Made by a program: the position numbers and the translations under genes. Source: Candidatus Omnitrophota bacterium (GTDB taxonomy: Bacteria > Omnitrophota > Omnitrophia > Omnitrophales > Aquincolibacteriaceae). From it: DNA of 64,000 nucleotides. Numbering within the stretch: position 1 is the first letter of the stretch; every line of letters starts with the position of its first letter. The notes under the pieces are model-generated. The model ran no database searches. It had not been told where the DNA came from and worked only from the letters and a program-made list of their open reading frames with translations. This document shows positions 1 through 64,000 of this stretch, one piece after another. Where the stretch lies: the NCBI GenBank assembly GCA_043732705.1, contig JAYTHE010000011.1:71605-135604 (forward strand), given 5' to 3'.

Positions 1-3000
1 AACGAGCAAATTCAACCAATCCTGCTGTTCCATGACCGAACCCATTTGAGACTTTTGCAGCATTCCATAGATCACGACCAAATTTAATGCCGCCCCAGGC
101 CGACGAGACCAAATATCAAGCAAGGCACGCTGAAGCGGTTGATCGGGAATGCTTAGCCACAAATCAAAAAATCCTGCGACAAGAGCTTCGTCTGAGCTGC
201 CGCCATGTTGAAGTTTTCCAAATAACGGTGTCGGCGGAAAATCATTATTTCGAGTCAATTCTTGCCCTTGAACCATTCCCCGCAACAGCTTTCGGCGGAT
301 TTCTTCAGGCAAAGCCAAATAAGCCGGACGACTGATCAGGGAGTAAATTTGAACAATATAGTTTGCCCAATGGTGGTCGGCATCGCGCTGAACAAAAGCG
401 ACCTGAGTTGCCGCGTCAGGTAAAAATTGCGGCTCGGATAGAATTTTAAATTCTGCCGCAATGCGGCGAATTTCATCTTCAGTAAAAATGAGTTCCCGCG
501 GGTGCCGTGCCGTGGCACCGCGGCTCCTATCGATATGAAATAGTCTTAAACCTCGAAAGAAATAAACCACAGCAACAACACTTCCAAAATCAAGCGGAAT
601 AAGTGCGAAGCAACGCGCATACAATTCAGCAAAAAAACTACGCTCTAAATAGGTCAGCTTGTTGAAATATTCATTTTGTAAAATCTGATTTAACATCCAA
701 AATGCGCCAGAATAAGGTGAAAGCTCACGCATAATCGCAGTGAGACGCATGTTTGAGATGGAATAATGCGGTTGAATTTTTGGCTCTTCGATTGCATGCG
801 ACTTGTGAAACAGCCTGTACCACCCCATTAAAAATGGAACTGCCAACCAGCGGAATGCCGTAAAAATTGCTTCTCCAAATCCCCGCGCTTCCGAGCGTTT
901 AGTGCCATTTCCCAACCACAGCGAGCCTGAATCTCCTGTGCGTGGCTCCGGTTGAACCGAAGAATCTGGCTGACGGGTGGCGCGCGCGTAAAATTGCTCT
1001 AATAGCTTATTCACAGCTGCGTGCAATTGCATGCGCTCCGTGGTTTTTCGGCGGCCTTTTCCAACGGGTTGTCCTTGAGTTTTTAAATGGAGGTCTGCAA
1101 AAATTCGATGTAATGCTTCAGCTTGCTCCGCAGACTTCACAGAAATAAGAATTTTCTGAATTTCATTGAAGAAAGCTCGTTCGGCGTTCAATTTCTTCAT
1201 AAATTCTCGCTCTGTTTTCAACGAAAGTGTCATTCCATCAAAATAGTATTCCCAAAACAACTCCTGTTGCTGCGCATTCCAAATTTGAAAGACCGAAGTT
1301 TGAAAGACCGCCCTTATATGCCCCAACTCAATCTTTGTGGCATCAAAAATGACGCGAATCCATTGAGGATGACTTAAATCCATGTCCCTTGCCAAAACTT
1401 GAACACGACGAATATAGGGCTTCGCCAAATCAAAAGGCACATCCCTCAAATTGGTATAAAGCCATACCCACAGCCACGCAGGAAAATCAGAAAATGAAAC
1501 CTGAGGGCGCATCACACGAATAAAATCAAGCACGCTATTACGCTGACTCAGATCCCACTTAGAGTAAATAAAATGGCGCGATAATTTCCAAGCTGCGTGT
1601 AAAGATTGAATGCTCCACGATGCATCGATAAATAATTGACGCCAACGCGCATCGTATGCGGCTTTTTCTTCCGGCGACACCTTCTGATAACCTTCACTTA
1701 AATCGGGCTGCCAACGCTTAAAAACCTTCCAAACTGTCTTTTGATAAAGCTGCGAAACCCATAACGGCAAACGCATTTCCGAACGCTGTAATTCAACAAC
1801 AGCCGCGACTGGACCACCTGAGAACCACAAACTACCTTTATCTCCATCCTGATTTTCAGTTGATGCCTCAGGTGGCATAGACATACGTTGATGACGTTCC
1901 AACAGTTGTTGGAGAAGTGGTAAAACTTGTTCAGTCGCTTGCCGCAACGTAATGTCCCGCAAGGTCGTTCGTTCTTGCTCAGTAAGCCTATGACCATTGA
2001 ATTGCATTAAACGGGATGCGATGAATGCAACAAAAGAAAAACGATGCCCCTTGGAGGTGCGGTAAAATTCCCTAAGTCGACTCATAAACAATTCCAATTC
2101 CTTGTCATTGCGAATTAATTTCAACCGCAAAACTTGCGCTAAAAATTCAAGCCCATAATAATCATCTCCACCAAAAAAGTGCCTTAGGCTACGCAATAAA
2201 GGATCTTGGAACCACTTTGCGAGAGGCAGAAGGCGTGGATGATTAGCAATATTAAGCAGTAAATATTCACCATCAAACCCGGCAATTCCATATTCAGAAG
2301 TACGCATGACTTTGCGTAATTTTCCAGCTTGATCAATCCAGTAAAGCGGATGGTCTGGAATTCCCATGGATGGTTTCAAAGTTTCATCCGGTCCAACCAT
2401 AAAGACCGCGCTTGCGTCGACCGTCCAGATCTTCCGTTCTCCGGAGAAATTCTTTCGAATCAATAGTTTATGTCCGGTTTTTAAACTTTCCACATACCAG
2501 TTACCGGGATTGCCGGGGCCGCTTTCCGCATTTTCGTTATAAGTCACGTAATCATTACCGACAAACTTTGGAAATGACGGATCTTTGCCGAAGGCAACGA
2601 TTCTCGTCCGTGTTTTACGGTCCCAAATTTCAGCCGGTTTTTTATCCGGATAATTAAATTTCCATAGCAGTACCTTGGTTTGGTCGGGCGAAACTTCAGC
2701 ATGTTCAAAACCATAGTATGTTTCTAATTGCCGGCCAGTACTTTGTTCAAAAATAGTAACCCGGCTGCCTTTCAAATCACTCAAAGCCAAAAAACCATTT
2801 TGTGAGAAAGTACAATGCCGAAAGTTCGTTCCATACTTTGTGACAGGCTCAAGCGTCGCGGAATCGATCAAAATTCCCACAAAGGTTTGAGGATACTGTT
2901 CACCGCCGTCATGATGGTAGTAATCCGCTTGGAAATAGCGTAGTTTTCCGTCAGGTGAATAGTCCGCGTCGTGACTAGGCCCTTGCACATGGTTGTATTT

Positions 3001-3300
3001 GTTGCGCCAAGGGTACCCATGCGCATCAAAATATTTTCTTGCGATTTCTTCGAGCTGGTCACGGGTTAATTCTGCCGGCTTTCGCTGCCCTGTTTTGATA
3101 TCCGTATAGCGATAACTTTGTTTCCAATCGCGCCGCTGGCCAAAATAACTGCGCCCACCTTCAGTAAATAAAATCGTATCGCGTTTCACGCCGCTTCGTT
3201 TTCGGTCAAGCCAGGTCCATTCACGCACAAGCTCTTGAGCCGCTTTCAAAGAAATTTTCCCCGTCGACCGCATTTCTGAGCGGGCTTTCGAACGAGAATT
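1..3300 (-). other. C-terminal propeller-like plus helical module of gene B (an eleventh, partly divergent super-repeat), truncated by the window edge.
   Basis: ARSEMRSTGK verified at ~3270. Blade-like SPDGKLRYF and SPDQTKVLLWKF segments. SLWFSGGPVAAVVELQRSEMRLPLW verified at 1765-1860. SLWLGNGTKRSEARGFGEAIF verified at 850-960. Degenerate RSRGATARHPRELIF at ~500. Confidence 0.45.
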
Positions 3301-6300
3301 TACAGCTTGTGAAGCTGCGCCGAGAATCCCCGCCAAAGCGGCGCGCTGAAACTTTGAAAAATTGCCTGAGCCTTTACGATTGTAAAAAACGCTGCGAATA
3401 ATTTCCTGCAATAATGTTTTAAGTGCAGCAGGCAGCTTCGAGACTTCGTCATCATGCAGATAAATCGACCATTCATGCCCGTAAACATCGGGCACAATGG
3501 CAGTATCATCGCCCAAACCAATACCGAGAAAATCTGTTTTGGTGCGTCCGATCAGACCATTATTTTTCCGAATTCGTTCGAGAATTGTTTGGATCGATTT
3601 AATATCACCAACACCATCGGTCAAAACCATCACAAAATGACGGTCACCGCCTGCTTTTTCAATATCGCGGATCGCGGCTTCAAGCGCCGGGCCTTCATCG
3701 TTCCCGCCATAGGCTCCAATACTATTATGTAAATCATCCACCACCGCGTCCCGGTCTTTTTTCGTCGAATACCCGTCGGGAATGGCTTCGTGTCCGGGAC
3801 GCTCATATTCCTTGCGTTTATCATCGGGAATTTTTTGGCCTTTGAAACGTTTATGCAAATGCGTTCCCGTGCCATAACCGCGAATCGCAAAATCAATGCC
3901 GAGTGCCTCAAGCACTTCCGCAATTAATGTCACGCCGATCAAAGTTTTATAACCTTTGTCCGTCGCCTTCTGTTCGGCTTTTTGCCCTGGTTCACCCATG
4001 CCCGCCATCGAACCGCTTTCATCCACGATAATCGTAAATTTGATATTTTTTTTCTGTGGAATGATCCGATGTTCAAAAACATTCAGGCCATTTGAAAAAC
4101 CATGCGCAATGGCTTGAATCAAATCCTGGACATTGAGCCGGCCTTTTTTCTTATGTCTTTCCCATTTCGGGCGCGTGGAATTCAAAATCAAATCCCGCAA
4201 ATAGCCGGTCAATTCATTAATCATGCGGCTAATTAAAGGCCAGGCCATCAACCGGTCGCGCTCACTCATCGGCCGCGCGCCTTCATGATCCCGTTTGGCC
4301 TGCTGAAAATCTTTGGCGTCTTTCGCTGTGCGGTCCACAGCTTTACCTTCGTCTTCATACTCTTTTTTCATTTCATCTAAAATTTGCCGGCGCACATGAT
4401 CCGGCAATGTCCGATATTCCCGCGCCCACTCTTTCCATCCTTTTGTCTGCCCCGATTGAGGGGGCTGGTTACCCTCGCCTTTGCCGGAACGCGGCATGGT
4501 GGCAGACGCATCACCCTCTTCGCTCTCGCCTTTCTCGTCACCTTCACCCGGCTCACCTTTTTGGCCTTTTTTCCCTGACTGAGATTGACCTGATTTTTGA
4601 CCGCGCTGTCCTTTACCGCCCTGACCTTGTCCTGGCCTCCCTTGACCCTGCATTCCTTTTTGGACCGACTTCACAAACCATTTATAAACACGGGGTAATA
4701 TAATTTCACGGATTAAAACTCCTTGCTGCAAAGATAATTCCTGCAAAGACTGCTCGGAGGGATAGCGGTCAAATTCCCAAACACCGCGGTCATTCTTTCG
4801 CACCGGTACAAGCGAAAAAACACCACGCATCGGCGATATACGCCTGCGTAATTGACTCTTTTCTTCGGCTGTTAAATGTTTTTGCTCTTCATAGTCGTTT
4901 AAAACACCAACCATGTCCTGTTCCGTACCGCCGCCAAAAATGCCGCCGTCGACAAGCTCTTGAGCGTCAGCCGCCAGCTCTGGATCGCGCTCACCTAATT
5001 TTTTGATAAAGTTCGGGATCATTTGCATCGCGTCGGCATCCCAACCGCGCTTCGCCATGAAAAGAAAAAAGTTAAGCAGCGCGTTGACATCATCAATCGG
5101 TTCACCCGGCTTACCAAAAACCATTTTCTGAATCAACTCTTCGGGATTTTTTTCTTTAAAAATAACTTCATCATTCGTAGCCTTCAGCGGCGTGGCGGCC
5201 CCTTGAAAAAGCATGCGCGCCCAGTTTTCAATACGCCCGTCTTCAAGAATGTTGAATACATGCGCGGCCACGCCGAAGGGATCAAAAAATTCCGCAAATT
5301 GATATAAATAGCGTGTGCCGTAGCGATGCATGGCTTCATGAATACCTACGCCGATGAGCGCATTCAAGCTGAGCACATTGATCATTTTTTCATCATAAAA
5401 AAGCGTGCGCGTTGACGGCTGCCAGGCCCAGCCTTCTTCGCTCGCTTTCAACGTAATATCCATGCCTTTTGTGACAGCCGAAAAAGTATCTTCGTAAATT
5501 TGCTTTTTCTTTTCTACCGGCATTTTTTCCCATTCACCTTTGGACGGCAAATTCTCAGGCAACCCACCTTCGCCAAAAGCTGCAATGGGTTTGGCCATCT
5601 TGAGTATTCCTCCCGGCTGCCCAACGGATGAACTTGACTGACTGGACATCGCTAAAAAAGGCGAGCCGCCATGAGGAATGTCTTCACCGCTCATCCCCGC
5701 AATTTGACGCCGCGTTCCGCCTAATGCCTCTGCGACATCCAAATCCGTGCTGGATTCTTCCGGTAACCCGCGTTCAATCATCGCTTGAACAAAAGATTGA
5801 ATCCCGCCAAGCATCATGCGGTATTGCTCGCCTTTACTACGTTGACTGCGCACCCATACTTCGCGAAAACGGCTGCGCAACGCCGGTGAAAGCGGCACAC
5901 GACCGGAATTCATTCCGGTCCGCCCCTCGAGAGGATTCATAGTGCCGGCAAGTCTAAAATTCGGATGAATATTGACCTGCACTTTTTGTCCCTGAATAGT
6001 CAGCGTACCGCGGTCAAAATATTCATTTAAGATTTCAATCACGGCGCTGTCCGCCATGTTCAACTCTTCTAAAACGCATAATGAGCCGCTTTCCATGGCG
6101 CGGATTAAATCACCCTTTTTAAACTGAAAAGTACCTGTCGTTTCATCAATCACAAAATAGCCAATCAACGACTCAACCGTTGCGGCTCCGAGCGCAACCG
6201 AAACATAAGCCCAGCCCAGTTCACGGGCAATATCCGCAAGCATTTCTGTTTTTCCGCCGCCGGATTGCCCAATCAGCGCCAGCGGCTGAGATTGATGCAC

Positions 6301-9300
6301 CCAAACGACCTCTCCTTTTTCATTTCTCCGCTCAACCAACCCTCCGTCACGGAAAAGTTTCATGATTTGAATGCGTTCAATCTGCGTCGACTGCAATTCG
6401 ACTAGCTTTTCAATGCGATCGGCTTGCGTATAAAGCCGCTCGTGGATTAATTTTAAAACTGCTTTCATCAAATCCGGGTATGTGCCGAACTCCTGTTTTG
6501 CCCACGCTTGGACTTTGTCATACAAAATAGCTTTGGGACTGCGTTCATCGCCGCCAAGCCGCGCCGCTTCCATTTCTTGTTCAAAATAACTGCGCAAGGC
6601 TTCCGGATCCAGCTTTGGCAATGCCGGTTGACCGCCTTGATAGGTCAATGCCACCTGTCCCATTTCAATTTGGATTTCTTTGAGTGTGCCCTCCAAAATA
6701 TCGTAAACCGTGAGGCGCGGCACCCAAACTCCTCCTAACTCAAGCCAATCCACTCCCTCGTTCGAAACGCGGCGCAGCCGGTGGAAAGTTTTAAAGAAGT
6801 CATCCGACTCAGGATTCCAATTCAAATATTGTTCAAATAATTTTCGCAGTTTTGAAAGATTATCCGGCAAAGCTTCCGCAGGCGGAACAGATTCGGGCGA
6901 GGTTTCGGCTTCCGCTTTTTTCTTCTTCTTGGAAGCGACAGGTTTTGCGCGGCGGGTTGCCGGCGACCGGCTGGCAGAATTTTTCATCCGTGCTTTCATT
7001 TCAGGATAATCATCGATTGTGGTTTGTCCGAGCAAACCGGCGTATTCAATCCAGGCTTCCCGTAAAAGTGCGGCTTGATAATCCGCGTATTGGGTGCCGT
7101 CCGCACCTGCGATTGGATTATGCTGGGCGCGGACTTTCGCGTCTTTGACAATACGCTCTAAATTGCGTAAAGCAAAACGATAGGTATCATCGATATTAAA
7201 CTGTTCAAAATAATTATGCCGGCTCCGATCATGAATATCTTTTTGCATGGTTGCTAATTGCACTAGCAACTCCATCGAAATATTAGTTTCTTGGAGACTA
7301 TATTTATGCATGAGAATTTCAGCCATTTCCTGCGGAGTGATTTCAGGCACGCGCATAATCTCAAAGCGGTTCATAAAAGCTTCGCTCATGCGATTGCGGC
7401 CGGAATAACTCGCCGGATTGCCGCTGACCAGCAATTGAAATCCGGTTCCGGGAAAAATTTTCCGGCCTTGATATTCAATATAACCAAGCGTCAACAATTG
7501 ATACAAAATACCGATCGCATCTTCATTGGCTAAATTAAACTCATCCAGCAGCACAACCTGGCCTGCGACACCCTGATCACGGTCACCCATCGCTTCAAGC
7601 AACAAACCTTTTTTAAATTCCAGATCAATCCCAATCGAGCCGTTATGGACCAACGCGGCGATGGAACGTGTTAAGTCGCGCAACCGGCCGTTGTTTTGCC
7701 TTGCCCCTTTCAAAACATATTCACGGATAAACTTTTTAATCAATTCCTGCTGCGACACTTGGTGACCAGCAGGAATTCCGGCCAAACGCTGCAATTGCTC
7801 ACGGCTAAAACCCAATGTTTGCAATGATTTTTCCAGAACTCGAAAATTGCGTCCTTGAAGGCTTTCCTGTAAAACTTGATAGCTTTCCTGCAAGGACAAA
7901 TTAAGCTCCACCGGCTGATACGAACCAAGCAAGTCATACTCATCCGTGCGTGGATTCATCTGAATACGGCGGAATCCGACTTGCTCGCTGGCGGTGACGT
8001 TTTGATTCCAAAGATGCACGGCCAATTCAATCATGGTCGACTTACCGCCGCTGGTTTCACCCAACAACATCATGGGATTGAAGCGCCGCGCATATTCAGG
8101 ATCACGATAAAATCCGTCCAGCAAATAGCCCATTTGCTGCCGGGCTTCTTCGGTCATTACAAAACCGCGCTCTTGTAATATGGCTTTGGATACACTCGCA
8201 ATAAACAGATTGCCGCGATAAATATGATAAGCATCCCCTTCGTCATGCCAGGCATAGTCTTGATTTTCAAAATGATATTGCGGAAAAACATCTTTACGGA
8301 CAAGAGCATGATCCGTTTCGTTCCCAAGCCGGCGGTCATAAATTCGTTTAAGTGCGTGACGCAAAGCGTCTTCCTCCGCGATACCGCGCCGCATATCCTG
8401 CGCGACCCAATCCACAACCTTAACGACGTCGCGCAAGCTGGCGTAATAACCCTCGTTGTCGTCATTTTCTTTACCGATTTGCTGGCCCTCAACTTTTGCC
8501 GCGAAAGCAAAATAAGTCCGGCGAATTTCTTCGACTGTTTTTTTTGAAACCTCAACTTGCCGGTTCGAAAATTTCTTGCGAATGATTGCTTCCACTTCTC
8601 CCGAAGTCTTTTCATGCGCCACCCAAACTTCCGAAAAACGGCTGCGCATAGCGGGTGAAAATCCGGCACGCCCGCCGCTTGCCCCCGTCACGCCTTGCAG
8701 CGGATTCATCGTCGCAAAAAGCCGAAAATTAGGATGGATTTTTATTTTTACGCCTGTCAACGGGTTGGTGAAAGTGCCTTCATCAAAATATTCATTCAAG
8801 ATTTCAACCAGACCGGAAGGCATCATGTTAATTTCTTCAAGTACCAGAATCGATCCCTCTTGCATGGCCTGCACGAGCACACCGGCGACATAACGGAATT
8901 TTTTTGTTTCTTCGTCACGTTCAAAGCTACCGACTAGCCTTTCCATATTCGCGTTTGCGAGTGAAACTGAAACATATTTCCAATTTAAACGCCGCGCGAG
9001 ATCCGCCACAATTTCGGTTTTTCCGCCGCCGGATTGTCCGATTAAAAGTACGGCTTGACGAGGATCCATCAAACCTTTGGCTACGGCAAGCCGGATTAAG
9101 TCGGTCTGTTCGGAGTCAGCCAGCTCTTCAACTACTTGCGCATCCTGCGAAGGCCCTCCGCGCTCATAATGCCGTCCGCGCAAACGGAAACCTCCAACTT
9201 CAACTGTAGGCCGGCGGCTGATTCGATCGATGCCGCTGGAAAATGAAATTTTGATTTGACTGGGATTAAAGTTTGGAAAAAATTCTGGGGCTATAAAAAG

Positions 9301-12300
9301 CCGGCGAAAGGCGGCGGTTTCTATCGGACTGCGGCCAAGAATGCCGGAATATTCGAGATAAGCTTGCTCAAGAATCATACTACTTAGCTCACGCGCGCTC
9401 GGCGGCGGCGCGCGTCCTCGCATGCGAATTAAGTAACCAGTATTCTTGATAATTTTTTTCAAATTTCGCAGCGTAAACATATAACCCTGTGTTGTCCCTG
9501 CACGTGCGGACGGAAAGTCACCTTCGGCCAAATGCTTGTTTAAGTGATCCTGGAATGCCGCTAATTTTGAAATAACATCATGCTCAATGGTGGTTCCGCC
9601 AAAAACCTTTTTATTGCGCATCATTTCGGTTTCGACAATTTCCGCCGCCTCGGCTGCCGGCATATTTTTTACAAACTGCATTTCAAAACGGTTCATGAGG
9701 GCTTCGCTTAGCTGATTCCGGCCTTCATAGGTGGTAGGATTTCCGGTAGCAATCAGCTTAAAACCCGCTGCCGGGTAGATTTTCTCAACTTGCCCCGAGT
9801 CCTTGTTATAAGTTTCGATAAAACCCAGCGTTAGCAATTGATAAAGCACCGCGAGCACTTCTTCGTTGGCAATATTCATTTCATCCAACATCGTAACGTG
9901 TCCGTGTTTCATGGCATTCAACAACCGTCCCTCACGAAAATCGAGTTCGACATTTAAAACTCCGTTATGCGTGAGCAAAGCTAACGATTTAATTTTTCGA
10001 ATGGCATCTTCCTTAATCTGAGGATCGGACGAATCCGCAGTACGCAGCCATTCGGTAATTTTTTCACGCATGGCCGCGATTTCAGCACTCCAAATATCGT
10101 CCCATTCAGCCGAAAGCGTTTGATCATCCGATATTGCCGACTGCCCATACTGAATGAGATCCATGGCCCGCTTTAATTTGACCCACTGCCCGCCTTCCAT
10201 GGAGTTTTGGATGACGCGAACGGCCTGGTCCGTGGAAATATTCATTTCACGCGGCTCGTATGACCCAAAAAGATCATAAGCATCGGTTCGTTCACTGAAT
10301 TGAATGCGCGTATAACCCTGCCGTAATAAGTTCAAAGCAAAAAACCGCACAAGCGAGCTTTTACCACCGGCAGTTTCGCCGATTAAAAGCACGGGATTGA
10401 ATTTACCATTCTGAACGTCAGAATTTTCAAGCGCCGTGGACTCTGCCAAAGTCATGAGATTTTCTAAAGTGCGCCGATTTTCCACCAAACGTGAATCAGA
10501 TAAAGTGTTGTTTAGTTTAACCTGCACCGCGCTATCTATTTGCTGACGCGGCATACCTTGCATCGCGGCTTCCATTTCGTGCCGCAACTCATTCTCAAGT
10601 TTTGAAGATTGAACACCGAAATCAAATTCAGCAACAAGCTGCTGATCGTCAAAAAACTGCAACCGTCCCGCGTCCAGATGGTAGCGCGGCACTTTAACTT
10701 CAAACTGTTTAATATTTGCTTTTTTCAAAACTCCGCGCACTGTTTCACCATCGGCCGCGTTTTGCATTCTCAACTCGTAAACACGATGCATCGCACGCGC
10801 AAGCGCCGCATCCATTTTCATTCCCCGCGCATTCCAATAGCCCATTGCTTTTACGACACGCCGTAAGTCACGCAAGCTGGTGTAATAAGCCGGCTCACCG
10901 CGATGACGGAACACCTCACGATACTCTTTAAAGAAAGCCTGTATTTTAAGCGATACAGCAGAATCAAATTTCAAATCATACTGTTCAAAAAGTTTTTGTA
11001 GAATTTCATCCATTTCGGAAGCAGATTTTTCAGCCGGAATCCAAACTTCGCGGAAGCGACTGCGTAACGCGGGCGATAAATGTACACGGCCGCTATTTTG
11101 CCCCGTCACGCCATCCACAGGGTTCATCGTCGCGAAGAGACGAAAATCCGGCGACACCTTGACTTTTTGAAGCGTGAACGGATTGGTAAAGGTTCCTTCA
11201 TCAAAATATTCATTCAGAATTTCTAAAATTCCGGGCTTGGCCATATTAATTTCTTCAAGCACAAGCGCCGAACCTTGATTCATCGCCTTAATCAAAACAC
11301 CAGGGCGGTACACAAAGCGTTTTTCCTTTTTGTCATATTCCATGCTCCCCAACAAATCTTCCAAAGTTGCGTCGCCGAGTGAAACAGAAACATAATCCCA
11401 GCCGAGCTTGTACGCTGCGTCGGCAATCACATCGGATTTACCGCCACCCGATTGCCCCACAACCAGCACGGGTTGATTTTGACGAAAGCCTTTAACAACC
11501 TGGGTCATGGCATATTTTGTAGATTCAACAAATACAAGCGGCTCCGTCCAGCGTCGAACAGTCCGTGCCTTGCCATGGGTCTCAATACCGTCGATTGAGA
11601 CTGTTTTGGATTGATCGTTATGGCGCATCTCAATTGTTTTAAAATTTCGTTCAATTAAATTATCAAATGCGTCCTGCGCCGTCGAAAACTGACCGCGAAA
11701 TAAATCTCCCATTTGCACGCAGAAAATATTGCGTAAACGCTCATAACTTAAATCATTCTTAATCGCATCGGAATTTAAAAGGTACACATCGGAACGCAGC
11801 AAAACTCCGCTAAAAAGCATAAAGGACTCGCGAATCCAAGATTCGAGGTTTAACTCCTGACCGACCTGTTTACGCTCTAAAATATCCCGATAAATTCGCA
11901 AGTAATCGCGAATCGTAAACATGTAATTACTGTCGGCGCCCATATTGAAGCGTCCACCAAGTAAATACTGATTCAATCCTCGCTGGGTATCCGCAAGCGC
12001 GATCAATTCCCTCTGTGTCACGCCAAATTCCTGCTGCAAGTAGCTGTCGATTCGCTTTTGAAATTCAATTTCGCTTTCACCTTGAGCTCGCATGAAATGT
12101 TCGGGGGTATACCCTCGCAAACGGATTAAATCTTTTTGCATGGTTCCGTACAGAATTTCAAACATTTCCTGGCCATTCATTTCTTTGACCCAGAGAATTT
12201 CAAAGCGATTCATGAAGGCCTCACTCATGCGCTTTCGACCGGCATAACTCGAGGGATTCGCCGTCGCGATGACGCGCGGACGACGGCTGGTTTCAGGTTC

Positions 12301-15300
12301 AATAATTTTTCCGTGATATTGCAGCCACCCCATAGTGAGCAGCTGGTAAAGAACCCCCAGCATTTCTTCATTTGCTAAATTGACTTCGTCGAGCAGAATT
12401 AAATCACCTTTTTTGTAAGCCGTAATAAAACGCCCTTCCATATAGCGCAACCCGATTTCATGATTCATTAAATAGGCGAGCGTCCGAATCTCATCAGCCT
12501 CTTTTTTTTGATTTTCGTCAAACTTTACAGCCCCTAACTGAGTCAGCATCTTCCCACGCTCGATTCGATTCTGAATACGTTGAATCAAACGGCTTCGAAT
12601 CGCGGCTTGTTGCTTCTGACGCATCTCATCGCCCGTCGCAGTTCCGATAATTCCCGCACGTTCCTCCTCCGTAAAAAAAGCAGACCAAAATTGACCTTCG
12701 TTGCCTGTGAGCATCCGGCTTAAAGCTTCTTCCAGGTCATTCCATTCGCCACGATCCAAAGCTTCTTCCAATCGCTCCACTGCCTCTTTCAAAGAAATTT
12801 GCATTTCATAAGGCTGGAAAGAACCAAACAAATCAAATTCGTCCGTGCGTTCGTTGATTTGAATGCGGGTATAGCCGGAACCAGTAATCTTGGCTGCCAG
12901 AGCCGCCAGCGTGCTTTTGCCTCCGGCAGTGTAGCCAAATTCAAGAATCGGATTAAAACCTTTTTCATCATCCAAATCCATCGCGAGCAGCAAATGCGCA
13001 AGATTTTTTCGCGTGGTTTGATTAAAAATAACATCTTGAGCAATGTCACCCGGCTCAAGCGGCTTCTTCAATTGAATACGCAGCAATTCCCACGGCGGCG
13101 ACTGTTCCGTGCTGTGAGCGATAACTTCTTTTCCCGGCAACCTCTCACCCGTATCTGTCGCATTTTCCCGTTGAAGATATTGTTTTATTTTTTCACGGCG
13201 TCTTTCGGTAATAATAATTTCGCGGCTGCCTGCCTCATAACCGGTAATATCATAAATGGAGTCCAATTCTTCTTTAGGATCAATGAGACGGTTCGCGACA
13301 AGCGCCATCCGAACACGGCTGCGGTCTTCGTCGCTGTTTAAGCGGTGAACATAACGACGGCGCAGAGCAAGCTCAAGCGCTTCGCGAATATCCCGTTTAC
13401 CGTCAAAATAACGGCGGGCGATTTTGAGAGTTTTCTTAAGATCGCGTAAACTGACATAATAAGCTTCATCGTTGACTTGCCCGATTTCGTGTTTTGTCAC
13501 CATCTGCTCAAACTCATAATGAAAATTAACGACACGCACGAAATAACTAAAACATTGCATGAGTTTATTAAAATCATCCAGCGTATTTCCGGCATGATCT
13601 TTGTAAAGATCAAAAAGTTCCTTTAATAATTCAGCCGTACCCGAACCCGCGGAGCGGCTGATTTTGGCGATCACTTCCAACATACGGTCATATTCCTGCT
13701 GATTTTCAGAAAGTCCGTATTTATCGCGCAAAGCACCGAATGGAATTTGATCAAAAGCTTCCTGTCCGACATATCCCAAAATCAACCCGATTTGCTTGAA
13801 GCGATCCACGCTTTGACCAATAATTCGCAAATACTTATCGCCGGTTTCTGTATCACGCCCTAATAATTTGCCGGTAACAACTCGCAAGTTCTCGCGGCTG
13901 GTGTTTGAAATTGCCGCAAGCGCTTCAAGCAAATCCAGTTCGGACGCCATCGGAAAATAATTTTCCTTAAGCACGCCTAGTCCATTCTGACAAATTCTTT
14001 TAACTTCACCGAAATCAAGCAACGGACCCAAATTATCTTCAGGATTAATGCGAGCCGTATTAAACGTGATCGTCATCATTTGGCGCAAATGCCGCATGTC
14101 TTTTTTGACCAGCGCTTGCATTTCAAGCTCATCCCCTTCTATTTCTTCACGCGCATTCAGCTTATAAAGCAAACTTTTCAATCCTAATGAAAAAACAGCC
14201 CCGATGATATTTGCGTCATAAGGACGAAGTTCCGGATCTTTCTTGCTAGCCTCATTTCCGGGAGTCACTGCGACATAATCACGTCCTGAATAATGCAGCC
14301 TGTATAACTGCGAAATTTCACGCATTACTTTCAAATCCTCAACTTCCCCCATGTCTTTGCGTGCTTGCTGATACCAATCTTCAAATATTTCCGGCCAATC
14401 CTGGCGCGCAATGACATGCTCAAGCACTTCGGTCAATTGTGGTTTTTTCGCTAAGAGATAATTTACGACAAAGTGATCCAGCTCAAAATCCGCCACTTTT
14501 CCCGATCGCCCATAAAAAGTTTTCCATTGAAATAGCGATTGCAGCCTTGCCGTAAATACCTTCAATTTTTCCGGAACAGATTCACTCAGCCGGTCTGTCG
14601 TACCGGAAAAAATTGCCGCATGCACGTAGTTGATACGCTCATTCACTTTGAGAGGATCTAATTCATCACTATTTTCATAATGAGAAATCAGTGACTCCGG
14701 CAAAGTCGACAAAACTAAGTAAGCACGGAGCTGCCGCATCCATTCATCCGGATGATCGATGCGTTGACGCGCTTCTGCTTCAATCGATGCCAACCGCGTG
14801 TGCATATTTTTTTCAGCTTCATCCCAATGATGCGTCATCCATTCGGGTAAGTCGCGGATAAAACCTGCCATTCCCGATTGTTCTGCTTCAGCACGAAACT
14901 GCGTAATAAAATTGCGAATTTCTTTTTTAATTTCACGGATTTCAGAGCGTGCTATTTTTTTCTTTAATGAGTTTACGGGCGCAGCGCCTTCCCCCATAAG
15001 CCACAAGGGATTGCCGTCTGGCGAACTATCCGCCGGACGGACACTCTTTCCGGTCACGCGTTGATTCCGGAACCGCCATGCTTTTAATTTGTTTTGAAAT
15101 TCACCGGGATTTTCCCAAAGCTGCAGAAATTCTTCGCGCGGAATTTCTTCCCAGTTTGCCGTATTGTTAAACTCCAAAAGAAAGGCTGCCAACTCGCGCA
15201 TCTTGTCAGGATGATTTTGCAATCCGTCCAAACTATCCACAAACCATTTAAAGTCTTCCTGAGTCACGATGTAACGACTATCAACCAAAGCTGATAAAAT

Positions 15301-18300
15301 CAGCATTGCGCTTAAAGCATTTGCACCGAAATGTGAAAAAAGTGAGTCGGGGCGCAGGTCCACAACATGATCCAAGGTTGTTGGGCTATCTCTCGGGCTC
15401 GCCGGCGGTAGGACTTGACGCATCAATGCGCGCGTTTCCTGGGGTGCTATTTTTAAACCGGCAAGCGGCAAACCCCAATCCGTACCATCAATATTCAAAA
15501 GCCGGTACTTTGTATCGCTTGTACCGTCGGCCGGGACTTTGGATTCCGATATTTGAAATTTTGTACCTGCCTGCTTGAGCGGATAATCTAAATCGTCTGC
15601 AATAACGTGGCCGTCGCCCAAATTCCGCACACTAAATTTCTTTGTTTGTTTATTTTCAATCCAAAGCCTGCCACCCATAGGATCAAAACTCGGCACAAAC
15701 GATTTTTCCCATTTTTCTAATTCAACACCGGAAGCAACATCCCGCATTTCAAAATGATCTATCTTTTCTAATAGAACCAATTTTTCATCCGGAGAAAATT
15801 GAACGCGCAATGAGTCATTCCCGGCAAAAGCAAGCGCTTGAGACACCCCTCGCAGCGGATAAACAAATTCAGTGCTATGTTTAAGCCCACCAACACTGCG
15901 CTGAACGATGCGATAAGTTCCTTTGGGTGAAAATCGAAAACTTTGAATTTGCATATATTGCTGCAGGCTTCTGGCTGACCGCACGTCATACAATTCAAAT
16001 AAGCCGCCCGAATGCAGGATGAGCGAGCGACTGTCAGGAGAAAAGGACGCATCCAGAACACCAGTCATATTGAAACGCCGCAATAATTTTTTAAGCCTCA
16101 AATCATATAAATTAGCCCGTTGAGTTCCGTCCAACTCAATCACAAGACAGTAGTTTTTATCCGGCGAAAAAACAACGCTTGAAAAAGCTTCGTTCGGATC
16201 GACAAATTCATCATTTTTATCGAGCGCAACTACCTGTTTGCCAATGTCGGTTAGTCCGGTCAAAGTAAAATATTTACCATCAGGAGAAAATGATCCGCCA
16301 AATTCATTGCCAATTTGCCATGCACCATTTTTGCTGCCCGAACCCTGACCGAATTCGTGCAAGCGTTTTCGATGCTCTAAATCCCAAATTTCCGCGGAAG
16401 ATGAATCCTGGATTGGCATAAATAATTTCTTGTCATCTGGAGAAAAAACCGCTGAATTCGGATCTGATCTTTTTCCTAAAGAGTAAAGCCAGCCCTTGTC
16501 AATCCAGCTGTCATCAAAATTGATTTGGCGCTGGCTTAATCTAAAGATCAGCACTTCTTTAACCATCTCATAAAACGAACGTAAGCGCCAATCGCCGGAT
16601 GCGCGCATTTCGGAACGCGCTGGCTTCTTTTCGTCCTCTAGCCACAAAGGATCACCGCCGGGCAAATCTTTGCCGGTCTTTTTCTTGTCATCATCCGCAG
16701 GTTGACGAGCATCGCGTTTTTCCCAATCCTGGAACCGTGCTTTAAAATTTCGCGGATGCTCCCAAAGACGAACAAAAGTCTCGCGAGGCACTTTTGACCA
16801 GGGCGCCAAACCTTCTAAATGCTCCATAAATTGCGCGAGCGCTTCCATTGCCGACGGGTCAGTATTCAGCTCATCTAAGCTTTGTATAAACCAATTCAAG
16901 TCCTGTTGCGTGAGAATATAATGAGCGTTAATCAATACACCCAAAATCTGCATGGCATTAACCGCATTCTTCTCAAAATGTCTAAAAAGCGATCCGGGCT
17001 TTAAATCCACAACAAAGTCCGATGTATTGGCCTCATGCCTTGGAGATTGCCAGGTTCGACGAATTAAGGCTACCGACTCATCACCAGCTATTTTGAGGTT
17101 GCGCAGAGAATGCGCGAGCATCAGTTTTTGATCATCATCTAAAAGCTGATAATCACCGTCCGTACTATCTCGAAACATTCTTCCACGGCTTGATTGAAAA
17201 TTTACTCCCTGTCTTTCGATGGGAAACTCCAGATTATCCGCAAGAATGACGCCGGTTTTCAAATCACGAACGCTAAATCGTTCTGCGTTTACATTTTTAA
17301 TAAAAAGTCGTCCCGCTACGGGGTCAAAACTCGGCTGCTGCGGGTATTGAAATGCTTCAATCAATACTCCTGTCTGAGCGTTTCTTAATTCAACAATATT
17401 TTTTTTCTTCAACAGCGCAAAAGCTTCATCGGATGAGAAATCAACATGCTCCGTGTCACGGTCAATCCAGGCGAGCGATTCCGTTCCTTTTATTGGATAA
17501 ACAGACTCCGTCGCTGGACCTCGCGACCGCGGTCTCTTAATAATGCGGTAAGTTCCGCGTGGTGAAAATCGGAAATTTTGAATCTGAGCATAATGCTGGA
17601 TCAAAGTGCCATGCACCGGCTCACGAACTTCCACTTCTTCGCCCGCTAATAAAGAAAAATAACGGCTATCAGAAGAAAAAGCCGCTTGTTCAATTCCGCG
17701 CAAATTAAAAGTGCGCGGCGCTTCCTTGGAATCCAAATGGTACAGAGTTGCCTGCTTCCAATCTTCTCCGACCGTCAGACAAAACCTACCGTCCGGAGAG
17801 AACACAACCTGGGAAAACCATTGAGTTTCAAGAACAAAACCATCTGCGGGATTAAGCGCAAAAATGCGTTTGATGCCGTTCCGTTCACCTTCGATTAAAT
17901 ATTTTTCGTTTGTAGAAAAGTGAAGGTTGTAGACAAAGGCGTTGGACGTAAAATCAGCCATACTTCCTGCTTGAACTCTTTTTAACCGGCGCAAAAGCTG
18001 TAGTGTTTTTAAATCCCAAATTTCCATCCAAGCCCCGATCGCAGCGCAAAACTTACTCCCATCACGCGAAAAATCAGAGAAACTAAAGTCGAGTTCGGGG
18101 CGCGTCCGCCAGTCGAATTCATTTTTTCGGCCTTGGATTTCTTTGTTTTTTCGATCCTCGATCAAAGTAAAGGTTTTAATTTCTCGGACCAAATCCAAAA
18201 ATGTGCGTGTTTTCCAATCACCGGCGGTACGGACTTCTGAACGCTTTGAAGCCTCAGCCACACCCTGCAGCCAAAGTCCCGCATCACCCTTGCTTGCGTC

Positions 18301-21300
18301 CGGCGGCATTAATTTTTCAGCGCGGCCTGCCTCACCCTGTTCGCGCGACATACGCTCAAGTGTTGCCATTGCCAAAGCAGCGGCATCATCATGACGCTTC
18401 AAAATATCAAAAATGACCGTGCGTCCTTTTTCCAAATTAAATTTTGAATTTCGAATGATTTTTTCAATACCTAACGCGGCAAGAGGAAGTATTTTCGCCG
18501 GAATTTTTTTAAGCAATTGCGTTACCAAGCTATAATCAGCGCTGTCTCGAATCACGCCCGCGTCAAACAATGAAGCAAGTAAATGCATGACATAGGGCGC
18601 GTCATCTTTGAGGCGACGCTGGATCTTGCTTATTTCGGGATTAAGGTTCTTCCAATTCCAAAGCTTGAATTGATAATGATAATCATCTTCATCCACCCAT
18701 GTTATTAATCGACCTGCATATTCACCCCACCGAGCATGAAAATCTTTCGCCTGATCACCGTCATAAGGAATTCCTAAATAAAAAATAATTTCTCCGGTTT
18801 GTGAGTCAAATAAATAGCGACTATTTTCTTCATCTTCCGCATCAGATGTCGTGACAACTGCGCCGTCTGGAGAGAACTCAAAATTACTATTCCCCCTCTT
18901 GCTCTTTAATTTGGCAATGGGCGCTAAAGTTACATTATCAAAGACAGTCGCGCGGCCATCGGGAGTGAGCGCTGCAAACCGCTCACCGGTTTCAGAATAT
19001 TCGGGGCGGCTTACCGGTTCGGACAATTGACGAATTGTCCGGCTTCGAAGATCAAAAACACTTTTAAACTGTTCGGCGCTTGGGGCATGATTTTTTGATC
19101 CTTGAAACCAAAGCCAACGGTTTTGCGGGTCTTGTTGAATCGTAATAGAAATGTCCGTCATCAACGGAAACTCCTCACCACTTCTTAAATCGAGCACAGA
19201 CAAGTGCTGTTCCCCCTTCGGATCCTGTTCACCATCAGTCCGCAAAACAAGAAAACTCCCTAGAAAGAAAATATAGTTATATGCCTTAAAATGACGCGGC
19301 AAGGCTCGCGAAGTAAAATGTTTGGTTTCATAAACATCATTGTTCAGTAAAATCCATTGGCCGTCATCGGAGACACCACTTTTATCGATAACCTCCGGTT
19401 GCTTTCCAAAACCATGCAACTTCTCTCCGGTGGAAAGATTCATCCAAAACAGATGGTTTTCCACATCCAATACTAAAGCAAGATCATCCTCTTTTCGGCC
19501 GGCCGGAAAAAGAACAGCTTCTACCGGTCCCGGCAAAAACACCGGTGGCTTTCCGGTTTTAAACTCAATTAATCCGCGTTTAGCACCAGATGATTTAAAA
19601 TAAAAATACTTTTCACCAGGAGAAACCCAAGCAACTTCAGCAATGCCTGTATGAATGGCCTGTTCCGCCCCGCTAACCAAATCATAGTTTCGAAATGCCC
19701 TTCCACTTAAAAGCAGTAGTTTTTCATTTGTGGCCCGGACCATTTTCCCGGGGACGCGTCGCGCTTGAACGGCGCCCGTTAAATCCATCACCAGCGTCCA
19801 GCTCGAATTGCTCAAAATCCACCACCGGCCGTCTTTTGAAAAATAACTTTCCTGAGCTCCGGGCAATAATTTTTCAGGACTGCTCCAATCTTGAAGCGCT
19901 TTTTTAAACGCTTCATAATCTTTAGTGCTGATCTTTCGTGATTCTGATCTTCGCTTTACCAAGACAACAGCAGCAGACCCGCCCCCTAAAACACCCGTCA
20001 GCCAAAGCTCGTTGGTGCCCGGTTTCGGCAAACCCAAATCGATCTCTTTACCGGATCGCTTACGCTCGATCCGGCTTAAATACAGCTGCATCTGAGTTAA
20101 AAACGAATCAGGCGAGCCCGATCTTAAAATACTCGCAACCATATTCTTGGCGTCGGCTTCTTCGTGCTGAAACAAAATCGCTTCAAGAGCGATAGAAATT
20201 CCCTTTAAATCTTCACATGGTATTTGCTGTAGATGATTTAAATAAAACTGCCAATCCGCCTTTGTTTCGAGTAAATGCAACTGATTCAGCCATGCCAAAA
20301 TATTTAAAATAAAAATACCGTCGAATTTCCAACGGTTAAATATTTTGCGCGACAGCATGTCCGTGATTTTTATCGGCAACCATTTGGCAAAATGGTGCCC
20401 CATTAAATTGACCAGCATAGTATCGCCTGGAGCGGACGGCGGATGAGTTAAATCGATTTGGCGGTACGGCTGCAATATTTTTCCGGTCACTGCATCCATT
20501 ATCATCTGTTGGCCGCCTTGTGTAATATTCCTCATGTCATAAATCCGGACATACAAATATTCGCCTTGGCGTGAAAAATAAAAAGTTGTGCGGCCCGGAA
20601 TGCGACGAATGAGCCGTCGCGTTGAGGTCTCATGCAATTCAAAAGTATCCATACCCTTTCGCTCCGCATAAGTTTTTCCGTCAGAACTAAACGCAAGCAT
20701 TCTCACATGATTTGAATTTTTATGACCGCTCAATTCCCCTAAATAATGACTTGCATCCATGCCCGTCTGAATTAAATTGAAATATTCATCGGGGTCATTC
20801 AGAAATTTTTCATGCGACCCCCACTTGTCATCCCATTCCCGAATAATTTTTTTAGACGGCCACTCCCAAAGCATGTGATGTCCGTTGTCATCACGAGTAT
20901 GGACTTGACCCAATCGATCAGACACAAGCACCAGCTTGTCTTCAAACTCTTTAACAGATTCGCCCGTGCGCATATCATAAGCACGAAAATGAAAATCGTT
21001 TTCGCTTCTAAATTGATTGTTCATGGGATACGTCATGACCAATCCGGTACTCCCATAAAGCGCCGCCAAATCATTTGCCGCCAGATTAAGATGCGACTCC
21101 TCTTGTAAAATAAATTCTAAGCCTGACCTCGCAATTCTCTCAAACATCATCCCCTTAATTCTGTCGCGCCTGCTGGCGCTTTCCCGTACAACCACTCTTT
21201 CTTTCCCCAAAAACTCAATCGCAGCATAAATATCAACATCGGGCTGAACGACTATATTTTCGTGGGTTTGATAATTACGCAAAACATGCTGCTCAGCTTT

Positions 21301-24300
21301 TTCATCATGCAGAATGATGAGCGGGAATTCGGAATGAAATCGATGAAATATTGTTGAAGTCGGGAATGGAAAAGTATCGACCACCGCACCTGTCGCCAAA
21401 TCAAGCAACCCTTCAGCTGGTTCATAGCTTCCGAAAGTCAAATTGTTGTAAAACACCATGCCGTTTCCAACTGAATAAAACTGCTTGTCGCGCGGGAAAT
21501 AATCAAGCGGAATCAACCGCTCACCTTCAACCCGAAAGACAAGCTCGAATCCGTCGCCGTTTCCACGTTCATGCTTCGAAGCTAATAAATATTTTCCGCC
21601 TTCAATTAATTGCGCCGCCCGAAACCTCTCTTTGGCCGGCCAATGAAAGCGTTCAAGCTCAGTTTTCATCCCCGCCACGTCTTTTTTGCTCACGCGAATG
21701 GGGCGCATTTCGGAGCGGACAACAACGCCACCTTGCCCGTGCTCTGTCCCAGCCAACCACAACGCGGGTGAATTTCCGGTTGGATCCGAAGGCTTAGCGA
21801 GATCAGGAATATGGGGTGCCGCAACCTGCCTCTGAAAACGATCACGTAGCGCCTCCATCAATTTTCCACACTGCGCGTTATTTAAAGCATGCTGAATCGA
21901 AGGCAAATCTTGGTTGCGACGAAATCGTTGCGACCGTAAAACTTGCTCCATAGCTACGGAAGCCAATTCAATTTGAGCTCGACCCGCTCCAGACCACAAC
22001 TTTAAGAGCCGATTCATTTCATCGGCCGATGCGATCCAGCCCCATTGATAAGCTCGCGCAAGCAAATTCAAAACATACGGATAAGCCAGGCCAAAATCTT
22101 TTTTTAAATTTTGCAGCGCGTCATCATTTCCAAACGGGATCAATCGACTGGGATGATGATTGGCCAAATATTGAGGCGCATACAATTCCCTTTGTTCAAA
22201 GACATTGTTAGATTGAAAAATTCCAACTTCGGGAACCTTCAAAACCACTTTGCCGGTTTCGCATTCAACAAGAAAATGATTAAAGCCAGCCTTGGGTTTA
22301 ACATAAGCATATTTTTCGTCACGCGAAAATTCGGCAATAAAATACACTTGGCCGGGCACCCGTGGCAAATTAAAGCGTGAGATAACTTTAAACGATAGCG
22401 GATCAATAAATGCCAACTGTTCACGCCGCTTATCTCTTGAAATTCCCAGGGATGCAAGTAGCCACTTCCCTTTTGGACTTATACGAATCGATGAATCATC
22501 GTAACTTAGTAACCTTCGTCCTGTCCAATCTTGCCGGTGCAAGTCCCACTGATGCCACTCTCCATAAGCGGATTCCCCGGAAGGCTGGCTTCTAAAGGGC
22601 CACTTATAAAAATATGCCATTCTCCCCGACGGGTCAAATTTAACATCAACAAAACCCTCGAACCTTTTGAAATCCACACTTTTTTTACCTGTTTTAAGAT
22701 CAAAAAGAATAATCGATCGTGACAAATAAAGTGACAGCCATTGGCCGGAAGAATCAATAAAATTGGATATATGATCTGGCATGGAAAGCGGTTTAAATGT
22801 ATCTAGATCATAAATCTTTTTCCCTGTCACCAACCTATGAGTCAAATTAGAAACACGGACAGTCCCTATCCCTGCATTATCCGAACTAAAATTGCGAATC
22901 AACGTACCTTTTGAACTTATGAGGTCAAATCTCTGCGACCATTGAACGATAAATCGTCCATCGTCCAAATGGGTAGCATCAAGGGGATGATCCCCGCTCG
23001 GCACCTGATAAGAAAAAATTAATTCCGTTTTTTGCAGGTCAAAAATATAAAGTTTTTTTCGACCGACGGCATATAGATATCTTGCCGAATTTGCTTGACG
23101 TAACGAAACCAAACTCCTCTCACCGGTTAGCTTTAATAAATTTGTTTCAACACCGGTACTTAAATCATAAAGCAGTGGGGTCTTTCCAATAGACTGAGGT
23201 GAGTCTGAATCCGTAATTAAGACCTGGTTAAGGTCTGTAAAGTGAATATGCAGCTTGCCTGAGAGCCAATGCTTGACCGCTTTACCGGTTGCGAGATTCA
23301 CCAACCAGGTGGATTGCGGATTTGCACCCTGAATCTGATTAGAAACAAGCATCCACTTGCCATCTTTTGAAAATTCAGCACCTTGCGGGTTTGATGTATA
23401 TTTTTCTAAAGCTAAATATTCATGCAGCACGGGCTTGAGCGCTTCGAATTGCGCCGCGCTTATTTGTCTTAATTCGGAGCGCTGCTCTGCAAGAGCATGC
23501 TCCGTGAGCCAAAGCTCTTGATCAGTCGCGACATCACCAGGATTTTTCGGTCTTGAATTCTCCCCTCTTAGGCGAGTCGCGCGCGCGGCTAAATGCTCTA
23601 AAATCGTACCTAGTTTACCTTCACCCGGGTTTCTTAAAAAATTCTCAATCGAAGCACGCACTTCGAGGGACTTAAAATTAATAGCATTGCTGCGTTGAAT
23701 GAATGCGTCCCAAATATCTTTGAACGCTGCATTCGATTTGATATGCCCAAACGCCTGAAAATAGAGGGCAAATGTAGACTCATCGTAAATCAATCCCAAT
23801 TCATCAAACAAAGCCAGCAAAAAAAGTTTCGAAAGCCATGCTTCCCCACCCAACTCTTGCTTAAGTTGAGAGTCGTCTTGATGCATTTGTTTTGAGTAAA
23901 GCAGCATCGCCTCATATTGAGGATCGCTATTGGGTGAGCCCACCGGATTAACCAAATAAATAAGCGGCCAATCGTCCATCGCTAGGAATGACCGCACATG
24001 AAATCCGTCAGGAAGTGCGATCACTTCATGTGATTTCTTTTCAGCGTGAATCACATGCAGATTAGGCCCTGATTCTAAAATACAAAGGTTAGGGCCGCGG
24101 GCATCGAAAAATTTGTCTCCGCCCCTACCATAATCCCCGCCTTTTAAATTATCCTGATAAATAATTCGAGGCTCACGGGAAGCAGCATCCCAGCTAAAAA
24201 CTTTTACTTCTGCAAAAGGCGCTAAGGCGGAATGATAATTTTTATAAAAAATTGAAAAATTTCCGGCATCTTGAAAAATAAAACCCGAAGGAGTTTCAAT

Positions 24301-27300
24301 GACTTTACCTGTGTTGGGCTCGTAAAAGCTTTGTCGACTGGTTTTACTTTGTAAAAAAACCCAGCCCGGAAACGGTGTCGATTTAATCTTGTCAATATCG
24401 CTTAACGCAGCGGTATGAGCCGGCTGTTCAAGTGGTAAATAATGACCATTACGATATCTATAAAGAATCGTTTCCTGGTCCTTTCCATCCTGTGGATTCA
24501 CATAGGTTACTCGAGCTAATTGCCCCTCAAAAAAATCAACCGTCAACGGAGACCATTTTGGATGGGGCGCAATAAAATCCGGATGCGGCCTGCGGCTTTC
24601 ATAATCCATGATCCAGGAAGGTAAATATCCAGATCTCCTGTGATAAGCTTTAGGGATAGGACTAATGAAAACAACTTTGCCGTCCGGAGAAATGCGAACG
24701 CTCATCTGGGTGGCATTCACCGGTACTGGAATTTTTTCACCGGCTTTCAGACGATCGCCAGCCTTCTCGATTACCACAATACTGTCCGGCTCAATATTCC
24801 TGACCATCCCCGGCTCGTCAGGGTTATCATCCTTGCCACTGCCTGGCCGCTCTAAAAAAATCCCATTTTGTATAAATCGAACACTCGTCACATTTTTATA
24901 TTCGTTCAGCTGATGCCAGTCCTGAGTATCTAAAACTTCCATGCGAAGATCCTTATGTATCACACAGGCCAACCGTCCATCCCATGAAAGATCAATGTGC
25001 TTCACATCCGAAAGCGGCCACTCTTTTACTATTTTTTCTGTCTTTAAATCAAACGCAATATATCTTTTTTCATATTCGAGAATTAAAGCGCGATTGGCCT
25101 GAGGCCGCAGCTCAATATGATTCTCATTTTCTCCGTAAATAACACGTCGAGTGGGCCAATGAACCAGCCGGTTTTGCCTTTGACTACGGTGGAACACGAG
25201 CCAATCGCCCCCAGAACCATAAGGAACTCCCCATAGACGCGGCAAATTAAAATCATGCGTGAGAAAAGTCTTTTTAAAATCTGCGTAGCGCATTTCCGAT
25301 CGCTGGTCACTAGACGTTAACCAAATCGAATCGGGAGTCGTCGGACTTGCCCCGGAATCAGGCGCGGAAGCTTCTCCGGGCTTACGTTCCCAACGCTGCC
25401 TCAAAAGCTTAGCCATTTGTGCGGGATTCTCTGCATTCAAAAAATGTAAAATGACATCGCGATGCTTTTCCGCTGCAAATTGCGGATGCTTTAAAAGATC
25501 AGTGAGTTTAGAAAGAAGGATTAGAAATTGATCTGGCTGGACTCTTTGAAGTAGGCTTAAAACCAGCTCATCATCCTGTTCGCCCCTGATAACTTTTGAA
25601 TTTAAAAGCAGAAGTAATATTTGTAGAGCATACGGCGATGAATCTTTAAATTGTTTCAATGTGTTCAAAAACGAAAAGCTCTTACCGCCACCCGACAACT
25701 CAAAGTAGCGCACCAATCTTTCGATACACAGGCCCAAAATGTTATAAGTACTGGGGTTGAGATCCTGAAGTAATTTCAATGCCGCGTCATAATCGGCGCT
25801 TGTTTGGATCACTCCACCAATCATCAACCATGACAAGATATGCATGACATAGGGCGCGATATCGTGAAACCGGCTTTGCAAATAATCAATTTCTGAATTT
25901 CTATTTTTCCAATTCCACAACTTCTCGTTACCGCGAATTTTGCCGCGGAAGTCGGGATCATGCAGCGGCAGGGAGACCATAAAATCGCCGTTCGTAGGGT
26001 GCATCGAAAATGAATGGGGTCGATATCCTAAATAATAAATGACCTTTCCCGTCTTAGCGTCAAGCAAGCGCCGATTCCCATCTTTTTCGACTAGCGCGAT
26101 GCCGTCATTGATTGAAAATCCTTGCTCAGTGTCATAAGGGCCATCTTCCAATTGAGCGACAGGCTTTAGGTCGGTATTATCATAAATAAAGCTTCGCCCA
26201 TCAGAATAGGTCGCCATGAAATACTCCTCGTCATATTCAGCAAAACTCATCTCCTGTGGAAACGTCTTAACTTCCTTCTTATTCAAATCAAATACAGTTG
26301 AAAATGTTTTACCTTCACCTGCCCTAAACCAAAGACGGTAATTCCCAAATTGAACGTTTATCGCAGAGGGCGTGGTCAAAAGACTATATTTCTTTCCATC
26401 GGTTAAATCGGTTGCTGACAAACGAACCTGTCGTCCCGCATTTGTTCGAGTTGAATGCTGCCGGATTAAAAAATCGCCCTGAAGCACCTGATAATCATCA
26501 CCCCGTGGGGCTGACTTAAAAGTAAAATGCTTCGTTTCGTAAATTTTTCCGGCATAGATAATCCATTTACCATTACCTGAAAGATTTGGAGTCAGTTTTG
26601 GATCGATATCATTTACATCCAAACGCGGATTAATATCAAAGCTATGTAAAATTCTTCCGGTTGGAACATGCACCCAGTGCCATTGCTTTTTATCATCCAA
26701 GACCAATGCATACTGATCCCCCTCAGCATGGGTAAAATGGATTTCCTTAATTGATATTTTCTCTAAAATCTGATGCCCTGTATCAAAATCAAACAGCTTT
26801 AATAACTTCTCTGAGTTAGTGATAAAATACTTTCTATCCGAAGACAGACGAAACAAATCATCATCATGCTCACTTTTTCTTTCGACAACGCTTTCAGGAA
26901 TAAGATTTTCAGAGCCCGTTTCAAAATCGAATATCCCATACTGCCCGTCTCGGCTAAAAACTAACTTTGTTTTTGAATGATCCCTAATTGCCCCTTTAAA
27001 TATTCTATCTTTGACGCGATTCGTTAAATCTACCTGCTTGATCACGTCTCCGTCGCCGTAAACAAACCATCGTCCGTTTTCCGTATAAAACCCGCGCGTC
27101 TTCTTAATTTCCGAGCCGGCTTTATCATGATTATCCCAGCGCAGCAACGCCGTTTTGAATTGCTCGAAATTTTCAGCATTCAAACTTCGCAATTCAGAAC
27201 GTCTTGGGTTTTTCTTGGCAAACCAAATGTGGTCGTCTGTACGGGGGTCACGACCACCCCTCGACTCGGGAACCGCAGGCATTCTTTTGAAGCGAGCATG

Positions 27301-30300
27301 AGCGTCGCGCAACATGGCCAAGGCTTCGGTTTTGTCGACACGGCGCAAAGCAGTATCCAATAAATGCGGCGCCGTATCAGGACTTTCAAATCTGAATCTT
27401 TCACAAAGAATCGCAAACTCTTCTAGGTCAGACGGCGGTATTTTGCGAATGGATTCCAAATAAAAATCATAACTTTTAAGGTCAGAAATCAGCTTTGACC
27501 GTGTCAGCTCATTCAAAAGGCTTAATACAAAAACCGTGTTCCGCCCAAAATCATTCCCCAATGTCCGAATCACCTGCGGCAACCTTTCTAAATCGAATAT
27601 TTTCGGAGAAAGACGACTACTCGCGATACCGCCATATTCAGCAAGAAGCTGGCCTTTGTTTTTGCGTAAAATTTGCGACTGATCTTTCTCTAATGGCGAC
27701 ATCCTCACCGGTCCGAGCGGAAATATTGTCGTATGATTACCTGAATCTAAAATTGTAAAGTCGCCATGTCTATCTTGACGCCATGCCATCCACTTTGTTC
27801 CGGGAAAAAAGAATGCGCTGTGACCTTTTTCAAGAGTTGTGTGTTTAAGACTCCATGTCCGCGTGTCATAAACCATATCGTTTTCGCCAACCCCATGAAA
27901 AATAACCGATGACAAATCGGGTGAGAGTTGAGAGCCGGATGCAACCACGTTAAAGCTTGTGTAGGCAAGCGCACTAAGTGAAAACACCTGATATTTCCAT
28001 TTGCGCCCGCTCGTATCGGCCATTGTCATGACCAATAATTGATTGTTGGGCAAAGCATTAATACTCGCCCCGCCCGGGAAAATATGTAAATTTGTACCAT
28101 CCACGGAATACAAATCTATATCGTTGTAACCTGGCCCAGGTCTTCGAATTAAAAACCAATGGCCTGCAGGATCTGCCAATTCAATATGACCGGGATGAGC
28201 GGAGTGATCCCAAACCATTTCCCCTGAAACAGTTTCAAAAACTTTATTCCCATACTGATACCATCGACCGTCATTGAGAAACCAAGGACGCTCAGCTTGG
28301 GGAAGACTCCGCAATTCTCGCTGGGTTTTCAAATCAAACAAATGATATTGTTCACCCGTCAAAATAAAAACATGCTTTAATGAGAAAATAAAATGATCGA
28401 ATTGCTCGGTGCTGCCAAAAGCATTAATTTCATGCCCCTCTAAATTAGCCAAATAACATCGCCCGTCTTCAATTTCCCCCTTTACTAAGACTATATGTCT
28501 TCCATCCTTGGTGAATTGGATTCCATTGCCTCCAAAATCACGAGCGCTTTCACCGCCCTCCTCATGATTTGTCTTGAGGTCAATGATTTTAAATTTTTCT
28601 TTTCCTGCATAGTCGCTCTCAAGATCAAAGCCCACGATTAAATGCGTACTCAAGATACCGCCTTCAGATCCGTCAATTTGATTAAAATGAGGCGGCAACA
28701 TATTTTTACCCTCGTCTGAGCGCCAGCGGCGAACCGGCATCACGCCCTCCAAATCAACTAAAACAACTTCCTGCTTATTCCAAAGAACGAGCCAACGACC
28801 ATCCGGTGAAAACTTTCCCTCGTCTGCTTCTGCTAAATAGTTTTCAACTGAACCAAAAGTTTGAAGCCAATTTTGGGTAGCCGAATATTCTTCCGGTGAA
28901 GTTTGGCGCTGTTCACTACGAGCACTTTTAATTTTTACATTCTCATCAGACACCGTTTGTCTGAATTCCGAGCGTGCTGGCTCAAGAACGGCGGAGTGCT
29001 CCGTCGCTAACCAAAGATTGCGCGGATGATCATCGCCGGCTGCGCGGGATTGAGTTGCGGCAGGCTTGCGAGAAAGGCGCGCACCCCAATCACGCAACTG
29101 TGAATTAATATGCTCCAAGCTAGGTAACTTGAGCATAGCTATCAATACCGCCCGGGCTGCCCGCGGCAATTCGCCAAGAGAATAGTACGGGGAAAGCAAA
29201 TTTTGAATCATTAATATGGTTTCAAGCGGCAATGCCTTCAACCATTTTTTGTACTCGTCAAAAGACTGCTCGTCGTGAATCACACGAAATTCAAAAAGGA
29301 TACTCAATAGATCAAGTTTGAGCTCCCAGGCCTCACCCCATTCATGCTTTATTTTGGGAAGCATGTCGCGCAGAGACTGCGAATAATAATAGGAAGGACT
29401 GGCAGACAATTTCCCTTTATCAAACCTACGCGACATAAAATAAGTGAGCCAACCATTAAAAGGATCAACAGTAACCAATTGCCAAGAGCCAGGCAGTAAA
29501 AAATCAGAACCCGTTCCATTTTTCACGTCAACGACATGAGTTGTTGTGCTTTGACTACGATCCGGCTTGTCATTAAGGTAAATAAATTGATGATTAACGG
29601 CGAAAGCATTTCGATCCGCAAAATGCTCATTCCAGCTCCCTTCCAGAGTTCCGAGATAGATTCGCTGAGGCCGCTGACGTTCAGGGCTCCAACCATATAT
29701 TTCAAGTTGGACAAAAGGCTTGCCGGAAGGTGGCTTTTGATTTGTAAAAAAAACAAGAAACTCATCTACCCTGAACATCCCCGTAAAATCTTTCGGCGCG
29801 GGAATCACTTCCCCTGAAATAGGCTCATAAAACTGCTGGCGAACTTTTGAGCTTTTTAAAAAAATCCAGCCGGAGAAAGGCGTATGCTTCATCGTGTCAA
29901 CATCGGATAAATCCATGGTTGCCGGCGGCTGTTGTAGCGGCAAATAATGCCCGTCGCGATAACGGTAGAAAGAAGTTTGCTTTTGGGCGTGCGCTAGCCC
30001 CCTAAATGCTGCGCGTGCAGCTTCGTCTCCTTGTACATAAACAGCTTGCGCCACTCCTCCGCCGAAGAAATCAACGTCTGATACTTCATATCCTCGAGGA
30101 GGTTTGAAATCAGCATGGGGCCGGCGGGTATTTATATCCATCACCCAATTATTTCTCGCAAGCCCGCCGCCCTCATTAAAATAAACCGCTCCATCCTCCG
30201 GTGAAACACGGATCGTAAAACTATGACTTGGTGCCGTAGAAGATAATGGAATTCTTTCACCGGCCTTGATCGCATCTCCATCTTTTTTAATAATAATAAA

Positions 30301-32460
30301 GCTGTCTCGTTGGACGACATTCGAACGACCCGGATATCTCGCATCAGGGCGGTCTAAAAATATGACATTCCCTCCCGGATCAACAGATGCCACATTGATG
30401 TATTGATTCAGCAAATGCCAGCCATGTGTATCCCAAATTTCAATTGTAAAATCATTTCGAATAACAAGCGCCAGCCGTCCGGCGTTTGAAAGATAAACCC
30501 GATCAATATCTTTCATTAGCCATTCTTTTTCAACCGCTTCCGTTTTCAGATTGAAAATTAAATACTTCTGGTTACTTCGATCCAAAATGACTGCCAACTG
30601 GGAATGAGGCAAAAAACTAACGTAAATATTATCTTCACGATCGCCGTAAATAACGCGGCGTGTCGGCCAGTGGACAAGCCGATATCGGCCCGTCTTCAAA
30701 TTCTTAAACAAAACCCAGTCTCCAGAACGGATGTGAGGTTCACCCCAAAGATTAGCTAGTTTAAAATCTTGTTGAATTTTCTCAAGGTCGTGAAACCGCA
30801 TTTCTGAGCGCGACTTTGCTTTTGATTGAAGCCCAGAAACTAGCTGAGAAACAACAGGATTAAGATTGACGCGCCGGTGCGTTAGTAATGCTGCTCCGGA
30901 AAGTGCAGCGGGTATATGCGCCTGTCCTAATACTTTCGCAACATTAGAGGGAGTCAGTTGATTGTGCATTTTCAAACCTTTTAACCTCAGCACAAAATCT
31001 TCGACTTCCTTTTCTAGATGCTGCCGCTTAACGACCATATCCCTGCCCGCTTCGTTTAAAAGCGAATCATACCGTCGAAAATCTAAAATTTTATTTTGTG
31101 CCGCTAAGTCTCGAATCAGCTGGTCATGCCAATTCTTGACGGTTTCTGGCGGTGCATTGTCGAGCAAATCATCGCGCAGTGCCCGGGCAAATGATTCAAA
31201 TAACAGCAATTCTCCGCCGCTTCGCACAAAGGATTTTCTCCACGACACGTCACTTCTCATGCGTTGAGTATAAAATTTTTCAACCGGCAAAGTATGGATA
31301 CGCGGCTGAATTACCGTATAAGCGATTCCGGCCTTCCGTAATTCTCCCGTCAATCCGGCAGTATGAAATCCGCCCACGACAGCGATTTGATTTCGTCCCG
31401 CACGCCCGGCAATGTTTTTTAAAATAGTCTTTTCACGACGCTGAGCATTTTTGTAAAACGAGACATAGACATTCACGGCTTCCGGAAGCTCTCTTTTTTG
31501 AATGGCATTCCAATCTTGGCGTGATAATTCCAGCGAAATTAATTTTCTCATCATCCGCGCGCGGTCAATCTTCTCATTCAATTGTGCAACATCCGGTAAT
31601 TTCAGCCACGGCGATTTTGTGCGTAATCGTGCTGACTCCATTTCCAACGATAAATTTTCAGCATTTTGATCAAGCCAGGCTTCGAAGGCCGGGTAGCGCC
31701 GGTTAAACTTCATTTTGCCCGCTGCGAGCAATAGTTTTTCAAGCCGGCTGCCGCGAGTGATTGCCTTTTGCTTTTCAAGCGTCTGCAACAGCAAGCCAAT
31801 GTGCGCGGGCTCACTCGCAAAAAGCGCTTCGGCCTGCGTCAATTCCCATAAAGCCGGCGGGTCGATTTTTTTTGCCTCGCAATAAAGTGCTTTTATTTTT
31901 TTATCAAGCAGCGGCAAAAGAATTTTCTTCTGTTCTGAGGCTTGATAAAAAAGATTTAACCCCTTTTCATAATCACTCCACTTTTCAAGCCCTGAAAATT
32001 CTGCCGTACCCGTCTCCGTAGCCAAGGCAGCTCCGGCCGCACCCGACAACTCACCGCGCGCATAAAATTGACGCAAAGCCCGGATTAGGTTTTTCCGGTC
32101 AGGGAAAGACTGAAAAAGTTGCGTGTCCAATATACCTTCCGCCCCTTCAACCCCAATCTGCTTTACACCGTAGCGGCGATTTAAAAAACGAACAAGTTGG
32201 TGAATATTATTCTGGGCATCCGGAATATCATGCGCATCTTGAATGAGTATCACGCGCAGCTTAGAGTTCTTTAAAAAATTTTCTGTAATCCTTCCAAATT
32301 GCTTGGGAATAATCAAACGCGTTAAATCCTGGTACGCAATTGGGTTGGACACAGGCGTGGCATAAACAGGCTGAACGATTTGTGTCGTCAGAAGGCACAC
32401 CACAAGAATCGCTACGCACCCTGTATTAAACAGTATTTTATGAAGGATTTTTTGCTTCAT
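1..32460 (-). CDS. Giant membrane-anchored midasin-like protein, >=10,820 aa, 3' end beyond window start. Order N to C: signal/TM anchor; ten beta-propeller/helical super-repeats; six tandem AAA+ (AAA_5/MoxR-type) domains; zincin-like HExxH linker; low-complexity tether; VWA/MIDAS domain; further propeller/helical module.
   Basis: ATG at 32458-32460 on the minus strand. An in-frame TGA lies 33 codons upstream (32557-32559) with no alternative start between. The N-terminus MKQKILHKILFNTGCVAILVVCLLTTQIVQPVYA is hydrophobic. I scanned the minus frame (plus-strand triplets starting at positions =1 mod 3, looking for tta/cta/tca) through 1-11040 and 15001-15600 and found no stop. The ORF track lists no ORF in this frame anywhere in 1-32460; the other minus frame and all plus frames carry only short ORFs. 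Hand-translated motifs agree (see domain features). Confidence 0.8.
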   Translation of the reverse strand, partial: MKQKILHKILFNTGCVAILVVCLLTTQIVQPVYATPVSNPIAYQDLTRLIIPKQFGRITENFLKNSKLRVILIQDAHDIPDAQNNIHQLVRFLNRRYGVKQIGVEGAEGILDTQLFQSFPDRKNLIRALRQFYARGELSGAAGAALATETGTAEFSGLEKWSDYEKGLNLFYQASEQKKILLPLLDKKIKALYCEAKKIDPPALWELTQAEALFASEPAHIGLLLQTLEKQKAITRGSRLEKLLLAAGKMKFNRRYPAFEAWLDQNAENLSLEMESARLRTKSPWLKLPDVAQLNEKIDRARMMRKLISLELSRQDWNAIQKRELPEAVNVYVSFYKNAQRREKTILKNIAGRAGRNQIAVVGGFHTAGLTGELRKAGIAYTVIQPRIHTLPVEKFYTQRMRSDVSWRKSFVRSGGELLLFESFARALRDDLLDNAPPETVKNWHDQLIRDLAAQNKILDFRRYDSLLNEAGRDMVVKRQHLEKEVEDFVLRLKGLKMHNQLTPSNVAKVLGQAHIPAALSGAALLTHRRVNLNPVVSQLVSGLQSKAKSRSEMRFHDLEKIQQDFKLANLWGEPHIRSGDWVLFKNLKTGRYRLVHWPTRRVIYGDREDNIYVSFLPHSQLAVILDRSNQKYLIFNLKTEAVEKEWLMKDIDRVYLSNAGRLALVIRNDFTIEIWDTHGWHLLNQYINVASVDPGGNVIFLDRPDARYPGRSNVVQRDSFIIIKKDGDAIKAGERIPLSSTAPSHSFTIRVSPEDGAVYFNEGGGLARNNWVMDINTRRPHADFKPPRGYEVSDVDFFGGGVAQAVYVQGDEAARAAFRGLAHAQKQTSFYRYRDGHYLPLQQPPATMDLSDVDTMKHTPFSGWIFLKSSKVRQQFYEPISGEVIPAPKDFTGMFRVDEFLVFFTNQKPPSGKPFVQLEIYGWSPERQRPQRIYLGTLEGSWNEHFADRNAFAVNHQFIYLNDKPDRSQSTTTHVVDVKNGTGSDFLLPGSWQLVTVDPFNGWLTYFMSRRFDKGKLSASPSYYYSQSLRDMLPKIKHEWGEAWELKLDLLSILFEFRVIHDEQSFDEYKKWLKALPLETILMIQNLLSPYYSLGELPRAARAVLIAMLKLPSLEHINSQLRDWGARLSRKPAATQSRAAGDDHPRNLWLATEHSAVLEPARSEFRQTVSDENVKIKSARSEQRQTSPEEYSATQNWLQTFGSVENYLAEADEGKFSPDGRWLVLWNKQEVVLVDLEGVMPVRRWRSDEGKNMLPPHFNQIDGSEGGILSTHLIVGFDLESDYAGKEKFKIIDLKTNHEEGGESARDFGGNGIQFTKDGRHIVLVKGEIEDGRCYLANLEGHEINAFGSTEQFDHFIFSLKHVFILTGEQYHLFDLKTQRELRSLPQAERPWFLNDGRWYQYGNKVFETVSGEMVWDHSAHPGHIELADPAGHWFLIRRPGPGYNDIDLYSVDGTNLHIFPGGASINALPNNQLLVMTMADTSGRKWKYQVFSLSALAYTSFNVVASGSQLSPDLSSVIFHGVGENDMVYDTRTWSLKHTTLEKGHSAFFFPGTKWMAWRQDRHGDFTILDSGNHTTIFPLGPVRMSPLEKDQSQILRKNKGQLLAEYGGIASSRLSPKIFDLERLPQVIRTLGNDFGRNTVFVLSLLNELTRSKLISDLKSYDFYLESIRKIPPSDLEEFAILCERFRFESPDTAPHLLDTALRRVDKTEALAMLRDAHARFKRMPAVPESRGGRDPRTDDHIWFAKKNPRRSELRSLNAENFEQFKTALLRWDNHDKAGSEIKKTRGFYTENGRWFVYGDGDVIKQVDLTNRVKDRIFKGAIRDHSKTKLVFSRDGQYGIFDFETGSENLIPESVVERKSEHDDDLFRLSSDRKYFITNSEKLLKLFDFDTGHQILEKISIKEIHFTHAEGDQYALVLDDKKQWHWVHVPTGRILHSFDINPRLDVNDIDPKLTPNLSGNGKWIIYAGKIYETKHFTFKSAPRGDDYQVLQGDFLIRQHSTRTNAGRQVRLSATDLTDGKKYSLLTTPSAINVQFGNYRLWFRAGEGKTFSTVFDLNKKEVKTFPQEMSFAEYDEEYFMATYSDGRSFIYDNTDLKPVAQLEDGPYDTEQGFSINDGIALVEKDGNRRLLDAKTGKVIYYLGYRPHSFSMHPTNGDFMVSLPLHDPDFRGKIRGNEKLWNWKNRNSEIDYLQSRFHDIAPYVMHILSWLMIGGVIQTSADYDAALKLLQDLNPSTYNILGLCIERLVRYFELSGGGKSFSFLNTLKQFKDSSPYALQILLLLLNSKVIRGEQDDELVLSLLQRVQPDQFLILLSKLTDLLKHPQFAAEKHRDVILHFLNAENPAQMAKLLRQRWERKPGEASAPDSGASPTTPDSIWLTSSDQRSEMRYADFKKTFLTHDFNLPRLWGVPYGSGGDWLVFHRSQRQNRLVHWPTRRVIYGENENHIELRPQANRALILEYEKRYIAFDLKTEKIVKEWPLSDVKHIDLSWDGRLACVIHKDLRMEVLDTQDWHQLNEYKNVTSVRFIQNGIFLERPGSGKDDNPDEPGMVRNIEPDSIVVIEKAGDRLKAGEKIPVPVNATQMSVRISPDGKVVFISPIPKAYHRRSGYLPSWIMDYESRRPHPDFIAPHPKWSPLTVDFFEGQLARVTYVNPQDGKDQETILYRYRNGHYLPLEQPAHTAALSDIDKIKSTPFPGWVFLQSKTSRQSFYEPNTGKVIETPSGFIFQDAGNFSIFYKNYHSALAPFAEVKVFSWDAASREPRIIYQDNLKGGDYGRGGDKFFDARGPNLCILESGPNLHVIHAEKKSHEVIALPDGFHVRSFLAMDDWPLIYLVNPVGSPNSDPQYEAMLLYSKQMHQDDSQLKQELGGEAWLSKLFLLALFDELGLIYDESTFALYFQAFGHIKSNAAFKDIWDAFIQRSNAINFKSLEVRASIENFLRNPGEGKLGTILEHLAARATRLRGENSRPKNPGDVATDQELWLTEHALAEQRSELRQISAAQFEALKPVLHEYLALEKYTSNPQGAEFSKDGKWMLVSNQIQGANPQSTWLVNLATGKAVKHWLSGKLHIHFTDLNQVLITDSDSPQSIGKTPLLYDLSTGVETNLLKLTGERSLVSLRQANSARYLYAVGRKKLYIFDLQKTELIFSYQVPSGDHPLDATHLDDGRFIVQWSQRFDLISSKGTLIRNFSSDNAGIGTVRVSNLTHRLVTGKKIYDLDTFKPLSMPDHISNFIDSSGQWLSLYLSRSIILFDLKTGKKSVDFKRFEGFVDVKFDPSGRMAYFYKWPFRSQPSGESAYGEWHQWDLHRQDWTGRRLLSYDDSSIRISPKGKWLLASLGISRDKRREQLAFIDPLSFKVISRFNLPRVPGQVYFIAEFSRDEKYAYVKPKAGFNHFLVECETGKVVLKVPEVGIFQSNNVFEQRELYAPQYLANHHPSRLIPFGNDDALQNLKKDFGLAYPYVLNLLARAYQWGWIASADEMNRLLKLWSGAGRAQIELASVAMEQVLRSQRFRRNQDLPSIQHALNNAQCGKLMEALRDRFQRQVAAPHIPDLAKPSDPTGNSPALWLAGTEHGQGGVVVRSEMRPIRVSKKDVAGMKTELERFHWPAKERFRAAQLIEGGKYLLASKHERGNGDGFELVFRVEGERLIPLDYFPRDKQFYSVGNGMVFYNNLTFGSYEPAEGLLDLATGAVVDTFPFPTSTIFHRFHSEFPLIILHDEKAEQHVLRNYQTHENIVVQPDVDIYAAIEFLGKERVVVRESASRRDRIKGMMFERIARSGLEFILQEESHLNLAANDLAALYGSTGLVMTYPMNNQFRSENDFHFRAYDMRTGESVKEFEDKLVLVSDRLGQVHTRDDNGHHMLWEWPSKKIIREWDDKWGSHEKFLNDPDEYFNLIQTGMDASHYLGELSGHKNSNHVRMLAFSSDGKTYAERKGMDTFELHETSTRRLIRRIPGRTTFYFSRQGEYLYVRIYDMRNITQGGQQMIMDAVTGKILQPYRQIDLTHPPSAPGDTMLVNLMGHHFAKWLPIKITDMLSRKIFNRWKFDGIFILNILAWLNQLHLLETKADWQFYLNHLQQIPCEDLKGISIALEAILFQHEEADAKNMVASILRSGSPDSFLTQMQLYLSRIERKRSGKEIDLGLPKPGTNELWLTGVLGGGSAAVVLVKRRSESRKISTKDYEAFKKALQDWSSPEKLLPGAQESYFSKDGRWWILSNSSWTLVMDLTGAVQARRVPGKMVRATNEKLLLLSGRAFRNYDLVSGAEQAIHTGIAEVAWVSPGEKYFYFKSSGAKRGLIEFKTGKPPVFLPGPVEAVLFPAGRKEDDLALVLDVENHLFWMNLSTGEKLHGFGKQPEVIDKSGVSDDGQWILLNNDVYETKHFTSRALPRHFKAYNYIFFLGSFLVLRTDGEQDPKGEQHLSVLDLRSGEEFPLMTDISITIQQDPQNRWLWFQGSKNHAPSAEQFKSVFDLRSRTIRQLSEPVSRPEYSETGERFAALTPDGRATVFDNVTLAPIAKLKSKRGNSNFEFSPDGAVVTTSDAEDEENSRYLFDSQTGEIIFYLGIPYDGDQAKDFHARWGEYAGRLITWVDEDDYHYQFKLWNWKNLNPEISKIQRRLKDDAPYVMHLLASLFDAGVIRDSADYSLVTQLLKKIPAKILPLAALGIEKIIRNSKFNLEKGRTVIFDILKRHDDAAALAMATLERMSREQGEAGRAEKLMPPDASKGDAGLWLQGVAEASKRSEVRTAGDWKTRTFLDLVREIKTFTLIEDRKNKEIQGRKNEFDWRTRPELDFSFSDFSRDGSKFCAAIGAWMEIWDLKTLQLLRRLKRVQAGSMADFTSNAFVYNLHFSTNEKYLIEGERNGIKRIFALNPADGFVLETQWFSQVVFSPDGRFCLTVGEDWKQATLYHLDSKEAPRTFNLRGIEQAAFSSDSRYFSLLAGEEVEVREPVHGTLIQHYAQIQNFRFSPRGTYRIIKRPRSRGPATESVYPIKGTESLAWIDRDTEHVDFSSDEAFALLKKKNIVELRNAQTGVLIEAFQYPQQPSFDPVAGRLFIKNVNAERFSVRDLKTGVILADNLEFPIERQGVNFQSSRGRMFRDSTDGDYQLLDDDQKLMLAHSLRNLKIAGDESVALIRRTWQSPRHEANTSDFVVDLKPGSLFRHFEKNAVNAMQILGVLINAHYILTQQDLNWFIQSLDELNTDPSAMEALAQFMEHLEGLAPWSKVPRETFVRLWEHPRNFKARFQDWEKRDARQPADDDKKKTGKDLPGGDPLWLEDEKKPARSEMRASGDWRLRSFYEMVKEVLIFRLSQRQINFDDSWIDKGWLYSLGKRSDPNSAVFSPDDKKLFMPIQDSSSAEIWDLEHRKRLHEFGQGSGSKNGAWQIGNEFGGSFSPDGKYFTLTGLTDIGKQVVALDKNDEFVDPNEAFSSVVFSPDKNYCLVIELDGTQRANLYDLRLKKLLRRFNMTGVLDASFSPDSRSLILHSGGLFELYDVRSARSLQQYMQIQSFRFSPKGTYRIVQRSVGGLKHSTEFVYPLRGVSQALAFAGNDSLRVQFSPDEKLVLLEKIDHFEMRDVASGVELEKWEKSFVPSFDPMGGRLWIENKQTKKFSVRNLGDGHVIADDLDYPLKQAGTKFQISESKVPADGTSDTKYRLLNIDGTDWGLPLAGLKIAPQETRALMRQVLPPASPRDSPTTLDHVVDLRPDSLFSHFGANALSAMLILSALVDSRYIVTQEDFKWFVDSLDGLQNHPDKMRELAAFLLEFNNTANWEEIPREEFLQLWENPGEFQNKLKAWRFRNQRVTGKSVRPADSSPDGNPLWLMGEGAAPVNSLKKKIARSEIREIKKEIRNFITQFRAEAEQSGMAGFIRDLPEWMTHHWDEAEKNMHTRLASIEAEARQRIDHPDEWMRQLRAYLVLSTLPESLISHYENSDELDPLKVNERINYVHAAIFSGTTDRLSESVPEKLKVFTARLQSLFQWKTFYGRSGKVADFELDHFVVNYLLAKKPQLTEVLEHVIARQDWPEIFEDWYQQARKDMGEVEDLKVMREISQLYRLHYSGRDYVAVTPGNEASKKDPELRPYDANIIGAVFSLGLKSLLYKLNAREEIEGDELEMQALVKKDMRHLRQMMTITFNTARINPEDNLGPLLDFGEVKRICQNGLGVLKENYFPMASELDLLEALAAISNTSRENLRVVTGKLLGRDTETGDKYLRIIGQSVDRFKQIGLILGYVGQEAFDQIPFGALRDKYGLSENQQEYDRMLEVIAKISRSAGSGTAELLKELFDLYKDHAGNTLDDFNKLMQCFSYFVRVVNFHYEFEQMVTKHEIGQVNDEAYYVSLRDLKKTLKIARRYFDGKRDIREALELALRRRYVHRLNSDEDRSRVRMALVANRLIDPKEELDSIYDITGYEAGSREIIITERRREKIKQYLQRENATDTGERLPGKEVIAHSTEQSPPWELLRIQLKKPLEPGDIAQDVIFNQTTRKNLAHLLLAMDLDDEKGFNPILEFGYTAGGKSTLAALAAKITGSGYTRIQINERTDEFDLFGSFQPYEMQISLKEAVERLEEALDRGEWNDLEEALSRMLTGNEGQFWSAFFTEEERAGIIGTATGDEMRQKQQAAIRSRLIQRIQNRIERGKMLTQLGAVKFDENQKKEADEIRTLAYLMNHEIGLRYMEGRFITAYKKGDLILLDEVNLANEEMLGVLYQLLTMGWLQYHGKIIEPETSRRPRVIATANPSSYAGRKRMSEAFMNRFEILWVKEMNGQEMFEILYGTMQKDLIRLRGYTPEHFMRAQGESEIEFQKRIDSYLQQEFGVTQRELIALADTQRGLNQYLLGGRFNMGADSNYMFTIRDYLRIYRDILERKQVGQELNLESWIRESFMLFSGVLLRSDVYLLNSDAIKNDLSYERLRNIFCVQMGDLFRGQFSTAQDAFDNLIERNFKTIEMRHNDQSKTVSIDGIETHGKARTVRRWTEPLVFVESTKYAMTQVVKGFRQNQPVLVVGQSGGGKSDVIADAAYKLGWDYVSVSLGDATLEDLLGSMEYDKKEKRFVYRPGVLIKAMNQGSALVLEEINMAKPGILEILNEYFDEGTFTNPFTLQKVKVSPDFRLFATMNPVDGVTGQNSGRVHLSPALRSRFREVWIPAEKSASEMDEILQKLFEQYDLKFDSAVSLKIQAFFKEYREVFRHRGEPAYYTSLRDLRRVVKAMGYWNARGMKMDAALARAMHRVYELRMQNAADGETVRGVLKKANIKQFEVKVPRYHLDAGRLQFFDDQQLVAEFDFGVQSSKLENELRHEMEAAMQGMPRQQIDSAVQVKLNNTLSDSRLVENRRTLENLMTLAESTALENSDVQNGKFNPVLLIGETAGGKSSLVRFFALNLLRQGYTRIQFSERTDAYDLFGSYEPREMNISTDQAVRVIQNSMEGGQWVKLKRAMDLIQYGQSAISDDQTLSAEWDDIWSAEIAAMREKITEWLRTADSSDPQIKEDAIRKIKSLALLTHNGVLNVELDFREGRLLNAMKHGHVTMLDEMNIANEEVLAVLYQLLTLGFIETYNKDSGQVEKIYPAAGFKLIATGNPTTYEGRNQLSEALMNRFEMQFVKNMPAAEAAEIVETEMMRNKKVFGGTTIEHDVISKLAAFQDHLNKHLAEGDFPSARAGTTQGYMFTLRNLKKIIKNTGYLIRMRGRAPPPSARELSSMILEQAYLEYSGILGRSPIETAAFRRLFIAPEFFPNFNPSQIKISFSSGIDRISRRPTVEVGGFRLRGRHYERGGPSQDAQVVEELADSEQTDLIRLAVAKGLMDPRQAVLLIGQSGGGKTEIVADLARRLNWKYVSVSLANANMERLVGSFERDEETKKFRYVAGVLVQAMQEGSILVLEEINMMPSGLVEILNEYFDEGTFTNPLTGVKIKIHPNFRLFATMNPLQGVTGASGGRAGFSPAMRSRFSEVWVAHEKTSGEVEAIIRKKFSNRQVEVSKKTVEEIRRTYFAFAAKVEGQQIGKENDDNEGYYASLRDVVKVVDWVAQDMRRGIAEEDALRHALKRIYDRRLGNETDHALVRKDVFPQYHFENQDYAWHDEGDAYHIYRGNLFIASVSKAILQERGFVMTEEARQQMGYLLDGFYRDPEYARRFNPMMLLGETSGGKSTMIELAVHLWNQNVTASEQVGFRRIQMNPRTDEYDLLGSYQPVELNLSLQESYQVLQESLQGRNFRVLEKSLQTLGFSREQLQRLAGIPAGHQVSQQELIKKFIREYVLKGARQNNGRLRDLTRSIAALVHNGSIGIDLEFKKGLLLEAMGDRDQGVAGQVVLLDEFNLANEDAIGILYQLLTLGYIEYQGRKIFPGTGFQLLVSGNPASYSGRNRMSEAFMNRFEIMRVPEITPQEMAEILMHKYSLQETNISMELLVQLATMQKDIHDRSRHNYFEQFNIDDTYRFALRNLERIVKDAKVRAQHNPIAGADGTQYADYQAALLREAWIEYAGLLGQTTIDDYPEMKARMKNSASRSPATRRAKPVASKKKKKAEAETSPESVPPAEALPDNLSKLRKLFEQYLNWNPESDDFFKTFHRLRRVSNEGVDWLELGGVWVPRLTVYDILEGTLKEIQIEMGQVALTYQGGQPALPKLDPEALRSYFEQEMEAARLGGDERSPKAILYDKVQAWAKQEFGTYPDLMKAVLKLIHERLYTQADRIEKLVELQSTQIERIQIMKLFRDGGLVERRNEKGEVVWVHQSQPLALIGQSGGGKTEMLADIARELGWAYVSVALGAATVESLIGYFVIDETTGTFQFKKGDLIRAMESGSLCVLEELNMADSAVIEILNEYFDRGTLTIQGQKVQVNIHPNFRLAGTMNPLEGRTGMNSGRVPLSPALRSRFREVWVRSQRSKGEQYRMMLGGIQSFVQAMIERGLPEESSTDLDVAEALGGTRRQIAGMSGEDIPHGGSPFLAMSSQSSSSVGQPGGILKMAKPIAAFGEGGLPENLPSKGEWEKMPVEKKKQIYEDTFSAVTKGMDITLKASEEGWAWQPSTRTLFYDEKMINVLSLNALIGVGIHEAMHRYGTRYLYQFAEFFDPFGVAAHVFNILEDGRIENWARMLFQGAATPLKATNDEVIFKEKNPEELIQKMVFGKPGEPIDDVNALLNFFLFMAKRGWDADAMQMIPNFIKKLGERDPELAADAQELVDGGIFGGGTEQDMVGVLNDYEEQKHLTAEEKSQLRRRISPMRGVFSLVPVRKNDRGVWEFDRYPSEQSLQELSLQQGVLIREIILPRVYKWFVKSVQKGMQGQGRPGQGQGGKGQRGQKSGQSQSGKKGQKGEPGEGDEKGESEEGDASATMPRSGKGEGNQPPQSGQTKGWKEWAREYRTLPDHVRRQILDEMKKEYEDEGKAVDRTAKDAKDFQQAKRDHEGARPMSERDRLMAWPLISRMINELTGYLRDLILNSTRPKWERHKKKGRLNVQDLIQAIAHGFSNGLNVFEHRIIPQKKNIKFTIIVDESGSMAGMGEPGQKAEQKATDKGYKTLIGVTLIAEVLEALGIDFAIRGYGTGTHLHKRFKGQKIPDDKRKEYERPGHEAIPDGYSTKKDRDAVVDDLHNSIGAYGGNDEGPALEAAIRDIEKAGGDRHFVMVLTDGVGDIKSIQTILERIRKNNGLIGRTKTDFLGIGLGDDTAIVPDVYGHEWSIYLHDDEVSKLPAALKTLLQEIIRSVFYNRKGSGNFSKFQRAALAGILGAASQAVNSRSKARSEMRSTGKISLKAAQELVREWTWLDRKRSGVKRDTILFTEGGRSYFGQRRDWKQSYRYTDIKTGQRKPAELTRDQLEEIARKYFDAHGYPWRNKYNHVQGPSHDADYSPDGKLRYFQADYYHHDGGEQYPQTFVGILIDSATLEPVTKYGTNFRHCTFSQNGFLALSDLKGSRVTIFEQSTGRQLETYYGFEHAEVSPDQTKVLLWKFNYPDKKPAEIWDRKTRTRIVAFGKDPSFPKFVGNDYVTYNENAESGPGNPGNWYVESLKTGHKLLIRKNFSGERKIWTVDASAVFMVGPDETLKPSMGIPDHPLYWIDQAGKLRKVMRTSEYGIAGFDGEYLLLNIANHPRLLPLAKWFQDPLLRSLRHFFGGDDYYGLEFLAQVLRLKLIRNDKELELFMSRLREFYRTSKGHRFSFVAFIASRLMQFNGHRLTEQERTTLRDITLRQATEQVLPLLQQLLERHQRMSMPPEASTENQDGDKGSLWFSGGPVAAVVELQRSEMRLPLWVSQLYQKTVWKVFKRWQPDLSEGYQKVSPEEKAAYDARWRQLFIDASWSIQSLHAAWKLSRHFIYSKWDLSQRNSVLDFIRVMRPQVSFSDFPAWLWVWLYTNLRDVPFDLAKPYIRRVQVLARDMDLSHPQWIRVIFDATKIELGHIRAVFQTSVFQIWNAQQQELFWEYYFDGMTLSLKTEREFMKKLNAERAFFNEIQKILISVKSAEQAEALHRIFADLHLKTQGQPVGKGRRKTTERMQLHAAVNKLLEQFYARATRQPDSSVQPEPRTGDSGSLWLGNGTKRSEARGFGEAIFTAFRWLAVPFLMGWYRLFHKSHAIEEPKIQPHYSISNMRLTAIMRELSPYSGAFWMLNQILQNEYFNKLTYLERSFFAELYARCFALIPLDFGSVVAVVYFFRGLRLFHIDRSRGATARHPRELIFTEDEIRRIAAEFKILSEPQFLPDAATQVAFVQRDADHHWANYIVQIYSLISRPAYLALPEEIRRKLLRGMVQGQELTRNNDFPPTPLFGKLQHGGSSDEALVAGFFDLWLSIPDQPLQRALLDIWSRRPGAALNLVVIYGMLQKSQMGSVMEQQDWLNLLV
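3400..4060 (-). other. VWA domain with an intact MIDAS motif, at the C-terminal side of the AAA hexad.
   Basis: Verified translation KFTIIVDESGSMAGMGEPGQKAEQKAT at 3961-4062 (DxSxS = DESGS). Downstream reads ...AYGGNDEGPALEAAIRDIEKAGGDRHFVMVLTDGVGD. Confidence 0.75.
4450..4680 (-). other. Low-complexity Gly/Gln/Lys/Glu-rich tether between the linker and the MIDAS domain.
   Basis: Encodes MQGQGRPGQGQGGKGQRGQKSGQSQSGKKGQKGEPGEGDEKGESEEGDASA. It is visible on the plus strand as a run of cct/ttt/ccc/gac-rich triplets. No stop codons. Confidence 0.7.
5200..5340 (-). other. Zincin-like metallopeptidase motif (HExxH plus a downstream Glu) in the linker between AAA6 and the MIDAS domain.
   Basis: Hand translation verified: VLSLNALIGVGIHEAMHRYGT (5281-5342), then PFGVAAHVFNILEDGRIENW (5221-5280). 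This is HEAMH with a Glu 28 residues later. Confidence 0.4.
5800..6340 (-). other. AAA+ domain 6 (AAA_5-type, variant Walker B) of gene B.
   Basis: Walker A LALIGQSGGGKTEM verified at 6241-6300. LCVLEELNMADS verified at 6061-6100. FRLAGTMNPLEGRTGMNSGRVPLSPALRSRFREVWV at ~5850-5960. Confidence 0.7.
7300..8120 (-). other. AAA+ domain 5 (AAA_5/MoxR-type) of gene B.
   Basis: Walker A PMMLLGETSGGKST verified at ~8031-8076. Walker B VVLLDEFNLANEDA. FQLLVSGNPASYSGRNRMSEAFMNRFE at ~7350-7440. Confidence 0.7.
8580..9110 (-). other. AAA+ domain 4 (AAA_5-type, variant Walker B) of gene B.
   Basis: Walker A RQAVLLIGQSGGGKTEIVAD verified at 9001-9060. ILVLEEINMM verified at 8821-8868. FRLFATMNPLQGVTGASGGRAGFSPAMRSRFSEVWV at ~8620-8740. 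Confidence 0.7.
9650..10450 (-). other. AAA+ domain 3 (AAA_5/MoxR-type) of gene B.
   Basis: Walker A VLLIGETAGGKSS at ~10347-10385. Walker B VTMLDEMNIANEEV. FKLIATGNPTTYEGRNQLSEALMNRFE at ~9700-9775. Confidence 0.7.
10950..11520 (-). other. AAA+ domain 2 (AAA_5-type, variant Walker B) of gene B.
   Basis: Walker A VLVVGQSGGGKSDVIAD verified at 11401-11460. Walker B position reads ALVLEEINMAKPG (EE instead of DE), verified at 11221-11280. FRLFATMNPVDGVTGQNSGRVHLSPALRSRFREVWI at ~11045-11160. Confidence 0.7.
12150..13050 (-). other. AAA+ domain 1 (AAA_5/MoxR-type) of gene B.
   Basis: Walker A FGYTAGGKST at ~12913-12939. Walker B LILLDEVNLANEEM at ~12365-12405. Sensor/arginine region PRVIATANPSSYAGRKRMSEAFMNRFE at ~12180-12300. 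Confidence 0.7.
14900..31000 (-). repeat. Ten tandem ~1.75-kb (~590-aa) in-frame super-repeats in gene B. Each has a PD40/WD40-like beta-propeller plus a helical segment with a conserved LWL...RSEMR motif.
   Basis: Verified motif copies, approximate minus-strand positions: 30810 KSRSEMRFHD; 29040/28950 NLWLATEH...PARSEFRQT; 27210 HIWFAKKNPRRSELRSL; 25320 SIWLTSSDQRSEMRYADF; 23520/23470 ELWLTEHALAEQRSELRQI; 21760/21710 ALWLAGTEHGQGGVVVRSEMRPI; 20010/19950 ELWLTGVLGGG...RRSESRKI; 18290/18240 GLWLQGVAEASKRSEVRTAGDW; 16660/16610 PLWLEDEKKPARSEMRASGDW; 15000/14950 PLWLMGEGAAPVNSLKKKIARSEIRE. Spacing is 1630-1910 nt. Blade-like FSPDG[KR]/FSKDG[KR]W segments recur between the motifs. Confidence 0.65.
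32341..32460 (-). other. N-terminal signal peptide or signal-anchor of gene B.
   Basis: Hand translation: MKQKILHKILFNTGCVAILVVCLLTTQIVQPVYATPVSNP. A basic n-region, a ~20-residue hydrophobic core and an AxA-like site (VYA|TP). Confidence 0.5.
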
Positions 32461-32604
32461 TTTGTAAGTAAAATTGTTGATACCAAAATGTATATGGCAG
32501 AGCTTAATATTACAAAAAAGAGGCGTTTTGAATTGATCATTCTTCTTCGCTCTAAATCAAAACATAGCAAGTTTGCTCATACATACGATGGCAAAAAGTA
32601 CAAA

Positions 32605-32645
32605 ATTTTAATAATTGGAAAGCAGACTTTGGCAGGTCAAACGCC
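32605..32645 (-). promoter_or_regulatory. Candidate sigma70-like promoter for gene B.
   Basis: On the minus strand, TTGACC (plus 32635-32640) - 18 nt - AATTAT (plus 32611-32616). This would give a ~140-nt 5' UTR. A weak -10; a by-eye call only. Confidence 0.25.
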
Positions 32646-32687
32646 TCATTCTTAGTTTAAATAACTAAGCATAAAGAAAAGACAGGT

Positions 32688-32720
32688 TAATCAAAAATTT
32701 ATAATTTAAATTTTTGATTA
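32688..32720. promoter_or_regulatory. Perfect 14-bp inverted repeat with a 5-bp spacer (candidate operator or regulator-binding site) ~45 bp upstream of the putative -35.
   Basis: taatcaaaaattta-taatt-taaatttttgatta. The arms at 32688-32701 and 32707-32720 are exact reverse complements. Confidence 0.35.
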
Positions 32721-33365
32721 CAAATTTTTTTCAAAATCCGCGGCATAAATTTAAAAAAGACAATCAATAACTTATGATGTTTTTTACTGCACGCTTTGGC
32801 ATAGTCAGAGGCTTGAGCAAGAACAATGGCGCGGAATATGGAATAGCGCCCCTTCCTCAATTCCTAATTTTGTAATCCAAGCGTTCAAAATAACCTGAAT
32901 ATCGGGCGTGAAATTCCGGATGCGTGTCGAGTCGGGTTTGCCGCCGCACGCAAAATAATACAGCGAGCGGGATAGGAAATCTTGAAAGAATTTCTATAAC
33001 TCTAATAAAATATAGACTTACAAAAAGAAACTCCATTTCTGCCACTTATCCTGCACTTAAATTACGGATTATTGATAACTTCGTAATTGATTCAATATAC
33101 AAAATCAATGAGTTCTGACAAAACGAAGAATCGCAATTATTATTATTGCGACATCAAAACAATTCTATTTGCAATCAAATGGCTTGGCTTAACTGACGAC
33201 ACCCCTAGTCGTAGATCGAATGCAAGCCACCAATCCCTCTCACGCGAAGGCTACTTGCGCGAGAACTATTAAAAGCTTTCGCGGGGAATTTCTGCCGAAG
33301 GACGAATTCATCCCGTCAAAGACCAGACGGAGAAATGAATCGCGGAATTCTTAGCCTGACAACTA

Positions 33366-33827
33366 CTATGAATTGACTTTCTTACCAATTGAAATGACTT
33401 GAACGGCAGGCTTTTGAACTGTTGGCGCGTAAGACGAATGAATCGGAATTGGCTGAACTTTCGGCGCCATCTTATTGGCCGGAGTAACCAGGGGCACGAT
33501 CGCATTACCAACTGATTGAATATGACCAACAGAAACCTTGACCGCACCCACTTGAGTGACGCTCTTCTCAGAAAGCTGAAATGCTGAATGAGTCGTGTCA
33601 ATAATTTTGTAAGGAATATAAGAGCCGGGAACAGACGGCATTTGCGACGGACTCGCTTGAACCCCTTGAATATTCTCAGGAACTTCGGCGCCCGAGGTCT
33701 TCTCACCCATGAAAATCTCAGCATTTCCATGCATACGGCTCTGGCTTTTTAAAAAAAAGATGACGGCAGTGCACGCCGCAACCCCTATTACTATTGAGAC
33801 TATCATTTTTGTGGAAATGTTTTTCAT
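33366..33827 (-). CDS. Small N-terminally membrane-anchored protein (153 aa).
   Basis: ATG at 33825-33827 (minus), 35 nt after the preceding ORF. Hydrophobic segment IVSIVIGVAACTAVIFFL near the N-terminus. Weak AGGACC about 12 nt upstream. Ser/Pro/Val-rich remainder. No recognisable family. Confidence 0.5.
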   Translation of the reverse strand: MKNISTKMIVSIVIGVAACTAVIFFLKSQSRMHGNAEIFMGEKTSGAEVPENIQGVQASPSQMPSVPGSYIPYKIIDTTHSAFQLSEKSVTQVGAVKVSVGHIQSVGNAIVPLVTPANKMAPKVQPIPIHSSYAPTVQKPAVQVISIGKKVNS

Positions 33828-33862
33828 GAATTTAATTAGGTCCTGTTTTTAGAGAACTACGT

Positions 33863-34270
33863 TTAACTCACTTGTTGGGCTTCAGTTTCGGCCGGAAGCG
33901 CCGCTTGCTTGACCAATTTTAATTGATTGTCATACTTGAAAAGACGCCCGCCGATCAACACAACAAACGATCCGTCTCCGAAAGCGGTAACAACGGGTTG
34001 ATAAGATTGTGCACCCATCATCCGTGAGCCGGGAGGCATCATCCCCATCATAGAATAAGGCGGGTAACTGTGCCGAGCTGCACGATTGGCTGCGGCAAGT
34101 CGAGCTCGCTCCGTAGCAGACATCGGCATTGATATTGCGGCAGCAGGATCAGTCTTGGCCTCGACAGTCTTAGCCGGATCCGTTTTTGTCGGCGTTTCAG
34201 CAGCCAAAGCGGAACATGCAAATACAAAGCAAAATAAAAAAAACAACGAGACCGTTTTTTGTATATTCAC
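33863..34270 (-). CDS. Small secreted Met/Pro-rich protein (135 aa) with signal peptide and GTG start.
   Basis: GTG start at 34268-34270 sits 4 nt after a strong SD, AGGGGGA (minus strand of 34275-34281). N-terminus NIQKTVSLFFLFCFVFACSALAAE is signal-peptide-like. It begins 66 nt downstream of the gene A stop on the same strand. Confidence 0.6.
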   Translation of the reverse strand: MNIQKTVSLFFLFCFVFACSALAAETPTKTDPAKTVEAKTDPAAAISMPMSATERARLAAANRAARHSYPPYSMMGMMPPGSRMMGAQSYQPVVTAFGDGSFVVLIGGRLFKYDNQLKLVKQAALPAETEAQQVS

Positions 34271-34284
34271 AATATCCCCCTGTG
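34271..34284 (-). promoter_or_regulatory. Shine-Dalgarno sequence for the 135-aa ORF.
   Basis: Minus strand reads ACAGGGGGATATT-GTG, i.e. AGGGGGA 4 nt before the GTG start. Confidence 0.5.
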
Positions 34285-34336
34285 CTGAACGCAGAGCACT
34301 ATACCATAATTTAAATATTTTTAAACACCGATCAGA

Positions 34337-37300
34337 TTAAGCGGCTGATTTGACTTTTTGGACGGCAAGCATTTCGTCTATTAACGATTTTAGCATTTCG
34401 CGCAGTGCACTATAGTGCATGATATTTCCTGGCTTCACGTCCCCACGCAATAAGTGTTCAAGAAATTCTTCCTTACCTAAAATTGCCGCAAGATGACCAG
34501 CCATAGCTGGTCTTTCTGCGGACTCATTTACCTCCACCTGAATAACGTTGGCAGTTTTTCCAAGTTCATCGAAAAATTTATCTTCGGCCGAGTGGGCAAC
34601 AATGCCTCCCAACACCAAGAACGTGGTGTGAATCATACTACCGCGTAGCTTAATCGCTTTTTGCGTTTCCGCGAGCGCAGTTAGACTGCGAATTACTTTA
34701 TAACCAAGCTCTTCGTAGCTCTTGATCAAATCCGGTGACGCGTCCGACAAAGCATAAACAAATGTAGCTGTATTCAACCGTCCAAACATAGATTGAAGAG
34801 GATGGGATGCAGTTCCGCCTTTAAGAAATCCTTCAATGTCTTCTACGACTGACAGACTTGTTGTTTCTGTTCCAAGCAGATAGAGCAAACGATCGATTGT
34901 GTCAATATTTTGGGCTGTAAATTCATTTTGATCAATAATCATCCCTAGCTTCGTCGCATAGTAAGCAAGAATTTCTTGCAAGATATCCCGGTTCCGATCT
35001 GTATCTTCATGACCATAGCGACTGTTAAACACGGCGTAATAAGTTGCAAGTTCCGGAATTTGTTTAATACGTATGAGCAATGCTCTAACATTTTCGTCTT
35101 TTAAGTTTGCATGAACAGCTTCATGCAATATTCCTGCTGCAATTAAATTAACATTTTCCGGGGTGAGTTTTTTGCCGTTGATCAACGTCTGCTCTCGATA
35201 CTGCTCCAACAATCCCGTCGCGTCATTATCAACATAGGCCATCACTTGACCATTTCTAAAAATTTCATCATGGTCAAGTGTTCCCGGCTGAATCACTTCG
35301 AACTTATCTTTCGTGGGCAATTCCTCATCTCCCATCAATACCCCTAAGATTGACCCCTTAGCGTTAGAACGAGTTGCCTCAGCCTGCGCCCAAGCCAAAT
35401 TAAGCAACTCTTGCGAGTCAGATTCAACGGGGATTGTCGCTATGGGGGCAGACCCTGCCCGATCTTCCAATCGAACGGATCCATCAGCGCCATGGTTAGC
35501 GTTCGACACACCTTGAGACAAGCCCACACCATCTCTCAACTCAGAACGTTTGGTCCCGTCACGCATCTGATCCCCGGTACCCGCAGGAAGCTCCACAGAA
35601 GTCGCTTCAACCACTGCAGCTTCATCGGAAGTTACCCCGGTAACAACAGGTTTTGTTAAGTCAATAACGTAGCTTTCAACTTTTGTTCCGCGCTTCCAAC
35701 CTTCCATCTCCTTGCCTTTATACACTTCAAAGCCCACCTTATCCTTGTTAGTCAACGAGGACCCTTTCAAGGTTGTCCCACGAATCCGTGCCACGCCAGC
35801 TTGCCGCAATACCTCTAATGCAGTTTTTTGAAAAGCAGCTCCTAAACCACTACCTCTGAAATCTGGACTAACAACAATGTCATCAATCATATAATCACTA
35901 TCATCAACCAGAATAGTCGCAAATTCCGCATCAATCGGTGATTCATTATCAGCAATAAAGTGGCGTGCTTTTAATTCTGGTTTTTGTTTCCAAACAGACT
36001 GGTAATTTTTTACGGGACTCGTGCTGATCATTGCCGCCACATCCGAAGGATCCGACGGATTTAACCATACAAAAATCTCACTCCCACCCTTACTTACACT
36101 GTTCTCAATATTCGCAAGAATACCTATAGCAGCAGCGCGCGCTTGCGCAGGAGACTGCCCTTCTTTTAACGCATCTTTTTCATGTAAGGCAAGCATGCTT
36201 GCATACATTTCACCTTGGGGAGAAAAGTAGCTTGAAAGCTCCGCTTCTGTTTTAAGCGTGACAAGATTAAATGAATTTGGATCTGATTTAGCAGCCTGAG
36301 CTCTCTTTGCAGCATTTTTTACTAAACCAGGCAATTTAAACTCACTGTCCTTGTTAAATAAATCATCGTGGGGGGCCGCATCAGAAATAGTTGAAAGCAA
36401 GTCAAAAAGCTTGCCCCTGCCTTCCGCACCGGTCGCGCCAAAATTTGTTGCCGCCTCTTCCATAAATTGGCTAAACTGACGAAGCTCAATACCCACCTGA
36501 TCTCTTATTGATCGCCGCTCCGAAGCACTCATTTTTAAATGCTTCATCAAGAAATTGGGTAAATAACCTCTTTCCAGATTATCACGGAGATCGCGTAAGA
36601 ATGAAACCGCAAGAATGGCATCTCCTTCTCGCGGAATTTGCGCTAAATGAGATTTATATTCACGAATAATTTCACGCCAAACATAATTTAATCGATCTGC
36701 GCGATTCGCGCGCGCCTTGTCCGGAGAACTCTGCAGAGGATCAATTAAGTGATTATATTCATGCGCCAAAGTTTCTTTTTGATCAACGCGTGCTTTCCGA
36801 GTCATTCTTTCAACCGGACTCATGAAAATCATGCCGCCCATCTTATTAAAGAGAGAGTTCTTGCCAAATTGCCACTTCATATCTGCCCAACCCAAAACAC
36901 CTGAATCGTGAGTTGCGGCAACAGCAAAAGTGTCCCAACCTTTACGTGTTTTGAAGCGAACTGACACAGCTTCTCCACTCAAATCCATTGGAAGCATGTT
37001 TCCATTCTCATCTTTCAAGTCTTCAAGTCTTGTCAAAACAATTTCAGCCTCTTTGAGCATATCTGCAGTAACTTTGGGAGCCATAGACTCCCCGGCATCA
37101 TTAAGTCTAGGGTCATCAGAATCACCATTTACAAGATCTGCTATCTTTTGACGAAGCGCTTCAGAATCAGCATCATCTCCTGACAAAACAACATACTTTT
37201 CTATCGTTTTATCAATTAAGGTCCGCGTCTGTGGTGTTAAACCTAACTGCACGATAAGATCGGCAATGCCAGACTGAATGGCATCATGACTATCCTTCAT

Positions 37301-40300
37301 TCTTTTCTTAAATTCAGCTATCTTACCCGCTGTTTCAGGGTCCTTTAAAGTTGCGTTAAGACCTTCTTTTTTCTCTTCATCGACATTGGGTTTCTCCTGA
37401 TAAACGTCCATCATCCACACCAAACCACGCACCCACTTCTCAGCATACTCCATGCCCTTACGCTGCATTTTCAGAGGGTCATTATCGAGCAACGCCTTGA
37501 GTTCTTTAATTTCTCGCGCGCTCACAACATCTTCCCCGCGCTTAATATTTTCAGGCTTTTTATTCTCAGCAGCTTTTTGTTTTAAAATTTCTTTTGCTAA
37601 TTTTTTATCGCCAGATTGAACCGCATTCAAAAACCTCATCAACCAACGCGACATATCCACACGCGCAAAATATTTATCCTGCATTTCAAAAGTTGAGCGT
37701 ACTTTCCCCATATACCAATTTTGCAGACGTTGTAACTCACTCAGCCCGCCTGATTTAAGGGAACGTTCGTTAGCCTGTAATTCTTTCATACGTAAAAAGT
37801 TATCACGAGTTTCCTTGTCAAGCGCACCTAACCGCGCTTTAAAGCCTTTAATCTCCTCTGTCTCGCGCCCGAGCGACATAAACTTTTTAATATTTTTCTG
37901 GCTTAATGCCTTAATTAGATTGGTGCGCTGTTCTTCCAGGCTCTTTAATTTCTTTGATAACCCCATGATCTCTGAATGTGATTTTTGATTCAAATCAACC
38001 ATAACAGAAATCTCATCCTGATACTTTTTAAATGGATCATCGTTAAGATCCGCTGCTTCACGATAGGTTGACATCTTGCGCTGATAGAGTGGGTCCATAT
38101 ATTTCAACATTTTTCCAAGCCCCGAATAAATATCTTGGCGTTCTTGAGAATCAGGCGGTAACGCGCGCAAATAAAGCGCTGCAAAGTACTCCGCAAAAAA
38201 GTCACGGAAAATTTGTCCTTGAGAGTCCGAACCTTGTTTCTCAAGATGCTTTTCAACCTGCTGAAGCATTTCAAGCTGTCGTTTACCGGCGGCTCCTTGC
38301 TTCTTCAATGCAGCAATTTGCATTTTTAAAATTGGCTTAATAACCGCATCTTCGTCATGCTCCATCGTTTCATGCAACATAAACGCGCGCAATACAGAAT
38401 TCACTTCTTCGCGCGATCCACCATCCACAAAAAGCATATTCGCTTTTAAGAGCAAGTCTTTATTAAAGAACATCGTGTCACCACGCATATAAGCCGCCGT
38501 GTCAGCATCGGGATCACTTCGCTTTTTAATTTTTGCAATTGAATGCGCGCCACGAGCCTTATGGGCGCACTCTTGATCCGTCTTGCATTGATCCGCTGAC
38601 TTAAGTAGTGTTGCCTTTGTTTGTATAGCAATTTCATCAAGCAAGTCTTCGCGCGCAGCACCTAATCCAAATGCGGTTAATAAGTTTGCCCACTCCAAAA
38701 CATGCCCAGGGTGATTTTTTGACGAAGCCAGCCTTTGAATCTCATCTTCAAATGCTTTTTTCTCACTATCAATTTCATCCTGTGGCTTAGCCCCCCAAGT
38801 AGCTGAAGCAGTCTTCAATTTAGTTGCCATATCCCTGTAATCTTTTAAGAAATCTGCTTTCTTACTCTGACGCGCCGTGCTTTCAATAAGGTTTGGTGAA
38901 TAATTTTCAACGTTATACGCCCTAGCTAAAATTTGAATGGTTTCAGAACCCAAACCTTCCATTGAACTCCATAAGGCATCCAAATCCTGAGTAGTTACTG
39001 TCCGACCATCGCGAACTATTCTTGCTAAAACAGTGTCTGCATGAGCAACCGCCGTTAATTCACCGACGAGCAAATCACTCAAATCACCTCTCGCGCGCAT
39101 GGCCAAATATACTTGCTCACTCAGTGGTACCGCATTTTTATCAATTGCAAGTAGCGCGGCATTAAACTGCTCAAAATTTGGATTTTCAATTCCCTGTTTT
39201 GCAAGTTCATCCATAATAAGCGGAACGGCTACAGGCCCTTGTCCAAACTGTTTCCCCGCCGCAATCGCGATGGTTGCATAGGCGAATTGCTCCTTGGCAA
39301 GGGGGTCTGATACTATCGTCGCTTCAACCCGCTTCTTAAATTTTTCAGTTAATCCCGAACTCAAATCATCGCTTGGCTTTCCAATAAAAAAACTGGATAG
39401 ACGCAAACGCACTTGAACAAACCAATAAGGTAAAACATATTTAAATAGCAAGCCAAAGCGCGTTTTAAATGCCTTCGGACCGAATCCGCTACCATCAATC
39501 GTTATTTGGCGATCCAAAACTTCTTTAAGAGCTTTAGTCGCATCAGCACCAAGCATTGATGCGGGTTGAGCAGCTAAAATCTTCATGATCCTAGGTGAAA
39601 GCAAAAACAAGCTCGCGCCAATCACAATAATCGCTGCGCCGATTCCAACTAAGGTTAAAACCCCTGCTACGAATCCAAGAGCACTACCTCCCACCAAACC
39701 AAACCCAGCCAGCTTAACAAATCCAACGGCAAAAGCGGCTGCAGCCGCAAATAAGATTGATGCGCTCTTCATGCTTGGAACCGACACCATAGATTTAAAT
39801 ACAGATGTGAAAATTGACGCAACAAACTTTGCAAATCCTTCACGCCATTTACCCACTCCGCGCGTCTCGTTAAGGGCCTCTTGAGCAATGTGCGCAAAAG
39901 CTGCAAGAGGTTTTTTAGGAATTCCTTCTACTGTTGACTTAAGGGTTTTGAGATATTGCTCCACCGTCATCGTCGAGTACGCCGATCCAACAGCCGCAAC
40001 AAATTTATCGTGGTATTTTTCCATTCGGATCAAATCTTCATCCGAAAATCCTTGTGCCTGCAACAAAAGAAGATTGAATGTACTCGGATCATATTTATTC
40101 CCATCAAGAAGATATTGAATAGTATCTGTACGATCAAATACGCCACCCGGCATCCAGGTGCTCAGTAAGTCACGAATACCATTAATTAAATGTCCAAGCC
40201 CAGGAATACGAACTGCCAAAGCTACGAGGCTATTTTGCCAAACCCAATTATCAAAGAAGGCTTTTGTTTTTTCCCGAACAGATGAATCTAAACGACTGCT

Positions 40301-43300
40301 AAAAAATCGGCTTAGCAAAAGGGCGCCACCCGCAACTGAGGCAATAATCGGAACCAAGACCGGCAATCCAACGACCAGAGCCACGGTACCCGCTGCAAGA
40401 GCCGCAACTCCCGCGAGCCCGCGCCAAGAGAACATTTGTTTACCAATCAGCGCAGCGCTCAATCCGAAGGTTGCCGCAATCCCCAATCCCACCGCCGCAA
40501 CCGGCAATAGCGCGCCAAAACCCAATAAAATCTCAGGGGCAAGAACAGCTGTTGCAATCGTGCCCGTCAGCCATTTATTTTCACCACGCTCAAAACTAAG
40601 CGGCCCATATTTCGCGGTTAAGATTGCGACTTTCCATGAATTCCAACTAAAAAATTTCTGCCCTAGAGGCGTCAGCGCAGAAAACCACCAGCCACCCCGA
40701 GTGCGCTTCGAGTCAAGCACTCTATATAGATCATCTTCTGCCGAACGTAACGCGGCCTGCCCTTCCATTTTTGTTTGAGCTTCGCGAATGTCACGCTTTT
40801 CTTCTTTTAGCCGTCCGGTATAAACATTTTGCTGTCTATCACTGATCTCTCCACCCAAACTGCGATGAAAACGCGCCAAATCTGCTTTAAAATATTGGCT
40901 ATTCAAAATCCCCGCAGCGGCTTTCCAAACAAACCCAGTGCCTATATTCGCATTATTAAGTCCGACAGCCCCACCAAACAACGCGAGTCGGCGCATCATT
41001 TCTTCACCATTGGATGCAACTGAAGCGTCAAAAAGACCAAGAGTCATCAGAACTTGAATGGCTCCCTCGAGAGCTGCATTGATTTCAGCCGCGGTGGGGG
41101 TTTTATCTGAACCCATATTTGCAAAGTCATGCAATGCTTTAATAGCGGGATCTGTTGCAGCAGGATCTGTTTTGTTTACTACTAAGCTCTTCCCCAAGTT
41201 CATTTGCGCTTCCGCATCGGCGTCATTTGCTATGGCTGCAACGCCTTGCAATGCCATCTTCACAGCTGGACTAAAAAGACCTTGGCCTGCAACCTTTCCC
41301 ATAAAGCTTTTTGCAAATTGAACTGCGTTATAGACCCTACTTGATATAAAGTTTTGCCCCCACCCGCCCCGCGAAGCATTACGAATTCCAGCAATGACAT
41401 CCGCCGAAACGCCAGCCTTTTCGGCATCCCCTTCAACTGTCTTTGGATTGGATGTTTGGGTTGCTTTCTGTTGAGCGTAAAGCTCCTGTTGTGCACGCGC
41501 TAAACCACGGCTTTCATGTGTTGTTAAAATAAACTCGCCAAACAAAATTAATGTCTTAGCAAAACCAATGACTGACCCGTTTTGCTGATGCGCAATTGCG
41601 TATCTACCATCAGTTTTATTTTCCTTCTTAATGGCATCTAATTGAAAACCGAGCTGTCCACCATCTTTCAACGCGGACTCGATCATCTCCAAACTATTCA
41701 CATCAAATTTGACATTTAAATCTTCAAGTTTAAATCCAGCTTTTATTAAATCAGCAAAGACAGAGTCTTGGAAAACCCGCTTAGTCGTTCCTTCAACTCG
41801 ATCACCAATTACTTCGCGAATAACTGTCTTCAATTGATTTCTCACGTATTCTTCGCCCGTGACACCGTTCTCAGTTAAAATTGCACGCTCATTAGAATAC
41901 TTGCCGCTTTCGGCCTTTGAAATAATTGCACGTAAAGCCTTATCTTCTTCCTTAAGCGATGGGTCTGATGAAGTTAATTCAAGCAAAGACCTTAATCCAC
42001 GCATGAGGAATCGATCAAACGCATAGGTCCGCACAACAGCCATGGCGCCTTGTGATTGATGCAACGCTTCCCGATACTCAACGTTGAGACTAATTAAATC
42101 AATCAAACTGCTGTCTTTCCCAACTTCAGCCCTGAGAACAGACTCTAACTTCGTGCGAGAAAAATCTGCCCCACCTTCACCTCTTAAGCTCTCGAGCTTC
42201 GTAATAAACCGCTTCAAATCCTCAACTCGCTGGTCATAAAGTTTGCTGGTATCAGAGTTATTTGTTGTTTTAGTTGCAAGATCCCGATCTTCCTCAGCGC
42301 GAATTAATGCTCGATTAAGAAAACCCTTAAAAGTGTCATATCGAATTCCCGCAATTGCATCACTTAAATTTTTAACAAGAGCTTCGCTGTCGTAAAACAG
42401 ATTCACCGCGCCTTTATTGCTGCGGTCACGCCCAATAATCTGAGCCAAAAAATGAGATGCATAATTTTGCACATCAAAAGCAAAAACATGCGTAGGAAGT
42501 TTATTGCCTGAATCTGACGCCTCAAGTTTTCTGGCTAAGTCAAATCCTGTGCCAGCTCTTTCGGTCGCAATAATATAGCGATTTCCGTTCTCTCCACCCT
42601 CAGCGATGTCCCCAAGCTCTTTCGCTGTTGTTTCTTTGTGAACCTTATCAATTTGATTCGGATTTATCTTCATATCTGCTGCTAGCAGCGCTTCTTCGAT
42701 CCATTTAGCATGCAAATCCTTATTCACAACAAAAATATAATTGTGCCCATTTTTTTGAGCCTTCCTCACAGCATCTTTTACTTGATCTTTAAATGTCTTT
42801 TCATCCGCGCTATAGTTTTGAGTTGAGAGCCGATTTCGAGACTTATACCACGATAAATCAGGCATACTTCGTCCTAATTCCATGCGCGCATTACCCGTAA
42901 AAAGCGTGATGTATTCGGGTAGTGTTGCAGATAAACCAACGACTCCACGTCCAAAGTTGGACTGTACCGGCGTTCCCATTTTTGTCTCAAGCTTCCCAAT
43001 CGAGCCAATATCAAACCACTTTTTCAGCTGATCAAAATTAACTTCACCCGATGCATCAAATCCGTTTAATTTCTGATCTAAAAGTTCTTTTTTAATCGCT
43101 TCAGGAGCTTTATCACTGACATCCGCTGGCGACAACTTAGCTGTCTCCATACCAAAAATATTTTTGACTTGGGCATCAATTATCTTCAATTCACTTCGAT
43201 CCAAAACCCTATCCCGCTCTGGCGGGTTGCCTCGTTGGGTTTCAATGAGCCGCGCTAATGAGGCAATTTGCAATGGAATATCGCTCGACTGTTGCTCACG

Positions 43301-46300
43301 GTAAACATATTTCTCGTCGGAAGGTTTCAATACTATTTTTTGATATCCATTGGCATCTACACCAAGTGTAAATCCCATCCGGCTTTTTTCATCATAAAGA
43401 CCCAAAATAAACGAACTAATTTCTGGATCACGCGCAAAATCCGTGATTTTCCACTCAGCTATCATTTCATGAGCCGATTTTGAAATAAAAACTGTCCCCT
43501 GATCATCAATATAAAATACTTTTTCATCTGCTGCCCGTCTTGCTGCAGGATCTTTATCAGTTGCAATTGTTGTTTTATCGATATATTCTTTTTCATTAAA
43601 AATCTGCTTGAGCCGCCCCGCTTTAACCTCTTCACGTAAACGCGCGACCATTTTCGCACCGGCTATAAACATACTCGGACTGACGGGCTCGGGACGATTA
43701 CCATTTGCAATAATGGCTTTGGTCTGACTAAATGCGGCAAATTGCGCCTCATCCAAAACAGTGCGGTCTATTTTGCGAGCAATGTAATCAAGTAACGCGC
43801 GCGCCTCTGCGCTATCGACATTATTATAAGAATGTGTTTTTGTAAAAATATCAGTCACTAAAACGCCATCATGATTTCTCAACATAGCATCTTTTAATCC
43901 AGCAAAATCCTGCTTACCTTCTGCGATAAAATTGTTGGCATTAATAAAGTCAACCCCCAACCCTAATGCATTTCGAGAAATCACACCTTCATCTTTTGTC
44001 ATCTTCAGAACTGGGTCCGAGCTTTCTAAAACAAGCGCCATGCGATCGCCCCCGTGAATGTGACGGTTCGCCATCCAGAAAGCCGCGCCAAGAACCTGGG
44101 CGTTTGTTTTACCGACACCCGTTCCGGCCGAAACATCAAATCCAAACTCAAGCCCCAAAGCCGCTAAAAATTGTGACCGGCCACGTCCTAAATAATCTGA
44201 GGCCGGACGATCAACACGGCTATTTGACTCGGTGCCAAGAAGATGTCCATGTCCTGTTCTCAGAAGTTCAAGCCTGTCGATAACCTTGTCAGTAGGTTTC
44301 TTTATCTTATTACCCTCTTCAAACCCCCATTGCGACAGCAAATTAAATTCATGAAGCGTTGTTAGGAGTAAATGATTGATAAGCCGCTCTTCGTTATTTC
44401 CACTTCGTTCTTCTGTAATAGGTCCATACTCTCCCTCTCGCAGCCCACCCGAAAGCGCTTTAAGTCCACTTAGTTCAAGCATTTGACGTATTTGATTTGT
44501 GGCATCACGAATCCCAAGCTTGTTCTTCTTTTTAACAGCTGCGTCATAAGCATCCATAACATCAACGCCCTCTCTAGAATTCAAAACCCTAATAATTTCA
44601 TTTCTCTTCTCCTGAACCGCATTCTTCAGCTGCCCATCTGTTTCAAAATACACGGCTTGCAATTGCTCAAAAAGCTTCATGCGTCCGTCAAGGTCAGCAA
44701 AATCTTCCTTGCTGATTAAGCTTCCGTGGTCTATCACAAAACTTATTAAGCTTTCATATTTCGATTCAAAGTCAGCTAATTTGGACGTATTTTTTTCGAT
44801 CAAATATTGAGTTTTTATTAACTCTTGCTTAACTGTGTCGAGTTTTTTCCGCAACTCAGCCATCTCTGACTCATCTTGCTGTTTTTGCTCGCTCTTTTTT
44901 TGAATTTCGGCAATCAAAGCTTTCGCCTCCTTGCCTTTCTCTTGGTACTTATCAAAAAGTGCCGGCAATGCCCTAATAAGTAGCGTGTTTGTAATTTCTT
45001 CAACAGTTGAAAACTCTTTAGCCAAACGAGTATCTGAATAGCTAGCCAACTCATTTATCGCGGCTTTAAGAATATTAACTTGCTCTTCAAATTCAAAAGT
45101 TCGAAGCTCCATCCGCTGCTTAATAATGGATTTCTCTGCTTCACTTTGAGCTTTTTCTAGCTTATCGCCAAGCTCCGTCATTTTTTCGCTATAAGTCTTT
45201 TCCTCATGAACTATTTTTAAATTTAGAGATTCATGCGCATCTAGCTTGCGATTAAATCCACTAACTTCGATTAACGCCCGCGGCGCACCTTCAAGAAGAG
45301 CCATCAATTCGACTGTGCGCATACTTAGTATGACCGTGTGCCCATTGATAACTGCCAACACAGCTTCTGCCTTTTCGCCTTCAATTTTTGCACTTTCAGT
45401 TGATTCAGCCTTATTTTTTCTGCTAAACCAACCACGCACCGAACTTAGCATTTCACGCAGGGTTAAGACAGAACCTGCTTCCGAAGCATTCTTCTTACGC
45501 AACATTTTGGCGGGTGCCGAAGGTCCGGAACTTGCCGGACTGCTTGCTTTTCCAGCCAAAGCATCTGATCTAACCGGCGAGGACGCCGGCTTTTCGCTTC
45601 GAATCACATAAAATCCATCAAGCAAAATTCCGCTTACATTACGGCCATCCATTTGCCCAAACATTTCACTGCGCGCATCCTGCAGCTTGGTGGGTTCTTG
45701 CGCTCGTTTCTCTGCAGGCTTAGTTGTAATTCCCGCCTTGTCAGCAGCATTTTTTTCAGCCGCAGCATTTTTCGATGGAGAGTCTACGACCTTCGGAGCC
45801 TCTGATCGCGCATGAGCATTTGAAATTTTCTCGACAATGCCTTTTGCGGTCTGATTATCTAGAATCGAAGGGACTTTGCCGCCGGCATTGAGTGAGCGCA
45901 TAACAATCGTAAGAAGAGGTTCTAAGTAACTTTCATTTAAAAGGCGCGCATCTAACTTTAAAAAATCTGTTGGAAGCATTGATTTCTTGCCATCCGCATA
46001 TTGCCCCGTAGTCAAATCGACTCCAAGCAATTCTGCAACGCTTGTACTAACTCTTTCCTTTTTCTGTACTTGCGGTGTAGTAGTCGATTCATCCGGTTTT
46101 TCGGCTGCTAAAGTATTTAAGCGCCAAGAGTCGGTTAGTCGGCTCACAACTTGAAGCACCTCATCAGTCGCATTAGTTGATGCAACACCAGGAAGGCTAA
46201 TCACACCCGAGACGTACATCGCAACAACATTCGCAAAGATAAAATCAAAGACGCCGATCACGCCAGCATCAACCGGTTCTTTACCTAACAACGTCTCCAT

Positions 46301-49300
46301 CGCCGCGGATGCTTCAATTGAAGAACGAATACCTAGTTTTTCTAATGCCTGGCGAAAGCCTTCCTTGCTTCCAATTTTAAATTCAATTGTGCGCGTAGGC
46401 TGACCTGCGGCTGTTGGTTTCACTGGAGCGCTTTGATTAAAACCAAGATCGATATTTTCTGTCAAATGGGGTTTGAGAACTTGGTTAAAATATTCAGCTC
46501 TTGCATTTACTAAATTCTGGTAAAACTTATTTGCCCAATCTTGCGGAACAGAGGCAGCCACTGCATCGTTATATGCTTTGAGAGCCTTTGTATAAGCTTC
46601 CTCGGCAGGATGTGCTGCCTTCGCAGCCCCTTCTATAACCCCAAGTGCTTCTGACCGACCCGGAGCCGGCGGTGAAGATTGTGATTTATCAGGCCCAATT
46701 AATTGAGCAGACCTGATTCCATTAATATGCGTTATTACCCCTTCAAATGCCAGATTAAGTTGCGCACGCATTTCTTGAATGGTATGCACATCGCCACCCA
46801 AATGTGCTTCTTCCAAATCTTTTTGCGCTTTTTGAAAGGTTTCGAAAGCAGGGTGAACCAATTTTGTTGCATCAGCTGTCTTTTGAGACTCGGGCGCGGC
46901 AGATGAACTCGGCGCTTCACTTTTCTCTTGAAGCTTAGCTTGCAGTTCCACAAGATGATCCCAGTTGGTCACTCTCAGTCCCATGGCTTCCGAGGCTTCA
47001 ATCATAACAGCCCGCAAGATGACTCCAGAAAAATCGCTTCTTAAAAGCGGCGGCAAACTTCCTTCTGGAGTTGCGGCAACAACCGGACTCACCGGCTCAC
47101 CAGCAGGCGCTTCTTCAGCTAAAAATTTGCGTAACGCATGGGCGTCCGCGTAGGTGCCATTTTCTTTCATTTTTTCAAGTCGCTCACGTTGCTCTGCTGA
47201 CCAATTGCCTTTTTCGATTCTCTCCGCAATCGCGGCATGACGCATCATGATAAACTCTTTTACTGCCACCGCATGAGAGTTATGATCTCCCTGAGGAACA
47301 AGAAGAATTGCTGACTTGCTCAAATCAGTAAAGAATACCTTTGTAGAATTTCCCGCGGCATTATTTTCTAAAACCGCAACTCCCAACAACACGGGCAAAG
47401 TTAAGAACGCCATGATCATGTCAGGTAATTCATTTAATTTTCCACCGCTCTGCCCATCTACCGCCGTGGGATCTTTCCCTATTATATAATTTTGAGTTAA
47501 TGTAATACCATTCATCACGACATTGAACATCAACATGTTATCTACAAAACCGTACACACCAAAAAGCGCTTTTTCACCATTGTTTCTAATGAATCTTTCA
47601 TATGATTTTGGACTCAAAATACGCCAAAGTGCTTTGGTTAAACCGCCTGCATTGGAAAGCTCACCCGCAAATCCGCGTGAATAAGTCACCCCAAAAACAT
47701 GGAGCAGAAACCCCATCGCAATATCGTGCACAAGACGGCTCGATGTCCATCCCTCTGCATTAAAAAACTCATGCTTAAATTTCATATAAGCCAACCTGAA
47801 GTTTGAGCCCCAGCCGTGAATAGCCTCACCATCAACAGTAATATCTATTTCATTGCCTGTGATCCATTGCATGAGATGTTTCAATCCAAACAGCGATTCA
47901 AAAACCGGAAACGCTTTGAAGAACATAATGCTTCCAACCGCAGAAGACCATAAACCGTTAATAGTTTCAGTCACTGATTTTTTAATCAACATGTCTTTAA
48001 GTTTCAAAGACACCTGAGCAGCAAGACTGCCTTCCATAATCGCAATTTTATTAAATAATCGCGCTGTAAAAATTGATCCAACTTGCAAACCCAAGCCCCA
48101 TTTAAGAAGGCTTGAACCCCACGATTCATACCAGGCTCCATCTTGACCTTGAAAAGTTTTAAATTTACCAATTCCAAATAATATTGCACCCGTCCACGCC
48201 GTCAACACTCCTATAATTTGAACTGAGTTAAAAATTCGGTTTGCAATCGTGCCTGTAAATCCCGCGAAAAGCTTAATCGGATTACCAAACATAAACAGTC
48301 CGGCACGCAAGCCAAGAGCGAGTCCACCAATTAAAAGCACACCCTTTTTAATTGACTCAGAAAGCTCACTTTCGCCGCTGAAATTATTTGCATAAAACCA
48401 AATTAGGGCTGATCCTAAGACAATTGCATTTGTTATGCTGTTGAATGTTACCTTCCCCTGCAACGCGGCTCCAATACGACCAAAAAGACCCAGCTCAACT
48501 GCCTTTGCACCTGCGGCCGGCGCCAACTTTGTAGCAGCCCTCGCTGCAAGAATCTTTTCAACGCCTTTAACAAACAGGCTCACGGCAGCAATCGCACCCA
48601 TAACGATTAAGCCAACATTTTTAAACTCATCTATTCCGGTCAAGTAACCTAGTCCAACTGTTGCGGCACCCGCAAAAAATATGGATAATTTGACCATGTT
48701 CCAAATTCCTCGTCCGGTTCCCAGACCAGTTAATTCAAGTCCTAAAATAGCCAAGGGTCGCTCTGCCGCAAACCACAGTCCGTAAGCCAGTGTTTTACCA
48801 GCGCCCCAGTTTGCAGCTCCGATAAAATTTGCTTTTCCAGCTGCTGCTCGTAATGCCTGTCCCAGCGTCAATTTCTCTGCAGCCGCCACGCCACCTTTCT
48901 CCATAGCCATCAAAGTTAGTTTTTGCCCAATCGAACGGCCAATTGACGATAAAATGCCGACAAACATACCAACCAAAGAAATAATTTTCATCGTTTGAAT
49001 AGTGAAACTATTCGCATCCCAACCCCTTCCAACCATAATATCCGCAGCAAACCCGGTTACGAAACCGATAATTCCGGCAAGTGATGATAAAATCGTGGGA
49101 CCGATAAAAGTTGCGGTAACAGCTGGGAGAGCAAAGCCTGCCATCCACAAAAGACCGCCACTTTTTAAGACATTAATATCTAAAATAAGTCCGGTGACTG
49201 CAGCAATGAAACCAGGGACAATAAACACTTGAACACCGCCAAGAAGCAGTGCTTTAACAGAACTTACAGCAACAACTTTGGTCATTGTTGTGCCCACTCC

Positions 49301-52300
49301 TGCAGCCGCAAAACCAAAACCTGCTGCTGCCGCGATGCCCGCAACCGCACCTACAAATAAAGTAATTCCATAAAACCATTTCTCGCCTGTTGAGAGTTGG
49401 TCAATTTTATCTCCAAGGCCAAAAGCTCCGGCGAAGAAATTTTCAGAGGAGCCGTAAACACCATCATTAAAATGATGCACGAAAAACATTTTGGTAGCAC
49501 TCATTCCCAGAGCGCCTGTTAAAAGACTATTTTCTATGATATTTAATACTTGCCCATGGCTGTCATAAGTAATCTGCATTCGAAATGCATCGTCATAAGC
49601 AAAGGTGTGTGTAGACATATCCAAAAGTTTGATCATGGTCAGTTGTCCATGTTCGTTGAGGCCAATCGTAATTTGTGAGGTTCTCGACAAATTAATTTGT
49701 AAAGTACCGTTATCCACTTTGATGTTATATCCACCCAAGTCGCTCATCTTCGCTAAATCAGCAATTGAAGATGAAAAGTCAAGCGTTTCAAAGCCGCGAG
49801 CCGTCGACATCCAGCGATCAAGTTGCAATTGATAACCCGCCGGCTCAATCATATTGTCTTTGTTGTATTTAACAACCAACCCCTTCAGAAGCGTTTCTTG
49901 CTTACCAATTAAAGAGCCGGTATAAGTCACCCAAACTTGATTACCAACAATTTTGACGGAGGTTCCATCGGTATCATAAGGTGTCAACGGAACATATAAG
50001 CCGGTAGCATTGCTGCGCACAAAAGCACCTGTCTTTCCAGCTGTGAAGACAAAGTCATTGAAGCCATCATGCTGTTGATTAAGTAAATGATATTGTTGAT
50101 TAAGAGGCAAGGCTGCATCGTCTGCAAGCCACGCCCAGGACAAGGAGGGATTTACATTGTCATGATACTGGGCATTATATATCGCGGTCGAAGACTGCGA
50201 TGAGACAACCCCATCAACTGAAATTTCGGTCTTATTTATGCGCCGGGTGTAAGTTGATCCATTGTCAAAATAAATGACCTCATTAACCAAATCAACTTGC
50301 TTTGTCTTTGCACTGTCATTTTTGGCCGCAATCGAGTAGCTCGACGTTCTTGATACAGAGTAGCTTTCAAACAATAAATCAAGTTTATTATTCAGCACAA
50401 CCAAATCCCCATTTAAGTAAGTGATTTGGATAGCGCCATCTAAATTTACCCCACCAAGCTGATTGTTCTGATTCGCAGTTTTAATTTCTTGAATACCATT
50501 TTGAACTGCATGAGCAATTTTCTGCGAAACAGCTGCCGCTGGATCAAGAATAATTTTTCCATCTTTACGTTCAAAGCCCACAGCAAAATTTGTTGAATCT
50601 GGCTTGAAAAACTTTACAACTTCGTGACCACTTTGTGCGCCGCCAACTTGCTGTTTAAAAATACGTAAACCGTCATCGGTAAATGCAAAACTCACCGCGT
50701 TTAAGAGGGCTGCTGTAAAACCTTGGCTCCTTGTGATTTCTTTAAATTCTGCCGATTCCAATCCGCGAAATTGAGCAACCGCATCACCGTGCGTATCGAC
50801 AAACAAGTAGCTTTGAGACTTTAAACTCTCTTGATATTTTTCTTTGTTGGCGACTGAAACCTTGGAAAACTTTTGACCTTCTTTCCAATCGTTTCCATCA
50901 GGTGATTTAAAAATATACGCCGCATTGGCAAAGCTCGCTTCAAGCGCTTGTCCATTTACATCTAACGCGCCCGTGACTTGACCTTTAATAATTGCACTGT
51001 CACTAAGCAAAATGAATCGTTCAATTTCCTTAGTTGTCGGGTTAACTATATTTGACGCAAGGCCATAAAACTTTTGATCAAGAACTCCATTATCGTCATA
51101 AGTTAAACGACTTACTTTCACCGCTGAGGACGCGTTTCTTGATTGGCTCGCAGTCCATCCACCATGCACGCCATCATCAGTATTGACATAAACATTTTCA
51201 AATCCATTCTTGCCAAAAAATGCTGCGTGAACACCGTCGCCAAGATGATCTCCGACAGCTTGAATTTCGCCGTTAATCATTTGAAATTGATCTGCATTGA
51301 AAAAGAGTGTCGGTCCATCACCACCAAGCAATGGACTCGCAACAAATTGCATACCTTTCAACGCTAAAATTTTTGTGTCATATTCTGAACCACGCGCGCT
51401 CCCTCCCGGATAAACCGTAGGCTCTAAACTAATTCGGATATCTTGACTTTCACCGGGAACCTTTGTGGGCAATAAAAACTGGGCATAATTGTTTACTTTT
51501 CTTTGCTGATTAATATTCCATGCGGCGGTTTGGTTGGGATCATATGCTACAGGCATCGGATTACCCGAAGCCGTTGAATAACCAAAAAATTGGCCATTTT
51601 TTGAAACAGTATAAAAGGAAGATTCAGGACGAAATTGGCCATCAGAAAATTGATTAAAAAGCTGAACATAAGCATTTCCATTTTGAAAGTACTGAAGACG
51701 CTCATCAAGAATGCTTCCAACCAATTTTCCGCCACTGAGGTAAAAACCAATTTCGGGGAGAACTTTTCCATCGCGACTGATTGTCGAATTAGAAACAATC
51801 AACTCATCAGCAATCATGCCAAAAGATTGTTTGTCCCCACCATTGAGTGGCACCGCAGAAACGACAACATCTAAATGTTTATCTCGCATAGTTTCATTGT
51901 GGAATATCACTGCTCTTTTCCCGCGAAGATCAATAGCTTCGCTTACCTTTTCGGCTGACAAGTCTGTTTTAATAAAGATGCCGGCCTGGCGCTGCTCATA
52001 GAGAATATCGAGGCTATCAACGCCGCCTCCAGTCTGAAAGAAATCAATGTTGACACCGACAATGCCATGCCAAAAATGCGCCTCATCTAAAGTCTTCGTT
52101 CCCATAGAGGAAATCATGGCTTGAATATTTCCGGTGTCTGACAAAAACAACCCAAAGGTTTTAGCTTTACCGCTATCGTCCAATCCATGCAGTGAGACAA
52201 AACGAGAATATCCGACTTGAGTTTTATCAATCGCATTATTGCCAGTCGCAGTAAAAGGATGCGCCACACCCGTTTCAGATTTTGGAATTAAATTAAATGG

Positions 52301-55300
52301 AGTGAATCCATCGCTCGCAAGGAAACCACCCAGATTTCCAAGTTTGTCGAATGCCATAAAAAGTGAACTCCCCGCATCCAAAGTACGCAGGTTATATAAA
52401 ACATCTCCGTTGCGCTGCACACTCAGGGACGATTGAATCCCCCAGCCTGAGAGAATTCCCTGCAATTCGGAGCCGGCTTTTAAAATCTCTCCCACCATTC
52501 TGTCAGTAACATTTAATCCATTTGTCGCTTCACCCACTTCTAAGGCGCGATCAACACGTTTAAATTTAAAATGATCAATATCGGCAACAGAAATATTTTT
52601 ACCTTCAGCATCCTTACGAGTTTGAATCACAGCCACTTGGCCAAGATACAACATATTGGGAGTTGCGTACGCCTTCAACTCACCATTAACTGTAGACGCG
52701 CGCGCAAAAAAATCTCCATCACGTGTAATAATGGATTGGCTTTGAATTCCAACACCGGATAGCACGCCGAGCAATATCGCATGAGCATTGACGGTTTGGC
52801 TTTCTAATTGATCACCTGCTTTCACTTGATCCGCGCCAAGCAAGCCATTTAATTTGTTAAACAGACCGACGATTTCAGCATTAAGAGTGCTGGTCTTTTT
52901 TGTAATATCAAAATTCCAAACACCCGCCTCAAGGGTTCTTCCGGTCTTTGTATCCCGAAGCTCGGTTGTCGCAATTTGGCCTTTAAAAAGCATGTCCGGT
53001 GTTGCATATGCTTTTAGCTCACCACCTAAAACAGATGCTCTTGCAAAAAATTCGCCATTGCGGGTAATGATGGTTTGACTTTGAATACCAAAACCAGCCA
53101 GCGCATCGAGCAATAATGCATGCGCTACTATGGTTTGAGTTTCAAGCTTGTCGCCTTCTTTCAATTGGTTAGTTACCAGCAAACCGTCTAAATTAAACTT
53201 TTTAAGCATTTCTGCAGTCATTGTCTGGCTGGGTGATTTCAAAATACTGAAGCTATAAACACCAGCCCCAATTTTTTCTCCAGCTTTTCCATGCAATTCC
53301 GTTGTCGCAATTTGACCGCTATACAACATATTGGCGGTTGCATACGCTCGCAATTCTCCATCAACGGTTATGGCTCGTGCAAAAAATTCTCCGTTACGCG
53401 TAATGATCGACTGATTCATCATGCCGAAACCCGCTAAGACATTTGTCAATAGCTGATCAGCCTTCACTATTTGAGCTTCGATAACATCGCCAACTTTGAT
53501 TTGATTAACTTCAGCTAAGTCAGCTAATACAAACCCGTTCACCAACATCTCCTGCGTTACAGTTTTTGGGTTTATAGAAAGTTTAAAGTTGTACACACCC
53601 GCATCAAGCTTTTCACCAGGTTTGCTGCCATGAATTTCAGTCGTCGCAATTTGCCCATTAAATAACATATTGGGCGTGGCATAAGCTTCTAATGTTCCAT
53701 TCGCCAATGTTGCTCGCGCAAAAAATTGTCCGCCGCGAGTAATGATCGCTTGGCTTTGAATGCCCATACCCGCCAACATTCCCGTAACGAGAAAATTAGC
53801 CAACACAGTTGTAATTTCAAGGTTATCGCCCGCACGCACCTGATCGGCTTTAACCAGACCACCAATTGACAGACCATCCAATCTTTCTTCTACGAGAACT
53901 TCCGTCTCTTTTACAACCTTAAAGCTATAAACTCCGGCTTGAAGCATTTCACCCGGTTTGCTGCCGTGCAACTCAGTTGTAGCAATCTGCCCATTAGAAA
54001 GCATGTTTGAAGTTGCATACGCACGCAACTCTCCATCCACCACTACTGCCCGTCCGAAGAATTCCCCATTTCGCAAAATGCTCTGTTGATTTTGAATTCC
54101 CCAACCCGCCAAAACACCTAGCACCAAGTTAAAACTATTATTCGAATTCGCTCCATCAATCGTCACCGTACTCGTCAAGAGCGAATCCGTTAAAATATTT
54201 AACTTATTTGCTTCGGCTAATTTGCCCAAATTAAATTTATTAACCATAAGCTGGGTCAAAGTACTTGAGGTCTTCATATCTTTAAAGTTGTACACACCCG
54301 CTGACACCTCGCGGTGATCTTTTTCCTTTAACCAGCCGCCCGCAACCGCTACCTGCCCATTGAAAAGCATGTCCGGTGTCGCATAAGCTTTAAGCTCGCC
54401 GCCGATGATTGTTGCGCGAGCGAAAAATTCTCCGTTCCGCAAAACACTCTGCTGATTTTGAATACCCCACCCGTTTAGAATGGCTAGCATAGAATTAAGT
54501 CCGTTACTTGGATCCGCTCCAACAATCGAAAGTTCTACATTGAGCAAAGTGTCCGTCGTTGTATTCAATTGATTTACAAGATCAAGTTTGCCAACATTAA
54601 AGGTGTTAGCCATCGCTTGGTTCACCCTGCCTGTAACTTTGTTTTCTTTCCAGTTATAAACACCGGCAGAAATAAACTCCCGATCATTACTTTTCAGCCA
54701 GTCCCCAGCTACGGCGAATTCTTTGTTCTTGATCATATTGGGTGTAGCATAAGCTTCCAAATTTACGCCGTCGAAAGCGGCAAGCGCGAAAAATTCTCCG
54801 TTCCGCATCAAGAGCTGCTTGCTTTGAATTCCCAGGCCGGAAAGCACTTGGGTTAGCAGATCATTGCCGTCTGTGCCGATCGTAATTTGAAATAAAGTGT
54901 CTCCGACTCTGGCTGTGTCGGCTTTGGCAAGGCTCGTCAAATTAAATTTATTGAGCATGCTTTCCGTCACCGTGTTGAGGGTTTTTCTATCCTCACTATA
55001 TCTATAGGTTCCGGCTTTAAGAACCTGCCCATCAACTCCGTGCTGATCCACCACAACCACCACCTGTTTCTGCCGCTCCAATTCAGGCGTGGTGTAAGTA
55101 TTCAAAATACCCCCCTGCATGTTGATCGTAATCGGCGAAAAGATGCTGCCGTCATTGTTAACAAGGACATGCTGAATCAGGGCGGCTGTGATTTCTTGGG
55201 TTTCGGCGGTGGTCAGGCCGGCGGGCAGGTCGCCGATAAATTGATTTTGTTGAATCTTGCGCTCAACATTCACGAGTTTGCCTTCAACGAAATCGGTTTC

Positions 55301-58300
55301 ATGCGTCTTTATATTTATTTCACGTCCATTTTTATCGATTGTGTTGATTCGTCCGTTAGCAAAATCAATAGACGTCGCGGCAAATGCGGCTTCTTTCCCA
55401 TCGGCAAAGGCAAATATACCGGTAACATAACGCGCTTCTCCACTAAGTGAAAAGGACGTTACGATAATGGATTGGCCGGATAGAATAGTTTGTCCGGGCC
55501 CAATCAATTTAGCGATTTCGTTACGGAAAGTAGACGCTCCACCTTCGGTCGTAAGGTTCGAATTGTTCTGAGTGATTACATTCGTCTGCGCATCAATCAG
55601 TTTTTGCAGCTGATCAAACGTCTTTGATTTGGCTGAAATGTTAATTGAATTACCCGCCGCGTCTTTGCGGCTATACAAGTTGGCGGTCACTTCATTCCCG
55701 CCAAAACTATAAGCTCCGGCTAGGGAGTGATCGGAATTAAACAGAATCGCTTTGACGGTGGTGTCATTCGCCAAAGCGAAAGTATTTACGCTCTCAAGAA
55801 AGACGTTTTGCCCGGCGATCGCAGAAAGGTCAACCGCAGAAGTGAAATTGTTCGGGTTCACAATTTCGCCGGCTGAAGCAATCACAAAAGCCAAGCTGCC
55901 GTCGTTGCCTTTAACCCAATCGCTATTGGCCGTAATCGCCACATTTCCGATATGCGTGAATCCTACGCCAAGCAATTGTGCGCCATTGTGTTCGCTAGCA
56001 ACAAAACCAGCCTTTGCGTTGACTAAAGCAAGATTCCAGTTGGCGGCCGTAATCGTCACCCCATCAGCGCCGCGAAATTGAAATGCTGCGCCAGAATCGA
56101 TACCCGCAAAAACTCCGTTCAAAGCTTGTTCGATGAGCACGGCTTCGCGCACTACATCATTCGCCGCGCCGAGAATATGTGTCTCGAGGGATATTGCCTG
56201 CAGTGTGCCGTTCTTGACGCTATAGTTAACCGTCTCAAAGTTTTTGGTTATGCTGTTGAATCGATTGACCGTTAGACGTGCTTCGCCGGAATTGAAGAAT
56301 ATGTATTGCCGGTCGCCATTGACTCCGAGCCCTCTTGCGACGATGGATGTGAGCGGATTAATAAAATCGTTAAGATTGGACGAGTTGAACGAGAAAAGCG
56401 CATTGCCACTTACACCAAAAAAGGTTGTCGAGTTCAGCCCGGCATTATTGATCAGAATCTCAAGGCCTTGGAGGAAAGCGCCGTTTTGCTGTTGGAATGC
56501 ATCGCCCAAAACGGCGGTGCTTGTCACGGCGTATTGCGATTGATTTAACCCTTGTGTTTGTTGCCCTACATTTGATTGCACAAAATCCGCTAATTTGTTG
56601 CCGGTCAAAAATGCCGCAACCTGATCAATGCTGTCTTTGACACCCGTCTGGCCGACTTGCGCGAAATAAAGCCCGGCATTCGTGCCCGCACCGCGCAAGA
56701 GAAAATCTGCCCCAGTCAACTTCACGCTTCCGTTAAGCGACTCATAGATGACTTGCCCCTGGGTGTCGGTGAAAGCGGCAATATCACGTATACCAAAACT
56801 ACCAAATGCTTTTATTGCGAGAGCATATAAACTGTCGGCATTGCTGTTGGAAGCGACAATAGATCCATTTTGCGTCGAGACAACCAGTTTTTGTGTAAAC
56901 TCACCGCCAATCTCATCCACTTTTGCATGATTAGCCGCAGTTAGAGCCGCAGAGCCCCAAACCTTATCGCTCAAACTACCGTTAAGCGCATTTTCCCACT
57001 TGCCCAACGTTCGCATAATAAGATGGCCGGTTAAATTCCCCTGCGCGTCAATTTGCAGCAGATTGATCTGCGCGGATTGATTGTAAAGATCAACCGTGAT
57101 GTTGCCATCTGCCCCGCCGTTATTTACAAGGAAACGTTTGCCAGCCGGCGTCACAAGAAAATTTTTGTCGCTTAAACCGGCCGCGGCTATTTCCGCTCCG
57201 ACGGCAACTTTAAATTCGGCGGGATTATCAAACCCTACCAGTCTGTTCCCGTTCACATCCGTAACGTAAATACCGCTGTGATAGAGCGTGCCCTGCCGAA
57301 CATTGCCGTTTTTTATGTTTGACTCGTAACGGCCAATTTGCAACGCCCCGTTATTGGCCTGATTTTGTCTAACAATGAAAACGCCGTCCCTGCCACTGAC
57401 TGTGACCGCAGTACTAAAAATAGCCAGCCCGAAGAGATCTATCGACTCTTGATTCAGTGCACCATTCTTGTCGATAGAAATATGTATTTTATCAATCCCT
57501 GCCGCTGCAAAACTTTCACTATGCTGTAGCGCATCAGAGAAAGCGTCGTTGACTAATTGGCTTACAATATTTCCGCTTGCATCAGCGGCAGAAATTTTAC
57601 CGACGAGCGTCTTGCCATCATTGATTACTCTAAACGATTGATTCGCGAAAGCAGTGCCATCCGCCATGCGGCCAAAGGTCGAAAAACTAATAAGATCCGG
57701 AATTTGTTCAATATAAGAATTTGCGTCGGCGAGATTATTAAAATTAACCAACCCTGAGTCGTGGCGAAAATCCGTGTCGAGAGGAGTCGCTGCGCGATAG
57801 ATAATAAAACCGGATTCACCTCTCAGAATATTTGTGTCAGCGCGAATGGCTTCACCGTTAAATTTATCGAAGCCGGCCGCAGTTAATTTTGCCCCGGTGA
57901 AAGCGTCGCCCACAAGTGAATACAATCCATCAATTTTTAACTGGTTAAATGTACCACCGCGAACGTCTGTTTCTGTACTCACAGTGCCCAAATGAAGGAT
58001 ATTCTTTACCGCCGTATCCGCAGAAACACCGTCCTTGGCCCCAAGCGAGATCACGGTGCCATCTTTTAACGTGACATAAACTTGAATATGCCCGTTCATA
58101 TCTTCGTTGACTTTTATTTTTTCTGAAAATTGCGTGCTACCGATACCCAACCACTGTGTGGTGATTTTACCGGTAAACGAATCTTTTGTTTCAATACCGA
58201 ATAAACTGCCCCGGTTACGAAGCTCTTGCGTTGGAACCACATTGGCTCTTATGGAATCAATTTCTTTTGTCTTATTTCTTTCATAAGCAGCCGGATCGAC

Positions 58301-61300
58301 GGTTGCATTACCAATTCCAAAGCCGCCTAAAGTAAGACCCGCACTAATCGTTCCGTCGAAAGCGATATTAAAAAATGAATCAGCCTGAATAAGGTTGCCA
58401 GTCAAATCATAAGTCACCTGATTTAAAATTCTGGTTGATCCGTCTTGGAGCAGCCCTTTTTGCTGCCATGTGGTTGTCCCATCTGCGTTTTTAAATTTGA
58501 TTAACGAAGTCGCTGTTAGCGTGGTGCCACGATCCGTTTGATTACCTGAGTTATTAAAGTTGGATTGAACCCCCATCAAATGCCCTGACGAACTATAACT
58601 GTAACTATCAGTACCGCCGCGATCATTCAGCCTTGATTCGAAAACAACTTTGCCGGCGTCATTGACAAGCTGATAACCGGTCGCCGTGAAATGCATTATT
58701 TGACCCGTGGACTCATCTGTGGCAATCACGTTGCCTGCTTTATCAATGCGGCCGTTGTTTAGATTAGTTTCTTCTACTGTATTACTTTGTTCATTGATAA
58801 GTTCGGACTTATCAACCACCACCCGGCTGCGGCCTTGGCTATCGACTTTCAAACGCGAAGTAAATTTTTGATAATGTCCTTCATTATCTTTGATCGCATT
58901 AAACGTCACGCCTTTAAAATAACCTTGCGCTCCATTTTTAATAAAATCGAGCGTCCCCTGGTCCAGGTTGCCACCGCTACCGGTTTCTTGAAGTTTGTCA
59001 AACCCAGCCTTTCTGTCAAATGCATGCCAATCCCCAGCAATTCCATACCCAGCATCAACTAAATTATCAATCATTTGCCCTGTCCATATTGTTTCCTGAC
59101 CATATATAAGGCCATTCATGGGTGAAGCCCCGCCGTAAACACCCGCGCAATGTAAGTAATTGTAACCACTACATGTAAAATCCGGAATCCTGAGCGGATC
59201 CTCAAGTTGTTTCTTATAGTCATCAAGTGATTTATTCGCATCGTCCTTGATCTTTTGGATGTCGGCAATTTTTTGGTCATATTGCACTTTAAGGGAAGCC
59301 AGTTTATTCGCAGCGGTATTACGCGCCTTGTTCTCAGATTCATTCAGTTTATCGCGAGTATGTTCCCAAGTTTTTAACGCCTGCAATTTTTTGGCCGCCG
59401 CCCACGTCTGCGCATTGTCATAGCGACCTGCGCCGACACCCACTTTAATATCTAAATACCCCTCGGCCATGACCTGCGCAAATGCCGCGTCATAAGTCAA
59501 TCCGTGCAATTGCCAATAAGTAACACGTTCATTAACAACTCGAACCCCCTCGTCGGCATCCGCATTCGCATTATCAAGATTTTGCTGCGCTTCGTCGCGC
59601 TGCTTTTGAATAGAAGCTAAAGTTTTATTTAAATTAGTAACGATCGGATCTTTTTGTTGTTTGTACCAAGCATCAATCAACGCTTTCATGTTGTTATATT
59701 GAGTCGAATTGTTCGTCCTTAATGTGGCGATGGTAGTAAGTTCATCACCGGCGCGTTTTGTTTCGTTATAATCCTTGATGATATTGTCGTAGTCACGACG
59801 ATAGGCATCCCACAAATCGTTATGTTGCTTAAGATAGTCCTTAGCCGTACTCGTTTTGGGCCCTTGAAAATACTGTGAAAAATCAGTAAATGCGTAAACC
59901 TGCGCGGACAAGCTTGACCCCACCGCACTGTAGAAGCTTCTGATTTGGGGGTAAGACTCATGACAAATATCGCCGGCGTTAGAAAGACAGTCGGTGATTT
60001 TTCGGTATTCCATATCTTGGTCTTGGGCTTTCTTAAAAAGTGCTCCCATCTTTATTTTCCAGGCATCCACGATTTCTTTTGTTGTGTCACCCTTATTGAT
60101 GTCCTTTAATGCAGGATCGGAGTTGTCGGCATTCATTGTTGCGTACCCAAGATAATATTTTAGTTCAAGTCTTTCCGCTTGCCAGCCGTTTCCAAAATAA
60201 TTTGGTACCACGTCACCATTTGCATCTTTATTATCAACGCAATTTTTACCGTCCGCGTCACAATTTTGTAAAAAGCGATCTATCGTCCAATCCTTATCGT
60301 AAAGGCCGTTCTCATCCTGAAAAATAGCGCGCTCGCGATAGAAGGTATTGATCGCTTCTTCCAAGCCGCCGGCGTATTCATCCGCATGCGTTGCGGCCTT
60401 ATTAATATCTTTTTCCAGGCCCAAGAGCCTTGAATTATCAAAAACTAAATCAGCCGTATTGGTGGGATAAGCGACCGGCAATACGACATTCGTTTCATAG
60501 TTATCATTTTTGCCAATCAAACTGTTAACTTGCGCCCTGGCAGCGGCACTCTTGGCACCCTTTGCATTTCGACCGGCTATATAATCTGCCTGCAATGTCG
60601 CTGTCAATGTAGCTGCAGCTTGCTGGCATATCGGGAGACCACCACCAGCCCCATCACAATGATGCGCAACATTAACAGTCTGATAAGCAGCATTTGCGGC
60701 ATCATCTTTTGATTGTGTGTCCTGATCGATAAGAGCATTATCCGTTTTATTCTTTTTTGCGATAACATCGACTTGGCTGTTTAAGCTTTGAACTTGTGTG
60801 TCAATCGCCTGAATTTGAGAAATCATTGACTGATAAGCGGCGATGGACTTATCGTAATGGTCTCTTGTATCTTGATTGCGCTTTTCAAAAGTGTCTTTTT
60901 GAAGTGCTGTTTTGAGCTCATTCAATGCTGCAATGTACTTTGTGAGCATCGCGTTGGTTTTAAGACCTGCCCCCGTAGTCAGCCGATCAACATAAGCCAA
61001 TTTCGAGTCAATAATGTCGATTTGATCCTGGCGATAAGGGCCTGTACCCCCATAATACCGGCTGGGGTCATTCCTTTCGGCAGTCAGCTCAGCAATTTTT
61101 TCTTGAACGCCTGCAATCCGATTTGCTTGGCTGTAGGAAAGATATATTCCGTCCGCGCTCACAGGTACTGCAGTGCAAAAATTCGGAGTTGTTCTGCAAT
61201 CATAACCATATTCTCCGATTTGATACTCGTTCCAATTCGAGCCCCATGTCGAGAGGTACCATTTCTGATCGTCTTCGGCATCCTTTTTATCATCGGTAAA

Positions 61301-63997
61301 TGCCTTAGCCCAATCGGTTTTGGCTTTCGTAATATAAGCAGTTGCGGCATCCGACAAATCTTTGTAAGTCGTATCACTCATGTCAATAATATCCGCAACG
61401 AGTTGCTCTTCACGGGTATTAAATTGAGCGTAATAGATACCTTGATCCGCGTAATACGAGGCGTAAGTGTTGTCTATTTTTTGAACCAACAAATCCATAT
61501 CATGTGTCCAAGGTGCCCAAAGATCTTTTTCTTGGCGCGTAATTTCGCCCGTAGCGGAAGTTTTAGTTTGGCCTTGCACAACACCGTAGGAAATTGAGTA
61601 AATTTCTTTTGTTTTAGAATCGTATTTGACGCGAATAGTCGCTTGGCTCGTATTTTGAGCATCGGCATAAATATCCACACAAATGCTTGTGCTGCCGCAT
61701 GTGTAGGTTCTACGATTCCAATATTGAGATCCTTCTTCATCCTTGTTGTCATTAGTTTGCGCTTCCAAAATTGAAATATCTAAAAATTGACCGGCGCCTT
61801 GTTGGTCATACCCACGCGTATGAATGGTGGTAATAGAGGTCGCACCATAAGTGATGCTTTCGGTAATGTCAGGATGATATTTTGTTTCGTTCCTACTCGT
61901 GTCAGTTTGCTTGTTGCCTTCATCATCATAGGAAATCGTCGTGGTCTTGGAGGTACTATGGTCCGGATTGCCGTCAGGTTGAGACCATTGCTCCGTATCA
62001 GTTGTTGTAACAGTCGGCGGATTTTTATTGTTATCTGTATCCACTCCATGAGTCTTTGTGTAATGTCTGTTTCCATTAGAATAAAAATCTGTGGTACTCG
62101 TTGAGTCTATTTGTACACCATGGGAATCACCTGTCGTTCGGGCTACTTCTGAAACTGTAACAGTGGCATAGCCGATCAACCCATCATTTCCGCAATTCGG
62201 GGTCCCATTTTTACAAACCGGTGTGCTTACATACTGGGTCGTTGTAACCGTATCCGTGCCACTCGGATCATGCGAGGTTGAAACAGATAAAGTAAGGTTG
62301 CCGTTTAAATAAGTTGACGTTGTTTCACTCGATGATCCGGCGGCAACAACAGCCGATGAAGATCCGGAAGTTCCATCTTCAGGTCGGCCGTCCTTATAAG
62401 CCTGTGTGTTCGAGTAGGCCTGACCTCGGTCATTCGTTCCCATTGAAGCCACGAGAATAATTTCGCCACGGTCATTGTAATCTGTTTGCTCTAAATAGGC
62501 TGCCGGGCTATTTCTATAATCGAGCCCTACTTTTTGATTTTGCAGAACGCCGTCTACGTCATAACTGCTCTCCCCGCGGAAATCGGTAACTTTTTCCAAT
62601 GTCCCATCATTGTTAAACTCATTGCGGTAACCGGAACTATACCCTTTAAGCGCCAGGCTTCCCTGCTCCGTAAAATAATCCACATTTTTATTTACGGAAC
62701 TGAAATGGTGCTTAATGAAGTCATATTGCGCCCCGTCGGTCGTGGTGTACATATCGACATTCACCGGTCTTGTTTTACCTGTTGGAAGATAAGTGGCGTC
62801 AGCTGTTGCAAAATTAGCATCCGATTCATAATGATAGGTTGCGGTGGTGAAATGAGATTGGTCAGTATCTTCCGTGTAATTGGCCAAGACACCAAAAATT
62901 GTTTTTGAAACAGTCCGATCAATACGATCCGGCTCAGTCGAGCGATAGGTAGAAAGCGTCTTTTGTTGAACCGAGCCGATTTGCTTGCCCACTTCAAACA
63001 TCAGCGAAAGCGCATAATCAATTTGGTCGCCGTTTGCGGTATAGGAGTTTCTTGAACTCATCCAACCACTTGCTCCGACCACTCCCGCTTTAAACGCGCT
63101 TGTGGAGTCATATTGCGCTTGGACACTGCCGATTATTTTTTTCCAACTGTCGGCGGACATGAGAATGTCAGGAATATCAGTACGATAAGTAATGGTAGTG
63201 GCACCAATCACGACCCCTGTTGAATCATATTGAACACTACCGACTGATTTTTCTGACGCGTCAAAAAATGTTTTTTCCTTAATAATTCCGGAGGGCGTCA
63301 CGGTTTGAACAAAGTTTTCAGAATCAAGCGCGATAGTGCCACCACTGCGGTATGTCTCTGTGCGACGCAGTCTAGAGTTTATATTAACATATTTTGTGAT
63401 CGTCTTCACACTTCCGTCTTTACGGTAATTTTGAGCCGCAGCCGTTTTTCCATCGATGGAAAGATAGGTCGTAGATAATTTGTAATCAAAATACTGGCTT
63501 TGAACGTTCACGTCAGACATGTCGAAAAATACAGTTCCATCAAATGCGGGAGTATTTTTTAGCTGGTAAGTATCGACGCGCACAGTTTGGTAATGACTGT
63601 TCCAAATCTGCATTGAGAGATTGAGCACCGTTCCGTTCGGACGCAACGACACCGAGTAAAGCGCGACATCCGCTGCGGCATGATGCACGTAAAAGGTTCT
63701 TGAAGAAACGTAGGATTTAGGCTGGCCATTAGCATTGTAATCGGTTGTCGCGCTTTGCGTTAAAAAGCCGGTCACATTATCATAAGTGAAATCCGTGCGA
63801 GAAACCGTGCGGCCATGCGCAATCGAAACGGATGATTCTCTCGCGCGCGTTTGGTTTGTAAGCACATTGCCGGCCACGCTGACTGTTTCGTAAATATCAA
63901 AACCCTGATGTGAAGAAGCCAAAACCTTACTATTCGCCGTATCAACCAGCACAAGCTGGGATGTCGCCAAAGAGTTAGCGGTGCATGTTCCCGACAA
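34337..63997 (-). CDS. Giant multidomain membrane protein, >=9,886 aa, 5' end beyond window end. Beta-rich N-terminal region; ~9 tandem ~110-aa repeats; multi-pass TM block; coiled-coil; SF2 helicase-like ATPase; HExxH motifs; GNAT acetyltransferase.
   Basis: Single 29.6-kb ORF in the supplied track, ending at TAA 34337-34339 (minus). Domain motifs are read from the supplied translation; see domain features. Confidence 0.9.
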   Translation of the reverse strand: MSGTCTANSLATSQLVLVDTANSKVLASSHQGFDIYETVSVAGNVLTNQTRARESSVSIAHGRTVSRTDFTYDNVTGFLTQSATTDYNANGQPKSYVSSRTFYVHHAAADVALYSVSLRPNGTVLNLSMQIWNSHYQTVRVDTYQLKNTPAFDGTVFFDMSDVNVQSQYFDYKLSTTYLSIDGKTAAAQNYRKDGSVKTITKYVNINSRLRRTETYRSGGTIALDSENFVQTVTPSGIIKEKTFFDASEKSVGSVQYDSTGVVIGATTITYRTDIPDILMSADSWKKIIGSVQAQYDSTSAFKAGVVGASGWMSSRNSYTANGDQIDYALSLMFEVGKQIGSVQQKTLSTYRSTEPDRIDRTVSKTIFGVLANYTEDTDQSHFTTATYHYESDANFATADATYLPTGKTRPVNVDMYTTTDGAQYDFIKHHFSSVNKNVDYFTEQGSLALKGYSSGYRNEFNNDGTLEKVTDFRGESSYDVDGVLQNQKVGLDYRNSPAAYLEQTDYNDRGEIILVASMGTNDRGQAYSNTQAYKDGRPEDGTSGSSSAVVAAGSSSETTSTYLNGNLTLSVSTSHDPSGTDTVTTTQYVSTPVCKNGTPNCGNDGLIGYATVTVSEVARTTGDSHGVQIDSTSTTDFYSNGNRHYTKTHGVDTDNNKNPPTVTTTDTEQWSQPDGNPDHSTSKTTTISYDDEGNKQTDTSRNETKYHPDITESITYGATSITTIHTRGYDQQGAGQFLDISILEAQTNDNKDEEGSQYWNRRTYTCGSTSICVDIYADAQNTSQATIRVKYDSKTKEIYSISYGVVQGQTKTSATGEITRQEKDLWAPWTHDMDLLVQKIDNTYASYYADQGIYYAQFNTREEQLVADIIDMSDTTYKDLSDAATAYITKAKTDWAKAFTDDKKDAEDDQKWYLSTWGSNWNEYQIGEYGYDCRTTPNFCTAVPVSADGIYLSYSQANRIAGVQEKIAELTAERNDPSRYYGGTGPYRQDQIDIIDSKLAYVDRLTTGAGLKTNAMLTKYIAALNELKTALQKDTFEKRNQDTRDHYDKSIAAYQSMISQIQAIDTQVQSLNSQVDVIAKKNKTDNALIDQDTQSKDDAANAAYQTVNVAHHCDGAGGGLPICQQAAATLTATLQADYIAGRNAKGAKSAAARAQVNSLIGKNDNYETNVVLPVAYPTNTADLVFDNSRLLGLEKDINKAATHADEYAGGLEEAINTFYRERAIFQDENGLYDKDWTIDRFLQNCDADGKNCVDNKDANGDVVPNYFGNGWQAERLELKYYLGYATMNADNSDPALKDINKGDTTKEIVDAWKIKMGALFKKAQDQDMEYRKITDCLSNAGDICHESYPQIRSFYSAVGSSLSAQVYAFTDFSQYFQGPKTSTAKDYLKQHNDLWDAYRRDYDNIIKDYNETKRAGDELTTIATLRTNNSTQYNNMKALIDAWYKQQKDPIVTNLNKTLASIQKQRDEAQQNLDNANADADEGVRVVNERVTYWQLHGLTYDAAFAQVMAEGYLDIKVGVGAGRYDNAQTWAAAKKLQALKTWEHTRDKLNESENKARNTAANKLASLKVQYDQKIADIQKIKDDANKSLDDYKKQLEDPLRIPDFTCSGYNYLHCAGVYGGASPMNGLIYGQETIWTGQMIDNLVDAGYGIAGDWHAFDRKAGFDKLQETGSGGNLDQGTLDFIKNGAQGYFKGVTFNAIKDNEGHYQKFTSRLKVDSQGRSRVVVDKSELINEQSNTVEETNLNNGRIDKAGNVIATDESTGQIMHFTATGYQLVNDAGKVVFESRLNDRGGTDSYSYSSSGHLMGVQSNFNNSGNQTDRGTTLTATSLIKFKNADGTTTWQQKGLLQDGSTRILNQVTYDLTGNLIQADSFFNIAFDGTISAGLTLGGFGIGNATVDPAAYERNKTKEIDSIRANVVPTQELRNRGSLFGIETKDSFTGKITTQWLGIGSTQFSEKIKVNEDMNGHIQVYVTLKDGTVISLGAKDGVSADTAVKNILHLGTVSTETDVRGGTFNQLKIDGLYSLVGDAFTGAKLTAAGFDKFNGEAIRADTNILRGESGFIIYRAATPLDTDFRHDSGLVNFNNLADANSYIEQIPDLISFSTFGRMADGTAFANQSFRVINDGKTLVGKISAADASGNIVSQLVNDAFSDALQHSESFAAAGIDKIHISIDKNGALNQESIDLFGLAIFSTAVTVSGRDGVFIVRQNQANNGALQIGRYESNIKNGNVRQGTLYHSGIYVTDVNGNRLVGFDNPAEFKVAVGAEIAAAGLSDKNFLVTPAGKRFLVNNGGADGNITVDLYNQSAQINLLQIDAQGNLTGHLIMRTLGKWENALNGSLSDKVWGSAALTAANHAKVDEIGGEFTQKLVVSTQNGSIVASNSNADSLYALAIKAFGSFGIRDIAAFTDTQGQVIYESLNGSVKLTGADFLLRGAGTNAGLYFAQVGQTGVKDSIDQVAAFLTGNKLADFVQSNVGQQTQGLNQSQYAVTSTAVLGDAFQQQNGAFLQGLEILINNAGLNSTTFFGVSGNALFSFNSSNLNDFINPLTSIVARGLGVNGDRQYIFFNSGEARLTVNRFNSITKNFETVNYSVKNGTLQAISLETHILGAANDVVREAVLIEQALNGVFAGIDSGAAFQFRGADGVTITAANWNLALVNAKAGFVASEHNGAQLLGVGFTHIGNVAITANSDWVKGNDGSLAFVIASAGEIVNPNNFTSAVDLSAIAGQNVFLESVNTFALANDTTVKAILFNSDHSLAGAYSFGGNEVTANLYSRKDAAGNSINISAKSKTFDQLQKLIDAQTNVITQNNSNLTTEGGASTFRNEIAKLIGPGQTILSGQSIIVTSFSLSGEARYVTGIFAFADGKEAAFAATSIDFANGRINTIDKNGREINIKTHETDFVEGKLVNVERKIQQNQFIGDLPAGLTTAETQEITAALIQHVLVNNDGSIFSPITINMQGGILNTYTTPELERQKQVVVVVDQHGVDGQVLKAGTYRYSEDRKTLNTVTESMLNKFNLTSLAKADTARVGDTLFQITIGTDGNDLLTQVLSGLGIQSKQLLMRNGEFFALAAFDGVNLEAYATPNMIKNKEFAVAGDWLKSNDREFISAGVYNWKENKVTGRVNQAMANTFNVGKLDLVNQLNTTTDTLLNVELSIVGADPSNGLNSMLAILNGWGIQNQQSVLRNGEFFARATIIGGELKAYATPDMLFNGQVAVAGGWLKEKDHREVSAGVYNFKDMKTSSTLTQLMVNKFNLGKLAEANKLNILTDSLLTSTVTIDGANSNNSFNLVLGVLAGWGIQNQQSILRNGEFFGRAVVVDGELRAYATSNMLSNGQIATTELHGSKPGEMLQAGVYSFKVVKETEVLVEERLDGLSIGGLVKADQVRAGDNLEITTVLANFLVTGMLAGMGIQSQAIITRGGQFFARATLANGTLEAYATPNMLFNGQIATTEIHGSKPGEKLDAGVYNFKLSINPKTVTQEMLVNGFVLADLAEVNQIKVGDVIEAQIVKADQLLTNVLAGFGMMNQSIITRNGEFFARAITVDGELRAYATANMLYSGQIATTELHGKAGEKIGAGVYSFSILKSPSQTMTAEMLKKFNLDGLLVTNQLKEGDKLETQTIVAHALLLDALAGFGIQSQTIITRNGEFFARASVLGGELKAYATPDMLFKGQIATTELRDTKTGRTLEAGVWNFDITKKTSTLNAEIVGLFNKLNGLLGADQVKAGDQLESQTVNAHAILLGVLSGVGIQSQSIITRDGDFFARASTVNGELKAYATPNMLYLGQVAVIQTRKDAEGKNISVADIDHFKFKRVDRALEVGEATNGLNVTDRMVGEILKAGSELQGILSGWGIQSSLSVQRNGDVLYNLRTLDAGSSLFMAFDKLGNLGGFLASDGFTPFNLIPKSETGVAHPFTATGNNAIDKTQVGYSRFVSLHGLDDSGKAKTFGLFLSDTGNIQAMISSMGTKTLDEAHFWHGIVGVNIDFFQTGGGVDSLDILYEQRQAGIFIKTDLSAEKVSEAIDLRGKRAVIFHNETMRDKHLDVVVSAVPLNGGDKQSFGMIADELIVSNSTISRDGKVLPEIGFYLSGGKLVGSILDERLQYFQNGNAYVQLFNQFSDGQFRPESSFYTVSKNGQFFGYSTASGNPMPVAYDPNQTAAWNINQQRKVNNYAQFLLPTKVPGESQDIRISLEPTVYPGGSARGSEYDTKILALKGMQFVASPLLGGDGPTLFFNADQFQMINGEIQAVGDHLGDGVHAAFFGKNGFENVYVNTDDGVHGGWTASQSRNASSAVKVSRLTYDDNGVLDQKFYGLASNIVNPTTKEIERFILLSDSAIIKGQVTGALDVNGQALEASFANAAYIFKSPDGNDWKEGQKFSKVSVANKEKYQESLKSQSYLFVDTHGDAVAQFRGLESAEFKEITRSQGFTAALLNAVSFAFTDDGLRIFKQQVGGAQSGHEVVKFFKPDSTNFAVGFERKDGKIILDPAAAVSQKIAHAVQNGIQEIKTANQNNQLGGVNLDGAIQITYLNGDLVVLNNKLDLLFESYSVSRTSSYSIAAKNDSAKTKQVDLVNEVIYFDNGSTYTRRINKTEISVDGVVSSQSSTAIYNAQYHDNVNPSLSWAWLADDAALPLNQQYHLLNQQHDGFNDFVFTAGKTGAFVRSNATGLYVPLTPYDTDGTSVKIVGNQVWVTYTGSLIGKQETLLKGLVVKYNKDNMIEPAGYQLQLDRWMSTARGFETLDFSSSIADLAKMSDLGGYNIKVDNGTLQINLSRTSQITIGLNEHGQLTMIKLLDMSTHTFAYDDAFRMQITYDSHGQVLNIIENSLLTGALGMSATKMFFVHHFNDGVYGSSENFFAGAFGLGDKIDQLSTGEKWFYGITLFVGAVAGIAAAAGFGFAAAGVGTTMTKVVAVSSVKALLLGGVQVFIVPGFIAAVTGLILDINVLKSGGLLWMAGFALPAVTATFIGPTILSSLAGIIGFVTGFAADIMVGRGWDANSFTIQTMKIISLVGMFVGILSSIGRSIGQKLTLMAMEKGGVAAAEKLTLGQALRAAAGKANFIGAANWGAGKTLAYGLWFAAERPLAILGLELTGLGTGRGIWNMVKLSIFFAGAATVGLGYLTGIDEFKNVGLIVMGAIAAVSLFVKGVEKILAARAATKLAPAAGAKAVELGLFGRIGAALQGKVTFNSITNAIVLGSALIWFYANNFSGESELSESIKKGVLLIGGLALGLRAGLFMFGNPIKLFAGFTGTIANRIFNSVQIIGVLTAWTGAILFGIGKFKTFQGQDGAWYESWGSSLLKWGLGLQVGSIFTARLFNKIAIMEGSLAAQVSLKLKDMLIKKSVTETINGLWSSAVGSIMFFKAFPVFESLFGLKHLMQWITGNEIDITVDGEAIHGWGSNFRLAYMKFKHEFFNAEGWTSSRLVHDIAMGFLLHVFGVTYSRGFAGELSNAGGLTKALWRILSPKSYERFIRNNGEKALFGVYGFVDNMLMFNVVMNGITLTQNYIIGKDPTAVDGQSGGKLNELPDMIMAFLTLPVLLGVAVLENNAAGNSTKVFFTDLSKSAILLVPQGDHNSHAVAVKEFIMMRHAAIAERIEKGNWSAEQRERLEKMKENGTYADAHALRKFLAEEAPAGEPVSPVVAATPEGSLPPLLRSDFSGVILRAVMIEASEAMGLRVTNWDHLVELQAKLQEKSEAPSSSAAPESQKTADATKLVHPAFETFQKAQKDLEEAHLGGDVHTIQEMRAQLNLAFEGVITHINGIRSAQLIGPDKSQSSPPAPGRSEALGVIEGAAKAAHPAEEAYTKALKAYNDAVAASVPQDWANKFYQNLVNARAEYFNQVLKPHLTENIDLGFNQSAPVKPTAAGQPTRTIEFKIGSKEGFRQALEKLGIRSSIEASAAMETLLGKEPVDAGVIGVFDFIFANVVAMYVSGVISLPGVASTNATDEVLQVVSRLTDSWRLNTLAAEKPDESTTTPQVQKKERVSTSVAELLGVDLTTGQYADGKKSMLPTDFLKLDARLLNESYLEPLLTIVMRSLNAGGKVPSILDNQTAKGIVEKISNAHARSEAPKVVDSPSKNAAAEKNAADKAGITTKPAEKRAQEPTKLQDARSEMFGQMDGRNVSGILLDGFYVIRSEKPASSPVRSDALAGKASSPASSGPSAPAKMLRKKNASEAGSVLTLREMLSSVRGWFSRKNKAESTESAKIEGEKAEAVLAVINGHTVILSMRTVELMALLEGAPRALIEVSGFNRKLDAHESLNLKIVHEEKTYSEKMTELGDKLEKAQSEAEKSIIKQRMELRTFEFEEQVNILKAAINELASYSDTRLAKEFSTVEEITNTLLIRALPALFDKYQEKGKEAKALIAEIQKKSEQKQQDESEMAELRKKLDTVKQELIKTQYLIEKNTSKLADFESKYESLISFVIDHGSLISKEDFADLDGRMKLFEQLQAVYFETDGQLKNAVQEKRNEIIRVLNSREGVDVMDAYDAAVKKKNKLGIRDATNQIRQMLELSGLKALSGGLREGEYGPITEERSGNNEERLINHLLLTTLHEFNLLSQWGFEEGNKIKKPTDKVIDRLELLRTGHGHLLGTESNSRVDRPASDYLGRGRSQFLAALGLEFGFDVSAGTGVGKTNAQVLGAAFWMANRHIHGGDRMALVLESSDPVLKMTKDEGVISRNALGLGVDFINANNFIAEGKQDFAGLKDAMLRNHDGVLVTDIFTKTHSYNNVDSAEARALLDYIARKIDRTVLDEAQFAAFSQTKAIIANGNRPEPVSPSMFIAGAKMVARLREEVKAGRLKQIFNEKEYIDKTTIATDKDPAARRAADEKVFYIDDQGTVFISKSAHEMIAEWKITDFARDPEISSFILGLYDEKSRMGFTLGVDANGYQKIVLKPSDEKYVYREQQSSDIPLQIASLARLIETQRGNPPERDRVLDRSELKIIDAQVKNIFGMETAKLSPADVSDKAPEAIKKELLDQKLNGFDASGEVNFDQLKKWFDIGSIGKLETKMGTPVQSNFGRGVVGLSATLPEYITLFTGNARMELGRSMPDLSWYKSRNRLSTQNYSADEKTFKDQVKDAVRKAQKNGHNYIFVVNKDLHAKWIEEALLAADMKINPNQIDKVHKETTAKELGDIAEGGENGNRYIIATERAGTGFDLARKLEASDSGNKLPTHVFAFDVQNYASHFLAQIIGRDRSNKGAVNLFYDSEALVKNLSDAIAGIRYDTFKGFLNRALIRAEEDRDLATKTTNNSDTSKLYDQRVEDLKRFITKLESLRGEGGADFSRTKLESVLRAEVGKDSSLIDLISLNVEYREALHQSQGAMAVVRTYAFDRFLMRGLRSLLELTSSDPSLKEEDKALRAIISKAESGKYSNERAILTENGVTGEEYVRNQLKTVIREVIGDRVEGTTKRVFQDSVFADLIKAGFKLEDLNVKFDVNSLEMIESALKDGGQLGFQLDAIKKENKTDGRYAIAHQQNGSVIGFAKTLILFGEFILTTHESRGLARAQQELYAQQKATQTSNPKTVEGDAEKAGVSADVIAGIRNASRGGWGQNFISSRVYNAVQFAKSFMGKVAGQGLFSPAVKMALQGVAAIANDADAEAQMNLGKSLVVNKTDPAATDPAIKALHDFANMGSDKTPTAAEINAALEGAIQVLMTLGLFDASVASNGEEMMRRLALFGGAVGLNNANIGTGFVWKAAAGILNSQYFKADLARFHRSLGGEISDRQQNVYTGRLKEEKRDIREAQTKMEGQAALRSAEDDLYRVLDSKRTRGGWWFSALTPLGQKFFSWNSWKVAILTAKYGPLSFERGENKWLTGTIATAVLAPEILLGFGALLPVAAVGLGIAATFGLSAALIGKQMFSWRGLAGVAALAAGTVALVVGLPVLVPIIASVAGGALLLSRFFSSRLDSSVREKTKAFFDNWVWQNSLVALAVRIPGLGHLINGIRDLLSTWMPGGVFDRTDTIQYLLDGNKYDPSTFNLLLLQAQGFSDEDLIRMEKYHDKFVAAVGSAYSTMTVEQYLKTLKSTVEGIPKKPLAAFAHIAQEALNETRGVGKWREGFAKFVASIFTSVFKSMVSVPSMKSASILFAAAAAFAVGFVKLAGFGLVGGSALGFVAGVLTLVGIGAAIIVIGASLFLLSPRIMKILAAQPASMLGADATKALKEVLDRQITIDGSGFGPKAFKTRFGLLFKYVLPYWFVQVRLRLSSFFIGKPSDDLSSGLTEKFKKRVEATIVSDPLAKEQFAYATIAIAAGKQFGQGPVAVPLIMDELAKQGIENPNFEQFNAALLAIDKNAVPLSEQVYLAMRARGDLSDLLVGELTAVAHADTVLARIVRDGRTVTTQDLDALWSSMEGLGSETIQILARAYNVENYSPNLIESTARQSKKADFLKDYRDMATKLKTASATWGAKPQDEIDSEKKAFEDEIQRLASSKNHPGHVLEWANLLTAFGLGAAREDLLDEIAIQTKATLLKSADQCKTDQECAHKARGAHSIAKIKKRSDPDADTAAYMRGDTMFFNKDLLLKANMLFVDGGSREEVNSVLRAFMLHETMEHDEDAVIKPILKMQIAALKKQGAAGKRQLEMLQQVEKHLEKQGSDSQGQIFRDFFAEYFAALYLRALPPDSQERQDIYSGLGKMLKYMDPLYQRKMSTYREAADLNDDPFKKYQDEISVMVDLNQKSHSEIMGLSKKLKSLEEQRTNLIKALSQKNIKKFMSLGRETEEIKGFKARLGALDKETRDNFLRMKELQANERSLKSGGLSELQRLQNWYMGKVRSTFEMQDKYFARVDMSRWLMRFLNAVQSGDKKLAKEILKQKAAENKKPENIKRGEDVVSAREIKELKALLDNDPLKMQRKGMEYAEKWVRGLVWMMDVYQEKPNVDEEKKEGLNATLKDPETAGKIAEFKKRMKDSHDAIQSGIADLIVQLGLTPQTRTLIDKTIEKYVVLSGDDADSEALRQKIADLVNGDSDDPRLNDAGESMAPKVTADMLKEAEIVLTRLEDLKDENGNMLPMDLSGEAVSVRFKTRKGWDTFAVAATHDSGVLGWADMKWQFGKNSLFNKMGGMIFMSPVERMTRKARVDQKETLAHEYNHLIDPLQSSPDKARANRADRLNYVWREIIREYKSHLAQIPREGDAILAVSFLRDLRDNLERGYLPNFLMKHLKMSASERRSIRDQVGIELRQFSQFMEEAATNFGATGAEGRGKLFDLLSTISDAAPHDDLFNKDSEFKLPGLVKNAAKRAQAAKSDPNSFNLVTLKTEAELSSYFSPQGEMYASMLALHEKDALKEGQSPAQARAAAIGILANIENSVSKGGSEIFVWLNPSDPSDVAAMISTSPVKNYQSVWKQKPELKARHFIADNESPIDAEFATILVDDSDYMIDDIVVSPDFRGSGLGAAFQKTALEVLRQAGVARIRGTTLKGSSLTNKDKVGFEVYKGKEMEGWKRGTKVESYVIDLTKPVVTGVTSDEAAVVEATSVELPAGTGDQMRDGTKRSELRDGVGLSQGVSNANHGADGSVRLEDRAGSAPIATIPVESDSQELLNLAWAQAEATRSNAKGSILGVLMGDEELPTKDKFEVIQPGTLDHDEIFRNGQVMAYVDNDATGLLEQYREQTLINGKKLTPENVNLIAAGILHEAVHANLKDENVRALLIRIKQIPELATYYAVFNSRYGHEDTDRNRDILQEILAYYATKLGMIIDQNEFTAQNIDTIDRLLYLLGTETTSLSVVEDIEGFLKGGTASHPLQSMFGRLNTATFVYALSDASPDLIKSYEELGYKVIRSLTALAETQKAIKLRGSMIHTTFLVLGGIVAHSAEDKFFDELGKTANVIQVEVNESAERPAMAGHLAAILGKEEFLEHLLRGDVKPGNIMHYSALREMLKSLIDEMLAVQKVKSAA
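35105..35135 (-). other. Second HExxH motif near the gene A C-terminus.
   Basis: AAGILHEAVHANLKDENV at ~35100-35150. Confidence 0.3.
35690..36010 (-). other. GNAT N-acetyltransferase core in gene A.
   Basis: DDIVVSPDFRGSGLGAAFQKTALEVLRQAG at ~35790-35880 matches GNAT motif A (R/Q-x-x-G-x-G/A). Confidence 0.6.
36740..36780 (-). other. HExxH motif (candidate zinc metallopeptidase site) in the gene A C-terminal region.
   Basis: ETLAHEYNHLIDP located at ~36740-36780. No third zinc ligand assigned. Confidence 0.35.
42400..44200 (-). other. SF2 helicase/translocase-like ATPase domain of gene A.
   Basis: Walker A FDVSAGTGVGKTNAQV (~44100-44135). Motif II DRTVLDEAQ verified at ~43742-43768. Motif III GLSATLP (~42905-42950). 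Helicase-C-like YIIATERAGTGFDL (~42545-42615). Motif VI AQIIGRDRSNKGAV (~42425-42470). Confidence 0.6.
47800..49420 (-). other. Multi-pass transmembrane block (~540 aa, Gly/Ala-rich hydrophobic helices) in the middle of gene A.
   Basis: Starts after ...DGVYGSSENFFAGAFGLG (verified ~49411-49470). Contains >=10 segments of 18-25 hydrophobic residues, e.g. WFYGITLFVGAVAGIAAAAGFGFAAAGV, LLWMAGFALPAVTATFIGPTILSSLAGIIGFV, IIGVLTAWTGAILFGIG. Ends near ...FFKAFPVFESLFGLKHLMQWITG. Confidence 0.6.
52300..55050 (-). repeat. About 9 tandem ~330-bp (~110-aa) in-frame protein repeats in gene A.
   Basis: Repeated unit ...GIQ[NS]Q[QST][SI][ILV]xRNGEFFARAxxxxGEL[KR]AYATP[ND]ML[FY]NGQIATTE[LI]HG... First copy LLMRNGEFFAL verified at 54782-54840. 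Last, degenerate copy SVQRNGDVLYNL at ~52380. The periodicity is also visible in the DNA (gcaaaaaattctcc... recurs). Confidence 0.75.
55051..63997 (-). other. N-terminal beta-rich, presumably extracellular region of gene A (Thr/Ser/Asn/Asp/Gly/Tyr-rich, Cys pairs).
   Basis: From the supplied translation: compositionally adhesin-like with no hydrophobic helices and scattered Cys-x(n)-Cys pairs (e.g. CRTTPNFC, HCDGAGGGLPIC, NCDADGKNC). The fold cannot be assigned by eye. Confidence 0.35.
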
Positions 63998-64000
63998 ACA

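Follow-up and report, generated by a model that had tools for sequence, protein, structure and literature searches.

Two Tandem Giant Genes in an Omnitrophota-Type Genome and the Protein Families They Represent

The 64,000-nt stretch of DNA analyzed here (the window) carries two giant genes, A and B, in tandem, with two small ORFs (ORF135 and ORF153) and a leader between them, all on the minus strand. We hold, with moderate confidence, that A and B are two unrelated giants of the Omnitrophota type (PVC group), separated by two orphan ORFs for small membrane or secreted proteins, and that their adjacency reflects general clustering rather than an A-B machine. No sequence similarity between A and B was detected in a chunk-against-chunk BLASTP comparison, and the two genes represent different families. 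That of B combines a putative six-module MoxR/AAA_5 ring with a MIDAS domain in one chain, an arrangement that apparently arose separately by tripling of a two-module unit; that of A is a second, rare family with a conserved C-terminal core.

Giant genes are recognized as a hallmark of the Omnitrophota, and their content is almost wholly unexplained. Judged by the traits that it shares with them, the locus probably belongs to the known class of Omnitrophota giant genes; the phylum is read from the homologues, the window holding no marker gene. Like such genes, A and B encode about 10 kaa or more (at least 9,887 and 10,820 codons, both truncated), carry TM segments or a signal peptide and are mostly unannotatable, with scattered enzyme domains, poor conservation and mobile elements near their relatives. 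Such proteins are the subject of Kizina 2022, Seymour 2023 (PMC10066038) and West-Roberts 2023 (bioRxiv 10.1101/2023.11.21.568195), and both AAA_5 and GNAT are listed among their domains (bioRxiv 10.1101/2023.11.21.568195; 10.64898/2026.06.07.730766). The 2026 catalogue (bioRxiv 10.64898/2026.06.07.730766) sets its lower limit for very long ORFs at 10 kaa, whereas West-Roberts 2023 speaks of giants from 30 kaa upward; unlike the Archaeovorin and Dockerin types, A and B are below 30 kaa within the window, both of them running off it. The only Pfam-type domains found in A and B are GNAT, AAA_5 and VWA, and Pfam scans of the two gave no glycosyl transferase or hydrolase, peptidase, methyltransferase, NUDIX, SecA-like or dockerin domain. 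In the cited literature on Omnitrophota giant proteins we found no description of the core of six AAA_5 modules plus MIDAS, of the N-terminal domain that B shares with many other proteins (the N-domain) or of the A-family core.

Layout of the Locus and Integrity of the Contig

The order given by the first-pass annotation (A, two small ORFs, an AT-rich leader of about 0.9 kb, then B, all co-directional) is present as described, on the minus strand (Table 1). The span assigned there to the whole neighborhood, 33366-63997, covers A and the two small ORFs, and B lies beyond it at 1-32460; the coding fraction, put at 97%, comes to 98.4% of the window when recomputed. Stop-free frames of 30 kb in DNA of 45% GC are too long to be due to chance. 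Gene A has at least 9,887 codons, with its 5′ end beyond the window. A TTG at 63997, offered as its start in the ORF-finder listing, was ruled out, as the frame runs off the window.

Table 1. Features of the window, with positions in nucleotides and, for parts of proteins, residues (aa) of the gene product
Feature	Position	Strand	Basis or description
Gene A	64000..34337	-	Single stop-free frame 64000 to 34340, TAA stop 34339-34337
A, aa 2867-3875, tandem repeats	52376..55402	-	~112-aa unit, ~9 copies; BLASTP
A, aa 4879-5928, first cluster of TM-like segments	46217..49366	-	~10 segments; Kyte-Doolittle
A, aa 7814-8127, second cluster of TM-like segments	39620..40561	-	4-5 segments; Kyte-Doolittle
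A, aa 8431-8905, family-defining module	37286..38710	-	Alignment A4
A, aa 9235-9471, GNAT-containing module	35588..36298	-	Pfam Acetyltransf_1
Promoter-like site	34298..34325	-	TTTAAA, 16-nt spacer, TG-TATAGT (extended -10); consensus scan, pattern match only
ORF135	34270..33863	-	GTG start; signal-peptide or lipobox-like N-terminus (…FVFACSALA/AE)
ORF153	33827..33366	-	ATG start; one N-terminal TM segment, P/Q/S/V-rich tail
Leader, non-coding, 905 nt	33365..32461	-	Codon scores, GC content
Terminator-like hairpin in leader	33152-33130	-	215 nt after ORF153; pattern match
Perfect 14-nt palindrome in leader	32688-32720		Sequence scan
Gene B	32460..1	-	Stop-free frame from ATG at 32460 (10,820 codons or more)
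B, aa 1-35, signal peptide or signal anchor	32356..32460	-	MKQKILHKILFNTGCVAILVVCLLTTQIVQPVYA/TP; sequence
B, aa 40-530, N-domain	30871..32343	-	Motifs QDAH, EGAxG, GELSG, GGFH
B, aa 531-5799, lineage-specific region	15064..30870	-	Mostly big internal duplications; BLASTP
B, aa 5800-6469, pre-ring region, family-conserved	13054..15063	-	Homologue identity
B, aa 6470-9000, six AAA_5 modules	5461..13053	-	Pfam AAA_5
B, aa 9470-9700, VWA domain	3361..4053	-	DESGSM aa 9480-9485, TDG aa 9614-9616
B, aa 10617-10635, hydrophobic segment in non-conserved tail	556..612	-	Hydropathy scan

With A and B as its training set, a codon model scores windows of these two genes at 0.30 +/- 0.07. ORF135 and ORF153 reach 0.18 and 0.19 in frame and -0.6 to -0.7 out of frame, and because the scores are positive in frame and negative out of it, both look like real genes. 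Neither matched any family in Pfam/NCBIfam-type scans, and homologues of neither occur in the 94 loci that were fetched, so the two are orphans. The leader is scored as non-coding in all three gene-strand frames and has only short ORFs on either strand; its GC content is 36.6%, compared with 44-45% in the genes. Rfam and tRNA scans, the leader included, were empty.

Remeasurement reproduced exactly the reported gaps of 66 nt between A and ORF135 and 35 nt between ORF135 and ORF153. The strong SD that had been reported holds for ORF135, upstream of which an SD-like GGGGGA is plain to see; ORF153 shows only a weak AGGA, and B has none. In the first-pass annotation A, ORF135 and ORF153 were proposed to form a single operon. 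One promoter-like site sits inside the 66-nt gap, and the same consensus scan gave several more in the leader (pattern matches only). These patterns fit an arrangement in which ORF135-ORF153 and B each have their own promoter. We would accordingly picture ORF135 and ORF153 as lineage-specific small envelope proteins, possibly under their own promoter, and B as probably transcribed separately, from the 905-nt leader.

The leader is also the place where a false join might be sought. That the contig is a chimeric assembly with a false join in this AT-rich stretch, so that A and B are neighbors in no genome, seems to us very unlikely. The suspicion draws on the one independent assembly that we found, a Logan contig from SRR23617244, which is 100% identical to the window from ~45,000 down to 32,998 and ends there, inside the leader, leaving the junction of leader and B with no independent support. 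Logan contigs often break in low-complexity, AT-rich DNA, however, which counts against a chimera, and no repeats able to mislead an assembler were found at the junction. In tetranucleotide composition A and B correlate at 0.93, as closely as the halves within one gene (0.82 and 0.94), compared with medians of 0.77 and 0.85 against other Omnitrophota loci, and the RSCU correlation is 0.91; relatives of both genes, moreover, occur in Omnitrophota. The composition of the window also correlates at 0.92-0.95 with that of two other Omnitrophota loci (L027 and L044). As the window is inseparable from these two by this measure, composition argues against a cross-phylum chimera only.

The Family of Gene A

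Gene A falls into a family of giant membrane proteins that is rare and separate from that of B. Its marks are two TM clusters, a module with an HExxE motif, a GNAT domain and, at the C-terminus, a tail that is conserved. A full HMMER search found 12 A-family matches among 1.84 billion representatives. Five relatives (P0113, P0116, P0117, P0118 and P0121) align in the same order along aa ~5100-9470 of A, at 25-32% identity; in P0116 the conservation includes aa 5096-5704, within the first TM cluster, and P0113 is located in the Omnitrophota MAG JBAZJC01. Scans of metagenomes gave no match to the A4 alignment and no exact 52-nt match to the right end of the window. A word-indexed protein search returned nothing for the last 2,500 aa of A, nor for the first 1,000 aa of B, although relatives at 25-32% identity exist; the relatives that it missed were recovered via gene contexts, pattern scans and the full HMMER search. 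Sequence searches of the PDB with both halves of A and with the first 5,000 aa of B likewise produced no meaningful match.

The proposal that A is membrane-associated agrees with its ~15 strongly hydrophobic segments, which fall into two clusters (by hydropathy scan, as opposed to a trained predictor). Its further description as a repeat protein and a surface protein is not supported. The tandem repeats listed in Table 1, whose copies are mutually 31-56% identical in a chunk-against-chunk BLASTP comparison, are the sole repetitive part and make up only ~10% of A, and the GNAT domain, since it needs acetyl-CoA, points to a cytoplasmic part. We picture A as a polytopic inner-membrane giant, with the GNAT domain probably facing the cytoplasm.

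The family-defining module contains invariant HExxE (aa 8543-8547) and GSDxQGQIxRDxxAE motifs in alignment A4. Its AF2 model (pLDDT 77, pTM 0.69) consists mostly of long helices with a small sheet, and no significant neighbor of the module was found by fold or by sequence search. The GNAT domain is matched by Pfam Acetyltransf_1 at aa ~9350-9410 with 23.8 bits (cut-off 20.7), and a Pfam scan of A gave nothing else. The GNAT-containing module recurs in the large Omnitrophota proteins L034 (34% identity), P0120 (32%) and P0119. L034 and P0120 belong to the N-domain family, so it appears that modules have been shuffled between giant families.

Gene B and Its Relation to Midasins and MoxR-VWA Systems

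The start of B is backed by an N-terminal alignment with homologues, and the hydrophobic N-terminus is common to B and the two homologues aligned; the 3′ end of the gene lies beyond the window. After this N-terminus comes the N-domain. Across GTDB, represented by a single genome for each species, a pattern scan yielded 123 tblastn-confirmed copies of it, often several per genome. The top identity to B among these GTDB representatives is 30-40%, which places the genome of the window outside this set. Gene contexts were taken for the best 80 of the 123 loci. The named records in this set of 80 are almost all Omnitrophota/Omnitrophica, with one labelled Planctomycetales and one Ca. Taenariivivens. 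Their ORFs are large: 43 of the 80 have 2,000 aa or more, and 49 extend past the 10-kb flank. The ~490-aa N-domain stands at the start of more than 120 ORFs, mostly large, and may be of use as a marker when such genes are catalogued. The N-domain genes have no conserved partner gene on their upstream side.

In a 72-sequence alignment (A2), D75, A76, H77, E105 and G106 are invariant and G363-H366 nearly so. Scans of the 72 members against Pfam and NCBIfam, and of an N-domain profile against PDB sequences, gave no match to the domain, and an AF2 model built from two sequences reached a pLDDT of 36.8. The QDAH...E...GGFH motifs are reminiscent of the Tiki/TraB/ChaN-like superfamily. A single member of the 72 matched erythromycin esterase (E = 0.025), a match that we treat as no more than a lead in that direction.

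The lineage-specific region that follows is absent from the orthologues of B, which carry other sequence in its place; beta-propeller-like Pfam matches at aa ~4470-5560 are weak and far below the cut-off. Conservation within the B family begins with the pre-ring region, at 34-48% identity to L003, L006, L007 and L008. The conserved core extends over aa 5800-9750, whereas the tail beyond it shows no conservation. Searching with aa 6600-9700 gave just seven close relatives, at 43-50% identity, the named ones being proteins of Omnitrophota MAGs and one of Auribacterota. Beyond its own family, the best match of B is a 4,005-aa ATPase from Thermoproteota (archaeal), after which come ~100 more matches, nearly all of them to eukaryotic midasins, at 21-32% identity.

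The first-pass annotation had seen in B a giant with a hydrophobic N-terminus, several AAA_5 modules and a VWA domain, and this picture was borne out. When each of the six modules was scanned singly against Pfam, AAA_5 was matched with 36.5-83.2 bits (cut-off 22), and AAA_3 was matched as well. Walker A motifs occur at aa 6509, 7002, 7361, 7808, 8134 and 8731. Two types of module alternate. In the odd ones GxTxGGKS is accompanied by an insert of ~100 aa and by a Walker B of canonical form, LLDE; the even ones have GQSGGGK[ST], a Walker B reading LLEE and a SPALRSRF arginine motif. Modules of the same type are 31-49% identical to each other, which indicates that the ring is a tripled two-module (odd-even) unit. 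The three odd sites are the likelier catalytic ones because their Walker B is canonical, and the activity of the even modules is doubtful, given EE in place of DE. About 600 aa separate the last AAA module from DESGSM, with D+E content between the sixth module and that motif peaking at 0.27 per 60-aa window, and at least 1,100 aa follow the VWA domain. The DESGSM and TDG motifs of the MIDAS are invariant in five B-family members. The Pfam VWA match, at 21.6 bits, is just below its cut-off of 23.8, and the best PDB matches of the VWA family profile are the MIDAS domains of midasins, at weak scores (E = 0.035 and 0.14).

Midasin (Rea1/MDN1) strips pre-60S ribosomes of assembly factors that have a UBL domain, a eukaryote-specific pathway. 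Bacteria have no pre-60S substrates, and we know of no bacterial counterpart of this pathway. B had been called midasin-like, and as to architecture the term is apt: here too six AAA_5-type modules in one chain are followed by a probable MIDAS VWA domain (DxSxS...TD), and midasins are among the best matches outside the family. Strict homology is not supported. The modules of B lack a 1:1 correspondence to AAA1-6 of midasin; for each midasin tested, the even modules crowd onto one small set of midasin modules instead of following their order, and so do the odd ones. The identity of same-type modules inside B given above compares with 21-40% between B modules and midasin. B further differs in that ~600 aa connect ring and MIDAS, where midasin has a linker of ~1,700 aa plus an acidic region (PMC11603028), in its 6,400-aa N-terminal extension with a signal anchor and in the position of the MIDAS domain, which is C-terminal in midasin and not at the C-terminus in B. 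The origin of the chain of six tandem AAA modules has been placed early in the evolution of eukaryotes (PMC3495828). Since the ring appears as a tripled pair with no 1:1 map onto midasin, B is best regarded as a midasin analogue and not an orthologue, a member of the MoxR/AAA_5 clade whose ring was apparently assembled independently.

The MoxR-VWA systems (RavA-ViaA, NorQD, CbbQO, the Bat operon and conflict systems) offer the other comparison, as they too join an AAA_5/AAA_3 ATPase to a MIDAS VWA. They serve remodelling or metal insertion, and they are homohexamers of a ~300-aa protein with a separate VWA (PMC7159879, PMC13036017), whereas B unites the VWA in cis with all six modules inside a giant membrane-anchored protein. 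By analogy with MoxR-VWA systems and midasin (PMC7159879, PMC3495828, PMC11603028), the six modules of B may form a single closed ring. The VWA would use its metal site to hold on to an acidic residue of some target, and the ring, hydrolysing ATP probably at the three odd sites, would tug at this target or remodel it. The N-terminal part of B, huge and lineage-specific, may tether or position such a motor at the membrane. The N-terminal segment and the one at aa 10617-10635 are the only strongly hydrophobic segments in a hydropathy scan of B, and with a signal-like N-terminus and no strong TM before aa 10617 the ring would, by ordinary rules, lie outside the cytoplasm. A contradiction of this kind in topology is reported in both Omnitrophota giant-gene papers.

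Conservation of the Neighborhood

The first-pass annotation joined A, ORF135, ORF153 and B into one system, in which A is a membrane or surface machine, B its tethered midasin-like motor and the small proteins are periplasmic partners. Several features of the window are in keeping with this: the shared strand, the tight spacing of A, ORF135 and ORF153, with B immediately adjacent, the matched composition of A and B, the membrane association of both giants and, in B, a motor-like ring with a ligand-binding MIDAS domain. Nevertheless, we consider it quite unlikely, given that the 905-nt leader with its terminator-like hairpin parts B from the rest and that the synteny is not conserved in relatives. 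Usable upstream DNA was available for two B orthologues (L003 and L006), those of L007, L008 and L089 being cut upstream, and neither has an A-like gene within 10 kb upstream, where housekeeping genes lie instead; the flanks taken for B orthologues were 10 kb, so that an A-family gene may be present farther along either contig. L003, on a 107-kb JGI contig found in three assemblies, has genes for a PilZ and a 724-aa protein upstream and for a 756-aa protein and leuS downstream. In L006, from the Omnitrophota MAG nzgw332, the upstream genes are lptE, holA, rpsT (S20), murJ and uvrC. Both orthologues contain in-frame stops. Seen from the other side, none of the six other A-family genes has a B-like gene or homologues of ORF135 or ORF153 on its 3′ side. 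Being absent from all other contexts examined, the pairing of A with B, together with the two small ORFs, is unique to the window.

A looser association might be considered, in which an A-family giant acts as a platform, or as an export or anchoring helper, for a variable signal-anchored "cargo" encoded downstream. In three of the seven A-family contexts (the window, L084 and L094) a co-directional, signal-anchored giant does follow within 146-1,900 nt, which exceeds the expectation for random neighbors. In L084 the gap is 146 nt and the next gene encodes a 2,656-aa protein with an N-domain and no AAA modules; in L094 it is 299 nt, and the co-directional giant that follows (at least 5,109 aa, signal-anchored, without an N-domain) is unrelated. 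Conversely, an A-family gene lies upstream of only one among 52 sampled N-domain genes, a count to be read against the great rarity of that family (12 in 1.84 billion). The other four A-family genes have no such neighbor: in L091 and L092 transposase genes lie on the 3′ side, in L093 cspA, and in L090 convergent housekeeping genes, including a Bat operon (MoxR, DUF58, VWA). The three downstream giants, moreover, have only a signal anchor in common, to which two of them add the N-domain; giant genes tend to cluster in any case, and several of the contigs are short and error-prone. On balance such a pairing is unlikely.

The boldest version would make the membrane-tethered B family a separate prokaryotic invention, a single-chain hetero-hexameric (AB)3 ring with a MIDAS domain in cis and thus an analogue of midasin, the A giants its habitual or at any rate recurrent upstream partner and the whole a motor-platform locus engaged in cell-cell interaction. 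We give this combination little credence; if it were true, a force-generating motor would act on or with a giant membrane platform.

General clustering of unrelated giants, the reading that we prefer, is in line with what is seen elsewhere in the phylum, and the negative result obtained here suggests that adjacency of giants in Omnitrophota genomes should not by itself imply a functional system. The functional link proposed between A and B is not supported by the synteny comparison in relatives (zero of two B orthologues and zero of six A-family contexts co-localized), and the claim that two such neighbors are exceptional fares no better. Giant ORFs occur in most Omnitrophota lineages, and 24-28% of sampled Omnitrophota contigs carry at least one protein of at least 10 kaa (PMC10066038; bioRxiv 10.64898/2026.06.07.730766). 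Among the N-domain genes, 12 of 52 are preceded by a co-directional ORF of 1,200 aa or more whose end lies no more than 2.5 kb upstream; these tandem giants, taken together with the published surveys, indicate that neighboring giants are nothing unusual for the phylum.

The N-terminal domain of gene B and its spread

The second giant gene, B, encodes an unannotated N-terminal domain (N-domain; Table) immediately behind its signal-like segment. At least 123 ORFs from GTDB species representatives begin with this domain, the majority of them large, with multiple copies in single genomes, and nearly every named record among them is from Omnitrophota. Searches of the N-domain against Pfam, NCBIfam and PDB gave zero matches. 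Its motifs resemble those of the Tiki/TraB/ChaN-like superfamily, to which it may be related. The GNAT-containing module of the giant membrane protein A (aa 9235–9471) recurs within proteins headed by the B-type N-domain (at L034, 13364–14134, and in P0120). The giant-protein families therefore exchange modules.

Features of the two giant genes and of B orthologues
Feature	Location (nt)	Protein position	Strand	Remarks
N-domain	window 30871–32343	B aa 40–530 (~490 aa)	minus	motifs QDAH, EGAxG, GELSG, GGFH; other copies at loci L009–L088
B lineage-specific region	window 15064–30870	B aa 531–5799	minus	made of large internal duplications
~112-aa tandem protein repeat	window 52376–55402	A aa 2867–3875	minus	~9 copies, 31–56% identity
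A-family HExxE module	window 37286–38710	A aa 8431–8905	minus	also in A relatives P0113–P0118, P0121
In-frame stop TAG	L003 9887–9889			B orthologue, within AAA ring
In-frame stop TAA	L006 22849–22851			B orthologue, within AAA ring

Gene B, its orthologues and an archaeal protein

Three duplicated pairs build the lineage-specific region of B (aa 496–1263/2338–3078, 1630–2280/4038–4700 and 4725–5286/5268–5842), with 23%–42% identity between copies. Some 230–260 nt upstream of the B start codon lies a perfect 14-nt inverted repeat (32688–32720: TAATCAAAAATTTA, 5 nt, TAAATTTTTGATTA), a candidate that could serve as an operator.

Each of the two B orthologues in the Table has one in-frame stop, one in the AAA1 insert and the other in AAA4, between the sensor-1 TMNP and SPALRSRF. 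The same reading frame goes on past each stop, and the L003 stop is seen in three deposited assemblies; sequencing error, a pseudogene or read-through may each account for them.

A Thermoproteota archaeon protein of 4,005 aa (P0007), carrying six Walker A motifs together with AAA lid and VWA domains, matches the B core at E = 5.5e-100, outscoring every eukaryotic midasin matched. Alongside the B family it gives a second prokaryotic case of multiple AAA_5 modules joined to VWA in a single chain.

Modules and neighbours of the A family

The ~112-aa repeat of A was unmatched in Pfam. In the A-family module, the HExxE and GSDxQGQIxRDxxAE motifs are invariant; its AF2 model is confident (pLDDT 77), a small sheet plus long helices for which comparison with PDB structures found no specific neighbour.

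Convergent to the A-family giant at L090, 3–7 kb off its end, is a Bat-type operon (19040–22891: MoxR AAA_3/AAA_5, DUF58 and VWA BatA), and this is therefore a second genome with a MoxR-VWA system near an A-family gene. The system here, however, consists of ordinary small genes on the opposite strand to the giant, and its nearness may be coincidence. Immediately 3' of two other A-family giants are IS3-like and ISL3-like transposase genes (L091 13010–13750, L092 16636–16743), consistent with published reports of giant genes flanked by mobile elements.

Follow-up and report, generated by a model that had tools for sequence, protein, structure and literature searches.

The window, which is the whole stretch of 64,000 nucleotides analysed here, carries on its minus strand a reading frame that runs without a stop codon from the window edge at position 64000 to position 34340, a length of 9,887 codons. 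The frame was identified by a six-frame scan and translation and, with its stop codon at 34337-34339, occupies positions 34337-64000; all features described below lie on this strand. The giant gene of at least 9,886 residues proposed in the initial annotation of this DNA was thereby recovered. The amino terminus of the protein lies beyond the window edge and 9,887 codons is a lower bound, the TTG at 63997 being merely the first possible start within the window. The full length of the protein is probably more than 10,000 residues. A 10.8 kb Logan contig (SRR23617244), which extends from the ATPase to the end of the gene, was 100% identical to window positions 32998-43827. An exact-match search of metagenome contigs with the window end gave no match and no longer contig was recovered. 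Within the window the ORF is accompanied by a pair of small ORFs and a further giant gene, and by nothing else. Paralogy with the neighbouring giant gene was rejected, as BLASTP found no similarity between the two.

The possibility was considered that the ORF is not a functional gene, being either a chimera of the assembly or a pseudogene in decay whose frame has stayed open by accident. The amino-terminal 5,000 residues or so have no homologue anywhere, the protein is mostly dark to Pfam, and the sole supporting short-read contig comes from a single sample. However, a stop codon is expected about once in 20 random codons, so that 9,887 codons free of stops could not have arisen by chance. Moreover, the architecture is collinear with at least 13 independent loci, the catalytic motifs are strictly conserved and the Logan assembly is identical across its full 10.8 kb. 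An artefact or a dying gene is therefore extremely improbable, and the ORF is a genuine gene, whose product is a giant surface protein that is anchored in the membrane and contains a SecA/DEAD-like ATPase. The through-membrane mosaic read earlier from the sequence, consisting of surface-type repeats, a transmembrane block, an SF2-like ATPase, HExxH motifs and a GNAT domain, was sound as a structural description.

The cysteine positions and spacings set off the amino-terminal part of the protein. All 18 cysteines of the polypeptide fall in nine C-x4-9-C pairs, eight of which lie within residues 1-1618 (59147-64000), while the ninth is found at residues 8472/8478. The pairs had been noted before, although they had been thought to extend through some 5,000 amino-terminal residues. 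Residues 1-1618 have no match in Pfam, NCBIfam or PHROGs. Judging from the paired cysteines, this region is probably extracytoplasmic, with loops stapled by disulfide bonds.

A search of the protein with a single repeat unit (phmmer), followed by alignment, defined an array at residues 2943-3876 (52373-55174) in which a unit of about 112 residues occurs nine times. Seven copies are strong and two are degenerate, and the period is about 112-122 residues, in agreement with the nine-copy array of about 110-residue units that had been described. The repeats share the consensus ..LLxxVLAGxGIQSQxIITRNGEFFARA..GELxAYATPNML.NGQIATTE..AGVYNF... Identity between copies is just 23-53%, and a recent tandem duplication was rejected on this ground. 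The repeat unit had no PDB match by profile search and no homologue among 5.8 billion proteins in a word-index search. Furthermore, the first 5,000 residues or so of the protein matched nothing in any of the relatives described below when compared by BLASTP and phmmer.

The middle of the polypeptide is occupied by a polytopic membrane block (block 1) rich in glycine and alanine, located at residues 4875-5547 (47360-49378) by a Kyte-Doolittle scan, composition and BLASTP/phmmer comparison. It comprises about 670 residues with approximately 10 hydrophobic segments, 13-15% glycine and 10-15% alanine. The initial annotation had recognised its composition, although it gave the length as about 540 residues and overlooked a second transmembrane block farther along the chain. 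Residues 5102-5704, which include the carboxyl-terminal two thirds of the block, are retained in three relatives (P0002, L004 and L009; BLASTP/phmmer). An isolated hydrophobic segment at residues 5909-5940 (46181-46276), found in the Kyte-Doolittle scan, may be a transmembrane helix and shows no conservation in the relatives. It is followed by a region rich in glutamate, lysine and leucine (residues 6250-6500), within which a crude heptad scan and the composition indicated a short heptad-like stretch at residues 6360-6414 (44759-44923), consistent with the coiled coil that had been placed after the hydrophobic block. A weak match of the coiled-coil region to the SMC-like LmuB (E 3.9e-4) was below the PADLOC threshold.

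The motifs of a DEAD-like SF2 ATPase core, built of two RecA-like domains, were located at residues 6585-7215 (42356-44248). They consist of the Walker A motif AGTGVGKT at residue 6625 (44105-44128), the motif II sequence DEAQ at 6750 (43742-43753), the motif III sequence SAT at 7024 (42923-42931), the motif V sequence IATERAGTGFD at 7145 (42536-42568) and the motif VI sequence QIIGRDRS at 7187 (42419-42442). An alignment of 10 family members showed that these motifs are invariant. The helicase motifs reported earlier are thus present and conserved in relatives, with the correction that the last one reads QxxGRxR rather than QxxGRxxR. Nevertheless, they fell below profile thresholds: the Pfam models SecA_DEAD, DEAD and Helicase_C all failed to reach significance for the ATPase, with a score of 13.6 bits for Helicase_C (cut-off 23.5) and a best E value of 0.21, in one member, for DEAD. 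SecA_DEAD and SecA_PP_bind were without a match both in the window protein (searched to E<=10) and in 10 family members (to E<=1). Automated annotation assigned the protein to no family. A search of PDB sequences with the ATPase profile found no SecA, and phmmer likewise found nothing meaningful.

Structure prediction and profile-profile comparison were more informative. A predicted model of the ATPase of moderate quality (pLDDT 61, pTM 0.37) was submitted to Foldseek, and the five best matches were all SecA structures, the top one at 4.7e-8. The SF2 fold with two RecA domains was confirmed at the level of this model. For hhalign, an alignment of 11 SecA sequences and a control alignment of 9 DEAD-box sequences were built from plasmid-collection records. 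NBD1 aligned with NBD1 of SecA at a probability of 90%, an E value of 1.4e-6 and a score of 44.5, compared with a top score of 22.4 for shuffled columns; the comparison is informative only with the 11-sequence SecA alignment, the lone E. coli SecA sequence giving a non-significant, spurious alignment. In the comparison with the control, the SecA match of NBD1 scored 47.6 and the DEAD-box match, which was confined to a 22-residue patch around Walker A, scored 34.3. NBD2, in contrast, matched the DEAD-box helicases with an E value of 6.8e-5 across 176 columns that include SAT, motif V and motif VI. By these profile-profile comparisons, the first RecA domain is nearest to SecA and the second nearest to the DEAD-box helicases. 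As a DEAD-like motor, the ATPase has diverged to an unusual degree.

The spacing of the motifs, the invariant columns and the structure prediction show that motif II is separated from motif III by a large insertion, at residues 6771-7005 (42986-43690). The insertion, of about 235-270 residues, occupies the position of the SecA preprotein-binding domain, is predicted as a folded alpha/beta region (pLDDT 70-89) and carries the family-invariant sequence KPxD...QQSSD..LQIA. The gap between the two motifs is 274 residues here, 182 in E. coli SecA and about 30 in DEAD-box proteins. When the insertion was compared with the PPXD by hhalign, the score of 16.9 was under the top shuffle score of 22.6, and homology is undetectable. 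The core is followed by a helical extension at residues 7290-7580 (41261-42133), which matched 20 relative sequences, both P-proteins and locus ORFs and partly duplicates, with E values of 1e-15 to 1e-45 (phmmer). Wherever the available sequence of a relative continues past the ATPase, this extension is conserved. Residues 7250-7800, which include this extension, had no Pfam match at E<=10, and this covers SecA_SW.

These data bear on the possibility that the ATPase is strictly a nucleic-acid helicase, a membrane-tethered remodeller of RNA or DNA of the DEAD-box type that would act, for instance, on the giant mRNA while translation and insertion are coupled, or on prey nucleic acids. Such an activity is improbable in view of the SecA structures that head the Foldseek matches, the weaker and shorter DEAD-box alignment of NBD1 and the insertion, which has no equivalent of its size in DEAD-box proteins. 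Additionally, transmembrane blocks flank the domain in every relative, and a Pfam search over the whole protein found no nucleic-acid-binding domain. In related giant proteins of this phylum, Pfam does detect SecA domains at the corresponding position (West-Roberts 2023, bioRxiv 10.1101/2023.11.21.568195). A helicase of anti-phage defence was also considered and was rejected, the ATPase having no PADLOC match.

Beyond the ATPase, the Kyte-Doolittle scan revealed a second membrane block in two parts. Block 2a (residues 7813-7901; 40298-40564) consists of two hydrophobic stretches of about 41-43 residues, likely to be two hairpins, and block 2b (residues 8077-8144; 39569-39772) is a hydrophobic stretch of 68 residues corresponding to 2-3 helices. 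A hydrophobic stretch of 37-55 residues follows the ATPase in most of the relatives examined. Overall, the hydropathy analysis gave 13 hydrophobic stretches in the two blocks and one isolated segment, equivalent to about 15-20 helices. Profile searches with Pfam and NCBIfam did not match the membrane blocks to any transporter family.

The carboxyl-terminal module includes a conserved domain at residues 8496-8710 (37871-38515), identified by BLASTP/phmmer and a MAFFT alignment. Its motif, DPxADTxAY..N..(F/Y)(M/L)xHETxE..QGQxFRD(F/Y)FAE, was present in all seven relatives aligned. This HETxE domain, which has no Pfam match, may be a zincin-like metal site. A second region, residues 9029-9127 (36620-36916), contains the sequence HEYNH at residue 9080; by phmmer it is shared with L006 (E 1.8e-8), and among the tail sequences the motif also occurs in L014 as THEFTHILDPL. 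A GNAT acetyltransferase-like domain follows at residues 9255-9451 (35648-36238), with RGSGLGA at residue 9382 as its motif A (pattern Q/R-x-x-G-x-G/A). It passed the Pfam cut-off for Acetyltransf_1 (PF00583) marginally, scoring 21.9-22.1 bits against 20.7, and it was the sole domain that Pfam returned for the whole protein. The homologous region of L012/P0005, the one relative lineage in which a GNAT domain was found, scored 22.2 bits and is 34% identical to that of the window.

The last domain, residues 9531-9887 (34340-35410), was delineated from alignments and the carboxyl termini of the relatives. It contains HEAVH at residue 9626 with a downstream E..AY, a gluzincin-like arrangement, and its extreme carboxyl end, ...E(I/M)xAxxxVxxSA-COOH, is conserved. 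E97, H100 and E146 are invariant in alignment A3, as are H96, E97 and H100 in alignment A4. The sole profile signal for a zincin came from this domain of L004, which scored 22.1 bits with the SprT-like model against a cut-off of 25.6. The AF2 model of the domain (pLDDT 43) was too poor to use. The last 888 residues had no word-index match, and comparison of the domain with PDB sequences gave nothing meaningful. The order HEYNH, GNAT motif A and HEAVH after the ATPase was found as the initial annotation had stated, with the GNAT domain just above its Pfam threshold.

The location of these modules relative to the membrane was also considered. The ATPase needs ATP and a GNAT domain needs acetyl-CoA, which would place both in the cytoplasm. 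By hydropathy, the helix count of block 2 is either 2+2+2 or 2+2+3, and because of this ambiguity the carboxyl-terminal module could lie on either side of the membrane. The cysteine pair at residues 8472/8478 could be an argument for an outside location of the module.

Relatives of the ATPase are rare, numbering 12 among 1.84 billion representative proteins. A word-index search with the ATPase region returned a single match, P0001, a Candidatus Omnitrophota protein, and a family scan of metagenome contigs returned one locus. Seven of the 13 genome loci encoding relatives are named, all of them Omnitrophota or Omnitrophica MAGs, and the other six are labelled uncultured bacterium. The window has no marker gene, and it is from these relatives, at most 40% identical, that the gene is presumed to belong to the Omnitrophota. 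Every related locus consists of a giant ORF that runs past the available sequence, from 815 to more than 7,361 residues. Residues 5100-8900 and the carboxyl-terminal domain are collinear with the relatives at 24-43% identity. Two minimal relatives, P0008 and P0009, are full-length at 3.7-4.4 kaa and consist of a signal peptide, an ectodomain, one transmembrane segment, the ATPase, a hydrophobic hairpin of about 40 residues and the carboxyl-terminal module. At the level of sequence comparison, the protein is divided into a conserved carboxyl-terminal core and a variable, unique amino-terminal region of about 5,000 residues.

The reading that is favoured, and that we regard as reasonably probable, is that the gene encodes a giant protein of the Omnitrophota type with a surface ectodomain, a membrane block, a cytoplasmic ATPase module and a carboxyl-terminal module, acting as a translocation engine. 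The lineage-specific amino-terminal region of at least 4,870 residues would lie outside the cytoplasmic membrane as a surface fibre or attachment structure, in which the disulfide-stapled loops and the orphan array of nine repeats would be followed by the polytopic membrane block. The cytoplasmic module would comprise a disordered coiled-coil linker and the divergent SecA/DEAD-like ATPase with its two RecA domains and large insertion. It would be succeeded by at least one membrane hairpin and by a carboxyl-terminal module with up to three zincin-like HExxH/HExxE sites, the GNAT domain and the ...VxxSA-COOH tail. The membrane-tethered ATPase and the adjacent transmembrane blocks would form a dedicated translocation engine, which may thread the giant ectodomain of its own or of sister molecules across the inner membrane, or maintain it there. 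The ATPase is synthesised after the ectodomain, so self-export in cis would require the engine to act post-translationally or in trans. The zincin-like and GNAT domains might then process or modify the ectodomain. The carboxyl-terminal core would thus serve as a chassis and the ectodomain as an exchangeable, fast-evolving payload for contact with prey or host.

Alternatively, the ATPase and the two membrane blocks may export other cargo, such as effectors or polymers aimed at prey, while the ectodomain merely docks the cell. The awkwardness of self-export in cis by a motor translated after its substrate is in keeping with this, as is the polytopic and partly conserved nature of block 1, which with its roughly 10 segments is more like a channel or transporter than a simple anchor; 'secretion of ... 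accessory proteins' is also allowed by West-Roberts et al. (bioRxiv 10.1101/2023.11.21.568195). However, the membrane blocks match no transporter family, in P0008 and P0009 the ATPase is preceded by a single transmembrane segment and followed by a single hairpin, too few helices for a channel, and the window holds no evident cargo genes, the neighbours being confined to those described above. An exporter of other cargo is thus an unlikely alternative to a translocation engine for the ectodomain itself.

The initial annotation had compared the protein with MARTX and polymorphic toxins, in which case the repeats would deliver the carboxyl-terminal zincin and GNAT domains as toxins into a target cell. 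HExxH and GNAT domains do serve as toxin modules, the restriction of GNAT to one relative lineage shows that the tail is partly modular, and the relatives of this organism are predatory or episymbiotic. Against this, a motif scan of the protein gave no match to GGxGxD and none to the RHS/YD motif YDxxGR, and no RTX, RHS, MARTX or T1SS/T5SS adhesin profile was matched in Pfam or NCBIfam. An RTX/RHS toxin was rejected, as no such repeats are present. NCBIfam, PADLOC and PHROGs returned noise, the exception being two weak sub-threshold PADLOC matches. The amino terminus varies and the extreme carboxyl terminus is conserved to its last residues, which is the reverse of the polarity in polymorphic toxins, and an ATP-dependent motor and an acetyl-CoA-dependent GNAT suit the cytoplasm of the producer. 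The analogy is consequently without support, and a toxin delivered to target cells is highly improbable.

A bolder version of the favoured reading is that the core of about 4,800 residues is a previously undescribed, autonomous export-and-processing engine, distant from SecA, that serves as a chassis for unrelated lineage-specific ectodomains and constitutes a small family of its own, represented by the 12 sequences among 1.84 billion proteins. The order of its elements is polytopic membrane block, linker, DEAD-like ATPase with a 270-residue insert that is not a PPXD, transmembrane hairpin, HETxE domain, zincin-like domain and ...VxxSA tail. We consider this extended proposal rather unlikely. 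Omnitrophota giant genes are among the longest known, and the puzzle they pose is how a polypeptide tens of thousands of residues long is exported and anchored. To this the present gene contributes a compact sub-family whose members can be compared with one another, with a membrane-ATPase-zincin core cleanly apart from the unique ectodomain, and the minimal full-length members are small enough for structural and biochemical study.

Among known systems, SecA resembles the ATPase in its two RecA-like domains, in the succession of its motifs (I, II, III, V, VI), in having a large insert after motif II and before motif III, in the profile similarity of NBD1 and in the best Foldseek matches; motif V is IATERAGTGFD here and IATNMAGRGTD in SecA. 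Unlike SecA, the ATPase is one segment of a giant membrane protein, with transmembrane blocks on either side; it fails the Pfam SecA models, has an insert with no detectable PPXD homology and an NBD2 closer to DEAD-box proteins, and no HSD, HWD or carboxyl-terminal linker was found in it. The DEAD-box RNA helicases, such as E. coli RhlE, share the SF2 fold and align at SAT, motif V and motif VI. They differ in that NBD1 aligns with them only at the Walker A patch, in the far shorter spacing of motifs II and III, in that the Pfam DEAD and Helicase_C thresholds are missed here and in the placement of the domain between transmembrane blocks. MARTX, RTX and RHS toxins and T1SS/T5SS adhesins are likewise very long repeat-bearing surface proteins with enzymatic domains at one end, whereas none of their defining repeats or domains is present here, and internal transmembrane blocks and an ATPase are foreign to them.

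The closest counterparts are the giant proteins of the Omnitrophota, known from tiny predatory or episymbiotic members of the phylum, with a huge variable ectodomain, transmembrane anchors, a SecA-related ATPase and GNAT (West-Roberts 2023, bioRxiv 10.1101/2023.11.21.568195; Nielsen & Lui 2026, bioRxiv 10.64898/2026.06.07.730766). They include the 'Archaeovorin' and 'Dockerin-type' giants of West-Roberts et al. [quoted passage not shown] An amino-terminal signal peptide, in many cases accompanied by a C39/S8 peptidase, is a feature of the published giants (West-Roberts 2023; Nielsen & Lui 2026). There are several differences. The Pfam SecA_DEAD and SecA_PP_bind domains go undetected in the window protein and in 10 family members; Pfam found no GT, MT, GH, peptidase or NUDIX domain and no dockerin or TSP3 repeats of the Archaeovorin and Dockerin-type proteins; and the length seen, at least 9,887 residues with the amino terminus off the window, is below the 30,000 residues above which a protein was called 'giant' (bioRxiv 10.1101/2023.11.21.568195), the other study having used a threshold of at least 10,000 (bioRxiv 10.64898/2026.06.07.730766). 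Conserved carboxyl-terminal zincin-like domains and a ...VxxSA tail are described in neither study. Surveys with Pfam evidently miss at least one clade of SecA-like motors, and the published frequency of SecA-like domains in giants is therefore likely an underestimate. The likenesses are nevertheless extensive: the phylum as presumed from the relatives, the giant ORF, the many transmembrane helices, the preponderance of sequence with no detectable domains, the transmembrane anchors toward the carboxyl end followed by a SecA-related ATPase with no detectable scaffold and wing, the GNAT domain and even the adjoining second giant gene. The protein had at first been taken for a member of no described family. 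This was wrong, the layout having been reported for Omnitrophota giants and all named relatives being Omnitrophota MAGs; the gene is not a new kind of system, it is a very divergent new example of a kind of giant protein that has already been described.

A six-frame scan revealed two very long reading frames on the minus strand of the window. The frame of the giant protein, whose features are all encoded on the minus strand, runs without a stop from window position 64000 to the stop codon at 34337-34339, or 9,887 codons, with residue i at window position 64000-3(i-1). The initial annotation had placed a giant gene of at least 9,886 residues at 34337-63997. The length holds, but the TTG at 63997 is not the start, because the frame is still open at the window edge (64000) and the real N-terminus is missing. 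With about one stop expected in every 20 random codons, an open frame of 9,887 codons cannot arise by chance. The possibility of an artefact was considered and rejected on the strength of the collinear relatives and of an independent Logan contig (SRR23617244) that is 100% identical to window 32998-43827.

The second giant frame (window 1-32556, minus strand, ATG at 32460) encodes at least 10,820 residues, with the C-terminus past the window edge. It has an N-terminal signal anchor, at least six stretches matching Pfam AAA_5 (dynein/MoxR-type; about window 5866-12459, best 216 bits) and weak beta-propeller matches. No similarity was found between this product and the ATPase-bearing giant protein. 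Its N-terminal residues 75-522 are similar to the N-terminal parts of P0008 and P0009, two protein relatives that bear the ATPase of the 9,887-codon protein. Two small minus-strand ORFs lie between the giant genes, and gene calls on the Logan contig include both: one of 135 residues (window 33863-34270) with a signal peptide and a GGGGGA ribosome-binding site, and one of 153 residues (window 33366-33827) with an N-terminal TM helix. Pfam matches neither of them.

Querying a word index with the ATPase region returned one protein, 38% identical, from a Candidatus Omnitrophota MAG. A two-sequence profile was then run with HMMER through all 1.84 billion representative proteins and gave only 12 proteins, eight of them 2,823-5,849 residues long. 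When one genome per GTDB species was scanned, 13 loci were found; seven of them carry an organism name, in every case Omnitrophota/Omnitrophica. At all 13 the match lies inside a giant ORF, mostly extending past the end of the locus sequence. JGI metagenome contigs supplied one further locus.

BLASTP showed that the giant protein and the ORFs of its relatives have a collinear conserved core in common. The core consists of part of TM block 1 (aa 5102-5704, kept in three relatives), the ATPase with a helical extension (aa 6540-7850, kept in all), a DPxADTxAY/HETxE domain (aa 8280-8900) and a C-terminal domain in which HExxHA is followed downstream by an E..AY motif and the last helix is conserved. 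Both the arrangement of the parts and their pattern of conservation are established. The first roughly 5,000 residues had no BLASTP match in the ORFs of any relative. Complete sequences are available for P0008 (3,661 residues) and P0009 (4,402 residues). From the N-terminus, each has a signal peptide, an ectodomain and a single TM helix, followed by the ATPase, a ~40-residue hydrophobic hairpin and the C-terminal module. Convergent genes downstream of the related giant genes encode VWA+TPR (BatB-like) proteins and apolipoprotein N-acyltransferase (Lnt); they are at L004:16861-18864, L009:19378-21714, L009:17319-18812 and L010:13237-14694, all on the minus strand of these loci. The usual partners of VWA/TPR proteins are MoxR-type AAA+ ATPases, the ATPase type of the second giant gene in the window. 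Neither T2SS nor pilus genes were present in the short flanks of the related giant genes.

The ATPase motifs are AGTGVGKT (aa 6625), LDEAQ (6749), GLSAT (7022), IATERAGTGFD (7145) and QIIGRDRS (7187). The proposal of an SF2 helicase-like ATPase is sustained by the intact motifs and the SF2 fold, but not by Pfam, since Helicase_C falls below threshold in the giant protein (13.6 bits, E 0.083). A defence helicase was also considered and rejected, the ATPase having no PADLOC match. The family, that is, the window ATPase and its relatives, was compared by hhalign with two alignments built from annotated records, one of 11 SecA/SecA2 sequences and one of 9 DEAD-box sequences. Against the SecA motor the score was 47.6 (E 8.9e-5), compared with 18.2 for the reversed profile and at most 27.1 for 40 column shuffles. 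The first RecA-like domain, NBD1, matched SecA NBD1 (score 44.5, E 1.4e-6, probability 90%; shuffles at most 22.4), the NBD2 match was weak (21.0, E 0.031), and the insert between motifs II and III scored 16.9 against PPXD, the SecA preprotein-binding domain (E 0.13), under the shuffle maximum of 22.6. The motif II-III gap is 274 residues in the giant protein and 182 in E. coli SecA. A relaxed alignment to SecA is collinear through motifs V and VI. Against DEAD-box proteins the family scored 47.0 (E 6.8e-5) with motifs III-VI covered, and NBD1 scored 34.3 (E 0.0032) over a 22-column Walker A patch only; SecA and DEAD-box, known relatives, gave 112.7 (E 9.8e-14). The evidence points two ways, and the ATPase is best described as a very divergent DEAD-like motor, SecA-like in layout, that is not assigned to the SecA family. 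A family-invariant IG(K/R)LxTKMGTPxQ closely precedes GLSAT, here as KLETKMGTP (aa 7004-7012, window 42965-42991). Because hhalign pairs this stretch with SecA motif III, KLAGMTGTA, either it or GLSAT may be the true motif III equivalent.

The C-terminal 1,740 residues hold LHETMEH (about aa 8546), HEYNH (9080), the GNAT motif A RGSGLGA (9382) and HEAVH (9626), the last three as the initial annotation had them. Pfam recognized only the GNAT in the whole giant protein (Acetyltransf_1, 21.9-22.1 bits, cut-off 20.7); NCBIfam, PADLOC and PHROGs searches added nothing, and PDB sequence searches found nothing. Among the relatives the GNAT is common only to L012/P0005 (22.2 bits) and HEYNH to L006 and L014. 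A third metal-site-like domain, absent from the earlier list, lies at aa 8496-8710 (window 37871-38515). It carries DPxADTxAY, N, (F/Y)(M/L)xHETxE and, about 60 residues on, QGQxFRD(F/Y)FAE; it has no Pfam match and is present in every aligned relative, more than keep the HEYNH region or the GNAT. Family-wide conservation extends to the extreme C-terminus, which reads ...E(I/M)xAxxxV(A/E)(V/A)SA-COOH (window 34340-34400, last ~20 codons). When the C-termini of P0002-P0009, L006, L009-L012 and L014 were compared, (S/A)A-COOH ended 12 of 13 relatives, typically as ...QQVAVSA. Judged by sequence, the tail is similar to an ssrA-type degron, or to a ligand of a PDZ domain or tail-specific protease.

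All 18 cysteines of the giant protein form nine tight C-x4-9-C pairs spaced 5-10 residues apart (aa 1/6, 596/603, 768/774, 935/942, 1115/1125, 1247/1254, 1338/1346, 1610/1618 and 8472/8478). Such pairs had been ascribed to ~5,000 N-terminal residues; they are real, but eight lie within aa 1-1618 and one is at 8472/8478, and the 6,850 residues between the two regions, ATPase included, contain no cysteine. The isolated pair is not kept in relatives and bears on the membrane side of the C-terminal module. Also recovered were the nine-copy repeat array (about 112 residues per copy, aa 2943-3876), the Gly/Ala-rich hydrophobic block (TM block 1, aa 4875-5547, about ten hydrophobic segments) and the coiled coil, a heptad-like segment at aa 6360-6414. 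Bit scores are 39-213 for seven repeat copies, the other two being degenerate, identity among copies is 23-53%, and the unit has no homologue in a 5.8-billion-protein index. Beyond TM block 1 are a single hydrophobic segment (aa 5909-5940) and a previously unlisted TM block 2 (aa 7813-7901 and 8077-8144). Low-complexity Pro/Ala/Ser linkers and an E/K/L-rich stretch are found between the two blocks.

The N-terminal region is probably outside the membrane, to judge from its paired cysteines, the signal peptides seen in complete relatives and the TM block after it. The ATPase and GNAT depend on ATP and acetyl-CoA and are therefore presumably cytoplasmic. The motor and TM blocks may act in translocation of the ectodomain, and the zincin-like sites may process the giant protein. 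Since the ectodomain is made before the motor, the motor would need to work either post-translationally or on sister molecules; for the same reason the alternative was kept that the motor may export other cargo. The membrane side of the C-terminal module is ambiguous because the helix count of TM block 2 is ambiguous, and the single hairpin of the minimal relatives favors the cytoplasm.

Overall, the initial observation was confirmed with corrections and its interpretation partly supported. The giant protein matters mainly because it belongs to a small sub-family in which a conserved membrane-ATPase core is set apart from a swappable ectodomain, and because the smallest members could suit experimental study. 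The suggested MARTX or polymorphic-toxin logic, like an RTX or RHS assignment, was rejected: the defining repeats and domains are absent and the polarity of variation is reversed. Nor is the family undescribed, as its layout and, judged by relatives, its phylum fit published Omnitrophota giant proteins. West-Roberts et al. [quoted passage not shown] A catalogue by Nielsen & Lui counts 916 proteins of at least 10 kaa (bioRxiv 10.64898/2026.06.07.730766). Unlike the published giants, the window protein has an ATPase that escapes Pfam, lacks the Archaeovorin and Dockerin domain sets, and carries a zincin-like module and a tail, both conserved at the C-terminus, of which the accessible text of these papers makes no mention. 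The giant protein is a very divergent newcomer to the known class of Omnitrophota giants.
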